From Ginglymostoma cirratum (Eukaryota): a stretch of DNA of 64,000 nucleotides. The DNA lies in contig JAHRHZ010000099.1 of assembly GCA_024137785.1 (NCBI GenBank), positions 1,131,262 to 1,195,261 on the forward strand. The letters run 5' to 3'. Shown here piece after piece: positions 1-64,000 of this stretch. Position 1 is the first letter of the stretch; the number at the start of each line of letters is the position of its first letter. The notes beneath the pieces are model-generated. The model saw only the letters and a program-made list of their open reading frames with translations. It ran no database searches and had not been told where the DNA came from. The translations under genes were made by a program, and so were the position numbers.

Positions 1-1144
1 TGATGAAGAGTCTCGGCCCGAAACGTCAAGCTTTCCTGCTCCTGTGATGCTGCTTGGCCTGCTGTGTTCGTCCAGCTCCACACCTTGTTGTCCCCAATAT
101 TCTGGGGACCTGGGTTTGAATCCCACCACGGTAGATTATAGAATCTGAATTCAACCCAAGTCTGGAATTAGAAGTCTAACAATATGCTCCAAACCATTGT
201 TGAATCACGGAAAAGCCCATCTGGTCTCTGAAATGGATGACCAAACTATTCACTTGGATCAACCGCTGGAAAGTCCAAAAGAAGGCATGTAGCTGGACAG
301 GCCACCTGGCATCGACGTTGGCACTGGGTATACCTACATTAAATGGTTTGCAGCGGTTCAAGGTGGCAGCTCAGCACCACCTTCTCAAGGACAATTAGGA
401 TGGGTAATAAATGCATGTCCAGCCAGAGACACCCACATCCCACAAATGAATTTTAAAAAGTTTCTCACCTCTAAAACTCTAATCAGAATGACACACAGCA
501 CTTCAAATAATTTCTGACCAATACCTTAAATGGCACCAATGTAACTACTTCCAATTAGTATTCTATCAAAGTAATCTCGATACTTTGAATAACTTTTATT
601 TTAACGCATACTCCCTCCTTTGGTTTTCTGCTGTGATAATAATATTTCTACATTTAAATTATTTTGTATTCCAACTGCCACCTACTGAATCTATTATGTA
701 AAGGATCCAAAACATCTCCAAATTTAATGGTATTGTTTCTTATCACATGGAGTTGTGCCTATTATACTTTTCCACATAAGACTCCTTGGAGCTGAAAACG
801 TTTCCATTTGCAGCTGCCCTCAGTTCCCTGTATTATTTTAACACCATAATACTGTATTAACTCTGGCAAGGAACTAAAGGACAATCATTCACTGACAAAT
901 ATGGAACATTACCAAAATATATCTGAAAATGCCTACAACTGCCTTTTCTACTATGTATCATTTTCTAAATGAGTTCTAACTTAGAGAATAATCTCTCCTT
1001 ATGAATACGCATGAACTGTCTTTCAGCCTGTTAATACACCTCCGCACATTCACTGAGGGAAACTGTTATTAAATTTGAAATATGCATTCCCATTCAAATC
1101 CAGTAGATGGCACTGCAGACACCAGAACGCAGGTTCACTAATAC

Positions 1145-2062
1145 ATAGAGACAGCAAGAACTGCAGATCCCGGAGTTTAGAGATAACACAGTGTGGAGCT
1201 GGAGAAGCACAACAGGCCAGGTAGCATCAAAGGAGCAGGAAAGTTGACGTTTCATACAACATTTGTTTTAATGCTCTTTCTGACTTTTTTTTTCTGATTG
1301 CTTGGTGCTGTCAATATAATTGAGTCTGAACATTAGAAGACCCCAGGGCAATCCTGGAGTGTTGGCACTTGGCAACCCCAGTTGTTGACATTTCAGGTCA
1401 TGACCTTTCTTCAGAAATGGGGAGGGTGAAGGGAGCTCGGAAATAAATAGAGAGGAGAGGTGGGGCTGGGGAGGGTGGGGGGGAGGGCTATGGGGGAGTG
1501 TAGGTGGGGGGGGGGGGGTTTGGGTCTGGGGGTGGGGGGGGGGGGGGTGGATAGGTGGGAGAGAAGATGGACATGTTGTGTCAGGTCAAAGAGGCTGGAA
1601 TGAGAGGGTGGGTTGGTTATGGGATGACGCCAGGGGTGGGGGGTGTTTAAAACTGGTTAATTCCATTTTTAGGCCATCGGGCTGTAGGCTCCCAAAGCGT
1701 AAAATGAGGTTCTACTCCTCCAGTTTGTGGGTGGTGTCATTGTAACACTGGAGGCGGCCCAGATGGACATGTCACCTAGGGAGAGGGACAGTTAAAATGG
1801 TTCGCAACTGGAAGGTGTTGTCATTTGTCGCATACAGAGCGCAGATGCTCTACAAAACAGTCTCCCCACTACTCCCTACCTGCACTCACCTATCATCATC
1901 CCACCTACGTTCCCCAGCCCCACCCCTCCTCTCTCTATTTATTTCTGAGCTCCCTTCCCCTCCCCATTTCTGAAGAAGGGTTCCGAAGCGAAACGTCAAT
2001 TTTCCTGCACCTCTGGTACTGCCTGGCCTGCTGTGTTCCTCCAGCTGCACTCTGTGTTATCA
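1145..2062. mobile_element. Older Penelope-like insertion with inverted ends in PPIL2 intron 4
   Basis: The same terminal repeat in both orientations, G-rich tracts, and a degenerate KLEE..LILRFGSLQPDGL tail on the minus strand at about 1660-1750. Confidence 0.7.
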
Positions 2063-3323
2063 GTAATGCACAGTTGCTTCTGTGACTGATATACCAATAG
2101 TTGCAAATAGTTGCAGAAGGTGAAGACAAAATTGAAAGGGATTATTACAGGCAAGTAATAATAATCTATAATAAATGCTCACTTGTCCACCATCTTAGAT
2201 AGATTTAACTGTTTAAATAAAACGTTTACACTTTCTGACTGCCTCTTCCATTCATTTACTATAGCACAGACCATAAAATATGCCAAAAACCTGAAACAGA
2301 AAATGCTGTACCTCCTCAGGTAGATGGTGAGTTCAAACTTCAATGCTTCTGTGATGCTGGTAAAACTATTACTGATAACACCTGATCACCACACAAGCAA
2401 ATATCAAAATTACACCAGTCCCAGACAGTAAAACCTGGCAGCGGGTTTTACATGTCAGCACTAACTTAGACAGTAGTAGTTCACTGTTGGCTAGCTCTGA
2501 AGATGTTTCATGAGAAACATTAACCTAACTTTCTCTTCAGAACCTACCCAACCTGCTGCATACTTCAAACGGTTACAGTTTTTACTTCTGATTTCCAACA
2601 ATTACTTCTTTATTAATTCTCTAACTTAAATGATGCACCAATACTACCATGATCAATGAGGTTAGGAAAGCATGCAAGATTTTCAAAATACTCTGATTAA
2701 ACACAAAACAATCGGGATTCTCACCTCAAGAAAGTAGCTGCTTACACATAAATAACTATAACTCCCATCACAACAACTCATGGTCCTTTAGTCATTTTAA
2801 CAGAAAAGATTTAAACATGAGTGATTTAAGATAGAAAATCCTTGTTTAAATGAATTAGCTTCTCAAAACAGTGTTATGCTGAATTAAGGATTGGTAGGCA
2901 GGTGAATGCAAATACAATGTACAATGGTCAATTGTTTCTGTCTGAGGGTCCATTCAACAACCATGTCTCATTGTCCAAAGAGACACCTAGCACCTCTGTG
3001 TGATTTCAGTCAGAGCTGAGAGAAGCACTTCTAAATACCAGAACCTAAATACCAAGGCGAACACAAGCATAGCAGTCTCAAAAGGGAGCAATGCACTGAC
3101 TAGATTGATAAGACAGGAAATGGAGACAGTGCTAAGTTTAGTTAGAACATCTTCCAAAGTGGACTAATGATGAGATTTCTTTATTCTTCAATTATTGTAC
3201 AAACAAAAGTCACAACCTAGTCTGGCAACAACCTTTCCACATTGCGGCACTTTTCTCCCATACTCAAACTGAAATGCAACCTTAAAGCACTGTGCTAAGT
3301 ACAAACAAGGCTTTTATACTCAC

Positions 3324-3386
3324 AGGAGATCGAATACCATTCCATCAGGGGTACACACAGGGTACTCAAAGGGTTGAAGCGATAAG
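3324..3386 (-). CDS. PPIL2: PPIL2 exon 4, LSLQPFEYPVCTPDGMVFDL(L), start of the U-box; the gene continues left of the window
   Basis: 63 bp between tctttcag and gtgag; matches LSLQPFVYPVCTPDGIVFDLL. Confidence 0.95.
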
Positions 3387-4966
3387 CTGAAAGAGATTGC
3401 AACAGTGAGACAAGGAAGAATTGGCCAATGCTAAGTCCATATGTCTTTAATATGCAAAATTAAAATAAACAGATATGACAGGACTGACACTGTTGAGGTA
3501 CATTCAATCCTCTCACTTGACAGTGTTAAAATGTACACACACAACCCTCTGGGGACTGCGTTCCAGACAATAATTGACAAGAAGCGAGATACAAATAGTA
3601 AGTAGGAAAATAAACATAAGAAAATTATGCTTGGTCAGTGCACATTTGAGAGATTACTTTTACTTTCTGCACAGCACAAGTGCATAAAATGCCCAAAGGT
3701 CCACCTTTTAAAATGTTTAATGTCTTGTGTCAAAGATTGGAACTGATTCACAAATTGCAATAGTTATTTCGCCAGACTATGTTCTGCAGCCCTATCAGTC
3801 AGTCACAAATAGTACTGGACAATTAAACAACTAATCAGAGGGAGAATGCCCAACAAGCATCCCTCTCCTCAAAGATGGGGGAGCCCAGCATGATAAAGAC
3901 ATGCAAAAGGCTCATGCCTTTATGACCATCTTTATCCAAAATACTGAGGAGATTGACAAGTTGGAGGAATGAGTGGATAGGCAGCAGATGAGGTTCAATG
4001 CAGAGAAGTGAGAGGTGATGCATTTTAGTCAGAGGAACACTGAAGGACAACATAAAACAAAGGGTACAATTCTAATTGGAGCACAGGAGCAGAAGGATCA
4101 GAATGGCATGTGTACAGATCATTGAAGGTGGCAGGACACCTTTTAATTCAATATTTAAACTTAAATACTCAGTCAAGACTTAGAAAAATACTGCAAAGTT
4201 GTTTTCCGAATGAACTAAATGGATCTTTACCACGAAAGGGTGCATTATTGTAAGAAACACTAATGGTGAAACTATTGAAACAAAAGCAAGTGATTCAGAG
4301 TTGAAGCACCTGTAATGAGATGGAACTGCAAATACTCTTTCATTTCTCAAAAGTCTCAAAGAATTCAGGGAAAGGTTTACAAATGAAACAGGCTGGAGAT
4401 ACAGGAACTGACATCAGTCCATAACACAATTACTCTGAATCCATGTCACCAGCAACTCAAACTTTAAAGAGAGAAACAATATATAATCTCCTTACAGAGG
4501 TTGCAAACAGAATTATATTCAAGATGTGAAGGTGGTTATCATTTTACTGGAGTGATGTGTAAAATTTTGGACAGACAGGGTTGTTGAAGAGGTAAGCTAA
4601 GAAAACTGGACTCTGCAGATTCATAAGAATATTTTAAAGATACAGATGTTTCTTTAATCTTTTCCTCTTTAATGTTTCTAAGGGAATTGCAACAAAATAG
4701 GATGGTGGAATGGTATGTTGGTAAGAGGGTTGGAAGGAACTTGAGGATGTTGAGCCCTAACAATGAGGATTCTAAAAACAGTACACAGACTTCAAGCAGA
4801 GGCCTTACTGTAAGCAATTCAAATGATTCACACTGAATTGCCATTCCAAGTCTCTCAGCTTCGATGCAATCTGTAGTTGAATTTCATTGTTATTACCGCA
4901 ATATACTTTCAGGAGCACAATATGCCAGAGATGTTGTACAATACAGCACCAACACGAAGGCCTTAC

Positions 4967-5012
4967 CTGCAGTGGTCGAAGGGCAAGCGGCGGAAGTTTG
5001 CTTGTGGAATAA
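4967..5012 (-). CDS. PPIL2: PPIL2 exon 3, (V)IPQANFRRLPFDHC(S)
   Basis: 46 bp between ttctgcag and gtaagg, phase consistent; matches LPQTNFRRLPFDHCS. Confidence 0.95.
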
Positions 5013-5284
5013 CTGCAGAAGGCAAGAAATATCAATAATGACTTTCTTAATGGAAACTACCTCACATCTTAATCATATGATCTGACTTCATGTTTTCTGA
5101 GAGAGGATTGGAGCAACATACAAGTCAGTCTACCAGGGCCATGATAACAATACAATATTCTATTTTCATAGCAACTTTAACATAAATAAATGCTCCAAGA
5201 CATTTCACAGGAGCGTCAGACCAGAAGTCTACAAGATATACAAGCAGAATTTGGACATTCAGCCCATTGAGCCTGCTCCACCAT

Positions 5285-6920
5285 TTGGAGTCATAGAGTC
5301 TTACAGCACAGAAACAGCCCCATAGGCTCAACTCATATATGCTGACCAGATATCCCAAATTTATCAAGTTCCATTTGCCAGCACTTGGCCAAAAGCCCTC
5401 CAAACCTTTTCTCTTCGTGTACCCATCAGATGCCTTTTAAATATTGTAATTGTCCCAGCCTTCACCACTTCCTCTGGCAGCTCATTCCATACACGCACTA
5501 CCCTCTTTGTGAAAATGTTACCCCTTAGGTCCCTTTTAAATCTTTCCCCTGTCACCTTAAACCTATGCCCTCTAATTTTGGGCTTCCCTACCCTGGGAAG
5601 ACGACCTTAGCTATTTACCTTCTCCATGTCCCTCATGATTTTATAAAACTCTATAGGTCACCTGTCAGCGTCCAACACTCCAGGGAAAATATCCTATTCA
5701 GCCTCTCCCTAAAATTAAAACCTCCAACCCCGGCAATATCCTGTAAAGCTTTTCTGAAACCTTTCAGGTTTAACACCATCTTTCCTATAGCAGGAAGAAC
5801 AGATCACGTTTGATGTTTTTCAGCCCCATACTCCTGACATCTCCCTGCAACCCTCGATCCCCTTAATAATAAGAACCCATCTGGCTCTGTCTTTAATACA
5901 TTCAATGACTTGGCCTCTACACCGTTCTGTGAATTCCACAGATTAATCACCCTGTAGCTGAAGAATTTCCTCCTCATCTCAGTTCTAAAGGGTCACCCCT
6001 TCACTCTGAACCCTATGCCTGGGTTCTAGTGTTTCTTACTAGTGGAAACATCTTCTCCACGTCTATTCTGTCCAGGCTTCTCAATATGCTGTCAGTTTCA
6101 ATCAAATCCCTCCTCATCCTTCTAAGGTCCATCAAGTACAGACCCAGAGTCCTCAACCACTATGACAAGCCCTTCACCCCGGGATCATTCTTGTAAACCT
6201 CCTCTAGATCCCCTGCAACACCAATCTTTCCTTAGATATGGGGCCCAAAATAGCACACAATATTCCAAATGCAGTCTCAGCAGAGCTTTTTCCAGCCTCA
6301 GCAGTACATCTCTGCTCTTGAATTCCAACCCTCCTGAAATGAATGCCAATATTGCATTTGCCTTCCCAACCGCCAAATGAACCTGCATGTTAACCTTAGT
6401 AGAATCTTGAACTAGTATTTCCAAATCCCTTTGTGCTTCAGATTTTTGAAGCTTTTCCCCATTTAGAACATAGTCTATGCCCCTATTCTTCCTACCAAAA
6501 TGCATAATCTCACACTTTCCCACATTGCATTTCATCTGTCACTTCTTTGCCAATTCCCTAGCCTGTCCAAATCCATCTGCAGCCTCTCCACTTCCTCAAT
6601 GCTACCTGCCCCTCTGCCTATCTTTGTGTCATCGGCAAATTTGGCAACAATGCCCTCAGTTCCTTCATCCAGATCATTAACATATAATATGAATAGTTGT
6701 GGTTCTAACACAGAGCTCCACTAGTCACTGGCTGCCATCCTGAAAAAGACCCATTTATCCCTACTGTCTGCTTTCTGCCAGTCAGCCAATGCTCTATCCA
6801 TGCCAGTACTTTGCCTCTAACACCGTGGGCTGTCTTATTTAGCAGCTTCCTGAGCGACACCTTGTCAAATGCCTTCTAAAAATAGATCATGTCCAGTGGC
6901 TCTTCTTTGTCTAACCTTTC
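5285..6920 (-). mobile_element. Two adjacent CR1/HER1-like LINE 3' fragments
   Basis: Minus ORFs KCNVGKCEIMHFGRKN...HLEYCVLFWAPYLRKD and GERFKRDLRGNIFTKRVVRVWNELPEEVV are typical CR1 ORF2 C-termini. Confidence 0.9.
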
Positions 6921-6934
6921 AAGCAAAGTATGTC

Positions 6935-7815
6935 TCAAATCACATGAAGGAATATTCGGGTAGATAACCAACATCTTGGTCAACGGGTAGGTTAATATGT
7001 CCTATCGGAGGAAAGACAAGCAGGGAGGTGGAGAGGTTTTCAGAAAGAATTCTAGAGCTTGGTGGCTAGGCAGCTCAAGATACCGCTGTCATTGGTGGAA
7101 TGATTAAAATTGGAAATGCTCAAAGGAGATCAAAATTAGACTTCACGGTGGGTTGGGATTTTGAGGAAATTACAGGGATAGGGAGGATCAAGACTATAGA
7201 TGGATTTGAAAACAAAATGAGAATGTTAAAACTGAGGTTCCATCTAATTTGTTCTTGCTAACCTACAGTAGTTCCCAGTATGATGGATTAGCAGATTTGG
7301 TCTACGTTACGTCAAGGGACGCGTAGAATTGGGATACCTTTAGATTTCTGAAGTGTAGAATGCAGCAGTAGTTCCTTGGAAGAGTCAGATCTAGAGATAA
7401 AGTCATGAATGAGGTTTGAGCTGATGGCATGAGGCAGCAACAGAGTCTGACTATGCCATGCAGGTGCAAATAAGCAGTCTTAATGATGGTGCAAATATGT
7501 TGTCAGAAGCTGCTCTGAGAGTCAAATATAACAACAAAGTTATGAACAGTCCATTCAGCTTCAAACAATTGCCAGGAATTGATGGAATTGTAGCTAAGGA
7601 ATGGAATTTACGATGGACACTGAAAACAATGGCTTTCTAATGTTTAGTTGGAGAAAATTTCCATTCACCCAGCACTGAATGTTGGACATGAAGTTAGACA
7701 GTTTACGTATAGTCGAGGGGTCTAGAGATGAGGTGGTGAGTAGAGCTGGTGTCATCAAAGGGTATGTGGAAACTGACACTGATTGTGGATGACATTCACA
7801 TTTAGTGAATGACAG
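6935..7815 (-). mobile_element. L2-like LINE fragment (also about 10680-10930 and 12940-13990)
   Basis: Minus ORF contains MSNIQCWVNGNFLQLN, like the L2 RT motif 'WM..NFLQLN'. Confidence 0.65.
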
Positions 7816-8131
7816 CACAAAACAGGGCTTTTCAACTGTACTTCACAGAAGCGCTGTTCCACCATACGTCCACCTACAAGAATCTGTAAACTGCTAGTGT
7901 CAATAATATTTCACTTGGCCATTCACTGACCATTATTAACTCAGCCCACAGGGAAGAGGCATCTGCAAATGTACCCCATCATACAGTTATTAGATCATCT
8001 AATATCAAAGGGTATTTAAAAAGCAGTTTGCATCAACAGAAAGATTGTAAGTATTGTTTATACTGTGCATTAACAAGGTCAACGGAAACCACAATACCCT
8101 GGTACTCAAGTACAGTGCAAATCCTACTTAC

Positions 8132-8181
8132 CTGCTTTCTTGCCACCATAGAAATTTGTATATTCTGTACAGGTAATGTAC
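8132..8181 (-). CDS. PPIL2: PPIL2 exon 2, YITCTEYTNFYGGKKA
   Basis: 50 bp between a tttgcag acceptor and a gtaag donor. Phase fits exon 1; matches human YITCAEYTHFYGGKK. Confidence 0.95.
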
Positions 8182-9479
8182 CTGCAAAGGAAAATAAAGT
8201 TCAGTGCAAGATTATAAACAGTAGAATGAAGTGGCAGGGGTAACGTCACTAGATTACTGATTGAGAGACTTAATCCAATGCTCTGGGCACTTGGGCTTGT
8301 AGCCCAGCGCAGCACCTGAGGGAAATTAAAATCAATTAATAGAATCCGGAATTGTTGCCATGGGTGATTTGGTGGTGGAGAAAGCTGTTTGCTGTGTGTA
8401 ATTGCACTTATGGATGAACAAAAAAGGGAAAAATCCAAGTGGTCACGTGGTGCGGTGGTAGTGTCCCTACCTGTGAGCGAGAAGCGCTTGGCTTCAAGTT
8501 CCACTTGCTCCAGAGTTACATCATAACACTTTTGAACATCATTAAAAGTATCTACAATCTGGAATTGAAAGCTAGTCTCAGTAATGTTGACCATTAAACT
8601 ATCACTAACTGTCATAAAGATCACCTTGTTCACTTGTATCCTTTGGGTAACCTAACCTGGTCTGGCCTACACGTGACTCCAGGCACTCAGCAGCACGCTC
8701 ATTCCTAACTGCTATATCAAATAGCCTGGCAAGATACTCAGTTCAAGGGCAAAAAATGTTGACCTTGCCCGTGAGACACTCACCCATTGAAGGAAGAGGG
8801 CAGCAAATTGGAACTTAGGAATGAGCAAGTCATCTAAAGGGACGCACGTACAAATTGATAGCTTTAAACAACAAAGTTAAAAATACATCCCTGATAATTG
8901 AGGTAGTAAAGTTAAATTTAAATGCATCCTAGTTAAAACCATACTTTCCAGAAAAGAGAGTAACCGAACTGAATTGAGTCAGGAGGACAGCTGGAACAAG
9001 ACTTACTCCCAGACAGCACACACATTCTGCCCTTCCCCAACAACATGCCTAACAACCCCATCACCCAGTCACCTCTTCAGGACAGTATCCACAATGTTTA
9101 GTAGCCAAAGTTCCAGTTCCAAAGCAGAGCTCAGGCAATTTGAATCCCACCGTGATTAATTTTGGAACTGAAAAAAAGCACTGCAGACTGAACTGGTTTT
9201 GTACTGCAAAACATTCTTTGATGATGGTTTGTCAGGCACACTCCTCACTCTGCATCACCTGATCGTGTTAGAAAATTCTATTGTGATTTCATTTTGTTGG
9301 TAAATACAGAATATCACAGTTTCTATGAAATGTCAATGTAAATTGCACCTTACAAAGAAAGAAGCTGATTTCTTTCATTGGTGACTAATGACACACTAGC
9401 TGCTGGCGTAGAAAAGGATCCTCAGAAAATCTGCAGTCAATGGCAATCAGGGCAAAATTTCTCAATTGCTCATAGTCAT

Positions 9480-10328
9480 ACCTCGATCAAGGCAACATTG
9501 TTGTGGTTGTTGGAAACCAATCATTTTAGTCCCAAAAAACCACTGCAGGGAGTGCATATTTAATTTCCTGAATGCAATCATGTTCAGTTGCTTCAATGAC
9601 CTTCCTTCTACCATAATATCAGAAGGGGAAATGTTCATTGATGATTGCACAAAACTGAGCACTATTCACAAATCCTCAGATATTGAAGCAGTCAATCCAT
9701 ATGAAGCAAATCTGGACAAAATCCAGTCCTGTCATGATAAGCTACAAAAAAAATCATCACATCTCTCAATTACCAGGCAACTGTCTGTCTCCCCAGAGCC
9801 TGTGTGTTATTTACAAGATAGAAATCAAGAATGTGATGGAATATGCTTCACTCACTGGATGAGTGTGGCTCCAGTAGCACTCACGAAGCTTAATGCCAGA
9901 CAAAACAAAGCATCCCATTGACCGGTACCCCCTCTAATACCATCAACATTCACGCCCTTCAACACTGCTGTACAATAGCAGCAGTATGCCATCTACAAGA
10001 TGCACTATAACAACTCACCAAGGTTCTTTAGACAGCACCTTCTAAATCCCCAACCTTTACCACCTAGGACAATAAATACTTGGGAACATCAATACTTACA
10101 AGTCTCCTTCCAATCCATACACCATTCCGAACTGGAATTATATCACCATTCCTTCACTACTGTTTGGTCAAAATCCTGGAACTCCCTTTCTAACAGCACT
10201 GCAGGCACACCTAACCTCAATGGACTCCAGCAGTTCAAGAAGGTGCCCTTTCAAAAGGTTAATCAGGGATTGGACATAATTGCTGGCCCAGGCAGTGATG
10301 CCGACATCTCATGAACAAATAAAAATAA
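9480..10328 (+). mobile_element. Decayed CR1/L2-group LINE 3' end
   Basis: NDLPS..SEGEMFIDDC resembles the RT F/YADD region; 3' tail shared with the second SINE family. Confidence 0.65.
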
Positions 10329-11045
10329 ACTTGTCAAAATGCAAGCTGTGGATCCTTTTGCGTGGAAGTGACAGCAATATCTGAGTTAATTTTAGGTAAG
10401 CGACTGTCATTTCCAGATACTTGAGATTAACAGTGTTTCCAATCCCTTAAGTGTTGTCATTGCCTTACAATGCATTATATTCTGTTACTCCACATATAAA
10501 CCCAGTGAACATCTGCAGGATCACTGAAATAGTGGACACAGAGGTGAGGTGCTGCAATGTAGAAAGAATTGCTACCTTCAGAACAGAGTGGAAAGAAAAT
10601 GTAAAAATAACACAAATAGAAACTGCTGCACAAGTCTGCAGCATACAATGGCACCTAATTTAGTGCTTCGAGCACTGATTAGCAAGACTAAAGAGGCAGT
10701 ACAAAAAGACCAAACGATGAATCAAAACCGTAGCTACTGAGGAGTATTTTAAAAGAAGAATACAGAGGTAATTCCAGAGCTCAGGGTCTAGCAGACCGAA
10801 GAAGAGTCATCGATGAAGAAGCAATTTAATATCAGGGATGCACAAGAGCACAGAATATTGGAGAGGTGGGGAGAATAGAGATGGGGAGGGGAAGGATTTG
10901 AAAAGAAGCGTGAGAGTTTTAAAATTAAAGAGGGTCATGTACTCAGGCCGAGTCGCAGTGAACTAAATGAGCTGTTTGAGTGTCACAAGGAGGGCAAAGG
11001 GAGATGGGGCCGCTCTCCCAACAGCAGGAAGAACTCGAGGCTCAC

Positions 11046-11077
11046 ATTTTATCTTTCTGGTGCTGCCTCTTCCCCAT
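11046..11077 (-). CDS. PPIL2: PPIL2 (U-box cyclophilin Cyp60) coding exon 1, MGKRQHQKDKM
   Basis: The minus strand reads ATG GGG AAG AGG CAG CAC CAG AAA GAT AAA AT|gtgag. This matches the PPIL2 N-terminus as I recall it; 32 bp coding with a canonical donor. Confidence 0.95.
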
Positions 11078-11084
11078 GGTGTCC

Positions 11085-11270
11085 GGATCAGCCGCCGCTA
11101 CCTCAAACCCCAGCTCCAAACAAAACCTCCCTCAGTCCGCCGGAACTGCGTTCACTTCCGGACAACCGGTTCGCCTGTAACAAAGGGCCGGACAAACCCG
11201 GAGCGCTGAAAGGAATGTTCCGCCCCGACTTATGTCTGGGAAGTTAACAAGGAGCCAGTGCGAAATGCGG
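11085..11270 (-). promoter_or_regulatory. CpG-rich TATA-less PPIL2 promoter/5'UTR
   Basis: Local CpG enrichment, ETS-type motifs (ccggaa 11140-11145, cacttccgg 11153-11161) and a GC box ccgcccc at 11220, immediately upstream of the ATG. Confidence 0.7.
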
Positions 11271-11737
11271 AAAGGAGGTATCTTGCTGCTTGGGTCCATT
11301 TCATTATCTGCTCAGTCATTTTAAATGGCTCGATTTTATGGTCAATATACGGTTTTCCGAAAGTTTACAGAATAACTATGGATTTATTTTATCCATTGTG
11401 ACGGCAACATGGTTAGTCTAACCTGATGAGGTATGTTGTGGTATACCTTTGGCGGTGAGGTGAGACTTGAACCTAGCTTCTCAGGTTTGGAGATAGCGAC
11501 ACTGCCACTGCGCCATAAGAGCCACCACATCACTACGTGGATTGTAGTGATTCAAGAAAGCAGCTCATCACCATTTGTTCACGAGACTATTAGGCTTGGA
11601 CAATAATAATTGTCCAAAATAACTGGCTCAGCCAGTCGTGCCCACACCATCTGAATTAGTGAAATATGTATATGTACACAGAGGTTAACAATGAAAGGTA
11701 GAGACTTAGTGGCATGATGTAAAGACAACAATCTCTC

Positions 11738-11912
11738 CAGGAACTGCAGATGCTGGACAATCTGAGATAACAAGGTGTAGAGCTGGATGAACACAGCAGG
11801 CCAAGCAGCATCAGAGGAGCAGGAAAGCTGACGTTTCGGGCCTAGACCCTTCTTCAGGAATTTTCGTCAGCTTTCCTGACGAAAATCCAGCTCTACACCT
11901 TGTTATCTCAAT
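11738..11912. mobile_element. Penelope-derived terminal repeat (other copies at 1-90, 27935-28055, 35645-36000, 43845-43920)
   Basis: Same family: gagataacaaggtgtagagctggatgaacacagcagg...gacgtttcgggcctagacccttcttcag. Confidence 0.7.
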
Positions 11913-12622
11913 CTCTCCATCAATGTCAGCAACAAGCAGGAGCTGGTTATCAACTTCAATAAGCAGAGTGAAGCGCATGCACCTGTCTGTATCAATGGTG
12001 CTGAGCTGGAGACAGTTAAGAGCTTCAACTTCCTATGAGTAAAGATCACCAACAATGTGTCCTGGCCCATCCACGTTGATGCTCCGATTGAAAAAAAGCA
12101 CACCAACACTTCTTACTTCCTCGGAAGGCTAAAGAAATTCGGCATGCAGCATAGAAAGTATCCTATTCAGATGCATCACGATGTGGTATAGCAACTGCTC
12201 TGCCCAAGACTGCAAGAAATTACAAAGAGTTGTGAACACAGCCCAGTCTATCATGCAAACCAGCCTTCCAATCATTGATTCCATCTATACATCCCGCTGC
12301 CTCGAGAAAGGAGCCAACGTAATCAAAGACCCCTCCCACTGCACTTATTCTCTCTTCCATCAGGCAGAAGATACGAAAGTATGAAAACATGTACCAATTA
12401 ATTCAAGAACAGCTTCTTCCCTGCTGTTATCAGACTTTTGATTGGACCTCAAATATTAAAGTTAATCTTTCACTGCACCTTCTCTGTAGCTGTAACACTG
12501 TATTCTGCATTCTGTTCTATTACCCTGTTGTACTTATGTAAGTTATGATTTGCTTGGATAGCACACAAAACAGTACTTTTCACTATATTTCAGTACACGT
12601 GACAATAATAAATCAAATTAAA
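11912..12622 (+). mobile_element. Rex1/Babar-like non-LTR retroelement 3' end (another tail at 26690-26930)
   Basis: WYSNCSAQDCKKLQRVVNTAQ...RCLEKGANVIKDPSH, with an aataaatcaaat tail. Confidence 0.7.
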
Positions 12623-14961
12623 TAATAGAATAAACCAATAAATAGACAGTGGAAATCATTTAACAATGCAATTCTAAATAATTGTTCTGTGATTCCAAAA
12701 TATTTAACAAAAATATATTCTACTGGAAAACAAAGTCTCAGCAAGTAAGACCTATCAGTGGTTTATTCAGGATGTTCCGTATAGTATTAAATTTCAAAAG
12801 GCATTCATAATGTTGCAGAACATAATAATAATGAAGACAAATCTCAGTACAAAGTGTGGCTGTGTTTACAATATAAAATGAATCTGATTTCACATAAGTG
12901 GGAGTGGTTCATATTTACAACAACAAATTACACTTTTAACACATTCCAAGCTGCTTAAAAAGTGCACAATCACTAAATTGAACATTGAACCTCAGAAGGA
13001 AAAGAAATTGAGCCACAGAATAGTTGGGTGAAAGCTTGGTCAAAGAACTAGGTCTTAAGGACTATTTTAAAGGAGGTAAAGGAAAGAACGAAAGGTAGAT
13101 GTGAATGTTTAAGGAAGGAAATCGAGAGTTTATGGCTGGCAAAGGCAGCTGAATGCACAGCTGCGGTAGTGTAGTACCATAATTCAAATTGAGGATGCCA
13201 AAATTGGAGGGTGCAGAGTTCTCAAAAGGTTGGAGAGCTGGAAGTGATTACACACGTAGCAAATGGTAGTGCCGTGGAGAGATTTTAAAACAAGAATGAG
13301 GATTTTAAAATTAGGCTATTGTCAGATCGGGAACCATTGCAGGTCAGCAAGTACTGGGGGTAAAGGGGAGTGAGACTTACTACATGTTAAAATATGGGCA
13401 GCAGAGTTTGGATGAACATAGTTTACATGAGGTTGAAAAATGGGAACCGGTCCAAGGGGCCTCTAGAACAGATTAGTAGTAGGAAAGACACAGGTGAAGG
13501 CAATGTCAGCATGAGGCAAAGTTACCGTGTCAAAAATAGACATTCATGGAGAGAGAGGTGAATCTGGAAGCTAATACTGAGGAGCAAAACACAACAAAGA
13601 AGACTGCAAGCTATCGGCTTAGCTTCAAATGGTTGTCAGGGAGAAACATGTAAATGATGAGCGGGGAAAACAACTTTGTGGCAGTGACAATAACTTCAGT
13701 GTACTAATATTTAGGTCAGGACGGATCCTGCACACCAATACTGGATATTGGATGTGCGTATTGTCAAAGACAGTGGAGGTGTCAAGCATGGTAGTAGTGG
13801 TATAGAGCTAAGTGTCATCAACAGCTCAGTGGAAAATGATCAATTTTCAGATGTTGTTACTGAGGAACACTGTAGCATGGGAACAAGAGGGCCCAAGGAT
13901 AGATCCTTGATAGACTCTAGAGGTAGTTGTGTGAGAGTGGAAAGAGAAGCCATTATAAGGGAAATATCATTTGATAGGGCACATCAAAGCTATCCTGTGG
14001 AATAATGGCAACTCTAGATCATATCATTTCTTGATCAATATCATGCAAACAATTGAAAAGATGTAAGACCATCAGTTTTGCTCCTTAAATATGCACGGTC
14101 TATCTCATTTTACCCTGGAAGGCTAAGATATCACAAATGTTTGAGCAACATGTGAAGTTAGCTGTATTTTATTGCTGCAATGCAGTACCAACATGAGTGA
14201 TGTTCATCACTAACAGGATACTGCTGCTAAGCTAAAAAGATGCTCTGTCTATCTCACAAATGAGTAATGTGATGGATGAATTTCAACACTTATGTAATGC
14301 TGGGTACACCGCACATCCCAAAGACAGGCAAATCATATCAAATATAAGCCGACAAGCATCTCCCTTACAAAACACGCAACAGTGACCAACATTAGATGTG
14401 ATTCTGCAATTGGACAATAATCCTGAGTGTGCAAAGAATTGTACTGACAACAAATTTAAGATTGTGCAGTGCACTTGCACATATTGGAAGCTACATGCCT
14501 TAATATACAGAGCCCAGTCCGTTATAGATAGAAAGAAAATGTACACACATAGTGCCTGTTTCAAATCAACAATATGGATGAGAGACATACACCAGTTTGT
14601 TTCTAAAGTAATGTTCTGACCAATCAAAGGCAACCTCCCTGGTTTAAAACTTGAATAAATCTTGGAGATTTTCTGTCATTCATCATTAACTAGTGCATTC
14701 TCCATGACAATGCCCCTAGCGATAACAGTCCACTTGCCAACCAAATAGCACTCTCCTCTAATATGATATAAATGTTGTTTTATTTTTACTTTGGTATTTC
14801 TTGCAAACTGTCTTGATGAATGCAAAATCAAAAGTTTCAGTAAAATACGTTTTTTTCAGCTATATTCATGTAACATTTGTTTCGATAGCAAGTGTGCAGT
14901 TACTATTTCAATGTATGTATGCAAATAACTATTCATATTCTATAAATGATAAGCATTAACT

Positions 14962-15122
14962 GAAACTGCTGGAAAACCCTCAACAGGTCAGAACTGTTCT
15001 GAAGAAGCGTCACTGGATCTGAAACATTAACCCTGCTTTCTCTCCACATATGCTGCCAGACCTGCTAAGTTTCTCAAACAATTTTTACTTTTGTATCTGA
15101 TTTCCAGCATCCGCAGTTCTTT
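14962..15122. mobile_element. Third Penelope-type repeat family (also about 26410-26530, 28600-28700, 29715-29895, 34240-34375, 46210-46295, 50670-50810, 56510-56670)
   Basis: ctgaagaag...gaaac(g/a)ttaac core plus gatgctgccagacctgctgag, often present as fold-back pairs. Confidence 0.6.
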
Positions 15123-17106
15123 GGGGGTTTTTTTCTACAAATGAAAGACGATTTGGCCACTTCACCTTGATTGTGGTCTGCCTTACAGGAACATAGTGGT
15201 CTGCCTTACAGAATAAGGGTTCGTCTTGTTCGAGGAAAAGTAGAAGCCGATTCTAATAAAATCTTCCCTATTTAACTCCTAGAGCCCCAGTAACAAGGAA
15301 TATTCAAAGATTATGTGTTATGGGACTGTACAATCTGAAAGCTTACCTTCCAGGCTATTTCTGCAGTCCCCAGTTTGGGTAATCAGATAGAGGAATAGTC
15401 ACCATGTCAATTGCTAATCAGTGGTATTTACGGGGTCCCCTTTACTGCCCCTTGTTGCATCAACTCACAAGACAAACCTCAGCACCAATTCAACTGCACT
15501 ATCAATGATCCAGAATGTGGAACAAGTTCCTTTTGTCTCCATCAATTGGCTGGGAATTTCTTCCACCCATTCCACTCATACAGTAGGACATCATCACTCA
15601 GCCATCTACCCTTTGCTAACTTAAAACAATTGCTAGGTGGCCAAAGGAAATTACACCATTCTGGCAAGCATGTTTACCATGCTACAGAGTGATTCTACTG
15701 AATCAATCAAATGTGCCTGTCTCAAATCTGCACTGTCCCTTAATGGATGCTAAACAGGCATTCAGACTGCGTGATTGACCCATGAACCGATATAAGCTTC
15801 TGACATTGGCTTGTGATATTGAATAAAGAGTATCAAGTTTTCTGTACTACAGCAGAGAGGAGTGGGTGGGGTGAGGACACTTGCAGAGAAACAGTCAGAT
15901 TGGCAGTAAACCTATGTGGAACCCAGGCACGACAGCAACATGATTCAAAGGAGAAGTGAGAGCAGAGAGGTCCCAGAAGCAGATTGAAGTGTAATGTTAC
16001 AGGAGAGCGGCTAAACTGGTGAATATTTCTCTCTTGCTTCCGGTGCCTGGATATCGATTTAAGTTACAGCGGTAAGCACAGCTTAAAAACTTTACATCAA
16101 TAATTAATATTTTAGAACTTCAAAATTAAATTTCTTCATTTGATAGATTGTATGATGTAAATAATGATACAATATTTCCAATCTATCCTTAAGTCGCAGT
16201 AAGAGTGAAATAAAAGCAAGGGTTCTTATTCTGTTTTGTTAAAGTATTGTGGGGACCTCAGCCCTGTAATTTCCTGACAAAGTGATAACCTGGTGAGGAA
16301 GATATGTGTAAACTGCAGGGAGAAATCAGTGGACAGGTCAGGTGGGCAGAGCAATAACAAACTAAATTCAATCTGGAAAAATGTGAAGGCAATGCATCTG
16401 GGGAGAGCAATCAAGGTAAGACATTGCACTATGAATGGTAGGAACCTGGAAAGTCATGAGAATCAGAGAGACCTTAATGTGCACAGATACCTGAAGATAG
16501 CAGGGCAGGTAAATAAGTTGGTTAAGAAGGCACGTGGGATACTTGCCTTTATTGGCTCAGGCAGAGAATACAGCAACAGGGAGGTTATGTTGGAACTATA
16601 TAAAGCACTGGTTAGGTTGAGAACCATATGCTGTTCTGGTAACCACATTATAGGAAACATAGAAATTAGGAGCAGGAGTAGGCTATTCAGCCCTTCAAGT
16701 CTGCTCCACCATTCAATGTGACCATGGCTGTCATCTATCTCAATGCCAGACTCCTACTTTCTCCTTCACGCCTGTAAAATCTAAAAATGGATCTAAATCT
16801 TTCTTGAATATACTTAGTAATTTGGCCTCGACAGCCAACTGGGGTAGAGAATTCAATAGGATTACTGTATTTTGAGTGAAAAAAATCTTTCCTCACCTCC
16901 GTTCTATATGATCTACCCAGTATCCTGAGAATGTGTCCCTTGGTTCTAACTCCCTAACATGGGAAAACACCCTCCCTGCATCTGTCTAGCCTTGGCATTT
17001 ATTGGAATTTTATACATTTCAATCAGTTCTCCTCTCATCTTTCTCAACTCTCGTGAATACTGGCCCCTTCAAACCAATCTGTTGTCTCAGCACAGCCCTA
17101 CCATAG

Positions 17107-17225
17107 GAGCAGCATGGTGACTCAGTGGAAAGCACTGCACCCTCACAGCACAAGGGACTTGGCTTTGTTTTCACACTTGGGTGACTATCTGCGTGGAGTT
17201 TGCACATTCTCCCCACGTCTGTGTG
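17107..17225 (+). mobile_element. HE1-like SINE 5' fragment
   Basis: Degenerate tRNA-like head plus ggagtttgcacattctcccc. Confidence 0.65.
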
Positions 17226-18457
17226 CTCTGGTTTCTGACTTTATGTTTCTTATCTGTAATGCTGAGTCCACTGTTTTTGCTATTTATATAAATGAACTGG
17301 ATTGAATAAATGAGGTATGGTTAATGAGTTTCCACATGACACCAAAATTGGTGTTATAGTGGACAGTGAAGAAAGTTATCTCAGAGTACAACCGGACCTT
17401 GATCAGATTGGTTGATGGACTGAGGAGTGGCAGATGGAGTTTAATTTAGATAAATGTGAGGTGTTGCATTTTGGTAAGGTCAGGGCATGACTTAAACACG
17501 TAACATAAGGTCCTGGGGACTGTTGCTGAACAAAGAGACTTTGGGGTACAACTTCATAGTTCCTTGAAGGTGGAGTCACAGCAGACAGAGTAGTGAAGAA
17601 GGTATTTGGTATACTTGCCTTTATTGGTCAGTGTATTGAGTGTAGGAGTTGGGATGTCACGTTACAGCTGTACAGAACTTTATTGAGGCTATATTTGGAA
17701 CACTATATTCAATTCTGGTCTCCCTGCTATAGGAAAGATGTTGTTAAACTTGGAAGGGTGCACAAAAGATTTACAAGGATGTTTCTGGGCTTGTAGGGTT
17801 TGAGCTATATGAAGAAGTTGAATAGGTTGGAGCTATTTTCCCTGGAGCATTGGAGGTTGATGGGTGACCTTATTGAGGTTTATAAAATCATGAGCGGTAT
17901 GTATAGGTGACTACCCAAGGCCTTTTTCCCAGGGTAGGGGGCTACAAAACCAGAGGGGCATAGGTGTAGGGTGAGAGGAGAAAGATATTAAAGGGACCTA
18001 AGGGGCAGAGGGTGGTCTATGTATGGAATGAGCTGCCAGAGGTAGTGGTGGAGGGTGGTACAATTAAACATTTAAAAGGCATCTGGATATGTATATGAAT
18101 AGGAGGTGTTTAGAGGGATATGAGCAAAATGCTAACAAATGGGACTAGATTAATTTAGGATATCTGGTCAGCGTGGATGCGATGGACCAAAGGGCTTGTT
18201 TCCATGCTGTACAGCTCTATGACTCTTTAACCAATTCACCATGCATGCCAATATATTACCCACTGTCTGATTTGCTTTAATTTTGCCAACTAACGTCTTA
18301 TGAGGGAAGCCTTTTGAAAGTTCAAACACACCACATCGATCTTCACTGTTCTACCAGTAACAGCCTCAAAATAAAAGCTGCAGTAGATTTGTTAAACGTG
18401 ATTTGCCTTTCAAAACCCCACACTAGCTTTGTGCAGTTCCATCAATATTTTCGGTCT

Positions 18458-18756
18458 TTGATTCAGAGGCTAATGGAGCTTTCATGTGTTTCCAACATTT
18501 TCTGTTCAAACTGTTTCCTTTGAAAATCCATGAGGTATTAAAACCATTCACACACGAGTCGTTCAGATAAAAGAACTGCCGAACACTTCGGGAAACTTGA
18601 TTCAGTGGGAGGGCTTTACTTTTTTTAGAAAGTACATTTGATTGATTAATTTTTAGTGTCAGATGCTGAAGATTAGACAAATGTATAACTTTCACTTTGC
18701 TCAGTGACGCTGACTAGCCGCTGTTTCACACTCCTCACCTTTCTCATGACCTTACA
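18458..18756 (+). repeat. Direct duplicate of the upstream region of locus A (copy of 20745-21045)
   Basis: About 300 bp with long shared runs (cagaggctaatggagctttc; cagataaaagaactgccgaac; cagatgctgaagattagacaaatgtataactttcac; ttctcatgaccttaca). Confidence 0.9.
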
Positions 18757-21029
18757 TCTTTTTATAGTAAACTCTAGCATTCCCCACTCCTGACATTAGG
18801 CTCACTGCTGTATAATTTTTTTTCTTCCTTTTTCTAATAGTTGGATTATATCTGTCACCCTCCAATCTGTGCTGGCACTAGAGAGGAATGCAGAGGAGAG
18901 TTTTTACCAGGATGATGCTTGGGCTGAGGTATGAGGAAAGATTGGATAGGCTGAGTTTGTTTTTCTGGAGCAGTGAAGGTTCAGACGGGGATTTCATAAA
19001 GGTGTGTACGTATATGAGGGGATAGTTGGCATAGGAAGGAACTTTTTTCATAGTGGGCAGTCAAAAGTCAGTGGGCTTATACTTCAATTCAGAGGTAGAG
19101 GCTAAAAGAAAGTTGAGATTTTTTTTTCACCCAGAGACTCTGGAACTGACTGCCTGAAAGAGTCAGAAACTCTTGTAATGTTTCAGCAGTATTCAGATGT
19201 GACTTGTATTGTCATTGCCTACAGGGGTATTAGACCAAGGGCATGGGATTGGTGCAGCCAAATTTTAGTTGACTGGCACAGATAACAACATAATATAGAT
19301 AAGGCAGGTGTTTTTCCCCTAGGGTGAGGGATTTCAAGACTAGAAGGCACGTTTTTAAGGTGGGAGGAAAAAGATTTTAAAAAGACAGGGGCGGTAATTT
19401 TTTTACATGGAGCGGCTGGTGTATGGAATGAACTTCTAGAGGAAGTAGTGGATGCAGGTTTAAAAGACGTTTAGATAAGTGCGTGAATAGGAAATGCTTG
19501 GAGGGATATGGGCCAAGCACAGGCAGGTGGGACTAGTTTAGTTTGAAATTATGATGGACTGGTTGGAGCAAAAGGTCTGTTTCCATGTTGTATGACTCTA
19601 TAGTCCCATACCCCTCTCCTTCTGTGCTATGAATTATTCACCGCAATTCAGCCGGCGGAGCAATGTTATTCAGATGGGAGTACCCTTTGGACATGCGGAG
19701 TGACAAAGGTTTCCATTTATCAGAGGTGAATTTCTGGGGTTTTCAAAAAGTCAAAAAAAATGTACATTACACCCCAGCCACGAGGATCCAGCATTATCAA
19801 GAGGTAGCAATAGACCATAGAACCAAACTGAAAACATTTATGTGAAGAAAATCCTACTAAATCGGCCTATATAGTCCCACGTGGCTATGGGATCACCCCT
19901 TGCATCAATCACCAAGATGATATCAGGTAAATTTGAGATGATTGATATATACTCCAGGTCTTCTGCTAACTCCACACTCTATGATGTCAGAAGTTACACA
20001 GCACCAGGTTATGGTCCAACAGGTTTATTTGAAATCACAAGCTTTCTGAGCGCTGCTCCTTTGTCGGGTGGCGAAGAGGTTTATGATTTCAACTATAACC
20101 TGGTGTCGTGTGACTTCTGACTTTGTCCACACCTGTCCAACACCGGCACCTCCACATCACATTCTATGATAACACTGATTTTCCGGGCAACAATGGGGCA
20201 GTTGTGGTTTCACAAAATGATCGATCGCATGCAGAGAACTACCTGATGTGTGGCTAGTGAGCTGGACAAGTCTGTTGCAAAGTGTTACATTTCTGTTTTT
20301 TTTATAAATCTAGGCCTGAATAAGGATCAATTACTTGAGACGCTTACTCCGTTTCTGGCGCTGCTGGGGCTGCTGTGTATTTCCAACCCGTTCTGCCCCT
20401 ATCTCAGATTTCAGACCCCGCAGTATTTTCCTTTTGGAACAAACATTACATGCCAAGTATAAACTACACCTCACATATGAACCCCGATCTTTCCTATCAA
20501 CCCCAGAAATCCTTCACTTTTTTATTCACAGGTCCTGATGTCAACTGTATGCAAACGTGGAGCTACGTTTTCAAACTGAAATTCGCCTTTTTGAAGTACG
20601 ATGGTTTTGGATTTACACTATCCACATCACCATCTTATTCCAGCCATTTCTAAATCTATTTTTGATTGTTGGCGTTCTCTCAGTTTTAATCACAATGGTC
20701 TGAATATCACTTCCCCTGTTCTCAGTCCAAATATTAGTCTGTCCTTGATCCAGAGGCTAATGGAGCTTTCGTGTATTTCCAACATTTTTTGTCCAAACTG
20801 TTCCCTTTGAAAATCCACGAGGTATTAAAGCCATTCACACACTAGTCATTTCAGATAAAAGAACTGCCGAACGCTTCGGGAAAGTTGATTTAGTGTGAGG
20901 GCTTTAAGATCTTAAAAAAATACATTTGTTTGATTCATTTTCGCGCCAGATGCTGAAGATTAGACAAATGTATAACTTTCACCCTGTGCTCAGTGACACT
21001 GATGAGCTACTCATTCATACCCCTCGCCC

Positions 21030-21243
21030 TTCTCATGACCTTACACGAGTCCCGCTGCCCCAGGATACTGGCTCAAACTAACTCTCCAGATGGTCTCCCT
21101 TCAAACACGGTAGATCATTCTTCATTCAGAGAAACGCTTTTTCGCCATTGTGCCTCTCACAGCAGCGATTGGCTCCTGAGTGTGGGAAACGCAGAGAAAC
21201 CCGGGCTCACGCTCACTTCCCTGCCCTCTTGGAGCTATAAATA
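21030..21243 (+). promoter_or_regulatory. HES5-type promoter cassette, copy A
   Basis: TTCTCATG 21030, CAGATG 21087, CATTGT, GATTGG (reverse CCAAT), TGTGGGAA 21181-88 + 15 bp + GGCTCACG 21204-11, TATAAATA 21236-43. Confidence 0.85.
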
Positions 21244-21993
21244 CAGGAGATGTTGATCAGAAACGCAGCAAACAGCAGAGACCGCGTCTTAGTTCACTAC
21301 CAGCTTCAAGAATGCGTCGACTTATTTACAAAACCATACCAATTGCAAGACGAGAAAACATCTCAGCTAAGGTGGGGTTACATTGACCAGAGATCGAGAT
21401 AGGCGCGAATTGTCTGATAGTAAATCCGTCTTTCATTTGCTAAAACGTTTCCTCGCTATTTTTTTCAGCTGTTAAAAGCAGCACTGCAGAGATTGCACTG
21501 GCTAAATTCAGAAGTTTAGATGTCACTGCGTTGAAAAGGAAAGATTACTACCCGAAACGGAATCGGTAACAAGTCTCGGGTAAGGCATCGAATTCCTCAC
21601 ACGCTGTAGACTGCAGATGATGTCAATAATTTTTATTTTGCTTGCCTAATCAACGTTCTGTAACGTACAGTTTTATCTCCGTGTGTCTTAGTTCGTGTTC
21701 CCCCACTGATTGGACACCAGAACAATCGCAGACCCGCTGTCAACTCGAAACACTGAGATGCAAATTAAGAAGAAAATCCCCAGCCGATTGAACCGAGGTT
21801 CAGATCTGTATTTCTCGGCTTGTCAGGCCCGGCCAAGCAAAACTTCTCGGCCCAGCACCGCTGAAACACCTGGACAACATTTTATATGACTCAGGAAGTG
21901 AGAGTTGCACGGTAGAGATACTGAAGGTTTATTCTCCGGTGTTAGACAGTATTCCACAATGGAAGTACCATTGTAAATACCTTCACATTGAAG
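21236..21993 (+). pseudogene. HES5-derived locus A (pseudogene or lncRNA): ATG 21312, exon 1 ends 21371, exon 2 21469-21579, exon 3 from 21692
   Basis: Same promoter and three-exon layout with about 100 bp GT-AG introns as the coding gene. Spliced frame MRRLIYKTIPIARRENISAK-LLKAALQRLHWLNSEV* stops at 21517-19. No WRPW found. 3' region aligns with the HES5 3'UTR. Confidence 0.75.
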
Positions 21994-24249
21994 CAGTTGG
22001 ATGCTTTTTTAGCGTCTAGTCCTCAATCGAGCGACGTCATAGTCCACGACCCGTTTTCGACAATCTTCCCTTAATAATCTCTCTGGTATTGTAATAGCTG
22101 TGGAATTATGCAGCAGAAACCCCCTGTTGAAGTGTGACAGGAAACAGAGAGTAGTTTATTCCGATGAACAGTTTGTGTCTTTTGTAGAAGTCTAGATTCA
22201 TTCACGGAGCACTTTATTCGGATAAGTATGAAGTAGAGAGTTTCTGGACCCCCTGACGTTTCGATTCCTCTCAGCGTCATGAAGGTTCATTGTAAAGATT
22301 GCAGTTCTACGTGAAGTCGCTGTAATCATACCGCTGTGGTATTGAAGGGTTAATAAGAATATTGTATTAAGTGCAGAAAAGCGACTTCAGATTGAAAGAG
22401 GTGGACAGTTTGTGAGGGCTATTTTTCATCCTCCTGTAACATCTCAATAGGTGACCGTTGCTGGCGGAATTGTTGAACTACTAGGGGGCGAGGTCTCGCG
22501 GAATTGATGTGCAGTGCCTGAAGCGAGTCGGAGATGGAAAGTCAACTAACCCTTTTATTAGTCTGGGAAAGTTTTACACAATAACACGTCTGTGTAAATG
22601 ATAAAGCTCCTTATTATAAAATAGATATTGTAAAACCTAAGACCGCAAAGTATTAGAACGGGGGTTATAAAATTACTTTGTGGAGGTGACTGTTGCCCTG
22701 TATCAGGGACGATGTTGTTGAAGCCGAGCGGTTCTTCTTTGTAAAAAAAACTAATAGTAGGTATTTGGAGCTCTTAAAGCTTCCAACCTGTTCAACATTC
22801 TGCGAATGACCCGAAAGGTATAAAATTTTATTGAAAACTTGTTAAAGTACACTCAACATGAACAAGAATAAAGTTAGGCGTACTATTTCGGGATGCGGAT
22901 TGTAGAGCAAGAGAACATAGGTTAAAAACTGATATAAAGACTGATCAGCTCTTGGATGGGCTTGAATTGGAGATGAGGGGGCTCAGTGGGAGAAGAAGTG
23001 ATAGGGGAATGTGAATCACTTAAATAGTTCTGGATGGACGAGCTCAGAGCAGCTGCTTCGGTTTTCTCGTCGGTATCTATTTTGTGATGGTGGTTAACTG
23101 AAAGGACTTAAAAGTTAAGCTAATGATGAATGATCTACATTCAGTGACATTGGGAAATTGTGATTTACAGCTCGACACTGCATTGTTGCTGTATCCTAGA
23201 AAATACATTTCAGACTACAGCATATGTAAATATGCTGGACATTAATACAAACTTCCAATAAAGTTATTTTAAGCTACTGCTGCATGGCGTGGTTTGTATG
23301 CATGATGCGTCGATTTACTGAGTACACTGCATTGTATTCGCGTTCATTCTGTGTACCCTCCCTTGGAAAAATATGTTGTGTATCGCTTTAGAATTCAATG
23401 GTATTTTTAAAATTGATTACAGAAGAATAGCATTTTTTTTCTGGTGTAGTTCGGCTCACACGCCCGTCCCGCGACTAAACGTGCAATTTGAACATTAATA
23501 ATATCGCGAACTGTTGAAAATCGATGGCAGTATATCATATTTAGCTAAAATAATAAACCGTCGATATTCACATGGGTTTAATTCTATTCTTTCATCACAT
23601 CCATATTGTGGCTTCAGCAAAGCATTGGAAGCCAGGCCCCTGCAGTGTCATTCTGAAATGGACGGTGCATGTATTACCCTCCTAAAATATACAGAGAGGG
23701 GCAAGGCAGGCTTCTGGGGACCCTAGCTCCCTCTGTTATTGGCACCATTACGTCCAATGTGTTGCCCTGATTGAATGTGGGAATTGCAGTGTCCTAATAT
23801 AGAAAGTAAATGAAAGCAAGCACCCATGATCGACTCCTTTCAGCTTTCCAGAGGGAGAAGAAGCTGTACAATTAAGCCTCAACCCCAAAGGGCTTGGAAA
23901 TAAAACATTTTGACATTTCCCAATGAAAGAGTTAAGTAGCCCCCATCAAATCTGATCGCATGGCCATCATTTACATTGTCTCCTTTACATTCTGAGAAAA
24001 GGACACTCTATTTCAGGACACCGGGAAGCTCAGAAGAAATTTGAGGTTTTTGATCACAATTCCCCGAAGGTGGCAGGAGAGGATAGTTAAGAAGGCATGA
24101 GGGACATACCTTTATCAGTGGAGAATAGATTATGAGAGCAGGCGGTTATGTTGGAGCTGTACAGAACTTTGGTTACAGCAGGTGTTGTTTGCAGAGGCGG
24201 GTGGGTGGGATGCTGGGGATTTTGTGTATATCTTCTGCTGTTTGCAGAT

Positions 24250-24960
24250 GGTCTCTATCTAGGCCTGTCAGCGAGGCTCAAGGTGGATGACACTCTCACA
24301 GGTGCTTCTTCACCAGTTGGGATGGTCCGAGGCAAGAGATTCCGACGGGTTGGTAGTGATAGTGATTGTTGTCAGCGAGCTTTTGAGGACCTCCCTGAAG
24401 TGTTTCACCTGTCCTACTGGTAACGACTTGCTGTGACCAAGCTCAGAGTAGAGAGCTTGTTTTGGAGGTCTTGTCTCAAGCCAGGGAATGAACTGGCCCA
24501 CCCAATGCTGCTGATTATCATTAGCCAAATCAGAAGTCACATGACGCCAGGTTATCGTCCAATAGGTTTATTTGAAATCACAAGCTTTCGGAGTGCTGCT
24601 CCTTGGCCAGGTGAAGTGACTTCCTTTGACGAAGAAGCAGCGCTGGGAAAGCTTGTGATTTCAAATAAACCCGTTGGGCTATACCTGATGTTGTGTGACT
24701 TCGGACTTTATCCACTCCAGCCCAACACCAGCACCTCCACATCATGCTGTTAACCAATTTCTTGATCGTAGTGTTGGCCTGACAGAGGACACTGATACTG
24801 AAGTGCCTATCCTGCAACTGAGTTTGTAGAATATTGCAGAGGCATCTCCGGTAACATTTCTCTAGCGGCTTCAGATGTCCAATGTATAGGATCCGTGTTT
24901 TTGTCATGTACAAAAGGGCGGGTAACACTACTGCCCCGTAGACCATGACTTTCATACTAG
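24250..24960 (-). mobile_element. RTE-clade LINE fragment interrupted by a palindromic repeat
   Basis: KVMVYGAVVLPALLY...LEKCYRRCLCNIL and WVGQFI...RPPKQALYSEL motifs. Confidence 0.75.
24530..24750. mobile_element. Second palindromic Penelope-type repeat family (also 19985-20160 and 30690-30810)
   Basis: Inverted arms tttatttgaaatcacaagctttc / gaaagcttgtgatttcaaataaa with a TGACGA...GAAAGCTT core. Confidence 0.6.
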
Positions 24961-25789
24961 CCTTGAGATTTCTGAATGAAGTTTAAACTAAAACATCCTA
25001 GTTTTGTTTGCACTAAATTCCAAAGCATAAAGGACAAGTTTAAAATAAAACATTCTAGTGACTCTATTCCCCAGTGCACCAAAGGTTGTACTGTACACTG
25101 GAGGTTAAACAGCAGAGCAATATTACCTTGAGATGATAGGGGGATTAAGGAGAGAAATTACGAGTTAGTGCGAGTCTGATTGGCACAGAGGTGCAGTGTC
25201 ATTAACTATAGATATGTAACTAACTCTGTCAAAAGATAATTCGATTCTTAATCCTTGGATTTTGACTTCCATTTTGTATGATTTATTTTCTTTATTACTT
25301 TATTTTTTAAAAAAATGTCTTAATTTTTGTGGTGGAATACATGGTAAAATATCTGTCACTTTCGGGCATCGTGCATTCTGGAATAATTATTTGAAAAAAA
25401 ATTGCTTTATGTTAAAAAAAATTAAACCTTTACCTTAAATGCAACTCCGTTATACACGGGAGTCTCTCGGTTAATGTGATTGCTCTTTAAACGGTTGCAA
25501 TTTCTTCCCATTGAATGATTATGTTGTAAATGAGACGGTTATGAGAGACCAATTTGTGAAAGAGAAACATGTATAATTCATACAGAAAATGGCCTTGGGC
25601 TGAAAAGCCCTCTGTTCAATGTGCGGGCGCTGGCGCAAAATGTGTAGGATGTGCTCCCCCTAGAGTTATCGCGCAAATAATTGCAGCGTTGGGATACAGA
25701 GAAGGGGTTGCGGGCGCAAGTGCTGAGCAGATTTGCAGAATTTTCTATTGGCGATACGAACAGTGAATTTTTACGATTGTAAATCAAAA

Positions 25790-26345
25790 GCTATGAGTGA
25801 GGCATTAACCATATTTAAGGAAAGATACACTGGCATTGAAGGCGGTACAGAGAAAGTTCACGAGGCTGATCCCACATATGGAGGGATTGTTTCATGAAAG
25901 AGATTGAGTAGATTGGGCCTGCACTTATAGGAGTTTAAAGGAATCAGAGGTATATTATAGAAACATTCAGATTCTTCAGGGACTTGAGAGGATACATGCA
26001 GAGAGGTTCTCCCTTTCAAGAAGAGTCTGGAACCTAAGGGCATGATATCAGAACAAGAGGTCACCCATTTAAAACAGAGATGAGGAAGTATTTAAGATCT
26101 ATTTAAAACAGAGATGAGGAAGTATTTAAGATCTAGGGGATCTCTGGAATCCTTTACCACAGAGGACTACGGTGGCTGGGTCTTTAAGGATACTCAAAAG
26201 TTGAGATGCCCTCAGGTTCCAGACTCTTCACGAAAGGGAGAACCTCTCTGCATGTATCCTGTCAAGTAACTGAATATTTCTATAATATGCCTCTGATTCT
26301 TCTAAACTCCACTGAATACAGGCCCAATCTACTCTACCTCCTTCA
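25790..26345 (+). mobile_element. CR1 fragment with an internal inverted duplication and a 34-bp tandem duplication
   Basis: About 25905-26043 recurs inverted at about 26206-26335; atttaaaacagagatgaggaagtatttaagatct is repeated at 26067 and 26101. Confidence 0.75.
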
Positions 26346-27209
26346 CTGTTAATCAACAATGGAATCAAGGGTCATGGGGAAAAGGCGGGAAAAACAAATT
26401 GAGGATAATCAGAAATTGCTGGAGAAAGTCAGCGGTCAAAGTTCTGAAGAAGGGTCAACGGAGTCAGATCATTAACTTCAGCAATTTCTGTTTGTGTTTC
26501 AGGTTTCCAGCATCTACAGTTCTTTGTTTTATGTTATGGAGGATTATGGTTTCATTGAACGGCGGAGCAGACTCAATGGGCCAACTGATCTACTTTGGCT
26601 CCTACAGCTTGTGGCCTCTTAAGGCCTTTTAATGCCTTTCTATTACATTTCTTCTGTCCCATATTTTAGCAACTCTAACACACGCATACACATGCGTACC
26701 AACAGCTTCTTCCCCGCTGTTATTCGACTTCTGAATGGGTTTCTGAAATTTCAAATCTAATCTGGATCTTGCTTTTTGTGCACCTTCTTTGCAGTCCTAA
26801 CTTTGTACTCATCGCTCTGTTCAATCACCCTATGATCTTTATACGGCATGATCTGCCTGTACTGCCACAAAACAAAACTTTTCACTGTACTTAGGTACAT
26901 GTGACTATAATAAATCAAATCAAAATCAAAACGACGCACTTGAACGTAATCTTTACCTCCCAGAAATTGCTGGCAGCAAATGTAAAAACACATGGCTGTA
27001 TATTCCTTTAACTTAGTCAACAGTTATGTATATCTTCCAATTTGCTCCGAATTGATTCAAGAATAGTAGAACAGCGCAATCAGACAGTGTTCTGGAATAT
27101 GTTCCCAGAGATGGCCCTTCTCCATAATCAATAGCTGCTGATTTTTAAGACAAGGCACGGGAAGACTGTGACCGAAGCTATTCTCGAGTTTAGTAACGGA
27201 TTTGCTTCG

Positions 27210-27430
27210 ATTGTGGCTGAGAATTTCCCACGTGCCATTAACACAAAGTAGGTCAAAGATCAAGCCCTGATCAACAGCACAAAGCAAATAGCCCTGAAGG
27301 AGCTGAACTTTAATGGGCAACGGGTTGCTGAGGGCAAGGCCTTAGAGACTAAATTGAAAAAAAAATTGTGTGCAACTTTCCGTCCGTTTAACGGACAATG
27401 AACATGCCATTGTCTCTTCGTGGGAACTGC
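27210..27430. promoter_or_regulatory. Putative distal enhancer (RBPJ/E-box composite)
   Basis: TTTCCCACGTG 27224-34, a second CGTGGGAA at 27419-26, and ACAAAG/TCAAAG HMG-type motifs; resembles the 45.16k element. Confidence 0.5.
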
Positions 27431-28702
27431 TTCAAACCACGTATATTGCAAACTTCATCTGGTGGCAAATTTATACTAACACTGTTCCTGTTCCATAGAA
27501 TCTTAGAGCGTTGAAGACAATTCGGCCTATAGCTCAAGCGCCAGGTCTTTCGAAGAGCTATCTCGTGGTTTTTCTTCGTAGCCCTGCAATTTTGTTCATA
27601 CTTGCTAATAATTTCGATTGTTAGTAGTGGTATGGATGAGAAGTGTCTGTGAGGCGGTTAGTGATAGACTTCAATAGGATATAGACAGCCTGGGCAAATA
27701 TGTGGTGGGTGTAATTTAATTCAGAGAAATGTGAAACGAACTATTTAAGCAGAAAGAAGATAGAAAAATGGCATCCAAAGGAAGTATGGAATTCTAAAAA
27801 GAGTGCAGGAGCAGAGGGATGTTAAATCCCTGAAGATGTCAGGGTGGGCTGAGAAAGTGATTGACAAAGCGTACAGGATAAATGCGCACAAAACCGAGGA
27901 GGTTCGGGGAATCTTTACAAAACACTGCTTCCTTCTCAAGGGTCTAGGCCCGAAACGTCAGCTTTCCTGCTCCCCTGATGCTGCTAGGCCTGCTGTGTTC
28001 ATCCAGCTCTACATCTTGTTATCTCAGATTCTCCAGCATCTGCAGTTCCTATTATCCCGGATAAGAGGATTGCAGGTCCCTAGGGCAAAGGCATGAGCAG
28101 CAGTGCCTGGGATAGTCTGGCAGGGACCGGCACACAACGGGCCGAATGGCTTCCCTCTGCGCTGTAACATTTCCTGGATTCTGTGAAATATTGATTTTCA
28201 GATTTCAACCAAGTCAACACGAATTCACTTCCACTAAGTTATATATATAATTCCTTCATTGCCATCTCTGAGGGCAGTTTTGTGAAATGTCTGCTCAACA
28301 TTACCAGCTGATTCACATCTACACTGAAGCAGTGGGAGAGCTATTGCCCAGAGATTCTGGAATATAATTCATCAGACAAAGCACCGTCCCTCAAGTTGAA
28401 TACAGACCGAGTAAAGCAGGAGCAAACCGCAGTCAAAAAAGGTTCCGCTCAAGCTGCTCAGTCACTTTCTATTTGCTCAGACAGTATCCGCCACGCAGTG
28501 CATGAAATAGTCGGTGTTTAGGGTTTATAGACCTTTCATCAGAACTGACAAACTTTATAGTCGAGCAGCATTTAGTCGGGAACAAAAGTACAAATTGATG
28601 GAAAAGTGCAGCAGATCTGTGGATAGAATTCAGAGTTAACGTTTCGGTTCCACTAACCCTTCCTCAGAACTGCCAGATGCGCTGAGCTTTTCCAGCACTT
28701 TA

Positions 28703-29014
28703 TCATAGAATCCCTATAGCGTGGAAGCAGGCCATTTGGCTCATCGAGTCCACGCCAACTCTCCAAAGAGCATCCCACCCAGACCCACCTCCTACCCTAT
28801 CCCTGTCCCTGTATTTCCCAGCCTAGACACTGCGGGCAATTTAGCATGGCCAATCCACCGAGCCTGCACACATCTTTGGACTGTGGGAGGAAACCCACGC
28901 AGACACTGGGAGAATATGCAAACTCCACACGAATAATCGCCTACGGGTGGAATCGAACCCGGGTCCCTCGTATTGTGAGATAGTAGTGCTAACCATTGAG
29001 CCACCGTGCCGCCC
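28703..29014 (-). mobile_element. HE1-like tRNA-derived SINE, full length
   Basis: The minus strand begins GGGCGGCACGGTGGCTCAATGGTTAGCAC (A box), has a GGTTCGATTCC B box and a LINE-like tail gggattctatga. Confidence 0.85.
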
Positions 29015-29287
29015 CCTTTCTATTCGCGTTTTCAATTTCTAGCATCTACAGTTCTTTCGGTTTTTATTTGGTAGGGAAGGTGTGTGCGTGTTTCGGGGAC
29101 GGGGAGAATAATTAATTAGCTGCAAGCTGCTATGTTGGGGATCGAGCGATTATTAACAATTGTATGGTAAAGGATTAGAGAGCTTCATGAGAGGAATATG
29201 AGTTAAGAGGACATTCACAAAATGTGAATAGAGTTTGAAAGGTGCGAGGAGAACAAGAAAAAGTGGGTGGAAAAAGAAATTGCCAGA

Positions 29288-29510
29288 AAGGAAAGAAATG
29301 GTGGGGTTAAAATTGTACCAGAGATAATAGGTACTGCAGATGCTGGAGAATCCGAGATCACAAGGTGTGGAGCTGGATGAACACGGCAGCATGACGTTTC
29401 GGGCCTAGACCCTTCTCGGCCCGAAACGTCAAGCTTTCCTGCTCTTATGATGCTGCTTGGCCCGCTGTGTTCATCCAGCCCCACACCTTGTGATCAAGGA
29501 AAGAAATGGT
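29288..29510. mobile_element. Short palindromic Penelope-derived insert
   Basis: Inverted terminal repeats; flanking direct repeat aaggaaagaaatggt. Confidence 0.7.
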
Positions 29511-30189
29511 CCTGTGTTTCACGATGATAATGCCCCTCGACTTGTCTCTGTTGATGAAGGGATAGGAAAGACAGAATTTACCCAGTAATTGTCTAAGGTG
29601 TGACCTGACCTGGGCGATGCCAAGGCTCCGATGTGGCAGGGTCTGTATAGATGCAGGTTCTACCTCACAGTGATGTGACACAACTGGATGAGCAATAAGG
29701 ATTTTTTTTAAAATCTAAAGGACTGCGGATGCCGGAAGACAGAAAAAAACCCAGAAATTGTTGGCAAAACTCAGCAGGTCTGGCAGCATCTGTGGAGAGA
29801 AATCAGAGTTAACGTTTCGGTTTCAGTGGCGCTTCTTCAGAACGGGTCTGCCAGATAGACGCTGCCAGACCTGCTGAGCTTTCTATTTTTGCTTTTTTAA
29901 AATTCGCTCAGAAGCACATAATTGTGTTCCGCAAGGAAATAGACTTCCTTTTCTGAAAAGATCGCTAACTTAAGATAAGCATCTTGATATCAGTACAAAA
30001 TCAATTGGTCTGTGTTTTCTGGTGGATTTATTCGAATAGTGAATTATTTTCTCTCTCAATAGAGAGGAGGCGCTCGGTCTAAATCCCAGAGGTGAGTGAA
30101 TTGGCAAAGTATCTGAAATATGGTTCTAATACATGGCATTTAGGAAGGGGCTGGGGGGGGTGGGGGTGAGGGGGGAGGGAGGAGGCGTA

Positions 30190-30365
30190 AAAACAGGCGG
30201 GAATTCCACACGCCGACCAGCCTTCTTCCTGGAGTGAGTTATTCCTGCAGTTTCCCACGTGCCGCAGACAAAGGAATTCGCTCAGTTGCTGGCTTTCAAT
30301 GAGCCGCGAATGAGCTCATTCATCTGAGCATCACAAGTGCTCTGGGGGGACAATAGCCAGCGTCT
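30190..30365. promoter_or_regulatory. Putative proximal enhancer (RBPJ/E-box composite)
   Basis: TTTCCCACGTG 30251-61, ACAAAG, GGACAATAGCCAGCG; resembles the 47.04k element. Confidence 0.5.
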
Positions 30366-31242
30366 CCCGGATCCACGCCCCTCCCCCAAAAGCTAGCTCT
30401 TCTCAGGCACGAATAAAAAGAGAAACATCTCAGAGAACGTTTCTTCCTATTTGATTTCAAGCAAGTTGCTTGCCGCCTTTAAATTCACCAAAACAAAACA
30501 CATTTTGACACTTTTGTATGTTGCATATTTAAGTTTTGTGTTTGGATCGCACTCCGATAATTCATGTTAAAATTATTCCAACATACACAAACTGTGCCTT
30601 TGCGTTTGCTGTACTAAGCCAGAAGCTAATGTTTGTCAATTACAGCATAATTATTTTGATTTGAATTGATTTATTGCCGGTATAGGCCTGGGGTGAACAA
30701 AGTCAGAAATAGTCATAGTCCAACTGGTTCATTTGAAATCACAAGCTTCCGGGTGCGTAGCCCTTTCACCTGACGATGGGGTTGCGCTACGAAAGCTTGT
30801 GATTTCAAATATCCCTCCAACCCTTTCCTGTTCATGTAGTTACCTAAATGCCTTTTAAACGTTGTAACAGTACCCACATCTCAGAAAGTTCGTTACACGC
30901 GCCAACCACACTCTGTGTGAAAAAAATTACCCCTCATGTCTTTTTTTAAAATGTCTCTCCTGTCTCCTTAAAAATGTGCCCCCTCGTCTTGAGAATGAGA
31001 ACCCCCATCCTAGGTAAAAGACACTACCGGTCAATACCTCTCATTATTTTATAAACTTAAGTACATTAAGGTAACAGAGGAGAATGTGGAATTTTGTGTT
31101 AAGGCTACACGGAAGGTGCAGAGGAAGATCAACTCTAATATATGGGAAGCTTTCAGTGAGATTGCAAGAAGCGATGCTAGATAGGGCGGATTGTTTTGCC
31201 CCTGTGTAGGGTGCCACGTGTGAGACCCACCCCTTCCCCCAG

Positions 31243-31600
31243 TTCTCATGACCTTACACGAGCCCCGCTGGCGCGGGATTACTGGCTCACGCCGTATCTC
31301 CAGATGGTCCCCTTGAGACTCGGCTCCAAAGAAAAAGTCAAAACGCTGTGGCTAATTCTTCATTCAGGAAAGAGAGGTTTTGGGTCATTGTCCGTCCGAC
31401 AGCAGCGATTGGCTGCCCGAGTGTGGGAAACGCCAAGAAATTCAGACTCACACTCGCCATCTGATGGGGCTGCTGTGGGCTCAGAGGCAGAGACTATCCC
31501 AGGCCTGCCTTAGGTCCCACTGCACGCACCGGTCTCTCAAAGATGACTCTTAAGAGTGTTGCTGACTCGCGAAGAGGACTCCCAGAAATGGAAACGGAAA
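31243..31600 (+). pseudogene. HES5 relic B: promoter cassette plus degenerate exon 1 only
   Basis: TTCTCATG 31243, CAGATG 31301, GATTGG, TGTGGGAA 31422-29 + 15 bp + GACTCACA 31445-52; no TATA. ATG 31543 gives MTLKSVAD (compare MAPTSTAD). No exon 2 or 3 seen. Confidence 0.65.
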
Positions 31601-32329
31601 GTGCAACAAAAATGCATTTGACATTCAGAAAACGTTTCTTGTTAATTTAAAATAACATGTTAATTGGGTGAATATGTGCCTGACTGACAGATCTGTACCG
31701 CACTGAGAGCGAAGGAACTTTTGATGAAACTTTAAACTGACGAGCTGTCTGCTCTCAGGCGGATATGAACAATTTAATATTTTACAAGAAAAACGGGAGA
31801 GATGTCTTCATAATAAATGCAAAATACTCGAAATCTGAAACCTTCCTTCCAAACTGAAAAATCATACCGGACGCGAAAGATTTAACTGTTTCTCTCTCCG
31901 CAGATGCTATCAGATCTGTTGAGTTTCTCCAACATTCTGTAGGCTTGTTTGAGATACCCCTGGTGCCAGGGCTAAAAAGAGTTATAAGAGGACTATGCCA
32001 TTTGCCTCTTCAGCTTATTGAGCCATTTGAATATTGAGGAGATCAAAACTATTTACTTAGTCTCTGCCACAAACACCGTTTCGTCGTCACTGTTCTCCAG
32101 GACAAACTGAGGTTGCACCAGATTGTTCACAATCTTGTTAGCACATATCTGTAATGTCACTGAGATCACATATTTCAATCTCCTTGACATCTCCTGTGTC
32201 ACATGAGCACTTTTGCTGCTGGTAACCTCATTCTTAACATTGTTACATTCAGCCTTGACAATTCCAATGCATTCCAGAGAGAGCTACCACTTTCTGTCCT
32301 CAGTATAGTTGAGAGAAGGAGAGGCAACA

Positions 32330-32672
32330 ACCTAATGGTGTTATCCTTTGCCTGTTAATCCAGAGACCCAGGTAATTTTCAGGGGACCTGGGTTTGAATC
32401 CTGCCATGGCAGATGGTGACATTTAAATTCAATAAAAATCTAGGATTAAGAGTTTAATGGTGACCATGAATTCATTGCCAATTTTTGGGAAAACCCATCC
32501 AGTTCACTAATGCCCTTGCGGGTTGGAATCTGCCATCCTTACCTGGTCTGGACTACATGTGATTCCAGACCCACAGCAATGTGTTTCACTCTTAATTGAC
32601 CTCTGGGCAGTTATGGATGGACAATTAATGCTGGCCTAGCCAGTGCCACCCTCATCGTGTGAATGAAAAAAA
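32330..32672 (+). mobile_element. Second tRNA-derived SINE family (also about 95-455 and 8440-8790)
   Basis: gggtttgaatcc B box, shared body (aaaacccatc..gttcactaatg, acctggtctgg.ctacatgtga.tccag) and a tail shared with the LINE at 9.5-10.3k and 51.0-51.2k. Confidence 0.6.
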
Positions 32673-33466
32673 GGCCCTGCTGCTACCCATGGATAGGATG
32701 ACTAGCCAAGGTCTTTTTCCCAGGGTAGGGGAATCCAAAATTAGAGGGCTTAAACTTAAGGTGAGAGTGGAAAGATATAAAAGGACCTAATGGGCATTTT
32801 TTTCACACAGAGGTTAGTGAGTGGATAGAATGAGCTGCCACAATAAGTGCTAATGACTTTTCAATTGCAACATTTATAAAGCACGCAGATGGGTACACAA
32901 ATAGGAAGGGTTTAGAGTCATATGGGCCAAATGCTTACAAATGGGATTAGATTAGTTTAGGGTGTCTTGTCATCATGGACAAGTTAGACTGAAGGGTCTG
33001 TTTCTGTTCTGTACAATTCTGACTCTATGACTCTAAATGCTATTTATCAATGACCCCAGAGTTTGCTGACACCTGGTCAGACTCCTGATTAAACAACACC
33101 CCAATTGTCATCCTTATTTTCAAATTCTACTGTGACTGAATCTCTCCATCCCTAATCTCTCCACCTAAACAGCTCTTCAAAATAGCTACATTCATAATTC
33201 CTGGCCCCCTTGGACATCCCTGATTTTAACCATTCCATCATTCATGGCTATGCCTTTAGCTGTGAAATCCTTAAGCTCTGGAAACCCCTTTGTAATTTTT
33301 TTTACTCACTACATCATTTTCCTACTTTAAATCACTCCTTAAAACTGACTTTACTGTTGTACAGACATGTCAGTGTGCTATGCTGTAGGAACTGCTATTC
33401 ATGATGAAATTTTTTGTCACAGACCCAAATACAACACTTTTCAAAAAGCTTTTAATTATCCTTCAT

Positions 33467-33783
33467 TCGTAGAATCCCTACGGTGTGGAAACAGGCCATT
33501 CAGCCCAAGTCCACACTGACCCTTAGAGCATCCCACCCAGACCCACTCCTATAGCCCACCTAATCTACACATCCCTGAATACTATGGGCATTTTAGCATG
33601 GCCAATCTACCTCGCCTGCACATCTTTGGACTCTGAGAGGAAACCAGAGCACCCTAGGGAAACCCACACAGACATGGGGACAATGTGCAAACTCCACACA
33701 GACAGTTGCCTGAGGGTGGAATCAAACCCAGGTTCCTGGCACTGTGAGGCAGCAGTGCTAACCACTGAGCCACTGTGCCACCC
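33467..33783 (-). mobile_element. HE1-like SINE
   Basis: Same head, body and tail as 28703-29014. Confidence 0.85.
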
Positions 33784-36700
33784 CTTTTGGTTATCTCTGC
33801 GCTAATATCTCCTTATATGTATCAGCATGATATTTGTTTTATAATTCCTCTAAGAAATGCCATGGGACATTTTGTCATGTTGAACGTGCTATATAAATGC
33901 AAGTTGTTATTGCGAGGTCTGTATCTAATACTGTATTGCTGTTAAGAGATGATTGGAAGTGTTTATTTCCATTAGCTGCAGTCTTTTAGTGAAAAATGAA
34001 GATCTAATTGGGATTGCCTTTGATGATACCAAACCGGAAGGAATAACAGCAGCAACCATGAACAACGAGCACAACAAAGACATGCATTACCTAGAGCAGA
34101 ACATCGTACCTGAACATAGGAGCCGTGTATATGCAAGGTCTTCTTCAGCAAGCAGGTGACTTACAGAACAAAGGCCTGTCTCCGAGCTGTTGCTGCTAGT
34201 GTTAATTTGAGTGATGCTGGATTTTCATGAGTGATGCCTCAGATAAAAGTGAAATATTGTGGGGTGCTGGAAATCTGAAACAAACACGGAAAATGCTAGA
34301 AAAATTCAGCAGATCTGGCAGCATCTGTGGAATGAGAAACAGGATTAATGTTTTGAGTCCAATATGGCTCTTCAGACCAAGTACAAATTTGAATGTTACA
34401 ATAAATTCTCTTCAATTAATTGGAAAATAATAGCAAAGTCACAGAGTTATGGAGTCATTTCTGGCACAGATGAGATCATTTGTCCTATTGAACCTTTGTG
34501 GTTCCATACGGAGAAATGTAGTGACCCACTTTGCCACTTGGTCCCCTGGCTAGTAATTTATCTTCTTCAAGTACCCATTCAATTTCCTTTTGAAATTACT
34601 GGTTGTTTCAGTATCTATTGTTCTTGTAGGCAGTGACTTCAGAGTTGTTAACACTCACTGTGTCAAAAAGGTCTTCCTCACATTTCCCCTGCAGTTCTTT
34701 CCCAGTCTGTTTTCCCTCATCCTTGAAGAGTTTTTCCCTTATCTACCTTAACTAATCCTGAGAAAATCTGATACAACTCTATCATATCTCCCCTCCTCTG
34801 TTCCAGGAAGAAACTTCCAACCTAATCTTGTAAGTAAATCGCACTCCATCCCTCAAACTATCCTGGGAAATTTCCTCTGCACCATCTCAAGGACCTTCAC
34901 CAGTGTGGTGACCGGATTCCAACTGGGATCTAACCAGAGCTTGAGATTCAACATTACCTCCCTCCTTTCTGTATTTATGCATCTATTTATGAAGTCCAAA
35001 ATTACAGCATTTACTTAATATTTTAAATATCTTAGCATAAAGATAAATAGGAATAGTATACATATATAAGTTACTTCCACTAGCATGAGTAGAAAATAAC
35101 TGGAAAATTACAAAGATTGAGGATAATGTCATGCTTCAGGCCTCTGTGGAGCTGCAGCCCAACAACCCACAGGAGGGAAATTGAAGCCACCACAACAACC
35201 AAACTACTAGAAAGCTGGAAGTTACCTGCTTTATGTTCACCTCATTTATGGATACCCTGAATACCGGTGGTATACTAAATTCTAAAGTCTGGCTTTTTAA
35301 TTTCTACTTCAATCTGTGAAATTGAAAATGACTTGGTTATATTGAATAAGAAAAATGCTATTCCAATTCTTGCAGCCTGCCTGGCAAACAGAATTCTGTC
35401 TACTCCTACACTTTTAAATCAAGAATAAGATTTGACCTCAGATTTTTTTGCTGTCTAGTGCTGACTTTGATTCTAGAGATGGACGATAGTTGCTGTAGAA
35501 TTGTATTGGATGAACCACATAAAGTAGGTTAGAGTTCAATCCACCTGCAATCAGTTCAAAACAAATAATTTGCTAAACTTGAATTTTACTGAATAGAAAC
35601 TAAGTAGACCACATAGGATTGTAAAGGACTAGAAAACACCTTTGCATTCCACCAGATACATTTCAAAGATTACCAGTTTCAAAATCTTCCCACCCTGGCC
35701 TCATCCCATGACCAACCTTCCCTCTCATCCCCGCCTCCTTAACCTGACACAACCTGCCCATCTTTTCTCTTACCTATTTGCTCCTCCCACCTCACTGACC
35801 AATCCCCACCACTGCCTACCTGCACTCACCTATCACCATCCCACCTACCTTTCCCAGCCCCACCCCTCCTCTCTATTTCTGAACTCCCTTCCCCTTCTCC
35901 CATTTCTGAAGAAGGGTCCTGACCCGAAATGTTAACTTTTTTGCTCCTCTGATGCTGCCTGGCCTGCTGTGCTCCTCCAGCTCCACACTGTGTTATCTCT
36001 ATACCTTGCTGTAACATTTATGTCCTTAATCATCCCCTATGGTGGAATGTTTTTCTATTCTCTGTTAAATCAGCTAACATTGTATACCCATATCATTGTT
36101 GCCCGTCTTATCTAAGTTAGTTTTTGTTTATATGTATATCAACATGTTTGAAAGTGAACATGCTTGTATTAATAATTTTTAACCAAGTCAGACATTTTTT
36201 TCAATCATCTGTTTCTGTAACTCAATATATATGTAAACAGGTGATAATATTTATGTTTATATGTGTTTGTGTGTGCAAATGTATTTATATTTGCAAGTAT
36301 ATGCTTCTCTGTACTTCTGTGTAGCAGTATATTAACCATGATTGTGTAGCTGTGTGATGTATGCGAGAGAAATTGAGCATTTGCCGAAGAATCTACGTGC
36401 GTGTATGTATATTACATTGCATGGGATTGGACATGTGTGTGCTTGCTTCATGTATGATTGGTTGCATGAATGTGTTTCTTTGTACCTTAGAATATATGTA
36501 TAAATGTCTGCGGATTTAACCAGATTCATGGAGTGTGGACTACATAAATGGTTATCCTACACCAGATGTGGGTGTGCCAACGTCAGACAAAGCATTTATC
36601 ACAATTTGTTTTTATTTCTCATTTGATTATAACAATCAACTGTAAATTGTTTTGCAAATTCATGAATTTTAAAGAACCATTGAGTAATTTAATTTCTCAT

Positions 36701-37654
36701 GGCTGCATTTGTATCTCTGACTGAACACCAAATTGAAGTTTGGATCAGTACTCATTTACTTCTTTGCTTCCAAAGCAAAGCACTTCATCTGACACTGGTT
36801 CATTTTCTTAAAAAAATTACATCACTGGTTTTTCTATTCCTGACTCATCATCCTACAACTGGACAGCACGTACTGCTAAATCAGGGATGGCCAATACCAG
36901 TTCATTTATTAGGATTGTCCTTGGCTTCTCTAAAACTGGCTGGCACTCTGCTGACCATACCACTTTTGCTCGTTTCTTTAACAAATTCATTATAGGTATA
37001 GCTATTACTCTAAAATTGCACACAAATTTCTAGTATAATCCACACATTCCTAAAAACCTCATGACTTCTCCTGTAGATTTATAATTGTAAATTCACTTTT
37101 GGTGTTCTTGGCCCATGTTTCCTTGTCCCAAGATACATTTGAGGTAATTTCTCTAGCTTTCACAAAATCTTATTTAGCTAAATTTATTACTAAGCCAGCC
37201 AACTGTAATAGATTAAACAGGACTTCCTTTTGCCTCACATGCTCTTCCCATGTATTACTGTATACAACAACATTGGCTGCATAAACTACACAGTTATGAC
37301 CTCAACCACAACTTGATTCATACCCTTTGGAATGTAGTAGGGGCATTTGCAAATCCAAATGGCATCACTCAACATTAGTAGAACACATTTGGTGTGATAT
37401 AAGTGGATATCTCCTTAGCACTTAATGTTAATGGCACTTGCCTGCACCCCTTCAATGGATCAGTCTTAGACCTTGGCACTACCAACCCTATCAAAATGAT
37501 CTTCTAACCATGGAATTCTGTATGATTAATTTTTGTGACTACATTTACATTTCATAGTCGATTCATAATCTGGTTGATCTATTTGGGTTAGAATTAATAT
37601 TGCCAGAGATCTCCAGCTGTTTTACTTAGGTTCAAACAGATTATTTTCCAGAAT

Positions 37655-38358
37655 GCACAGGACTTATACACTTAATGGTAAGGTCCTTGGGTGTGTTGCT
37701 GAACAAAGAGACCTTGGAATGCAGGTTCATAGTTCCTTCTAAGTAGAATCACGTAGACAGGATAGCAAAGAAGGTGGTCAGTATGCTTGCCTTTAGTGCA
37801 TTTAGTATAGCAGTTGGGAGGTCATGTTGCAGTTAGCCATTTTTGGAATACTGCATTCAGTTCTGGTCACTCTATTATAGGAAGGATGTCATTAAACTGG
37901 AAAAGATGCAAAAGAGATTTGCAAGGATGTTACTAAGACTGGAGTGATTGAGTTATAAGGAGGGGCTGGATAGGCTGGAACTTGTTTCCCAGCATGGGAT
38001 GCTGAGGGGAGAGGTTGAGAACATTATGAGGAGCATAGACAAGGTGAATAGCCAATGTCTTTTCCCTAATGTAGGGTACTCCAAAGCTAAAGGGCATGGG
38101 TTTAAGGTGAGAGGGGAAAGATTTAAAAGGGACCTGAGGAACAATTTTTCCACACAGAGGGAGGAAGTGGTAGAGGCTGGTACAATTACAGCATTCAAAG
38201 GCATTTGGACAGATACATGGATCGGAATGTTTTAGAGGGTTAAGGGCTATATTCAGGCAAATGGGATTAATTCAGTTTAGGAAACCCGGCGGGCATGGAT
38301 GAGTTGGTCCAAAGTGTCATTTCCATGCTGTATGACTGTATGACTCCATGACTCTATG
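37655..38358 (+). mobile_element. CR1-like LINE 3' part nested in the LTR element
   Basis: ORF 37948-38235 contains RGERFKRDLRNNF; (atgactct)n-like tail. Confidence 0.85.
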
Positions 38359-39374
38359 AATCTAAGTTTCCACTTGAGCTTATTTTTCTCGGCTCAACTG
38401 ATAGACATGCTGTTTTATCAACACCAACTTTCCTACTCTATATCATGCTTAATTTAAGTAATGCATCCAGGTGTATCTCATCACATTACTTTACACTTCC
38501 TTAACAGGCACACAAAATTCTTGCATTTCCATCCTCTGAATAGGAGAATACAGTGTTGAATTGTCCCAGTAGTTCTGTCTTGTCTAATTGAATTGTGGGG
38601 TTCATATTGAAAACTGTATATCTCTCCTTGCACATTATTCTTGTTGTCCTTGTCATCCTTCACTATTCTTACAATCAGACACACTTGTTCCTCCTTATCC
38701 TGTTCCCTGAAATGATACTGGTTTAACATATTTACATGACATAACCAATTTTTCTTCCTGCGATCAGATTGTCTATCAGGTAAGTCACCTTATTAACCTT
38801 TCTAACTACTTTGTATGGATCACTGAACTTTGCTTTCAGGGTACACTTTATATAGGTAACAATATCCATACTCCAAGTCCCATTTGAAACATTCTCGTTG
38901 CAAAATGTTTGACTTCTTATTCTTTCATTTTTACCTGAGAAACCTTCAAATGCTCTTGTACTACCCTGCATGCTACAGTGGGTCTTTGTAGAAACATTGA
39001 CTAGCATTCTAACGTTGAGTATTCATCTTTATGCTTCAAGAACTTCTCTCTAATCAGTTTTGAAGGAGTACCAATCACATGACCATAAATGAACTCAAAA
39101 GGACATCAAATGGATTCAAATGAATAAATGATTCAATTGAAGAATCTCTGGCAGTAAATAGTAATCCCAAGCCCGTGGGCATTTGGGACAATATGCCTTA
39201 ATCATAATTTTGAGAATCTGATGGTATCTCTCCAAAGTTTCCTATGTTTACTGATGATATGCAGTTGACTTCAATTGTGTTATACACAAATGCTGATATG
39301 TCCTGAAAAACTTTATGTCTACCCTAATCAGATTGTATCTCAGTTGGTAGTCTGTAATGTGTACAAAAGTTGAG

Positions 39375-40216
39375 TTAACTTTTCCACTGAGATAACAAGG
39401 TGTAGAGCTGGATGAACACAGCAGGTCAAGCAGCATCAGAGGAGCAGGAAGGCTGATGTTTCAGCCCTAGATCCTTCTTCAGAATTTTTTTTTTCTGAAG
39501 AAGGGTCTAGGCCCAAAATTTCAGCCTTCCTGCTCCTCTGATGCTGCTTGGCCTGCTGTGTTCATCCNNNNNNNNNNNNNNNNNNNNNNNNNNNNNNNNN
39601 NNNNNNNNNNNNNNNNNNNNNNNNNNNNNNNNNNNNNNNNNNNNNNNNNNNNNNNNNNNNNNNNNNNNNNNNNNNNNNNNNNNNNNNNNNNNNNNNNNNN
39701 NNNNNNNNNNNNNNNNNNNNNNNNNNNNNNNNNNNNNNNNNNNNNNNNNNNNNNNNNNNNNNNNNNNNNNNNNNNNNNNNNNNNNNNNNNNNNNNNNNNN
39801 NNNNNNNNNNNNNNNNNNNNNNNNNNNNNNNNNNNNNNNNNNNNNNNNNNNNNNNNNNNNNNNNNNNNNNNNNNNNNNNNNNNNNNNNNNNNNNNNNNNN
39901 NNNNNNNNNNNNNNNNNNNNNNNNNNNNNNNNNNNNNNNNNNNNNNNNNNNNNNNNNNNNNNNNNNNCTGAGATAACAAGGTGTAGAGCTGGATGAACAC
40001 AGCAGGTCAAGCAGCATCAGAGGAGCAGGAAGGCTGATGTTTCAGCCCTAGATCCTTCTTCAGAATTTTTTTTTTCTGAAGAAGGGTCTAGGCCCAAAAT
40101 TTCAGCCTTCCTGCTCCTCTGATGCTGCTTGGCCTGCTGTGTTCATCCAGCTCTACACCTTGTTATCTCAGATTGTCCAGCATCTGCAGTCCCTACTGTC
40201 TCTTAACTTTTCCACT
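39375..40216. mobile_element. Palindromic Penelope-derived insert spanning an assembly gap
   Basis: Head-to-head terminal repeats; TSD ttaacttttccact at 39375-88 and 40203-16. Confidence 0.75.
39568..39967. other. Assembly gap (400 N)
   Basis: Run of N. Confidence 1.
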
Positions 40217-41255
40217 ACTACCTTTGTTGTAATGGTCGTTAAAGAAATAGATCCTGGAAATCATCTTGTTATATCCATAATTGTAAGGAATGCTTTTGTT
40301 CTGGTAACTGTCCCAAACAATCTATTAACACCTAATTAAACAGTTTTTCCAAAGCTAGTATGCATATCAAAAGTGCACGTTTAATTATGTGTTGAGGCTT
40401 CCTGTTACCCGACATGCATGCTACATTTTACAGAACTACTCAACACCATTATGAAAAACACTTATTTATCTATGTTTGAGTTCTCTGTATTCCTATATTT
40501 CCTACAATAGAAATGTCATTTCTTACTCACAACATCTCTTTATGAAGTCTGGGCAGTTCCATTATTTGATAATTAAACCATCAATTTTTAATATGCAGGT
40601 CTGTGAGGATGCCTCCGCTACCTCATCAGAAATCTGTTTTTAACATAATGACACTCCAGATATTCTTCAGCTTCAGCTTAAGTGTGAGCTGTCTATGCAA
40701 ATGCATTTAACTCTGGATCTGCTTCCTGAGCCTCAATTAATAAAGTTTTGAATTATCTACATTATTACAGAGACTTTCTGCTCCCCTAACATCTGTTTAT
40801 GATATTACTATGATGTCTTTGTTGAAGGACTGGTAGACTTTGTTCAGCCATTCCTTTGGTCACTACACACAATGGAATATTACCCACATTCTGTTCATGC
40901 AGCTGTTCCAACCCAGTTAGCTTCACTTGGACTTTCCATAATTATAGGTGGAACTCTAACTTCTACTCCAGACAAATCATGCCCAGGAGTAAATCAATTC
41001 TGACCACAGACAATTTCTTAATTACTTTGACTACCTGTACATACTTCAATTGGACTTTGTACAGTGGAACTGGGATGCTCTTTCCAGCCATCCTATTTAC
41101 TAATGCTTAGGCTTTCATTGAACCCTCTAGAAGGAAAACTACACCCTTCACTGGCAAAACAAGTCTGAGTAGACCCTGCAGCCCTTTGTATAGTTTGGCT
41201 GTATCATTTGAAGAAAAAGGAGTTATCTTCCCTTCAAAAAAAAAATCCTTTTATG

Positions 41256-41554
41256 AGCATAGTGGTTAGCACTGCTGCCTCATAGCACCAGGAACGCAGG
41301 TTCAATTCCAGCCTTGGGCGACTGTCTGTGTAGAGTTTATACATTCTCCCCGTGCCTGCACGGGTTTCCTCCCACAGTCCAAAGATGTGCAGGTTAGGTG
41401 GATTGGCCATGCTAAATTGCCCATAATGTTCAGGGGTGTGTAAATTAGGTGGGTTATAAGGAGTGGGTCTTGGTGGGATTCTCTGAAGGTCGGTGTGGAC
41501 TTGTTGGGCTGAAGGACCTGTTTCCACACTGTAGGGATTCTACGAATTCTATGA
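41256..41554 (+). mobile_element. HE1-like SINE inserted in the LTR element
   Basis: agtggttagcactgctgcctca...ggttcaattcc...gggattctacgaattctatga. Confidence 0.85.
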
Positions 41555-44500
41555 GTGTCTAATCTACCCTTTGGACCTTTTCTGTACTCACAGCAGCTTT
41601 TACCTCCAGTTGTTTAGTCATCGCTACAGCTACAATTTGATCTGTGGTGTTCTCCTTTGAGTTCAGTTTTTTGACACATTAATAAATCCCATGCATTTCC
41701 ATTACAATCTCTAGCATTCTTAAAGACTGGGTCCCACTTTGTTACAATGAAAAAACCTCAATCTTTGCTTCTCAACTCCATCCTCAGTACTTACCTTTCT
41801 GATCTGAGGACAAGATCTTGGGACATTAAATTTTCATTCTGGCTACTTGCTTTCCTTTTATCCCCACACATTTGAACCCTTTTCAATTTATAAGGATGAT
41901 GGAAAGAAAGACAATTCTACGGATCAAAATTACTTTGCTTAACTCTTTCAAATGCAGGGTATGTTTTCCTAGGCTATTTTCATAAATTGTAAAACATTTG
42001 CCTGTTTGCCTCAAACAATAACTCAAATGCAACCAATGTAATTTTTTTAATAGCTTCATAATCCCTCTGATAGTGAAGCATATATTTCCTATTCTTTAAC
42101 TGACAACTTACTCTGCATGGGCAATGTTCATGTTTCCTTGGACCAATTCATTTGTCTTGCAATTTTCTCAAAGGGCATAAAGAATGCTTCCATATCTTTC
42201 AACTCAAATTGTGGTAGGATTTGTACAAATGTAAACATTTCCTTCCCGGACTTTAGGTAATGATTGGAGTCCTCCTATCAGAATCTGCACCAGCAGCTAA
42301 TGTTGCTTTTTGCATGCATTATTTCAAGCTGATATTCATGTTCTCGCTCTTCCTGTCTCCCTTTCTTCCGTTTCCCATTTCAATTCTTATTCTAGTTTTC
42401 TCATTACGATTTCCTGTCTCTTAATTCTATCTCCTTTTCTTAGTCATTTGTTTCCCATTGGAATTCCAGCTTTTTCATCTTCTCTTCATGCTCAAGCTCC
42501 TTCAACAATAACTGAACTTCACCTGATTCAGATTTTCACTGCCTGGAACACTCAGTCTCTCTAGCACTTCTATTAAATTCGTATGCCCATGCTAGTACTT
42601 TAGTTATATTTGCCTTCTTTTCTTCAGCAGACAAGGATGGCCCAATTTACATGCCAATTCAAAGAAACTGTTTTTTCGAAGTTCACGTAAGGCTGTCAGA
42701 CAACTGTGCACAACTCTGCCACCAGAAAGGAATATTTTACAATTTCCAATGCCATTTCTTATTTGTTGACAATGCATAGTGTTTTCTTCATCTTTATCAT
42801 TTACTCACACCACACCAAATTCATTGCCTCTCACCCGATCCTCTATTTCAAAATAATCCCAGGTGAGCCATCATATTGTTGGTATGATCCCTTGAGAAAG
42901 TGCACTGGTACTCAAACCTCACTACTTCCAGCGTCACCACACAAACAAAATCTTATGAAAGCACACAAAGTACCTAATTTACTTGTCTGTTCAAAGTTAA
43001 CAGAACACATTGGCCAGCTTCCTATACTTAACACAAACTGCAATTGTTGTAAATAAGTCCTTTTCAGTCATAAGGAATAAAAGCTTATGCACTAATTACA
43101 TATGACTATACTAGCTAAAACTCTAACCCCATTGTAAAGCACCAATATACTCATAGCAGACAGAAACAATTTTAAAAATGTTTTATGGATGAGAAACTGG
43201 GAACAACTGTTCAATAGTTTAACAGAGTTCAATGAGATGATCCCTGTGCTTGCAGGACTTTCTGTTCTTCAATCACCTTTCTCCAAGTTATTTTGACATC
43301 TTTGTAGATGGCATCGGGCAATTGGTGCTCCAACTACAAAGTCTTTTAATATACTAGTTAAAGCCAACTGTTGGGAGAAAAAAAAATTAGGTTTCTTCAG
43401 GCATCAGGTATTTTTACTGCAGAGATAGCGAGACTGCACTGATCCTTCCAGTAGTCTATGGCTTCTCACTGCATTGTTCACACACACAAGGTATTCAGCT
43501 ACCCAGGAACCAGAGAAGTGTCCACAGGCTGATGATCTTCAGCGCCTATGATGGGTCACAATTGCACTGCCAGCTAATTGCTGCCAGCCAAATCAAATTG
43601 TACACACGCATACACACACACACACAAATACAGGTTTCCTGCCATCTACAAACAGCTTCTACCTCTGCTTGAACAAAGCAGTAGTGTAAATACCATGCAC
43701 AATGCATTTCAGTAACTTGTTTTTAGAAACGCAGCAATTCCTTCCACATTCCTTTGGTTCAAAATAGTCCTTTTTTCTCTTATTTTAGTTCCCATTCAAA
43801 AATACAAGAAAGAAAATAACACGTGACATTCCTCCACTTTAGGCCTGGCCTGCTGTTCTTCTCCAGCCCCACACTGTGTTACCTCTGACTCCAGCATCTT
43901 ACTATCTTACTATCTCTGATGCCTCCACATTAAACTGCTGTACAAACGTACGTTGTTGCAATTGTAAACACTCTTTTCATGTTCACATATTTATCAGGTG
44001 GACTGCTGGTTCTGATCAATTTAAGTCTCTTGCGGTTAATTTCATTGCCATTATTTGACCTGTCTTACTTAAAATGAGACATGAGACATGTGGATCCTTG
44101 CTCGGTTTGCAGATATAAAATACAATGTGAAGACACTTCAAATATCCAGATGTATATAAGGGTAATAATTTAATCTTGTATTGTTGCATACTTTGCAGCG
44201 TTGAGGACAGAAAAACAAAACTGGTCATAAAGGAAACCATTCAATGGAAAGAAAACCTGTATTTCCATTCACGAAATGTTTCCCATTGATACAACAGAAT
44301 GTATCACTGTTAAAAATGATTGCTACTAGAGAACATAATGGTAATGTCTCTTTGCTAGCTCTATTTTCTTGCTACTTTTGAAGTATGGTATATCTTGAAA
44401 TTAATCTGTGCCAATATTAGCACCAATGTGATTACTATATTGACTTTAAACTAGATTACATGTCTGTATGAATAGAATTTCACATAAATAGGCACAGGCT

Positions 44501-45139
44501 CACAAAGCATAATTTCATCTACAAATAAATCTATGCTTTTAGCATCAAAATATAACAATTTCCATGACATCTCTGGCTCTAGCCCTTTACTGTGATGTTC
44601 CGAGTTTCTTGAGAGTTTGTTAGTTATTTAGTTTAGAATTATTTAGTAGAGGAAAGAAATATTTTACGCTGCTTCTCAATGATTACTTTGCAGCATTCAA
44701 AAATTTCAATTATTTGTTGTAAAGAAGGACCCTTATTAACTGTTCTTCATTCAAATTAAAGAATGCATATAGACAAATGAATCATTCACAACACGATGCA
44801 ATATGACTTTTTAATCTCTTGGATTTCAGTTTATTATAATTTTTTGAAAAGCCAGTCACAAAACTCCATTCGTCCATGCATAGTTGGTCATTGTCTTCAC
44901 TAACATACGCTAATAATTTATCAGTTTTGATAAGCCACAATAGTTGTTTAAATTAAATCTTCAACACAAGAATTCAAGTTGTAGATAACCCATTCTGCCA
45001 GAGCGTATGATGTTCTTGCGCAAGTCCATCCCCGTCTTTATGTCCTTCACATGTTACCCCTCGCTGTGAATATGCCATTGAGGTGTTCTTGTTTACAGCT
45101 CACTCCTGGTGTTTGATGATGTTTGAAAATGGATGCGTG

Positions 45140-45250
45140 GCGGCTGCTCCGGCCTCTTTCCCACGCGTTGCGGATTAGCAGAGGTCGAGTCTAACAGCTG
45201 CACCGTCAGCACAAAAGCCCCGCACTTAAGTGGACTTGAAAGGCACTGAC
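45140..45250. promoter_or_regulatory. Putative distal enhancer of the coding HES5-like gene
   Basis: TTTCCCACGCG 45157-67 (RBPJ site overlapping a class C CACGCG site), CAGCTG E-box, CAGCACAAA. Confidence 0.5.
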
Positions 45251-45594
45251 ACGCTCTGATATATATGATTAGAGGTTTGTAAAAGCCTCAGTGCTGCACT
45301 TGGCAAACATCTGGGAAATAACTGTTTTGTTTTATTCATTCATGGAATGTGGGCGTATCTGGCAACACCAAGACCAACCACTTATTGTCCACAGATAACT
45401 GCTCCTGGGAATGTGGTGGTGCCTTCTTGAACCGCTGCTGCCCATGTGGTAAAAGTAGGGATTGTCAATTAGGGATTTTAATCCAGGGATTTAATGGAAT
45501 GAGGATATATTTCCAAAACAGCATGACCTGGATAGTGACTTGGAGAAGCGAGTGTTCCCATGCAAGGATATAGAGCTGATGTTGTGGGGCGGGG

Positions 45595-45744
45595 TGCTTC
45601 TTAATGATGAAGGGTTTAGGCCCGAAACGTCAAGTTTTCCTGCTCCTATGATGCTGCTTGACCTGCTGTGTTCATCCAGCCCCATGCTTGTTATCTCGGA
45701 TTCTCCAGCATCTGCAGTACCTTTTTATCTCTGCTTCTTAATGA
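45595..45744 (+). mobile_element. 5'-truncated Penelope-derived insert within a SINE/LINE tail
   Basis: Terminal repeat with TSD tgcttcttaatga (45595-607 and 45732-744). Confidence 0.75.
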
Positions 45745-46969
45745 AGGTGCTTTGGCGAGTGGTTACAGTCCATCCCGTTGATGACATCCATGTTTAGGAG
45801 TTATTATTTAAGGAGACAGATATCATGCCATCAAGCCGGCTATTTTTTTAAACCTTGATGGTGATGACGCACCGAGTTTTTTTTATGGGAACAGACATAT
45901 GGCGCAAAAGAAAGCAGATCATCACGTCAGTGCGCATTGATATGAAGATATCCGGGCTATTAGTGTTTCCCAACTCTTTGGTGTGCAGCGCTGAGGGAGC
46001 AATATTTTAAATGCATATTCAAGTACTTTTTAAAAACTAAATGCGATGGGAGTTCTTGCCTCTACGACACTTTCAAACAACGAATTCCAGACCCCGCCAC
46101 TCACTGGGTTAAATTAGTTCTCCCAAACTCGGCTCCAACCTTTCTGCAACATTATTTCAAATCCATCCTTCTTGGTTTTTATCATCTCTCCTAATACCGA
46201 TATCGCATTTCTAGTTCTGAGGAAGTCTCTGATTTCTCTCCACAGATGCTGCCAGACCTGCTGAACTTTTCCAGCAATTTCTGTTCTTGTTTGTCATTTC
46301 TAGGCACTTTATCTAGATCCTTCATAAATTTATCCAACTTGTCTAAATTTCCACTTCCCCCGCTCTGTCCCAAAGCTAACGATCCCCACCTCTCCAATCC
46401 ATTCTCAAAGGTAAAAACTTCTCTGCTCCCGGCAATTTTGTTTGAAGCGCACTCTCCAGTAAAGTCACATTCTTCCCGCAGTGTGATGACCTGAACTGTA
46501 TGCAGTATTATTGTGCTTTAAGTGATATTTAAACAATTCTATCCTAATCTCCCAGTTCATTTACTCTAACGCACTGGATAATAAAATAAAGTATCATGTA
46601 AGTCTTCTGAACCATCTTATCGACCTTTCCTACGATCTTCAAGGATCTGTGGATATGCTCTGCAATGAACCCCGGTTCCTCCTGCTCATTGTGCGTTTCC
46701 CTTGCTTTGTGTTATCGCACACTTCTGTGGAATTGACACTTTTCTGCCCAGCTGACCAGTTCTGTTGTTTAACGTGACTCGGCTAAGGTAACGGTGACAA
46801 TAGCATGGTGTAGAACGTATATGCACGGGCAATATCTGATCATCATTACATTTCTTGGCTTTTTGAGAGCTCATAATTCATTCAGCGCTGTTGATTGAGG
46901 TACTGGTAAATTACACTTAAGAAATGGTCAAAATCAGCTGTTAATTCTGATGGAAAAAAATTCAACTGG

Positions 46970-47125
46970 AATTCACAGGCGAGGAGGATTTTAGGATTCA
47001 CATTTTCTTTCCTCAGGCGCCAGGTAATTGTTGCTGGAAGTTTCCCACGTGTCAGCTTGAGAGGTGACGGGTCAATAGTCCAGCGCAAAGCACAATACAC
47101 AAGCTTAACTTGGAAACAGCTGTCC
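46970..47125. promoter_or_regulatory. Putative proximal enhancer of the coding HES5-like gene
   Basis: TTTCCCACGTG 47041-51, GGTCAATAGTCCAGCG, ACAATA, CAGCTG. Confidence 0.5.
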
Positions 47126-48108
47126 CTGCTTGTGCTGCTGCCACTCAAATAGCTTCTCTGACTCGTTTAGCTCACGAGAGTGTCACCTGTTAAACATCTG
47201 GAAGACAAGTCATCAGACTGACACATCTGTTACTATTTCAGAAATACACGGCTTCACAGAGCGGAATTTCACCTTGTCGTTGATAATTAGAATATTATAA
47301 CAAGATAAAGAAAGAACGCCTTGCATTTATGTAGCGCCTAACACGACGTCCCAAAGCGCTTTACAATGGTTGAAGCGCTTCTGAAATGCTAATTTGTACA
47401 TAGGAAACTCCCACAAACAGTATTACGAAAATTAAACATTGATCTACTTTTAGATGCATTAATTTATAGGTAATTATTGGCCTGGATACCAGGAACAGGC
47501 TCTTCGCTTTTCTTTGAACTATTGCTTTGGGATTATTTTACAGGTGGGACCTGGCTTCACCCAACAGAAAACACCTCCAACAGTGCGGCACTCCGTCAGT
47601 ACCGCCTAAGAATTCCTGCGAGGGTTTTGTGCTCAAATCTTTGGAGTGGGACTTGAACATACTATCTTAAAGGACAGGATGCTGCTATCCAGTAGAAGGA
47701 TATAAAACACACTGTAATGAAAGGTACGAGAAACTGTCAAACTACCTCAGGAAATCATAATTCTGATATATTTATTTGGTGATTATATCGCCATAAGCCA
47801 ATAATTAAAATTCAGTACATTTCCCAGTTTATTTCACATCGGCAGTACATCTTTTATTACTCAGTTGGAGGAAATTAGACAAATGCATTTGAACTCTGTT
47901 TGCAGAATGCGTAATTCAGCCAGACCATCCCGCGGAGATGACCTTCCTTTGGTCATAAATTCGGTCTCACGATATTAATTCTGGTGCCATAGATGTTTGA
48001 ACGAAGGATAACCATTGAAATTAGCTTTAGAATGAGATAGATGCCAAAGTGGCATTTTGCAATGTAATATGATTCCGTGTCAAGGAACATGAAATCACCT
48101 TTCTCAGA

Positions 48109-48345
48109 TTCTCATAACTCGGAACGTGACTAATTGCCCCCGGGTTTGCTCTGTCACACGGACTGTCCAGATGGTCCTCAGAGATTCCCACGCAAAAGCA
48201 ATGTCAAAGCCCATCATTAGTTTGGCATTTACAAGGCAACGATGCGGCTATTGTCCTTCTGAAAGCGTTCGTTGGCCAGAGAGTGTGGGAAACCTCATGA
48301 AACACCGACTCACGCTTTTTTCATGTAAATGCAGAGGTATAAATA
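48109..48345 (+). promoter_or_regulatory. Notch-responsive promoter of the coding HES5-like gene
   Basis: TTCTCATA 48109; CAGATG E-box 48168; RBPJ site TTCCCACG 48185; paired site TGTGGGAA (48284-91) + 15 bp + GACTCACG (48307-14); TATAAATA 48338-45. Confidence 0.85.
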
Positions 48346-48414
48346 GAGGAGGATTCCCGCCTGCCGGATCTCATCAAGCGCAAGTCCCGCTTTAGTCTCT
48401 TTCAATTGTCAGGC

Positions 48415-48492
48415 ATGGCTCCGACCAGTACTGCCGACGTTATCAACCGGGAATTCTCGGAAGAAAAATTCACAGCCAAGCAGAAAAGCAAA
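48415..48492 (+). CDS. HES5: HES5-like gene exon 1, MAPTSTADVINREFSEEKFTAKQKSK
   Basis: ATG in aggcATGG context about 70 bp after TATAAATA; phase-0 donor gtgag at 48493; MAP- start typical of HES5. Confidence 0.9.
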
Positions 48493-48593
48493 GTGAGCAT
48501 AAAAGAATGCGGTGAATATAAACGTTGGCAACGAGGACTTTCAATGCTTACAGTCAGATATAAAATATCTTACTTAATCCGCTCTGTTTTCAG

Positions 48594-48771
48594 ATAATGA
48601 AGATCACAATAGAGAAAAGGCGCCGTGATCGGATAAACAGCAGCATCAACCAGCTGAAGGCTTTACTGGGAAGGGAATTTCAAACGGAGGAACCCAATAT
48701 GAAGCTGGAGAAAGCGGACATCCTGAAAATGACTGTGAATTACCTGAAGCACCACAGCCAACAGCTCAGAG
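48594..48771 (+). CDS. HES5: HES5-like gene exon 2, bHLH: IMKITIEKRRRDRINSSINQLKALLGREFQTEEPNMKLEKADILKMTVNYLKHHSQQLR
   Basis: ttttcag acceptor and gtaagg donor; EKxRRDRINSSI and KLEKADIL are HES5-type bHLH motifs. Confidence 0.95.
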
Positions 48772-48866
48772 GTAAGGCTCATGATCCCGAGCGTGGTTTG
48801 TTTTCCGCCCGTTCGGTTGGAACTAGTGTACGTGACACTGAGCCTGTGTTTTCCTCTATTTTGTAG

Positions 48867-49132
48867 CAAGCGGTCCGGCCAACACTCCGGAGCGTGACTA
48901 CAACGAAGGATACTCTCGATGTTTGCAAGAGGCTCTGCGCTTTTTCTCTGCCCAAGAAGACAAGACCGACATTCAGAAGAAGTTGGTGACCCGTTTCCAA
49001 AGAAGACAGCCACCGTGTCCGGCCAAGGCGACCGTGACTTATCCTGTATGTCTTCTGTCCTCTGCTCCCTGTCAGACCAGCGGCGAGCGGCCAGCTCAGT
49101 GTAGTCAGGCATCCCTGTGGAGACCCTGGTAA
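48867..49132 (+). CDS. HES5: HES5-like gene exon 3, Orange domain (DYNEGYSRCLQEALRFFS) and C-terminal WRPW
   Basis: ttgtag acceptor, phase 1 continuous with exon 2; ends LWRPW-TAA. Spliced CDS is 522 nt (173 aa). Confidence 0.95.
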
Positions 49133-49375
49133 AGCACCAAGAGTGTTGGATACTCTGCCCCGTTTGCAGTGGTGGTGAAGACGATGTAGGAGAATCATTC
49201 TCCAGTGTCAGCAGTAACTGTGGTAGAACCGGAACTGTAGTAAAGGTTGCTTCATATTGAAGAAAGCGTATTTCCCCAGGTTATGGGGCGCGTCATGTTA
49301 TAAAGGATGTCCTGATTTTGCGCTACCGATACGTTAGTCAGACTTCTCGTTTCGATAACTGTCATCAATGTAATT

Positions 49376-49381
49376 AATAAA
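49376..49381 (+). terminator. Probable polyadenylation signal of the HES5-like gene
   Basis: AATAAA about 245 nt after the stop, followed by a GT/T-rich tract near 49408-49425. Confidence 0.6.
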
Positions 49382-52300
49382 ACGTGGTCGCAGATCCTGA
49401 AAAGGGATCGTTTTGTTTTTTTTTCTTCATGGTGAAGAGATGCTGCAATTCTTGGAGGTCAATTGTACGAGGTTAGGCGGGCGGGTGCCTGACTGTTACC
49501 AGATTACTCATGAGTCAGTGACAACACCATTTCCTTCACCATATTCACACCCTTTTAACTCTTTGATACTCCCACGTGGATAGATTTCCCTACACTCTCT
49601 CACCAACGCCCTCTACAGGTCCCATACCCCTCCTATTTGCACTGCCTTTCATGTCTCCACTGTCATCAGGTCTAGGGTGGGCGCATATCGCGCCGCCCAA
49701 GTCCGACGTCCGTTAGACAGAGAATAGAGGCATGGCACGTCCCTAACCTGACTGCCCACATCTAGTTTGACCATCCTAAGTAATGCCACCCTCTCCGCAG
49801 TTAACCACCTCAAATTTCACAGCACTGTACTCTCCTAACTCTGTCCCAGAGGAATCAGTGCATGTCTGCCCCCTTTTCTGTCCTTAGCACCATCTTGGTG
49901 AATCCCATATCTGATCTCTATTCATCATAATTTCCGGCTATTGCTCAGTGACTAATACATACTTCCACGTCTATTCAATGAGGCCATTGGCATTCACTCA
50001 ACATAGCGACCATTCTGAAGTACGTTGAGACTTGATGATTCACAGCTTCTAATAGGCTCAACATCGGCAAAGCTGTACCTTTGGAAACTTTCCCCAGAGC
50101 CTTAGTGTCTCTGATACAGATTTCAGCAACTTCCCTAGTTTCTTGCTCAGGGTAAACTAAATGATAGGCGACCTTGGGATCTGTTAAATCTCTTGGTGAA
50201 ATTTTACCCACTATTTGGCTCATGAGGAAGATCGCCTTCTTACATCTCTGGAATACACTACGTCTTTGAATTCTCGTCCTTTGTACAAATTGAGAGCCCG
50301 CCTTTGTTTCCTGTAAATTACTCGGGGATTTGTTTTCATCTGTCTAAAGAGAGGGATACAAGTGCAAGTTCTTGCTTTGAAAATGTTCGGAAGTTGCTGT
50401 TAATTCAATTATAACTTGCAATGTCAGAATATATACCCCGCTTGAATGTACACGATGCCTTGTATTATATACATGCAACCGTGAATAAAACGTAGTCAAA
50501 ACTATACTAATATTGGCGAGTTATTTAAGTTATTTAGTTTACCTGAATTTTCGGAAATTTGCACACTATTGTTGGAGTACGTCGGCAAAACGAACTGAAT
50601 GACTGCTTGTAACATTGATTTAACTATCTCCCTTCCTCCTTTATCTGTGGAACTTTGTTCTATTCTTAAATCAAAGCAAAATACTGCAGATACTGGAAGT
50701 CTGAAACAAACTCTGAAGAAGATTCACGGGGAGCTCGAAACATTAACTTTTTTCTCTGCCCAGGTGCTGCCAGACCTGCTGAGTTTCTCCAGCACTTCTT
50801 GTTTTTGTTACAGTTTTTATACTGATATCTGGGATCAAAAATACAGCCTTCTCCTACTAATGGTATTACTAGATGTTTGAGAAGCCAGCACCCGTTTTTT
50901 TTTCAATAAAGGGGAATGAGCATTCAAATTAGTAAGCAATTGATAAAAGCAGATAGCAATCAAACCAAAGATTACTTCCATCCAGAAGGACAAGTTCCCC
51001 TCCGAGCCATCCACCATCCTGACTTGGTAATATCGCCGTTCCTTCACTTTCGCTGGTCGAAATGCTGTAATTCCCTCCCTCATGGCATCGTGGGTCAACC
51101 CACAGCACGTGGACTGCAGCAGTTCAAGAAGGCAGCTCACCTCTACCTTCTCAAGGGCAATTAGGGATGGGCAAGAAATGCTGGCCAGCCAGCGACGCCC
51201 ACCAATAACTTTTTTTTTAAGTAAGAGCGCAACGATTTGCAATAGTGGAAGGCTGCAACGATCTTTGAGAGCTTATTGGCTTATGTTAAATGAGTAAATG
51301 GAACTACGAATATGATTAAGTATGGATAAACAAGAAACTAGACGACATGGAACTAAAAATAAGATAATTTTAATATTGAACATATTTGTCCTTCAGATCA
51401 TTCAGTAACTCTGCAAGTTTCTAAATAACTAGCGTTTCCTTAACTTCCAACAATTTGATTTGTAATGCACTACTCCCTGATTTGGACGGACTACTGCACA
51501 GTGATCATTGACAACGTTCAATGCGTTTTGGTTATTAGGACAGAAGGAAAGCATTGCTGACGCAGACGGAAAATAATCGAGAATTTCAATTTAGCGAATC
51601 CAGTTTCTTGAATACGTGCATTACCTCTTCAAACCATTAGAGTTGAAAAACAAAGTGGCGCTAAATCTGTGTTCTTTGTTGATTGACAAAATTCCATGTT
51701 ACCTATGGTAGCCGTGCAACAAATATAGATGAATAATTCAGCTTTATTTTATTCCGTGGTTTGTTCAATGAACATTGAATCATTTAACAGAAAATTATAA
51801 AGGAAACAGTATTTACCATATTAAATACTATGAAGTGAGTTGCTCAATTTAATCCCGGAGATGGACAAATTTCTTCACCCAGGGAGTGGTGAGCTTGCGG
51901 AATTCTCTGCCACAGAATGCGGAATTCTCTGCCACAGAAGGCGATTGGGGCGAAGTATTGAATATTTTCAAAGAGTTACTTATAGCTCTTCGGGTTAAAG
52001 GGGTCAAAGGGTATGGAAAAACAATGGGAGCAGGGTACTGAGTTGCTTGATCAGCCATGATAATATTGCATGATGGAGCAGACATGAAGGGCCAAATGGT
52101 CTACTCCTGTTCCTATTTTTAATGTTTCAATGGCATGGGAATGGATCCTTTGAAATTCTACAAAAGTGACTCTTTGAGGATAGAGTTTAATCAAGTGCCA
52201 ATTTGTTTTATAATTGGCAAATTGAGAATTTAGAATGATAGAAATTTATGGCGCAGGAAGACACCATTCAGCATATTGCGTTTGTGCAGAGAGCTAAAAA

Positions 52301-53085
52301 GCAGTGACCAAGCTTAAGCTCATTTTCAGTTTTTGGTCCATTATCTTATAAATAAGTACTTCCAAAGCTTATCCAAGAATTTTTGAAAGCATTCAGGTTT
52401 ATGCTTCTATCATCTTTTCATGCACTGAGTTCCTTGGCACCCCCATCAACATTTTCCTCAACTCTCATTTATTTCTTTACCCAGTTATTTTCTCTCCCTT
52501 ATTATTGACGACCTTGATAAGGGGGAAAAGTCGGTCCCTGCTGTCCGCTCTGTCTGGCCCCCTCATTGTTTGCTGTATATCAATTAAATCTCTGTTCAGC
52601 CTTCTCTGTTCCAAAACGAACAACCACAGCCTAAACAATCTTTATTCATAGCCGATTTCTCCATTCTTGCCAACATCTTGGGAAACCTTATCCGTGTTAT
52701 TACAATGGATTACATCCATTAGTAAAGGGCAGCCAGAACTTCTCACACTCTCATTGTGATCTAACTAGTGTCTTACGCATTTCTAGCATAACTTCCTTGC
52801 TGTTACACTCCATATCTCCCTTGTTAACTGAAGGATGCCTTCTTTCGTTTTAATCAACCTGTTTGGAAATGTTATGTCACACCTCCGTGCCAGGTGGAAC
52901 TTGAACTCCGACCTTCTGTCTTAGAGGGGATCACTAACACAGTACCACAACAGCCACAAAAGCATGGACTGCAAGTTCAGAATTCAATTTAATATAATTT
53001 AGAAGGTGCCCAGGAAGTGGAATTAATTTAATTCAGCAGTCTTGCATATTTAATTTAATAAGCATTGTATTGCCCATCTGACCAA

Positions 53086-53914
53086 ACAGTTAATCTCTTC
53101 CGAGATGACAAGCATGGGGCTGGATGAACACAGCAGGTCAAGCAGCATCATAGGAGCAGGAAAACTTGACGTTTCGGGCCTAAACCCTTCATCAGAAATG
53201 GGGGAGGGGAAGAGGGTTCTGAAATAAATAGGGAGAGAGGGGGGGGCGGATAGAGGATGGATAGAGGAGAGGATAGGTGGAGAGGAGGCAGACAAGTTGA
53301 AGAGGCGGGGATGGAGCCAGTAAAGGTGAGCGTAGGTAGGGGGGTGGGGAGGAGATAGGTCAGTCCAGGGAGGACGGACAGGTCAAGGGGGCGGGATGAT
53401 GTTACTAGATAGGAGATGGGGGTGTGGCTTGAGGTGAGAGGAAAAACAGGTTAGGGAGGTGGAGATGAGCTAGGCTGGTTTTGGGATGCTGTTGGGGGAG
53501 GGGAGATTTTGAAGCTTGTGAAATCCACATTGATGCCATTGGGCTGCAGTGTTCCCAGGCTGAATATGATTTGCTGTTCCTGCAGCCTTCGGGTGGCATC
53601 ACTGTGGCATTGCAGCACCCCCCTGCCTACACTCACCTTTACTGGCTCCATCCCCGCCTCTTCGACTTGTCTGCCTCCTCTCCACCTATCCTCTCCTCTA
53701 TCCATCCTCTATCCACCTCCCCCTCTCTCCCTATTTATTTCAGAACCCTCTTCCCCTCCCCCATTTCTGATGAAGGGTCTAGGCCCGAAACGTCAAATTT
53801 TCCTGCTCCTCTGATGCTGCTTGACCTGCTGTGTTCATCCAGCCCCATGCTTGTTATCTCGGATTCTCCAGCATCTGCAGTACCTTTTATCCCTGACACA
53901 GTTAACCTCTTCCG
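53086..53914. mobile_element. Penelope-like retroelement insertion with inverted arms, GIY-YIG tail and hammerhead cores
   Basis: Inverted arms at about 53100-53346 and 53616-53862. The minus frame RRLQEQQIIFSLGTLQPNGINVDF resembles a PLE endonuclease C-terminus. TSD-like acagttaa(t/c)ctcttccg on both sides. Confidence 0.8.
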
Positions 53915-54522
53915 GTAATCTACAGCTTTTTTTTCTCACTACCAATCTCATTGCCAAATATGATATAATCTGCAATCATTTTAACCTCTTAATCTCCTTC
54001 ATTACCCTTCCCCCACACGTTTACATTTGAATCTTTAGTATTTACCATGAAATGGATTAGCCCTGAACCTGAACCCTGCGGAACCCCGCTGAGAATAATT
54101 GCCAGTGACAAAACACCAATCGACATTAGCCTTTTGTATCCTGTCACTGAGCCAATTTTAGATCCATCTTGTCTCTTGACTTGAATCCCTTGGGGTTTTG
54201 CTAGTCTGTTGTGTCTATTATTGCCAACTACCTTGCTAAAATCCTTGTTGCCTCCTCAACAAATTCAAACGAACTAAAACACGGCATTCCACTGGCAAAT
54301 TCATGAGGAGTGCTCTTGATTAATCCTATTCTTTCTAAATGTTGAATAATGCTGTCTCTCAATTTTTTCCCAATTCGTTTCTTGAGAAACATTTAACGCT
54401 ATTCTGTGCAATCTGGAGTAATTTGATTAGGTTAGTTGTACCACATTGATATTCGATGTGCATGAAGTGAATACAATGTGACAAAAAAAGGTAATTGGCG
54501 AAGGCGTTAACATTCCAGTACG

Positions 54523-54647
54523 TAGATAGATAGATAGTCAGACAGACGGACAGACAGCTGGATACATAAATAGATGGACGGATGGGTCGATAGATAGTTA
54601 GGTAGATAGACAGTCAGATAAGTAGCTGAACAGACAGATAGACGGAC
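54523..54647. repeat. Degenerate (GATA/GACA)n microsatellite
   Basis: tagatagatagatagtcagacagacggacagacag... Confidence 0.85.
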
Positions 54648-56729
54648 ATAATGATTCTACTCGGCTTCTTTTTCAAGCATGATGTCAGTCATAATTCAGA
54701 TCTCCGTTGGCCGCCTGGATTCTTTTGAAGCGTGTATGGTATTAATCTAAATATTTTGAACACTGGTTTCCGGTAGATATGATGCCAATTTATTTCCAAG
54801 TGAAGAACAAGGATGGAAGCTCTGTATGCGCCAGTAAACGCACGCAGAGAGCTGTGTGTTGGACAGGAGAATCTCTGTCGCTTGAAGAAAGTGTAACGGA
54901 AGCAACTTCTGTGCATGCGGCAAATTGAGAGTGGATTACCCTGTTGTTCAGGGAGAGGGATGGAGATGACAGTAATTGTGCAGGGTTGTGTTAGAGCGCT
55001 CCTTGGTTAATTTAATCAACAAAAAGGTTACTTTTCCATCAAGTCGTGCGGCAGTTGGAGACTGCACCTGAAAGGGCAACAGGCCTCTAAACAACTCCAG
55101 CAAGTTTAACTTAAAATCTTCAGGGGCGAGGAATTTCAGTTTTCATATCCCTGAGCCAGGTTTGTTGTCCCGCTGTAGGGTTAGCCCTCTGTAAGACTGA
55201 AGGGCGCAGAAGCAAATCTAGACTAGTTTGGAGTCCAAAACATTCAAACCCTAAAAGATGTTGAAACGATTATAACAGAGGTACTAAAATTACAAACCTC
55301 CTGGTCCAGATTTATAAAAGATTTATGGAATCGTGAAAGAAACAAAGACTGCATTTATGTAGTGCCTTTCACGTTAACTATTAAACACTGGTGAGATTTT
55401 GCAAGATTCAGAGCAAACCAGTGTACATCAAAATGTACTTAGGGTTTACCAATATAATCCAGGCAACTCCAAGCCTACAGAAAAGTACTGTCGCCTGCAG
55501 CGCTGCGAGTCCCAGTTCTTTTTCTACAGTGTGAGTCCCAGGTTGGCTGAGTAACTGAATAAGAAACAGTTGGCATGCTGTTAAAGGAGGAACAGAGGGC
55601 CTGGGAACTCCGCTTTGTTTCTTTGAGAACGCTAACAAAGTAAATAGTTTATTTGAACTTTCAGACGGACGTTTGGCGAAAGACCACAACAGTAACATTT
55701 GTTTCCAGATAATATCTTTAAGGCGGAATATAGAAAGGCGTTTAACGGAGAAGCAAATGTAGTGAAATAATGGAGGATGAGTTAGGAGCGAGGTCTGCAA
55801 GTATACTTGACAGGTGAAAGAAAGAACATTTTCATCTCCCCCAAACAAAATTGGCCGCTGTATTTGAGAATTGGCGAGTGGGTGTAAGTAGCCACATGAG
55901 TTGCATTTTAAATAGTATTTTGCCCTTGAGGGCACGAACGCGTTACTGGTGAACTGGGATATAGGTTACTGACTAGAAATGATGGATTGCTGAAATCGTT
56001 GCTGTCTGTCTGTCCAAGATATGTGATGGCAACCAACAAGCAACCGTGCTGTGTCTCACGGTTAGTATGCAGTATACATTTCGGAGACATGCTCGTAGTA
56101 TCCGCTATGTATCGCAGTGCGTCACTGAGTATAGAAAGGCGTCAGGCTCCACTTTCACTGAGACTATTGCATGTCAGGTTTGTGAAAGCCTGATCCCTTT
56201 CATAATCCAAAATTAGCTCAGTCACTGAAATGCATGTCATTGCATATTAATATTAATCAACACCTGAAATAATTTTAAAATGCCACCTTATATCTTGCGT
56301 TATGGGAGCCAACAGAAGCATTGCCCCAACAGGTACAAATACCCGACTGGAGGCAAACTCCACACCTCTGCGGAAGTTGAAGACACGCTTCCTGGAAGGG
56401 CATGCTTAGAACGGTTACCGGAAATAGGTGAGAATTGAATGGGAGAGAACACAGGAGGAAGTCTGCGTTTGAACTCATCACAACATGAACCACGAATTAA
56501 CAACAAAATAGAGCAAGGAACTGCGGATGCTGGAAATCGGAAACAAAACAAACAGAAATTGTTGGCGAAACTTAGCAGATCTGGCAGCAAATGTGCGGAG
56601 AAAGCAGAATTAAAGTTTTCCAGTCCGGTGACTCTCCATCGGGACTGATAATGAATTTCTGTTTTTTGACGTGAACCAGCAAAGTGAGGTATACATTCCA
56701 GCAAAATTATCAGTTCTAAGAGGCTAAGA

Positions 56730-57260
56730 TCTAGTCCCATTTGTCAGCATTTGGCCCATATCCCTGTAAATCCGTCCTGTTCATGAACCCACCCAGATGC
56801 CTTTTAAATGTTGCAACTGTACCCACCTCCTGTGGCAGCACATTCCATACACACATTCACCTCTGCACGAAAAAGTTACCCCTCAGGTCCCTGGTAAATC
56901 TTTTTCTTTTTAGCTTAAACCTATGAGCTCTAGTTTTGGAATCCCCTACTGTGAGAAAAAGACCTTGGCTATTCACCCCATCCACACCTCTCATGATTTT
57001 ATAAACCTCAATAAGGTCACCCCTCAACCTCCGACGCTCCAGGGAAAATAGCCCCAGCCTATTCAGCCTCTCCCTATAGCTCAAACCCTCCAATCCCGGC
57101 ACTATCATTGGAATCTTTCTTGAAACCCTTTCAAGTTTCACAACATCTCTCCTATAGCAGGGCGGCCAGATGTGAAGGCAGTATTCGAAAAGTGGCCTCA
57201 CCAATGTCCTGTGCGCTGCAACGTGATGTCTCAACTCCTATGCTCAATTGCTCTCTCCCA
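56730..57260 (-). mobile_element. CR1-like LINE 3' part (other fragments at about 3830-4140, 30810-31060, 32690-33035, 34430-35000, 46000-46760, 51860-52860, 63190-63870)
   Basis: ORF contains LSYRERLNRLGLFSLERRRLRGDLIEVYKIM, a canonical CR1 motif. Confidence 0.9.
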
Positions 57261-59460
57261 ATTTCAGGCTCCCGCAATGTTCTTTCCTTAAATTTGTGAT
57301 CTCTAGTTGGTGGATATTCCTCTTGGTGGCTGTGTATTCGCAACATGATAAGCTTCATGAGAATTGTTTTCTCCGATTCCTTTAAACATAAGAGGTGAAA
57401 ACACTGCTCAATCGCCTTAACATTCGCCACTCAAAATAGCCATCAAGTTTACAGAGACTGTCCATCATTCTTTATACAATGTTTATTCTTCCTATTCCCA
57501 CCTCCCTTCCCCCCCCCCCCCCCCCCCCCACCGCCAAACGCTTTCCTTTAACTCTATGAAAGTAACCTTCTTGATGTAGAGCCATAGAGATCTGCAGCAC
57601 AGAACAAAGGCCCTTCAACCCATCGAGTCTGTTCCGGTCAAATACAATAATTATTCCATTCCTTGTGTGTTTATCTAATATTTTGACACAACTACCCCTT
57701 GTAATGTCAATCTCACATTCCAACCGTGTTCTGGGTAAATCGTTATTGCTTGAAATCTTTTTATTTAGATTCACAGGTGACCAACTTATGCTTATAGCCC
57801 TGGGTTTTGGTCTCTCTCGCATTTCAAATAGATTTGCTATTTTTAACCTGTCGATCATTTTTACTTTTTCCCCGATCGTTATCAACTGGCTGATCCTCTT
57901 TTCTGCAGGAAAAGAACAAACTGAGAGGTGTCTCGATGGTATTAACCCAATGGTGATCGGGAAAATCAGCCTGCAGGGTGCACCTCAACTGTGGTCTGTT
58001 AATTTGAGAGCTCGGGGACTCCCCCATTCATAGGAACCCAGTGCCTGTACGTGGGACCTAGCATCGAGAGAGATTCGGGAGCAAATCCTGCTTGGAACCA
58101 TCTCAATTCCTTTCTGCCGATCCCATCCCGCAGTTAAGCACATTTACAGCCAGCAGCCACAGTCTGCCGGTGGCGCTGATGTTTGATAGAATTTGCCCGC
58201 AGTTGATTGGCCGGCAGCTCTGAGCTTGCAGAATATCAGCCCCTGGTGGATGCTCTATCCTGGGAAAGACCCGCTGCTACACAGTGAACTGATTGAGAGG
58301 CACCTAATGTGGCAGATCCATCCGAGGACAGGGAAAGGCGGACACAAAAATAAGTGGCAGTTCGCTCTCACTGCAAACTGGCACGCCTAAAGGCATCAAG
58401 CAATGTAGAGATGCGAGTACAGATGGAAGTCAGACGGGAGCTGGGTTCACAGACCAATTTGACAGCATTGAGGCTAACAAAATGGCGCGAGTTACATTTG
58501 AAACATACTCCACCACATTTTCTCCTTTCCCTGCCCTTTTACCAACGTCCCCCATTTACCCTTGACACGTCCAAAATGATCATTTTTCTCCCGTTTATTA
58601 TCCTTGAATGGTCTCCTTTACCTTTGACCCTATAAACACCACCCTTTGTATGCCATCTCTACCCTCTAATCCCATACCCATTATCATCTCCATGCCAGCC
58701 CTGGCACGTACCAATATCTGCATCACCTGTGAATGTATTCCTAAGACCTGGAATGAGACCAGCAGTAACCGACTATTACCCTGGGCTTGACACCCTTCTG
58801 TTTCCCAATTCCCACCCTCTCATTGTCACTGTTCCTGTTTCTGCCCAGTGCCTTAGTTCACGCCCTAGCCAACACTGACGCTTCCCTCTAGGGCCATCTC
58901 TGTCCTACCAACTCTAACTGGAAAGTCCCTCTCTCACCCATTCAAAGGATGCCCAACACCCAAGATTTAGAATTAGACGTTATTGTCACGTGTACTCAAG
59001 TACAGGGATACAGGAGTCCAATGAAAAGTGTACAATGCAGCCACTCCCGGCCCCATCTTAGATACAAATGTGCAAAATCTTAGGTGCAAAGTAGAAAGAT
59101 AAAGAAACAAAGTTAAAAGTTAAACATCACTGCCCTTCTTAGTATTAAGTAGAAAAATAAAGTTAAAATTTACATATTACAGTCCTGAGTATAAACTAGA
59201 AAAATAAAGTAATAAAGAAATGAAAGATAAGAGGCCCTTTCCTCCTTGTCTCCCTCTCTGAACGCACTCCCTCCCTTGGTTAACCTCCCTACCCGAATCT
59301 TCCTGCTTTTCCATTCGGGACTCCTTCCTTCCCTCTGCCAGCCTCATTACTGCGGAATTTCTGCTCCCGATTCCCGGGACAGCCTCCTTGCCTTGAACTC
59401 CTTACACTGCCTCTACCGGTTCTCCATCATGGATCTTAAAAAAGGGGGGGGGGGGAAAGT

Positions 59461-60065
59461 CCCCTCTTCACTCTAAGATAACAAGGTGTGGAGCTGGATG
59501 AACGCAGCAGGCCAAGCAGCATCNNNNNNNNNNNNNNNNNNNNNNNNNNNNNNNNNNNNNNNNNNNNNNNNNNNNNNNNNNNNNNNNNNNNNNNNNNNNN
59601 NNNNNNNNNNNNNNNNNNNNNNNNNNNNNNNNNNNNNNNNNNNNNNNNNNNNNNNNNNNNNNNNNNNNNNNNNNNNNNNNNNNNNNNNNNNNNNNNNNNN
59701 NNNNNNNNNNNNNNNNNNNNNNNNNNNNNNNNNNNNNNNNNNNNNNNNNNNNNNNNNNNNNNNNNNNNNNNNNNNNNNNNNNNNNNNNNNNNNNNNNNNN
59801 NNNNNNNNNNNNNNNNNNNNNNNNNNNNNNNNNNNNNNNNNNNNNNNNNNNNNNNNNNNNNNNNNNNNNNNNNNNNNNNNNNNNNNNNNNNNNNNNNNNN
59901 NNNNNNNNNNNNNNNNNNNNNNNTAGGCCCGAAACGTCAAACTTTCCTGCTCCTGTGATGCTGCTTGGCCTGCTGCGTTCATCCAGCTCCACACCTTGTT
60001 ATCTCGGATTCTCCAGCATCTGCAGTACCTACTATCTCTGATACAATTACCCCTCTTCACTCTAA
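59461..60065. mobile_element. Palindromic Penelope-derived insert spanning an assembly gap
   Basis: Inverted arms on either side of the Ns; TSD cccctcttcactctaa at 59461-76 and 60050-65. Confidence 0.75.
59524..59923. other. Assembly gap (400 N)
   Basis: Run of N. Confidence 1.
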
Positions 60066-61502
60066 CCTCAGGAAATTGGCTACTTCATCCTCTGCCCACC
60101 GTTTATAAGCAGCTGGGAGTCTGAAGTTACCGAGAGCATGTACAAAATATTATTGGGAAGAGGAACTTAATTCTGGGGAAATAGCATTTTAATGAGCGTG
60201 GTGTGCAAATGAACGCAAAATGACCTCCCCACACTTGCCTGAACTGAATAGGGGGTCGTTTGATCCCGCGGTTAGGAAGCTGATTTTTTGATCTCCGGCT
60301 TTATTGAAATTCCCTCCCGCGTTGGAGCCCCCTGCCTTGAGAGTAGCACAAGACCCGCTTTAGGTTTAAACCATTGAGATTACTGCGCGCTGGGTATCAC
60401 ACACTGGTCGGAAAGTTAGGGCCAGGGCATCCTGGGAGAACACGTCCTCACCACTCCACCTTAACTCCAGGAGGAAATCTCCCTCACAGATGAACGACAC
60501 TCGTTCAAGGAAGGTGGACAATGCGGCGTTTTTGCGGTTCTGTTCGACACATTAGAACTTTTAACGTACTCGTGCAAAATGCGTGTGAGACGAAGAGAAA
60601 TCATTACTGTCGCATGGGGAACCTAGAACCACTACCTTAAACGTCAATACCTTCTTCATTGTTCATTTCCTTCTGGAGTGGTCCATGTTTTTCATGCAGT
60701 GTGCACTCCAGAAGCACTTTATTTACAGAATCGTTATTTATTAAGCTTTTCACGAAAGTACAAATAATCCTGATCAAGAAGACAGATCAACTTTCCATCC
60801 ATGCCACAACGTAAGAGGGAGGAACCTGGAGAAAGCTCTCCTACCAAACTCATGGGTATTAGTCCAGAAACTGGACATTTCACTGCGATTATGTTGATAT
60901 AGCATTGAGAAGCTCAACAAGTATTGTTAAAACATGGGGCTTGTATATGACAAAGCACAGATAAGTGACTGCTTAATGCTTTTATTAAACTACCCAACTC
61001 TCCAACATGAAAAAATCCAACTATAATTATTAGAGGGTTTCTGTTAACCCTTTTATAACCACCGCCATGTAATCATGGGTGTTACTTAGAACTAAACTTG
61101 AAGATCGGCTCTCATAAATGGTAAGAGAAAGCGAAACTCCTCCGACCAATTTATAAAGGTGATCATGAGGACATTTTTGTTTAAAGTATCTGGAGTACCA
61201 GGTCTGTTTGTTCTCACATTGCAAAATACATTACCCAGTTTACTGAGTATCCCTTTGCTAACAAAATACAAACTTGTACGTTCTGAGACAGATTCCTTTC
61301 AATCTCTGACGCACTTTTAACAAGAATCGAAATGGAGAAATTTCTCCTACGCACTTTTTGTCGTTATTTCAACTACTGTAGACATTCACTGTGAATATAC
61401 AGAGACATTATTAAGTATTGTACAAATGTTGTAATACACGGCTCCCATATGATATCATACAGGTAAAGATCAGAAATATTCTTTAAATAAACTGACAATC
61501 TC

Positions 61503-62389
61503 CTTCAATGTGAAGGTTTTAATCAGACTGCTTCCACTTTGGAATACTGTTTTTCGCCAGAGTACATCTCTGGTTTTGCCTGTCTAATTTATCGTTAAGG
61601 TCTTTCCCTCAGTCTGTAAAATGTCCATTCCTCATTTTGTACCTCTGTCAGGTTGTCCCGACATGCGGTGCTGAATACTAGGCCTAAACGAATGGAAAAT
61701 ACGTAGGCCCTGTCTGGTCTTCCATATCGGTGAAGTCATTTCATAAATTCTGATTGGAAATCATCTCCCGCTGACATTAAGAGTCGAACCCGCTGGATTC
61801 TCGATTCTGAATCACACGGCTAAGAGCTAAAACAAAAACAACGAAAACATGAGTGATACACTCTGATTGGGAGGATGAAATGATTGTAAAGGTACTCTTT
61901 ACAAATCTTGTATGTAAGGCACTCAATGCCTTACCATGAATCCAGCTGTTGATTTTAATCGTGTCAGGCCGTTCTCTCTCATTCCCAGCCTGCTACTGCG
62001 CAAAGGCTCGAATCGGTATTTGTTTCTGAATTTGTTTCAAGCGCAATGCTGCAAACCAGAGGTACAACAAGCTCCTGTCATCCTCTGCCTCTTCTCTCTG
62101 TCGCCGAGAACTATAGAAAAAGAGCGAACATCTTTGTGATTCAGCAAAAGTCCGAGATTTCTAAATGACGCAATGTAAATACCATAATAATTAAAAACGT
62201 AGAATACTATATTAATCGAACATATTCTAAATATAATCATACCTTGTGTTGTTAGTTTAGAGACTCCATTTCCAAATTCTCTCTCCAAACGACGGTGATA
62301 TTCTTACAGGCACTCAGTGATCTCTGTGCAGTGGAACCTAAAAGCTCCCGTCTGCTGCTGCTCTGACTTTAACATCTCCTGCATTTATA
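61503..62389 (-). pseudogene. HES5-derived locus C (pseudogene or lncRNA): exon 1 ends 62243, exon 2 62110-61935, exon 3 from 61826
   Basis: Donors gtatg and gtaagg, acceptors tttctatag and tgttttag. Exon 2 is 176 bp (178 in the coding gene) with frameshifted bHLH traces (gag aag agg cag agg). The first ATG gives only MESLN*. Shares the 3' hairpins. Confidence 0.75.
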
Positions 62390-62595
62390 GCTCCGAGAGG
62401 ACAGGGAGAAGCGTGAGTCCGGGTTTCTTTGCGTTTCCCACACTCAGCAGCCAATCGCTGCTGTCAGAGGCACAATGGCTAAAGTGCTCTTTCTGAATGA
62501 GGAATTATCCACGCTGACGTTCCTTTGTGCTGAATGCAAGGGACCATCTGGAGAGCTGGTATTAGTCAATAATCCCGGGCCGCAGATTATGAGAA
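62383..62595 (-). promoter_or_regulatory. HES5-type promoter cassette, copy C
   Basis: On the minus strand: TTCTCATA (62588-95), CAGATG (62545-50), GATTGG, TGTGGGAA (62435-42) + 15 bp + GACTCACG (62412-19), TATAAAT (62383-89). Confidence 0.85.
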
Positions 62596-64000
62596 ATTGA
62601 GACAAGTTCTCCAACATGCCACCCAACACAGGGGTAAACAAAAAGCACATCTGTCTCCACTTTAGCCTTCTGTGTCAAAGAGTGTTCAACAAACTGTATC
62701 AACAATAAAATAAATTCCATTAAAGATCATACACCGCCGTTTGATCCATTAAACAGTTTGCAGATATTTTGAATATTCAAATGTTTTGGAACATTGAAAT
62801 GTTTCAAAGTAAAGTGTGCCCTAAAATTAATATTAATTGGAATATAACTTGTTTGGCCAAGATTATTGAAGTTCACAATTGATCCTAGAACAGTGTAGAG
62901 TTGAAGTGTGATAAAATAATACGTAACTAAATAGCTCACTCAAGAATAATTTCCTTGTGGTTTCATATAATTCAGATTCAGGAATAAATTATTTGGAGTT
63001 CAACAATTTGTATTATCTTCTGCAGTATTGTTTTGCCAACTCATTTCCATCTCATTTAGATGTGTGTACACTAGGCAGCAACTCAGCGCAGGCCTGATCA
63101 GAGATCTGAATACTGAGGCAGCGACTGACCTGTTAATGTTGACTACAATTTCAGTTCTACGAATTATTCGTTTTTATAAACATATGATAGTCACTGGATT
63201 GGGCCATCCTGCCCATCGAGCCTGTTCCACCATTCGACAGGCAGCCACTCAATACATTCTTTGTAAGACGGAGGTAGATGGATTCATGACTGACAGGGGA
63301 ATCGAAGATAATGAGGAGTTGAGGCCACATCAAATCATCCATGATCTTATTGAATAGCGGGAAAATCTCGAGGGGCCGAATGGTCTGTTCCGATCAAATT
63401 CTCCTAGCCGCATGGCTGATCTGTTGTCTAAACCCCACCTCCCTGCAGAGTCCACATGTCCCTATTACCACAAAATGTATCAGACACTGTCTACAAATAT
63501 ATTCAATGGCTGACCACCCAGGGATGCCTGGTAGAAAACTCCAATGATTTGCAAACTTTTGAGTGAAAAAAGGACCATCTCCCTGCTTCATTGCAGCATG
63601 CTTGGCGCTTTATTTTTAGACTGGAGCTCTATGTTACGATCCCGCAGCCCGGAAGCATTTTCTCGGCATCTATCCTGCAAAGGCCTCAGAGGATTGTAAA
63701 TGTTTTAGCTGGATCAGCTCTCATTCTCCTAAACTAATGGGAATTTAGGTCTAGCCTACTCAACTTCCTCTCAAAGGGCAACCTCCTTATTGCATGAAGC
63801 AATCTCGTAGAATTCAGTTGCATTCCTTCTACACAAAGTATGCCCTTCCTTAGATGAAGGGACTAAACTATACACTATACTGTACCTAAATTCTGTCCCT
63901 CTGTTCGTTCCTGAATATACTGATGTGGAAGACGATCTTGTTTATGTACTAGGAACTCATTTGCCATGTAGTTACTACAAATGCAGTTTGCCTTGTGTAA

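Follow-up and report, generated by a model that had tools for sequence, protein, structure and literature searches.

As judged from their sequence, loci A and C in the 64,000-nt stretch of DNA analysed here (the window) descend from a HES5 gene and are ancient, non-coding copies. The survival of promoter, splice sites and 3' stem-loops suggests that these dead HES5 genes have been retained as regulatory elements, and we give about an even chance to the reading that A and C are Notch-responsive, short-lived fossil lncRNA units that act in cis on the surrounding cluster. In this cluster, two HES5 genes are intact, D in the window and E (169 aa) outside it, and four or five copies are non-coding, namely A, B and C in the window and F and probably G outside it. 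The first-pass annotation, which recognised two non-coding HES5 paralogues, is right about A and C and short in its count.

The HES5 ancestry assumed for A and C in that annotation is borne out, given that the promoter, the three-exon layout and the 3'UTR element are all homologous. The promoters of A and C match those of D and E with z of 11-13, as expected for descent from HES5; the 3' element matches that of E at 4e-7; and the intron-2 donor of both loci is the same as in D. The features are listed in Table 1, in which the promoter motifs at A, B, C and D are named by the consensus sequences that we take to be theirs. GT-AG boundaries are present at all four predicted junction pairs (introns of 97 and 112 nt in A, and of 132 and 108 nt in C), and the TATA box claimed for both loci is found in the form TATAAAT; we infer that a transcript of A would be spliced. 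The CpG values of the intervals holding A and C are 0.78-0.87, against a median of 0.34 for 220 intervals.

Table 1. Features of the HES5-related loci (positions in the window)
Feature	Positions	Strand	Details
A promoter	21030..21261	+	E-box 21087-21092, inverted CCAAT 21168-21172, RBPJ 21181-21188, cryptic partner 21205-21212, TATA 21236-21242
A exon 1	21262..21371	+	start inferred from TATA box; GT donor at 21372
A exon 2	21469..21579	+	inferred from splice signals; 111 nt, shortened vs 178-180 nt in intact genes
A exon 3	21692..22000	+	inferred, start only; first AATAAA at 22867
A 3' element	21948..21993	+	stem-loop 1 at 21952-21964; stem-loop 2 at 21981-21993, CAU loop
Locus B	31243..31457	+	promoter with E-box, RBPJ site 31422-31429, partner site; TATA segment gone, gene body decayed
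Promoter of D	48139..48351	+	RBPJ site 48284-48291
Intact HES5 gene D	48415..49132	+	exons 48415-48492, 48594-48771, 48867-49132; 173 aa, bHLH to WRPW
Stem-loop 2 in D 3'UTR	49250..49262	+	stem as in A and C, UAU loop
C 3' element	61502..61548	-	stem-loop 1 at 61544-61532; stem-loop 2 at 61516-61502, 6 bp, CAU loop
C exon 3	60583..61826	-	at least 1,244 nt; weaker piece over 60321-60559; AATAAA at 60305
C intron 2	61827..61934	-	108 nt, GT-AG, spliced out in run X1
C exon 2	61935..62110	-	176 nt, covered by spliced contig of run X1
C exon 1	62243..62362	-	inferred from splice signals
C promoter	62363..62597	-	E-box near 62550, RBPJ 62442-62435, cryptic partner 62418-62411, TATA 62389-62383

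As the first-pass annotation stated, the protein is gone. Neither tblastn nor DNA profiles of the intact exons detect any trace of the bHLH domain, the Orange domain or the WRPW motif at A or C, and the exons of A and C barely align with each other (z 2.4, 1.8 and 2.7 for exons 1, 2 and 3, respectively), whereas exon 2 of the intact genes D and E aligns at z 17.5. Comparison of exon 2 of A and C with that of D and E gives z of 0.5-1.5, with the best local match, between C and E, at p 0.03 among 10 pairs, and no match with the profiles. Read from its sequence, the C RNA is without coding capacity. The longest ORF in the 1,838-nt model of C has 47 codons (median of shuffled sequences, 56), and a 36-codon ORF starts at the first ATG of A. 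These ORFs are what favours the notion of short new peptides encoded by A and C, which we consider very improbable, given that the two loci have no ORF in common, that no ORF length exceeds the shuffled median, and that the exons of C carry indels (+8, -3 and +2), frame-shifting ones among them, in the relative. The protein code of the HES5 ancestor was probably lost long ago and once, and we infer a single origin of the non-coding family.

Alignment of the promoter cores of A and C (21144-21254 and 62479-62371) pairs 101 matching and 7 mismatching positions, with a net gap of 2 nt, in agreement with the earlier estimate (about 9 substitutions plus a single 2-nt gap). This score is reached by none of 200 shuffles (z 27), and the identity of the two promoters is 94%; A and C share no long exact match. 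The RBPJ octamer is kept in all six copies compared (A to F), and in A, B, C, D and E it is accompanied by a non-canonical partner site 16 nt away; by sequence, these five copies thereby fit the spacing of 15-17 nt required of a head-to-head Notch paired site. The tree of the six promoters splits D and E from A, B, C and F at 99/98. Scanning metagenome contigs for exact occurrences of the promoter core pattern gives 0 matches, and among the contigs of runs X2 and X3 one resembles the B promoter and none the A promoter, an absence that proves nothing.

The gene bodies of A and C are near saturation, with about 0.9-1.0 changes per site as estimated by simulation. At a distance of 0.8-1.0, neutral simulation leaves 61-63 matches in the core, with a maximum of 78 in 300 runs, compared with the 101 observed, so that even neutral decay of A and C, against which the first-pass annotation had argued, is rejected. 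Conservation takes the form of separate islands that match functional parts (the promoter, the intron-2 donor and the 3' element), and the promoter differences between A and B and between B and C avoid the columns in which D and E are the same (p 0.021 and 0.040, respectively). At columns that distinguish D from E, the A-C differences show no significant enrichment (core, 4/65 vs 5/39, p 0.21; whole promoter, p 0.18), which counts against this reading. Selection on the regulatory and splice signals of A and C appears to be the better reading. The rather unlikely alternative is that A and C are functionless old pseudogenes with a working promoter and harmless spliced transcription, the cores of which were homogenised by an ancient conversion tract. 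The core is indeed one contiguous block of high identity, about 120 nt long, with a sharp right edge (29, 28, 23 and 26 of 30, then 15 and 11) and located in an inverted pair of copies; a conversion tract would also give the identity of A and C at 34 of the 39 core columns where D and E differ; the affinities of the A promoter are mosaic (nearest B upstream and nearest C in the core); and the RNA body diverges about like the flank. However, extra tracts would be needed for the donor site and both stem-loops, one of them coming from E, about 80 kb away, and the maintenance of stems while loops change is not expected of conversion, which also leaves unexplained the intact splice sites, the CpG richness and the RBPJ octamer in every copy.

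Transcription of C is documented by a 1,422-nt contig of the public run X1 that skips intron 2 exactly, at the predicted junction 61935/61826. The joint has the ends CT..AC and, in run X1 only, a depth of 39, which is no measure of expression; it is absent in runs X2 and X3, which carry unspliced genomic contigs. Run X1 shows 0 differences from the window and behaves as RNA but is not on record as such, and the evidence for expression of C is confined to a single run from a single study, which may come from the same sample as the window. A search of public runs with C lists none recorded as RNA, an outcome that is uninformative in either direction. On the basis of this run, C gives rise to an RNA that is transcribed, spliced and longer than 200 nt, that is, a spliced lncRNA. 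The contig ends at 62112, the point beyond which exon 1 and the intron no longer have the same letters, and the splice between exons 1 and 2 is not seen; run X1 provides no cover over C upstream of 62327, and run X4 (RNA by guess, from a related species) provides none on C. A processed retrocopy as the source of the contig is ruled out because two pieces of the last exon each have a single genomic match, and no second copy of this exon is found in the assembly (the match counts being lower bounds). The short ORFs of C end before the exon junctions, from which nonsense-mediated decay of the C RNA would be predicted.

In one relative, locus C is present and colinear at 4.7% divergence. Word sharing with the relative over the locus is 0.26, against 0.20 +/- 0.06 under uniform divergence (P 0.21), that is, without excess; the related species shows 190 substitutions, and the 40 itemised here all lie outside the promoter. 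In this one relative, the RNA body of C is not measurably more conserved than the flank, a result that disfavours a lncRNA acting in trans through a sequence-rich body. The earlier idea of a spliced Notch-driven lncRNA survives to the extent that a spliced non-coding RNA is produced from C.

A separate unspliced contig covers 62167..62327 (+) at a depth of 3.7, with 17 differences, apparently including 14 A>G on the + strand. It is possibly, on weak grounds, a hyper-edited antisense RNA, for which no intramolecular partner is found in 164 kb; convergent sense-antisense transcription is hinted at by this one contig.

The 3' hairpins reported to be shared by A and C are indeed common to both loci but not peculiar to them, being HES5 3'UTR elements present in the intact D or E. 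Stem-loop 1 is found in A, C, E and F and stem-loop 2 in A, C and D, such that A and C carry both whereas D has only the second and E only the first; the stems are invariant and the loops vary. Stem-loop 1 of A together with its flanks is identical to E in 18 of 18 nt, and this stem-loop has 40 matches genome-wide, 4 of which are in the HES5 cluster. Its stem is 5 bp long throughout; that of stem-loop 2 is 6 bp in C and 5 bp in A and D. Stem-loop 2 of C folds with a probability near 1; stem-loop 1 in the context of A pairs poorly (probability <0.1), which counts against the explanation preferred here. The folding energy of the whole element is unexceptional (z -0.4 to -2.0 for A, C, E and F, and +1.1 for D), and an Rfam search over 12.7 kb around A, B and C produces one chance-level match (22.9 bits vs the gathering score of 65).

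In the part of PMC6294493 used here, the Roquin constitutive decay element is described as a 6-8 bp stem with a YRN loop. Stem-loop 2 resembles it in being a triloop hairpin with a YAU loop in a 3'UTR position, but the length of 6 bp is reached only by the C copy, and all the other stems differ from the element in this respect. An unlikely reading of these elements is that the RNAs are Notch-induced trans decoys that titrate a decay factor via the shared stem-loops and stabilise HES5 mRNA in a feed-forward loop. In its favour, A and C keep both stem-loops, and stem-loop 2 of C, which folds with a probability near 1, has the 6 bp and the YAU loop that the relaxed Roquin rule asks for (PMC6294493); the contig depth of C points in the same direction, with the caveat given above. 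However, one or two sites per RNA generally make for a poor sponge stoichiometry, nonsense-mediated decay of the RNA is predicted, and the loops of stem-loop 1 in C and F break the YRN rule.

Under the preferred reading, in which A and C are Notch-responsive, short-lived units acting in cis, the early and probably single loss of HES5 coding would have been followed by duplication of the non-coding unit into A, B, C and F, and selection would since have preserved the promoter with its Notch paired site and TATA box, the splice sites and the two 3'UTR stem-loops. Notch would fire the fossil promoters together with the intact D and E, and these promoters or their transcription would tune the cluster in cis, as enhancer-like, competing or insulating units; transcription of C would run head-on towards D. 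Splicing would support transcription, and the short ORFs and decay-type stem-loops would clear the RNA. It is quite improbable that the DNA alone matters, with the promoters and 3' palindromes serving as enhancer-type protein-binding sites and transcription and splicing as by-products. B, which holds the E-box, the RBPJ site and the partner site without TATA, and F, which keeps stem-loop 1 despite the decayed look of its promoter and first acceptor, are compatible with this view, but the TATA box and all four splice sites persist in A and C, and the palindromes occupy a 3'UTR position in intact genes, with changes confined to the loop. A more far-reaching reading, to which we give a low probability, is that the protein of a HES5 gene disappeared a single time, in the very distant past, and that amplification then produced a Notch-driven non-coding family interleaved with the coding genes and keeping the HES5 decay stem-loops, such that sense-antisense convergence or titration of a decay factor sets the amplitude or timing of the HES5 response.

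At this locus, the needs of a Notch target gene as a protein are set apart from its needs as a transcription unit. Given that intact genes here adjoin copies that have TATA, splice sites and stem-loops as well as copies that lack them, action through DNA, transcription or RNA is directly testable. The fossil copies also work as an evolutionary footprint, bringing to light two candidate decay stem-loops in the HES5 3'UTR, of which no report was found in the literature searched. Such loci would go entirely unnoticed in counts of hes5 clusters based on protein; the literature searched yields no paper on HES5 copies that are non-coding, and annotation databases may already list them as unnamed ncRNAs. 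If the far-reaching reading above is true, the vertebrate Notch output would include a non-coding arm in the form of an amplified HES5 family.

A transcribed unprocessed (duplicated) pseudogene is a duplicate with introns and broken coding that is still transcribed. Unlike in such pseudogenes, decay in A and C is strongly uneven, with coding exons unrecognisable next to nearly identical promoters. JPX and XIST are lncRNAs that derive from lost protein genes. For this class, passages of Hezroni et al. 2017 (PMC5577775) attribute most of the retained similarity to DNA elements and note that many such lncRNAs use an adopted promoter. A and C resemble this class in the erased coding, the little exon similarity, the spliced RNA (seen for C) and the inherited regulatory parts; they differ in that intact paralogues lie in the same cluster, that the fossil was apparently duplicated several times, and that the original promoter, the three-exon layout and the 3'UTR stem-loops are kept, with cross-species conservation coming from one relative only. 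In the elephant shark, three 169-aa hes5-like genes are located near nol9 (PMC8320183); here, a NOL9-type family search gives a match on another contig only. The cluster is similar to the vertebrate hes5 clusters of that source in its tandem arrangement, mixed orientation and three-exon genes, and in the length of E; PMC8320183 counts protein genes, and neither 'non-coding' nor 'noncoding' appears anywhere in its main text. The mammalian Hes5 promoter contains a cryptic Notch sequence-paired site that follows a 16-nt rule, and the isolated Hes5 site gives no dimer-dependent response, according to the portion of PMC7685452 considered here. The same arrangement, in which a strong TGTGGGAA site faces a non-canonical one head-to-head across 16 nt, is present in A, B, C, D and E; unlike in mammalian Hes5 (PMC7685452), the candidate paired site in C would drive a non-coding RNA.

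The loci A and C are HES5-derived non-coding copies and constitute a real feature, with a putative function. The first-pass annotation described near-identical promoter cores next to barely alignable exons, and this is borne out: of the aligned sites in the two cores, 101 match and 7 differ, with a net gap of 2 nt (z 27; none of 200 shuffles scores as well), compared with z values of 2.4, 1.8 and 2.7 for exons 1, 2 and 3, respectively. The intact HES5 genes D and E show the opposite ranking (z 17.5 for exon 2, z 10.4 for the core). The promoter comprises what we take, from the consensus motifs, to be an E-box, an inverted CCAAT, an RBPJ site (TGTGGGAA), a non-canonical partner 16 nt further, and TATA. 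All four GT-AG junction pairs predicted for A and C are present. Neither tblastn nor DNA profiles of the intact exons detect a coding remnant at A, B, C or F, in agreement with the earlier statement that A and C contain no usable HES5 frame, so that the case for HES5 ancestry is made by the promoter, by a three-exon layout in which the intron-2 donor is shared, and by the 3'UTR.

In the region examined (the window plus 100 kb of added flank, contig C99 of the 4.36-Gb genome), a profile built from the A and C promoters recovers B, D, E, F and, weakly, G, giving the order A+, B+, D+, C-, F+, G-, E-. As a DNA query against the whole genome, the C promoter matches only C, A and B. Copy F keeps the RBPJ octamer, the intron-2 donor and stem-loop 1, has lost the partner site and the E-box, and has a weakened TATA; G contains an E-box, TGTGGGAA and a TATA-like stretch in the correct order.

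Intact HES5 genes and HES5-derived copies (L006, L007 and L008 are pieces of the flank past the window end, with their own coordinates)
Feature	Position	Strand	Remarks
Locus A	21.0-22.0k	+	non-coding copy
Copy B	31243-31457	+	found with the A and C promoter profile
Gene D	48415-49132	+	intact; 173 aa
Locus C	61.5-62.6k	-	non-coding copy
Copy F	L006:6150-7200 (~80 kb in window numbering)	+	promoter profile
Copy G, probable seventh copy	L007:3950-4150 (~88 kb in window numbering)	-	weak profile match, E-value only 0.056
Gene E	L008:8933-9858 (~39 kb past window end)	-	intact; 169 aa, three exons, WRPW end, stem-loop 1 in 3'UTR

The unrooted promoter tree separates D and E from A, B, C and F (support 99/98), and trees constrained to join C with E (p-AU 0.004) or A with D (p-AU 0.005), groups chosen after the tree was seen, are rejected. 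In their gene bodies, A, C and F resemble one another (local z 5.3-9.3) more than they resemble D or E (2.3 or less). For B, a 280-nt piece reaches 6.4 against E and 4.6 against C. A and F are also alike in having a short exon 2, including its 3' end. The simplest reading would be a single coding loss followed by duplication.

Several other features of the region were observed. The segment 20730-21045, immediately upstream of A and ending within its first promoter block, has a 317-nt local duplicate at 18444-18756 (85% identical), and downstream of A CpG-rich windows (0.82-0.92) go on at 22301-23700 and 25101-25800 without a recognised gene. RBPJ-type octamers, possibly enhancers, also occur between genes (27225, 27419, 30252, 45158, 47042, 48185). 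Repeats lie on either side of the 400-N stretches within 39387-40171 and 59469-60058 (the same 181 nt occur at 39387 and again at 39968), and one gap end may be duplicated in the assembly.

The A-C body, from the start to the 3' element, aligns with z 5.4, which in a decay simulation with assumed indel and transition rates requires ~0.9-1.0 changes per site, ~20-fold the divergence from organism B, a related species compared at C. Simulated cores at 0.8-1.0 changes per site retain 61-63 matches (maximum 78 in 300 runs) against 101 in the real core, so that uniform neutral decay is excluded, as the uneven decay proposed earlier implied. Selection rather than conversion is quite probably behind the promoter conservation: the conserved stretches are separate islands, each at a functional part; the RBPJ octamer is present in 6 of 6 copies; columns in which D equals E are under-represented among the A-B and B-C differences (p 0.021 and 0.040); and A and C lie within CpG-rich windows (ranks 6, 7, 10 and 15 of 220). 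An old gene conversion of the promoter cores, leaving copies without function, is favoured by the core forming one block in an inverted pair, by A-C differences lacking significant site preference (p 0.21, 0.18), and by A equalling C in 34 of the 39 columns that distinguish D from E. It appears unlikely, and the 3' stems, invariant though their loops have changed, point to selection rather than conversion.

The shared 3' hairpins are indeed two stem-loops in both A and C. The 5-bp stem of stem-loop 1 does not vary among A, C, E and F, and its loop takes three forms; counting the flanks, A and E are identical across 18 nt. Of the 40 genome-wide occurrences of the stem-loop 1 pattern, 4 fall in the HES5 cluster. 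Stem-loop 2 has a single stem sequence shared by A, C and D, the loop being CAU or UAU. This distribution suggests that the ancestral HES5 3'UTR carried both, D and E retaining one each and A and C both. In a 350-nt context, the pairing probability is 0.6-1.0 for six of seven hairpins and <0.1 for stem-loop 1 of A. Only stem-loop 2 of C has the 6-8 bp stem and YRN loop of the relaxed Roquin rule (excerpt of PMC6294493). Given that F keeps one of the palindromes, a DNA-level role for them is possible. Preceding stem-loop 1, at 21947-21953 (A) and 61549-61543 (C), and one letter off in each of E and F, is CAGTATT, presumably a miR-200b/c/429 seed match.

Locus C is transcribed and spliced, as seen in one sequencing run. 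Of five runs found for C, none of them on record as RNA, four were compared with 60100-64000. A 1,422-nt contig of this run, X1, covers 60583-61826 and 61935-62112 with 0 differences and skips 108 nt with CT..AC ends, i.e., intron 2 of C on the minus strand, precisely at the predicted junction 61935/61826. Contigs of X2 and X3 cross the same stretch unspliced, and a search of the assembly found no second copy of two last-exon pieces; given this and the exact skip, X1 is read as RNA from the same species, although this single run may be the window's own sample. X1 lacks cover across the C promoter. Its contig runs two letters beyond the first acceptor and ends there, at an AG that exon 1 has in common with the intron, leaving the exon 1-2 joint outside; such an end would be expected where the assembly graph splits into a spliced and an unspliced path. 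The last exon reaches at least 900 nt beyond the hairpins, far past the 3' end assigned at first pass. The longest ORF is 47 codons in the 1,838-nt model (shuffled median 56).

At 62167-62327, an unspliced X1 contig (depth 3.7) has 17 differences, and 14 of the 17 listed changes are A>G on the plus strand (56 A in the span). This hints at A-to-I hyper-editing of RNA antisense to C, of the kind treated in excerpts of PMC9852825 and PMC4365171, and, coming from one low-depth contig, may be error.

Over 3,901 nt at C, organism B shows 183 substitutions plus 24 gap letters (4.7%). Positions were available for 40 of its 190 substitution rows, all of them outside the promoter. Its indels inside C exons, +8, -3 and +2 among those listed, imply that no reading frame is maintained; that the copies encode short peptides is highly improbable. 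The share of words retained over C is 0.26, within the 0.20 +/- 0.06 that uniform divergence gives (P 0.21), and 18 changes fall in 280 nt of the distal last exon; thus, the bulk of C RNA shows no constraint.

Action of the non-coding copies in cis on the cluster is, in our judgment, the preferred reading, at about even odds. A cis role is favoured by the promoter being the most conserved part, by B having persisted as a promoter that lacks both TATA and a gene, and by the unconstrained RNA body with its short ORFs and decay-type hairpins; an RNA acting as a trans decoy for a decay factor is rather doubtful. Purely enhancer DNA is an improbable alternative: that A and C still have TATA, splice sites and hairpins suggests a part for transcription and processing besides the DNA itself. 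Locus C is convergent with D, and the single low-depth contig rich in A>G changes may point to antisense overlap.

The TGTGGGAA site with its partner 16 nt away agrees with the cryptic paired site described for the mammalian Hes5 promoter in the excerpt of PMC7685452. A hes5 survey including elephant shark counts, in its excerpted text, protein genes alone (PMC8320183), and no account of non-coding HES5 copies appeared among the papers listed by a literature search. The nearest known kind, as excerpted from PMC5577775, comprises lncRNAs that arose from lost protein genes; the present loci differ from these in forming a duplicated family within a live cluster, with the original promoter, layout and 3'UTR elements. 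Loci of the A/C type would be a variant within this class, with a putative function.

Follow-up and report, generated by a model that had tools for sequence, protein, structure and literature searches.

A short hairpin of sequence CUUCA-YAU-UGAAG, called E2 here, recurs in the 3' part of the coding hes5 gene and of two non-coding hes5 paralogues in the 64 kb stretch of shark DNA that we analysed as a whole (hereafter the window). E2 is real and selected, and is probably a short-stem variant of the constitutive decay element (CDE) class. Judged from sequence, its reading as a CDE-like element that would act at the RNA level is well supported, given its 3'UTR position, its YAU loop, the A-U pair that closes this loop, the restriction of changes to the loop in two related species and the sense-strand excess of YRN triloops in other vertebrate hes5 UTRs. 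We further consider it probable that the hairpin serves as a CDE-like decay signal in RNA, most likely via Roquin (or Regnase) and with help from neighbouring hairpins. It would be a CDE-class element in a gene family that is without a Roquin link in the literature searched, and it is accompanied by non-coding hes5 paralogues that keep the element.

The shark hes5 cluster

The window spans a shark hes5 cluster with a single coding gene, B, and a pair of paralogues, A and C, that are non-coding but have retained the Notch promoter. The named proteins closest to the cluster are from shark, and the B protein is 90-97% identical to the named shark HES5 P0022. The loci, including a second coding paralogue (F) located beyond the window, are as follows.

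48415..49132 (+): coding hes5 gene B, exons 48415-48492, 48594-48771 and 48867-49132; 173 aa, WRPW end
From 48285 (+): promoter of B, paired CSL-type sites from this position and a TATA box at 48338
49376 (+): poly(A) signal AATAAA of B
21110..21245 (+): promoter of A, paired CSL-type sites from 21182, TATA box at 21236; 87% identity to the promoter of C
21266..22400 (+): predicted non-coding transcript A, exon 1 to 21371, exon 2 21469-21579, exon 3 from 21692; transcript predicted from sequence, both ends approximate
62380..62512 (-): promoter of C, paired CSL-type sites from 62441, TATA box at 62389
60970..62360 (-): non-coding transcript model C, exon 1 to 62243, exon 2 62110-61935, exon 3 from 61826
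60986 (-): poly(A) signal AATAAA of C; the ends of the model are approximate
31253-31455 (+): promoter remnant D, similar to the promoters of A and C, no TATA box in the alignment
From 30258 (-): further paired CSL-like site, E
L025:8934-9860 (-): second coding hes5 gene, F, about 40 kb past the end of the window

Both A and C can be recognised as hes5-derived loci by their hes5-type promoters, by a 3' block homologous to coding hes5 and by GT-AG introns in the three-exon layout of coding hes5. The 3' block of A matches F at an E value of 2.5e-4 and that of C at 2.5e-5, and since these blocks align to the 3'UTR of F, A and C are likely descendants of F-type duplicates. In good agreement with their original description as non-coding copies, no HES reading frame was found in either locus, and hidden coding capacity was rejected: the best tblastn match of 25 HES5 proteins has an E value of 0.37 (in C), the best HMM sequence E value is 0.84 and the longest ORF is 43 aa in A, where it lacks HES similarity, and likewise 43 aa in C. 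The two loci, taken with their promoters (A, 21110-22400(+); C, 60970-62512(-)), are candidate sources of long non-coding RNAs induced by Notch.

When the genome was searched with P0060, only B and F were recovered, the other hes genes being outside the reach of this search. As in the jawed-vertebrate hes5 clusters described in the main text of PMC8320183, where elephant shark has three clustered coding copies, the hes5 copies stand in tandem; unlike those clusters, the present one has, next to its two coding copies, two non-coding copies of the spliced type whose promoters are intact, as well as one promoter remnant. The terms 'UTR' and 'non-coding' are absent from the main text of PMC8320183. 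Downstream of D and E, no YRN hairpin of at least 5 bp was found in about 3 kb. The window also contains two 400-N gaps, one of them flanked by identical 181-bp stretches (39387-39567 and 39968-40148) that are possibly an assembly artefact, the other at 59524-59923.

The hairpins and their recurrence

The original prediction had placed CTTCA-YAT-TGAAG at three sites, and upon re-reading all three proved to be exact matches (21981-21993(+), 49250-49262(+) and 61503-61515(-)), with a constant stem and a loop that changes only between C and U across A (CAT), B (TAT) and C (CAT). These hairpins and their neighbours are listed below; the closing-pair probabilities were computed with 15-80 nt flanks, using a program and a measure that differ from those of PMC6294493.

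21981..21993 (+): E2 in A, CTTCA-CAT-TGAAG, 5 bp, predicted closing-pair probability 0.31-0.60
49250..49262 (+): E2 in the 3'UTR of B, CTTCA-TAT-TGAAG, 5 bp, predicted closing-pair probability 0.11-0.62
61502..61516 (-): E2 in C, CCTTCA-CAT-TGAAGG, 6 bp, predicted closing-pair probability 0.66
21952..21964 (+): E1 in A, TTCCA-CAA-TGGAA, identical in the coding paralogue F
61532..61544 (-): E1 in C, TTCCA-AAG-TGGAA, loop not YRN
61557..61573 (-): E0 in C, CCAGAG-ATGTA-CTCTGG, aligned to CTAGGGT-TGT-ACCCTGG of F
61384..61433 (-): two further 5-bp YRN triloops in C, TACAA-CAT-TTGTA and ATTCA-CAG-TGAAT

Three parts of the original description need adjustment. The stem, put at 5 bp, has this length in A and B but extends to 6 bp in C. 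The hairpin, assigned to all three full-length HES5-family loci, is present in A, B and C but not in the fourth locus, the coding hes5 gene F, which is without it at the aligned position. Finally, the flanks, reported as diverged, are so between B and A or C but not between A and C, which have a 56-nt block in common (75% identity, background 57%). Within this block E1 (TTCCA-NNN-TGGAA) lies 29 nt upstream of E2; E0 occurs in F and C, E1 in A, C and F, and E2 in A, B and C, being altered in F. The UTR of F has the hairpins AGGGT-TGT-ACCCT, TTCCA-CAA-TGGAA and two copies of GCATTG-TAR-CAATGC, plus CTTCA-GGGTA-TGAAG, and in the alignment its E0 differs from that of C by one double change (G-C to A-U). 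In prediction, E1 of A is mostly unfolded (0.01-0.09). A resemblance of AATGGAAG in E1 to the fly proneural box was dropped, the match being short and broken in C. We also observed a 14-nt word, AACTGTCATYAATG, that is common to B (about 49357-49370(+)) and F (on L025, just 3' of E1); its length is reached in 4/60 shuffles.

A position outside the mature transcripts would have spoken against an RNA element, and in both B and C the hairpin falls within the 3' portion of the processed transcript. In B it lies between the stop codon and the poly(A) signal, 117 nt past the stop (49132) and ahead of the AATAAA at 49376, and in C it is located inside a contig of another species (X1) that appears spliced. 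The X1 sequences are presumably RNA, and the X1 contig on B is without intron 2; it covers 48865-49448, across the hairpin site, with the base comparison reaching 49229. On C, an X1 contig matches 60999-61628 and picks up again at 62265; the two parts are separated by 367 letters (a comparison of length only), against 396 expected if spliced and 636 if unspliced, and by this measure the C counterpart in X1 appears to be spliced. The raw RNA runs X8 and X9 have almost no depth on B or C and are uninformative either way, and no RNA record was listed for B. The hairpin CTTCA-TGG-TGAAG at 49425-49437(+), with the same stem and another YRN loop, lies 44 nt beyond the AATAAA of B; as the X1 contig extends to 49448, a longer B UTR might include this copy.

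The predicted folding of E2 in A, B and C exceeds the 5% used as a CDE criterion. In wider context, predicted closure falls to only 0.11-0.14 in B, and is 0.01-0.17 and 0.06-0.36 for the related hairpins of L003 and L038 described below; in the minimum-energy folds (61-76 nt context) the hairpin is absent in A, B and L003 and, among A, B and C, is present only in C.

The 13-mer pattern is rare, with 473 exact matches in the 4.36 Gb genome (1 per 9.2 Mb), and the window holds three where 0.007 are expected (Poisson P for at least three, 6e-8, for a pattern picked after the fact and with A and C being relatives). The hairpin word is the sole 13-mer of the B UTR that is present in both A and C with at most one mismatch, and any such three-way word was given by 0/100 shuffled B UTRs. 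A search of the window against Rfam at gathering score returned 0 matches. It could be argued that the three copies are a neutral relic of tandem-duplicate ancestry plus chance, given that all the loci are paralogues, that F lost the hairpin, that the pattern was picked post hoc and that the 13-nt match is pairwise within chance (reached by 4/60 shuffles for B-A and 8/60 for B-C). We consider such a relic very unlikely, and it is already weakened by the three-way match, by the recurrence of the stem in a bird-like HES5 gene, by the family-wide YRN enrichment and by the uneven conservation of A and C: their exons and introns are 57-65% identical, against a shuffle background of 55-60%, whereas the promoter (87%) and the 56-nt hairpin block (75%) stand out. 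That A and C kept the promoter and the hairpin block suggests that selection still acts on their RNA or on its turnover.

Related hairpins are found in other hes genes. The bird-like HES5 gene L038 has CCTTCA-TAG-TGAAGG 161 nt past its stop, where the non-shark UTR sequence (4,786 nt) would be expected to contain 0.0013 occurrences of CTTCA-YRN-TGAAG; the shark gene L003, which we take to be hes6-like, has CTTCA-CGC-TGAAG at 2062-2074(+), 111 nt past its stop, with 0.003 expected in the set of 11,154 nt to which it belongs; and the teleost gene L039 has CATCA-CAT-TGATG, a double change, 104 nt past its stop. L003 also possesses TATCT-CAT-AGATA and a paired CSL-type promoter, and L004, likewise hes6-like and adjoining L003 on another contig, has CCTTC-AGT-GAAGG 507 nt past its stop.

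Inside E0-E2 of C, the only changes listed in the related species are 61510 in X1, which turns the E2 loop from CAU to UAU, and 61537 in X5, the third loop base of E1; E2 is unchanged in X5, and for E0 no change is listed in either. The pieces diverge from C by 12% (X1) and 7% (X5), and by hand arithmetic the chance of 34 unchanged E0-E2 stem bases is about 0.013 (X1) and 0.08 (X5), that for the 12 stem bases of E2 alone about 0.2 and 0.4, respectively.

The stem CUUCA/UGAAG is identical in five of the six aligned copies (A, B, C, L003 and L038), and covariation is not significant, with a double change in one of five pairs that 79/500 shuffles reach; the varied stems of teleosts are not alignable homologues. 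Given this fixed stem and the non-significant covariation, a sequence-reading factor stays the main rival to Roquin or Regnase: the RNA hairpin could be read by another factor that also senses the stem CUUCA/UGAAG, or could act on translation or localisation and not on decay. Identity of the stem across A, B, C, L003 and L038 is beyond the needs of shape reading, the stems are short for Roquin, and the loops UAG and CGC, as well as AAG in E1 of C, are weaker or non-CDE. Set against this, teleost hes5 UTRs put many different and unrelated 6-8 bp stems under CAU, UGU and UAU loops, as expected of a YRY shape reader, and we regard a factor other than Roquin or Regnase as a minority possibility.

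YRN triloops in hes5 UTRs

The UTRs of vertebrate hes5 genes are enriched in YRN triloop hairpins. In eight such UTRs (2 shark, 6 other; 5,909 nt) we counted 29 YRN triloops with a stem of at least 5 bp, against 2.3 in shuffles, and 15 with at least 6 bp, against 0.6; neither count was reached in any of 200 shuffles. The excess, 12-fold and on the sense strand, persists without the shark UTRs (24 vs 1.9 in shuffles), the non-shark sample being 6 UTRs from perhaps three organisms and the counts being inflated by internal duplications in L041 and L043. The non-shark UTRs were taken from metagenome records that contain DNA or RNA of the host: among the best 80 of 179 loci, nine were vertebrate hes5-like, with bird or teleost proteins as the nearest named relatives. 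Left out of the count were L036 and L040 (near-duplicates of L035 and L041), the first 110 nt of L037, L042 (no UTR) and the CTTCA-TGG-TGAAG hairpin beyond the AATAAA of B.

No YRN excess was seen in 11 other shark Orange-domain genes (6 vs 3.5; 25/200 shuffles reach), these being the 11 loci of an Orange-domain search of the shark genome that included neither B nor F. Nor was there an excess in 33 invertebrate HES UTRs (8 vs 11.2; 181/200 shuffles reach), which were kept from a set of 71 after removal of near-duplicates, of loci with no WRPW stop and of those below 150 nt. The invertebrate and other-gene UTR sets end at a fixed length, whereas the hes5 set ends at the poly(A) signal. Hairpins with 4-, 5- and 6-base loops are also enriched in hes5 UTRs, about 3-fold.

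The strand and the position of the YRN hairpins bear on whether E2 is instead a palindromic DNA site, to which a transcription factor would bind as a dimer within an enhancer lying downstream at each hes5 locus. The hairpin word has fixed arms and forms a perfect palindrome with a spacer; loci that no longer code for protein have kept it along with their promoter, and the window has 11 copies of TTCA-N3-TGAA where 2.9 are expected. Yet the loop reads YAU in the direction of transcription in plus-strand and minus-strand loci alike, the arms vary freely in teleosts, and with A and C added the YRN hairpins number 34 on the sense strand and 3 on the antisense strand (P 1e-7), while the flanking DNA (190 kb) has 60 sense vs 47. 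Moreover, the 5,145 nt that precede the stops and the 4,073 nt that follow the poly(A) signals contain only 2 YRN hairpins each. Together, loop class, strand bias and position favour an RNA element over a DNA palindrome, which we judge to be quite improbable.

The word could, lastly, be a linear site for a microRNA or a protein, its symmetry incidental, in the manner of the K, GY and Brd boxes, which are found in the UTRs of fly E(spl) genes. A conserved 20-bp element of the chick Hes5-1 3'UTR has indeed been interpreted by its authors as K-box-like (main text of PMC3201213). For the shark word, the variable bases fall in mid-word, pairing is kept by the double changes in L039 and E0, and one loop class sits over many unrelated stems; all of this argues against a linear site, which strikes us as highly improbable.

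Relation to Roquin and Regnase targets

Roquin and Regnase are known mainly from immune control, and NRARP is a Notch target. According to the excerpts of Braun et al. 2018 used here (PMC6294493), the relaxed consensus of Roquin CDEs is a 6-8 bp stem with a YRN loop, YAU being the best; CDEs with 5-bp stems are less active, tandem sites repress more, and the excerpts report no preference of Roquin for stem sequence. The UCP3 and CSF3 CDEs have YAU loops with an A-U closing pair, and the NRARP CDE, TCATAA-CAT-TTATGA, is exactly conserved in the table of that paper (PMC6294493). The same table gives two predicted CDEs for human HES5 (GGGAAG-CGC-CTTCCC and GACTTC-TGG-GAAGTC), neither conserved in mammals, and its rows in these excerpts contain no CDE for HES1, 2, 4, 6 or 7 (PMC6294493). 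Loss of Roquin in mice entails perinatal death, and non-immune roles have been suggested (PMC6294493). Regnase-1 and -3 cleave YRY stem-loops that overlap CDEs (excerpts of PMC13732794).

Compared with the CDEs of UCP3, CSF3, TM2D3 and NRARP as described in these excerpts (PMC6294493), E2 is similarly a 3'UTR hairpin with a YAU triloop, an A-U closing pair, a Watson-Crick stem and tandem neighbours; it is unlike them in the 5-bp stems of A and B, in a stem that is fixed from shark to a bird-like gene and in having copies in non-coding paralogues. The loops conform to YRN throughout (CAU, UAU and CAU, with UAU in the X1 variant). A stem of 6-8 bp is found in C (6 bp) but not in A or B (5 bp); it is also found in L038 and in 13 YRN hairpins of non-shark hes5 UTRs. 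Because an extra A-U pair closes the loop (UCA-YAU-UGA), the canonical TNF-type core UCYRYGA is not present, while a YRY triloop, as in Regnase-1 stem-loops, and UUC and GAA arms are in common with the canonical TNF-type CDE and Regnase stem-loops described in the excerpts of PMC13732794. As Regnase-1 acts on translated mRNA (same excerpts), in a UPF1-dependent manner, it is a better fit for B than for A or C, in which no ORF exceeds 43 aa. The shark genome contains two ROQ_II genes. Of the original CDE-like reading, then, the RNA-level element stands on the grounds given at the outset, whereas strict membership in the class is opposed by the 5-bp stems in A and B, by a stem sequence more fixed than a shape reader would require and by the lack of this copy in F.

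As a CDE-like decay signal, E2 would shorten the life of hes5-family transcripts after a Notch pulse. By analogy with known CDE biology, the ROQ domain would bind the YAU loop, E0 and E1 would add to the weak 5-bp E2 site, and CCR4-NOT would then take off the poly(A) tail. A and C would have arisen from F-type hes5 duplicates, with the protein lost and the promoter and hairpin block kept.

An experimental parallel is the chick Hes5-1 3'UTR, which lowers reporter output, with a contribution from the conserved 20-bp element carrying the motif cTATGATa (PMC3201213). The likeness is that of a hes5 3'UTR that reduces output and of a printed motif with C-UAU-G, the top of a possible CDE; the difference is that the chick motif is taken as a K-box-like site, the word 'hairpin' being absent from the main text (PMC3201213). 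Since the motif contains C-UAU-G, it may be a triloop hairpin. No trans-acting factor is named for the chick UTR in the literature examined (main text of PMC3201213), neither Roquin nor stem-loop occurs in the excerpted text of a review on the 3'UTRs of clock genes (PMC9840655), and Roquin is not mentioned in PMC11838918. In the literature searched, which largely excludes subscription papers, we found no link between Roquin and hes5, and among the titles and abstract openings listed none describes a hes5 hairpin.

A joint reading, which we put forward as doubtful, is that Roquin/Regnase stem-loop decay sets hes5 mRNA lifetime in jawed vertebrates, that the chick 20-bp element is such a hairpin and that the shark non-coding paralogues are decoys or timers. 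Dynamic Notch read-outs need fast loss of hes5/her4-type mRNAs. If the reading is true, an immune decay pathway would also time the Notch response in neural progenitors, and there would be Notch-induced non-coding hes5 paralogues in which the hairpin array is the only conserved transcribed part. A defined hairpin of 13-15 nt with a known candidate reader makes the hes5 turnover factor directly testable and, if this is borne out, Roquin and Regnase would gain a developmental target family. Finally, A and C would present a natural case in which the protein is lost while the switch-on and switch-off elements are kept.
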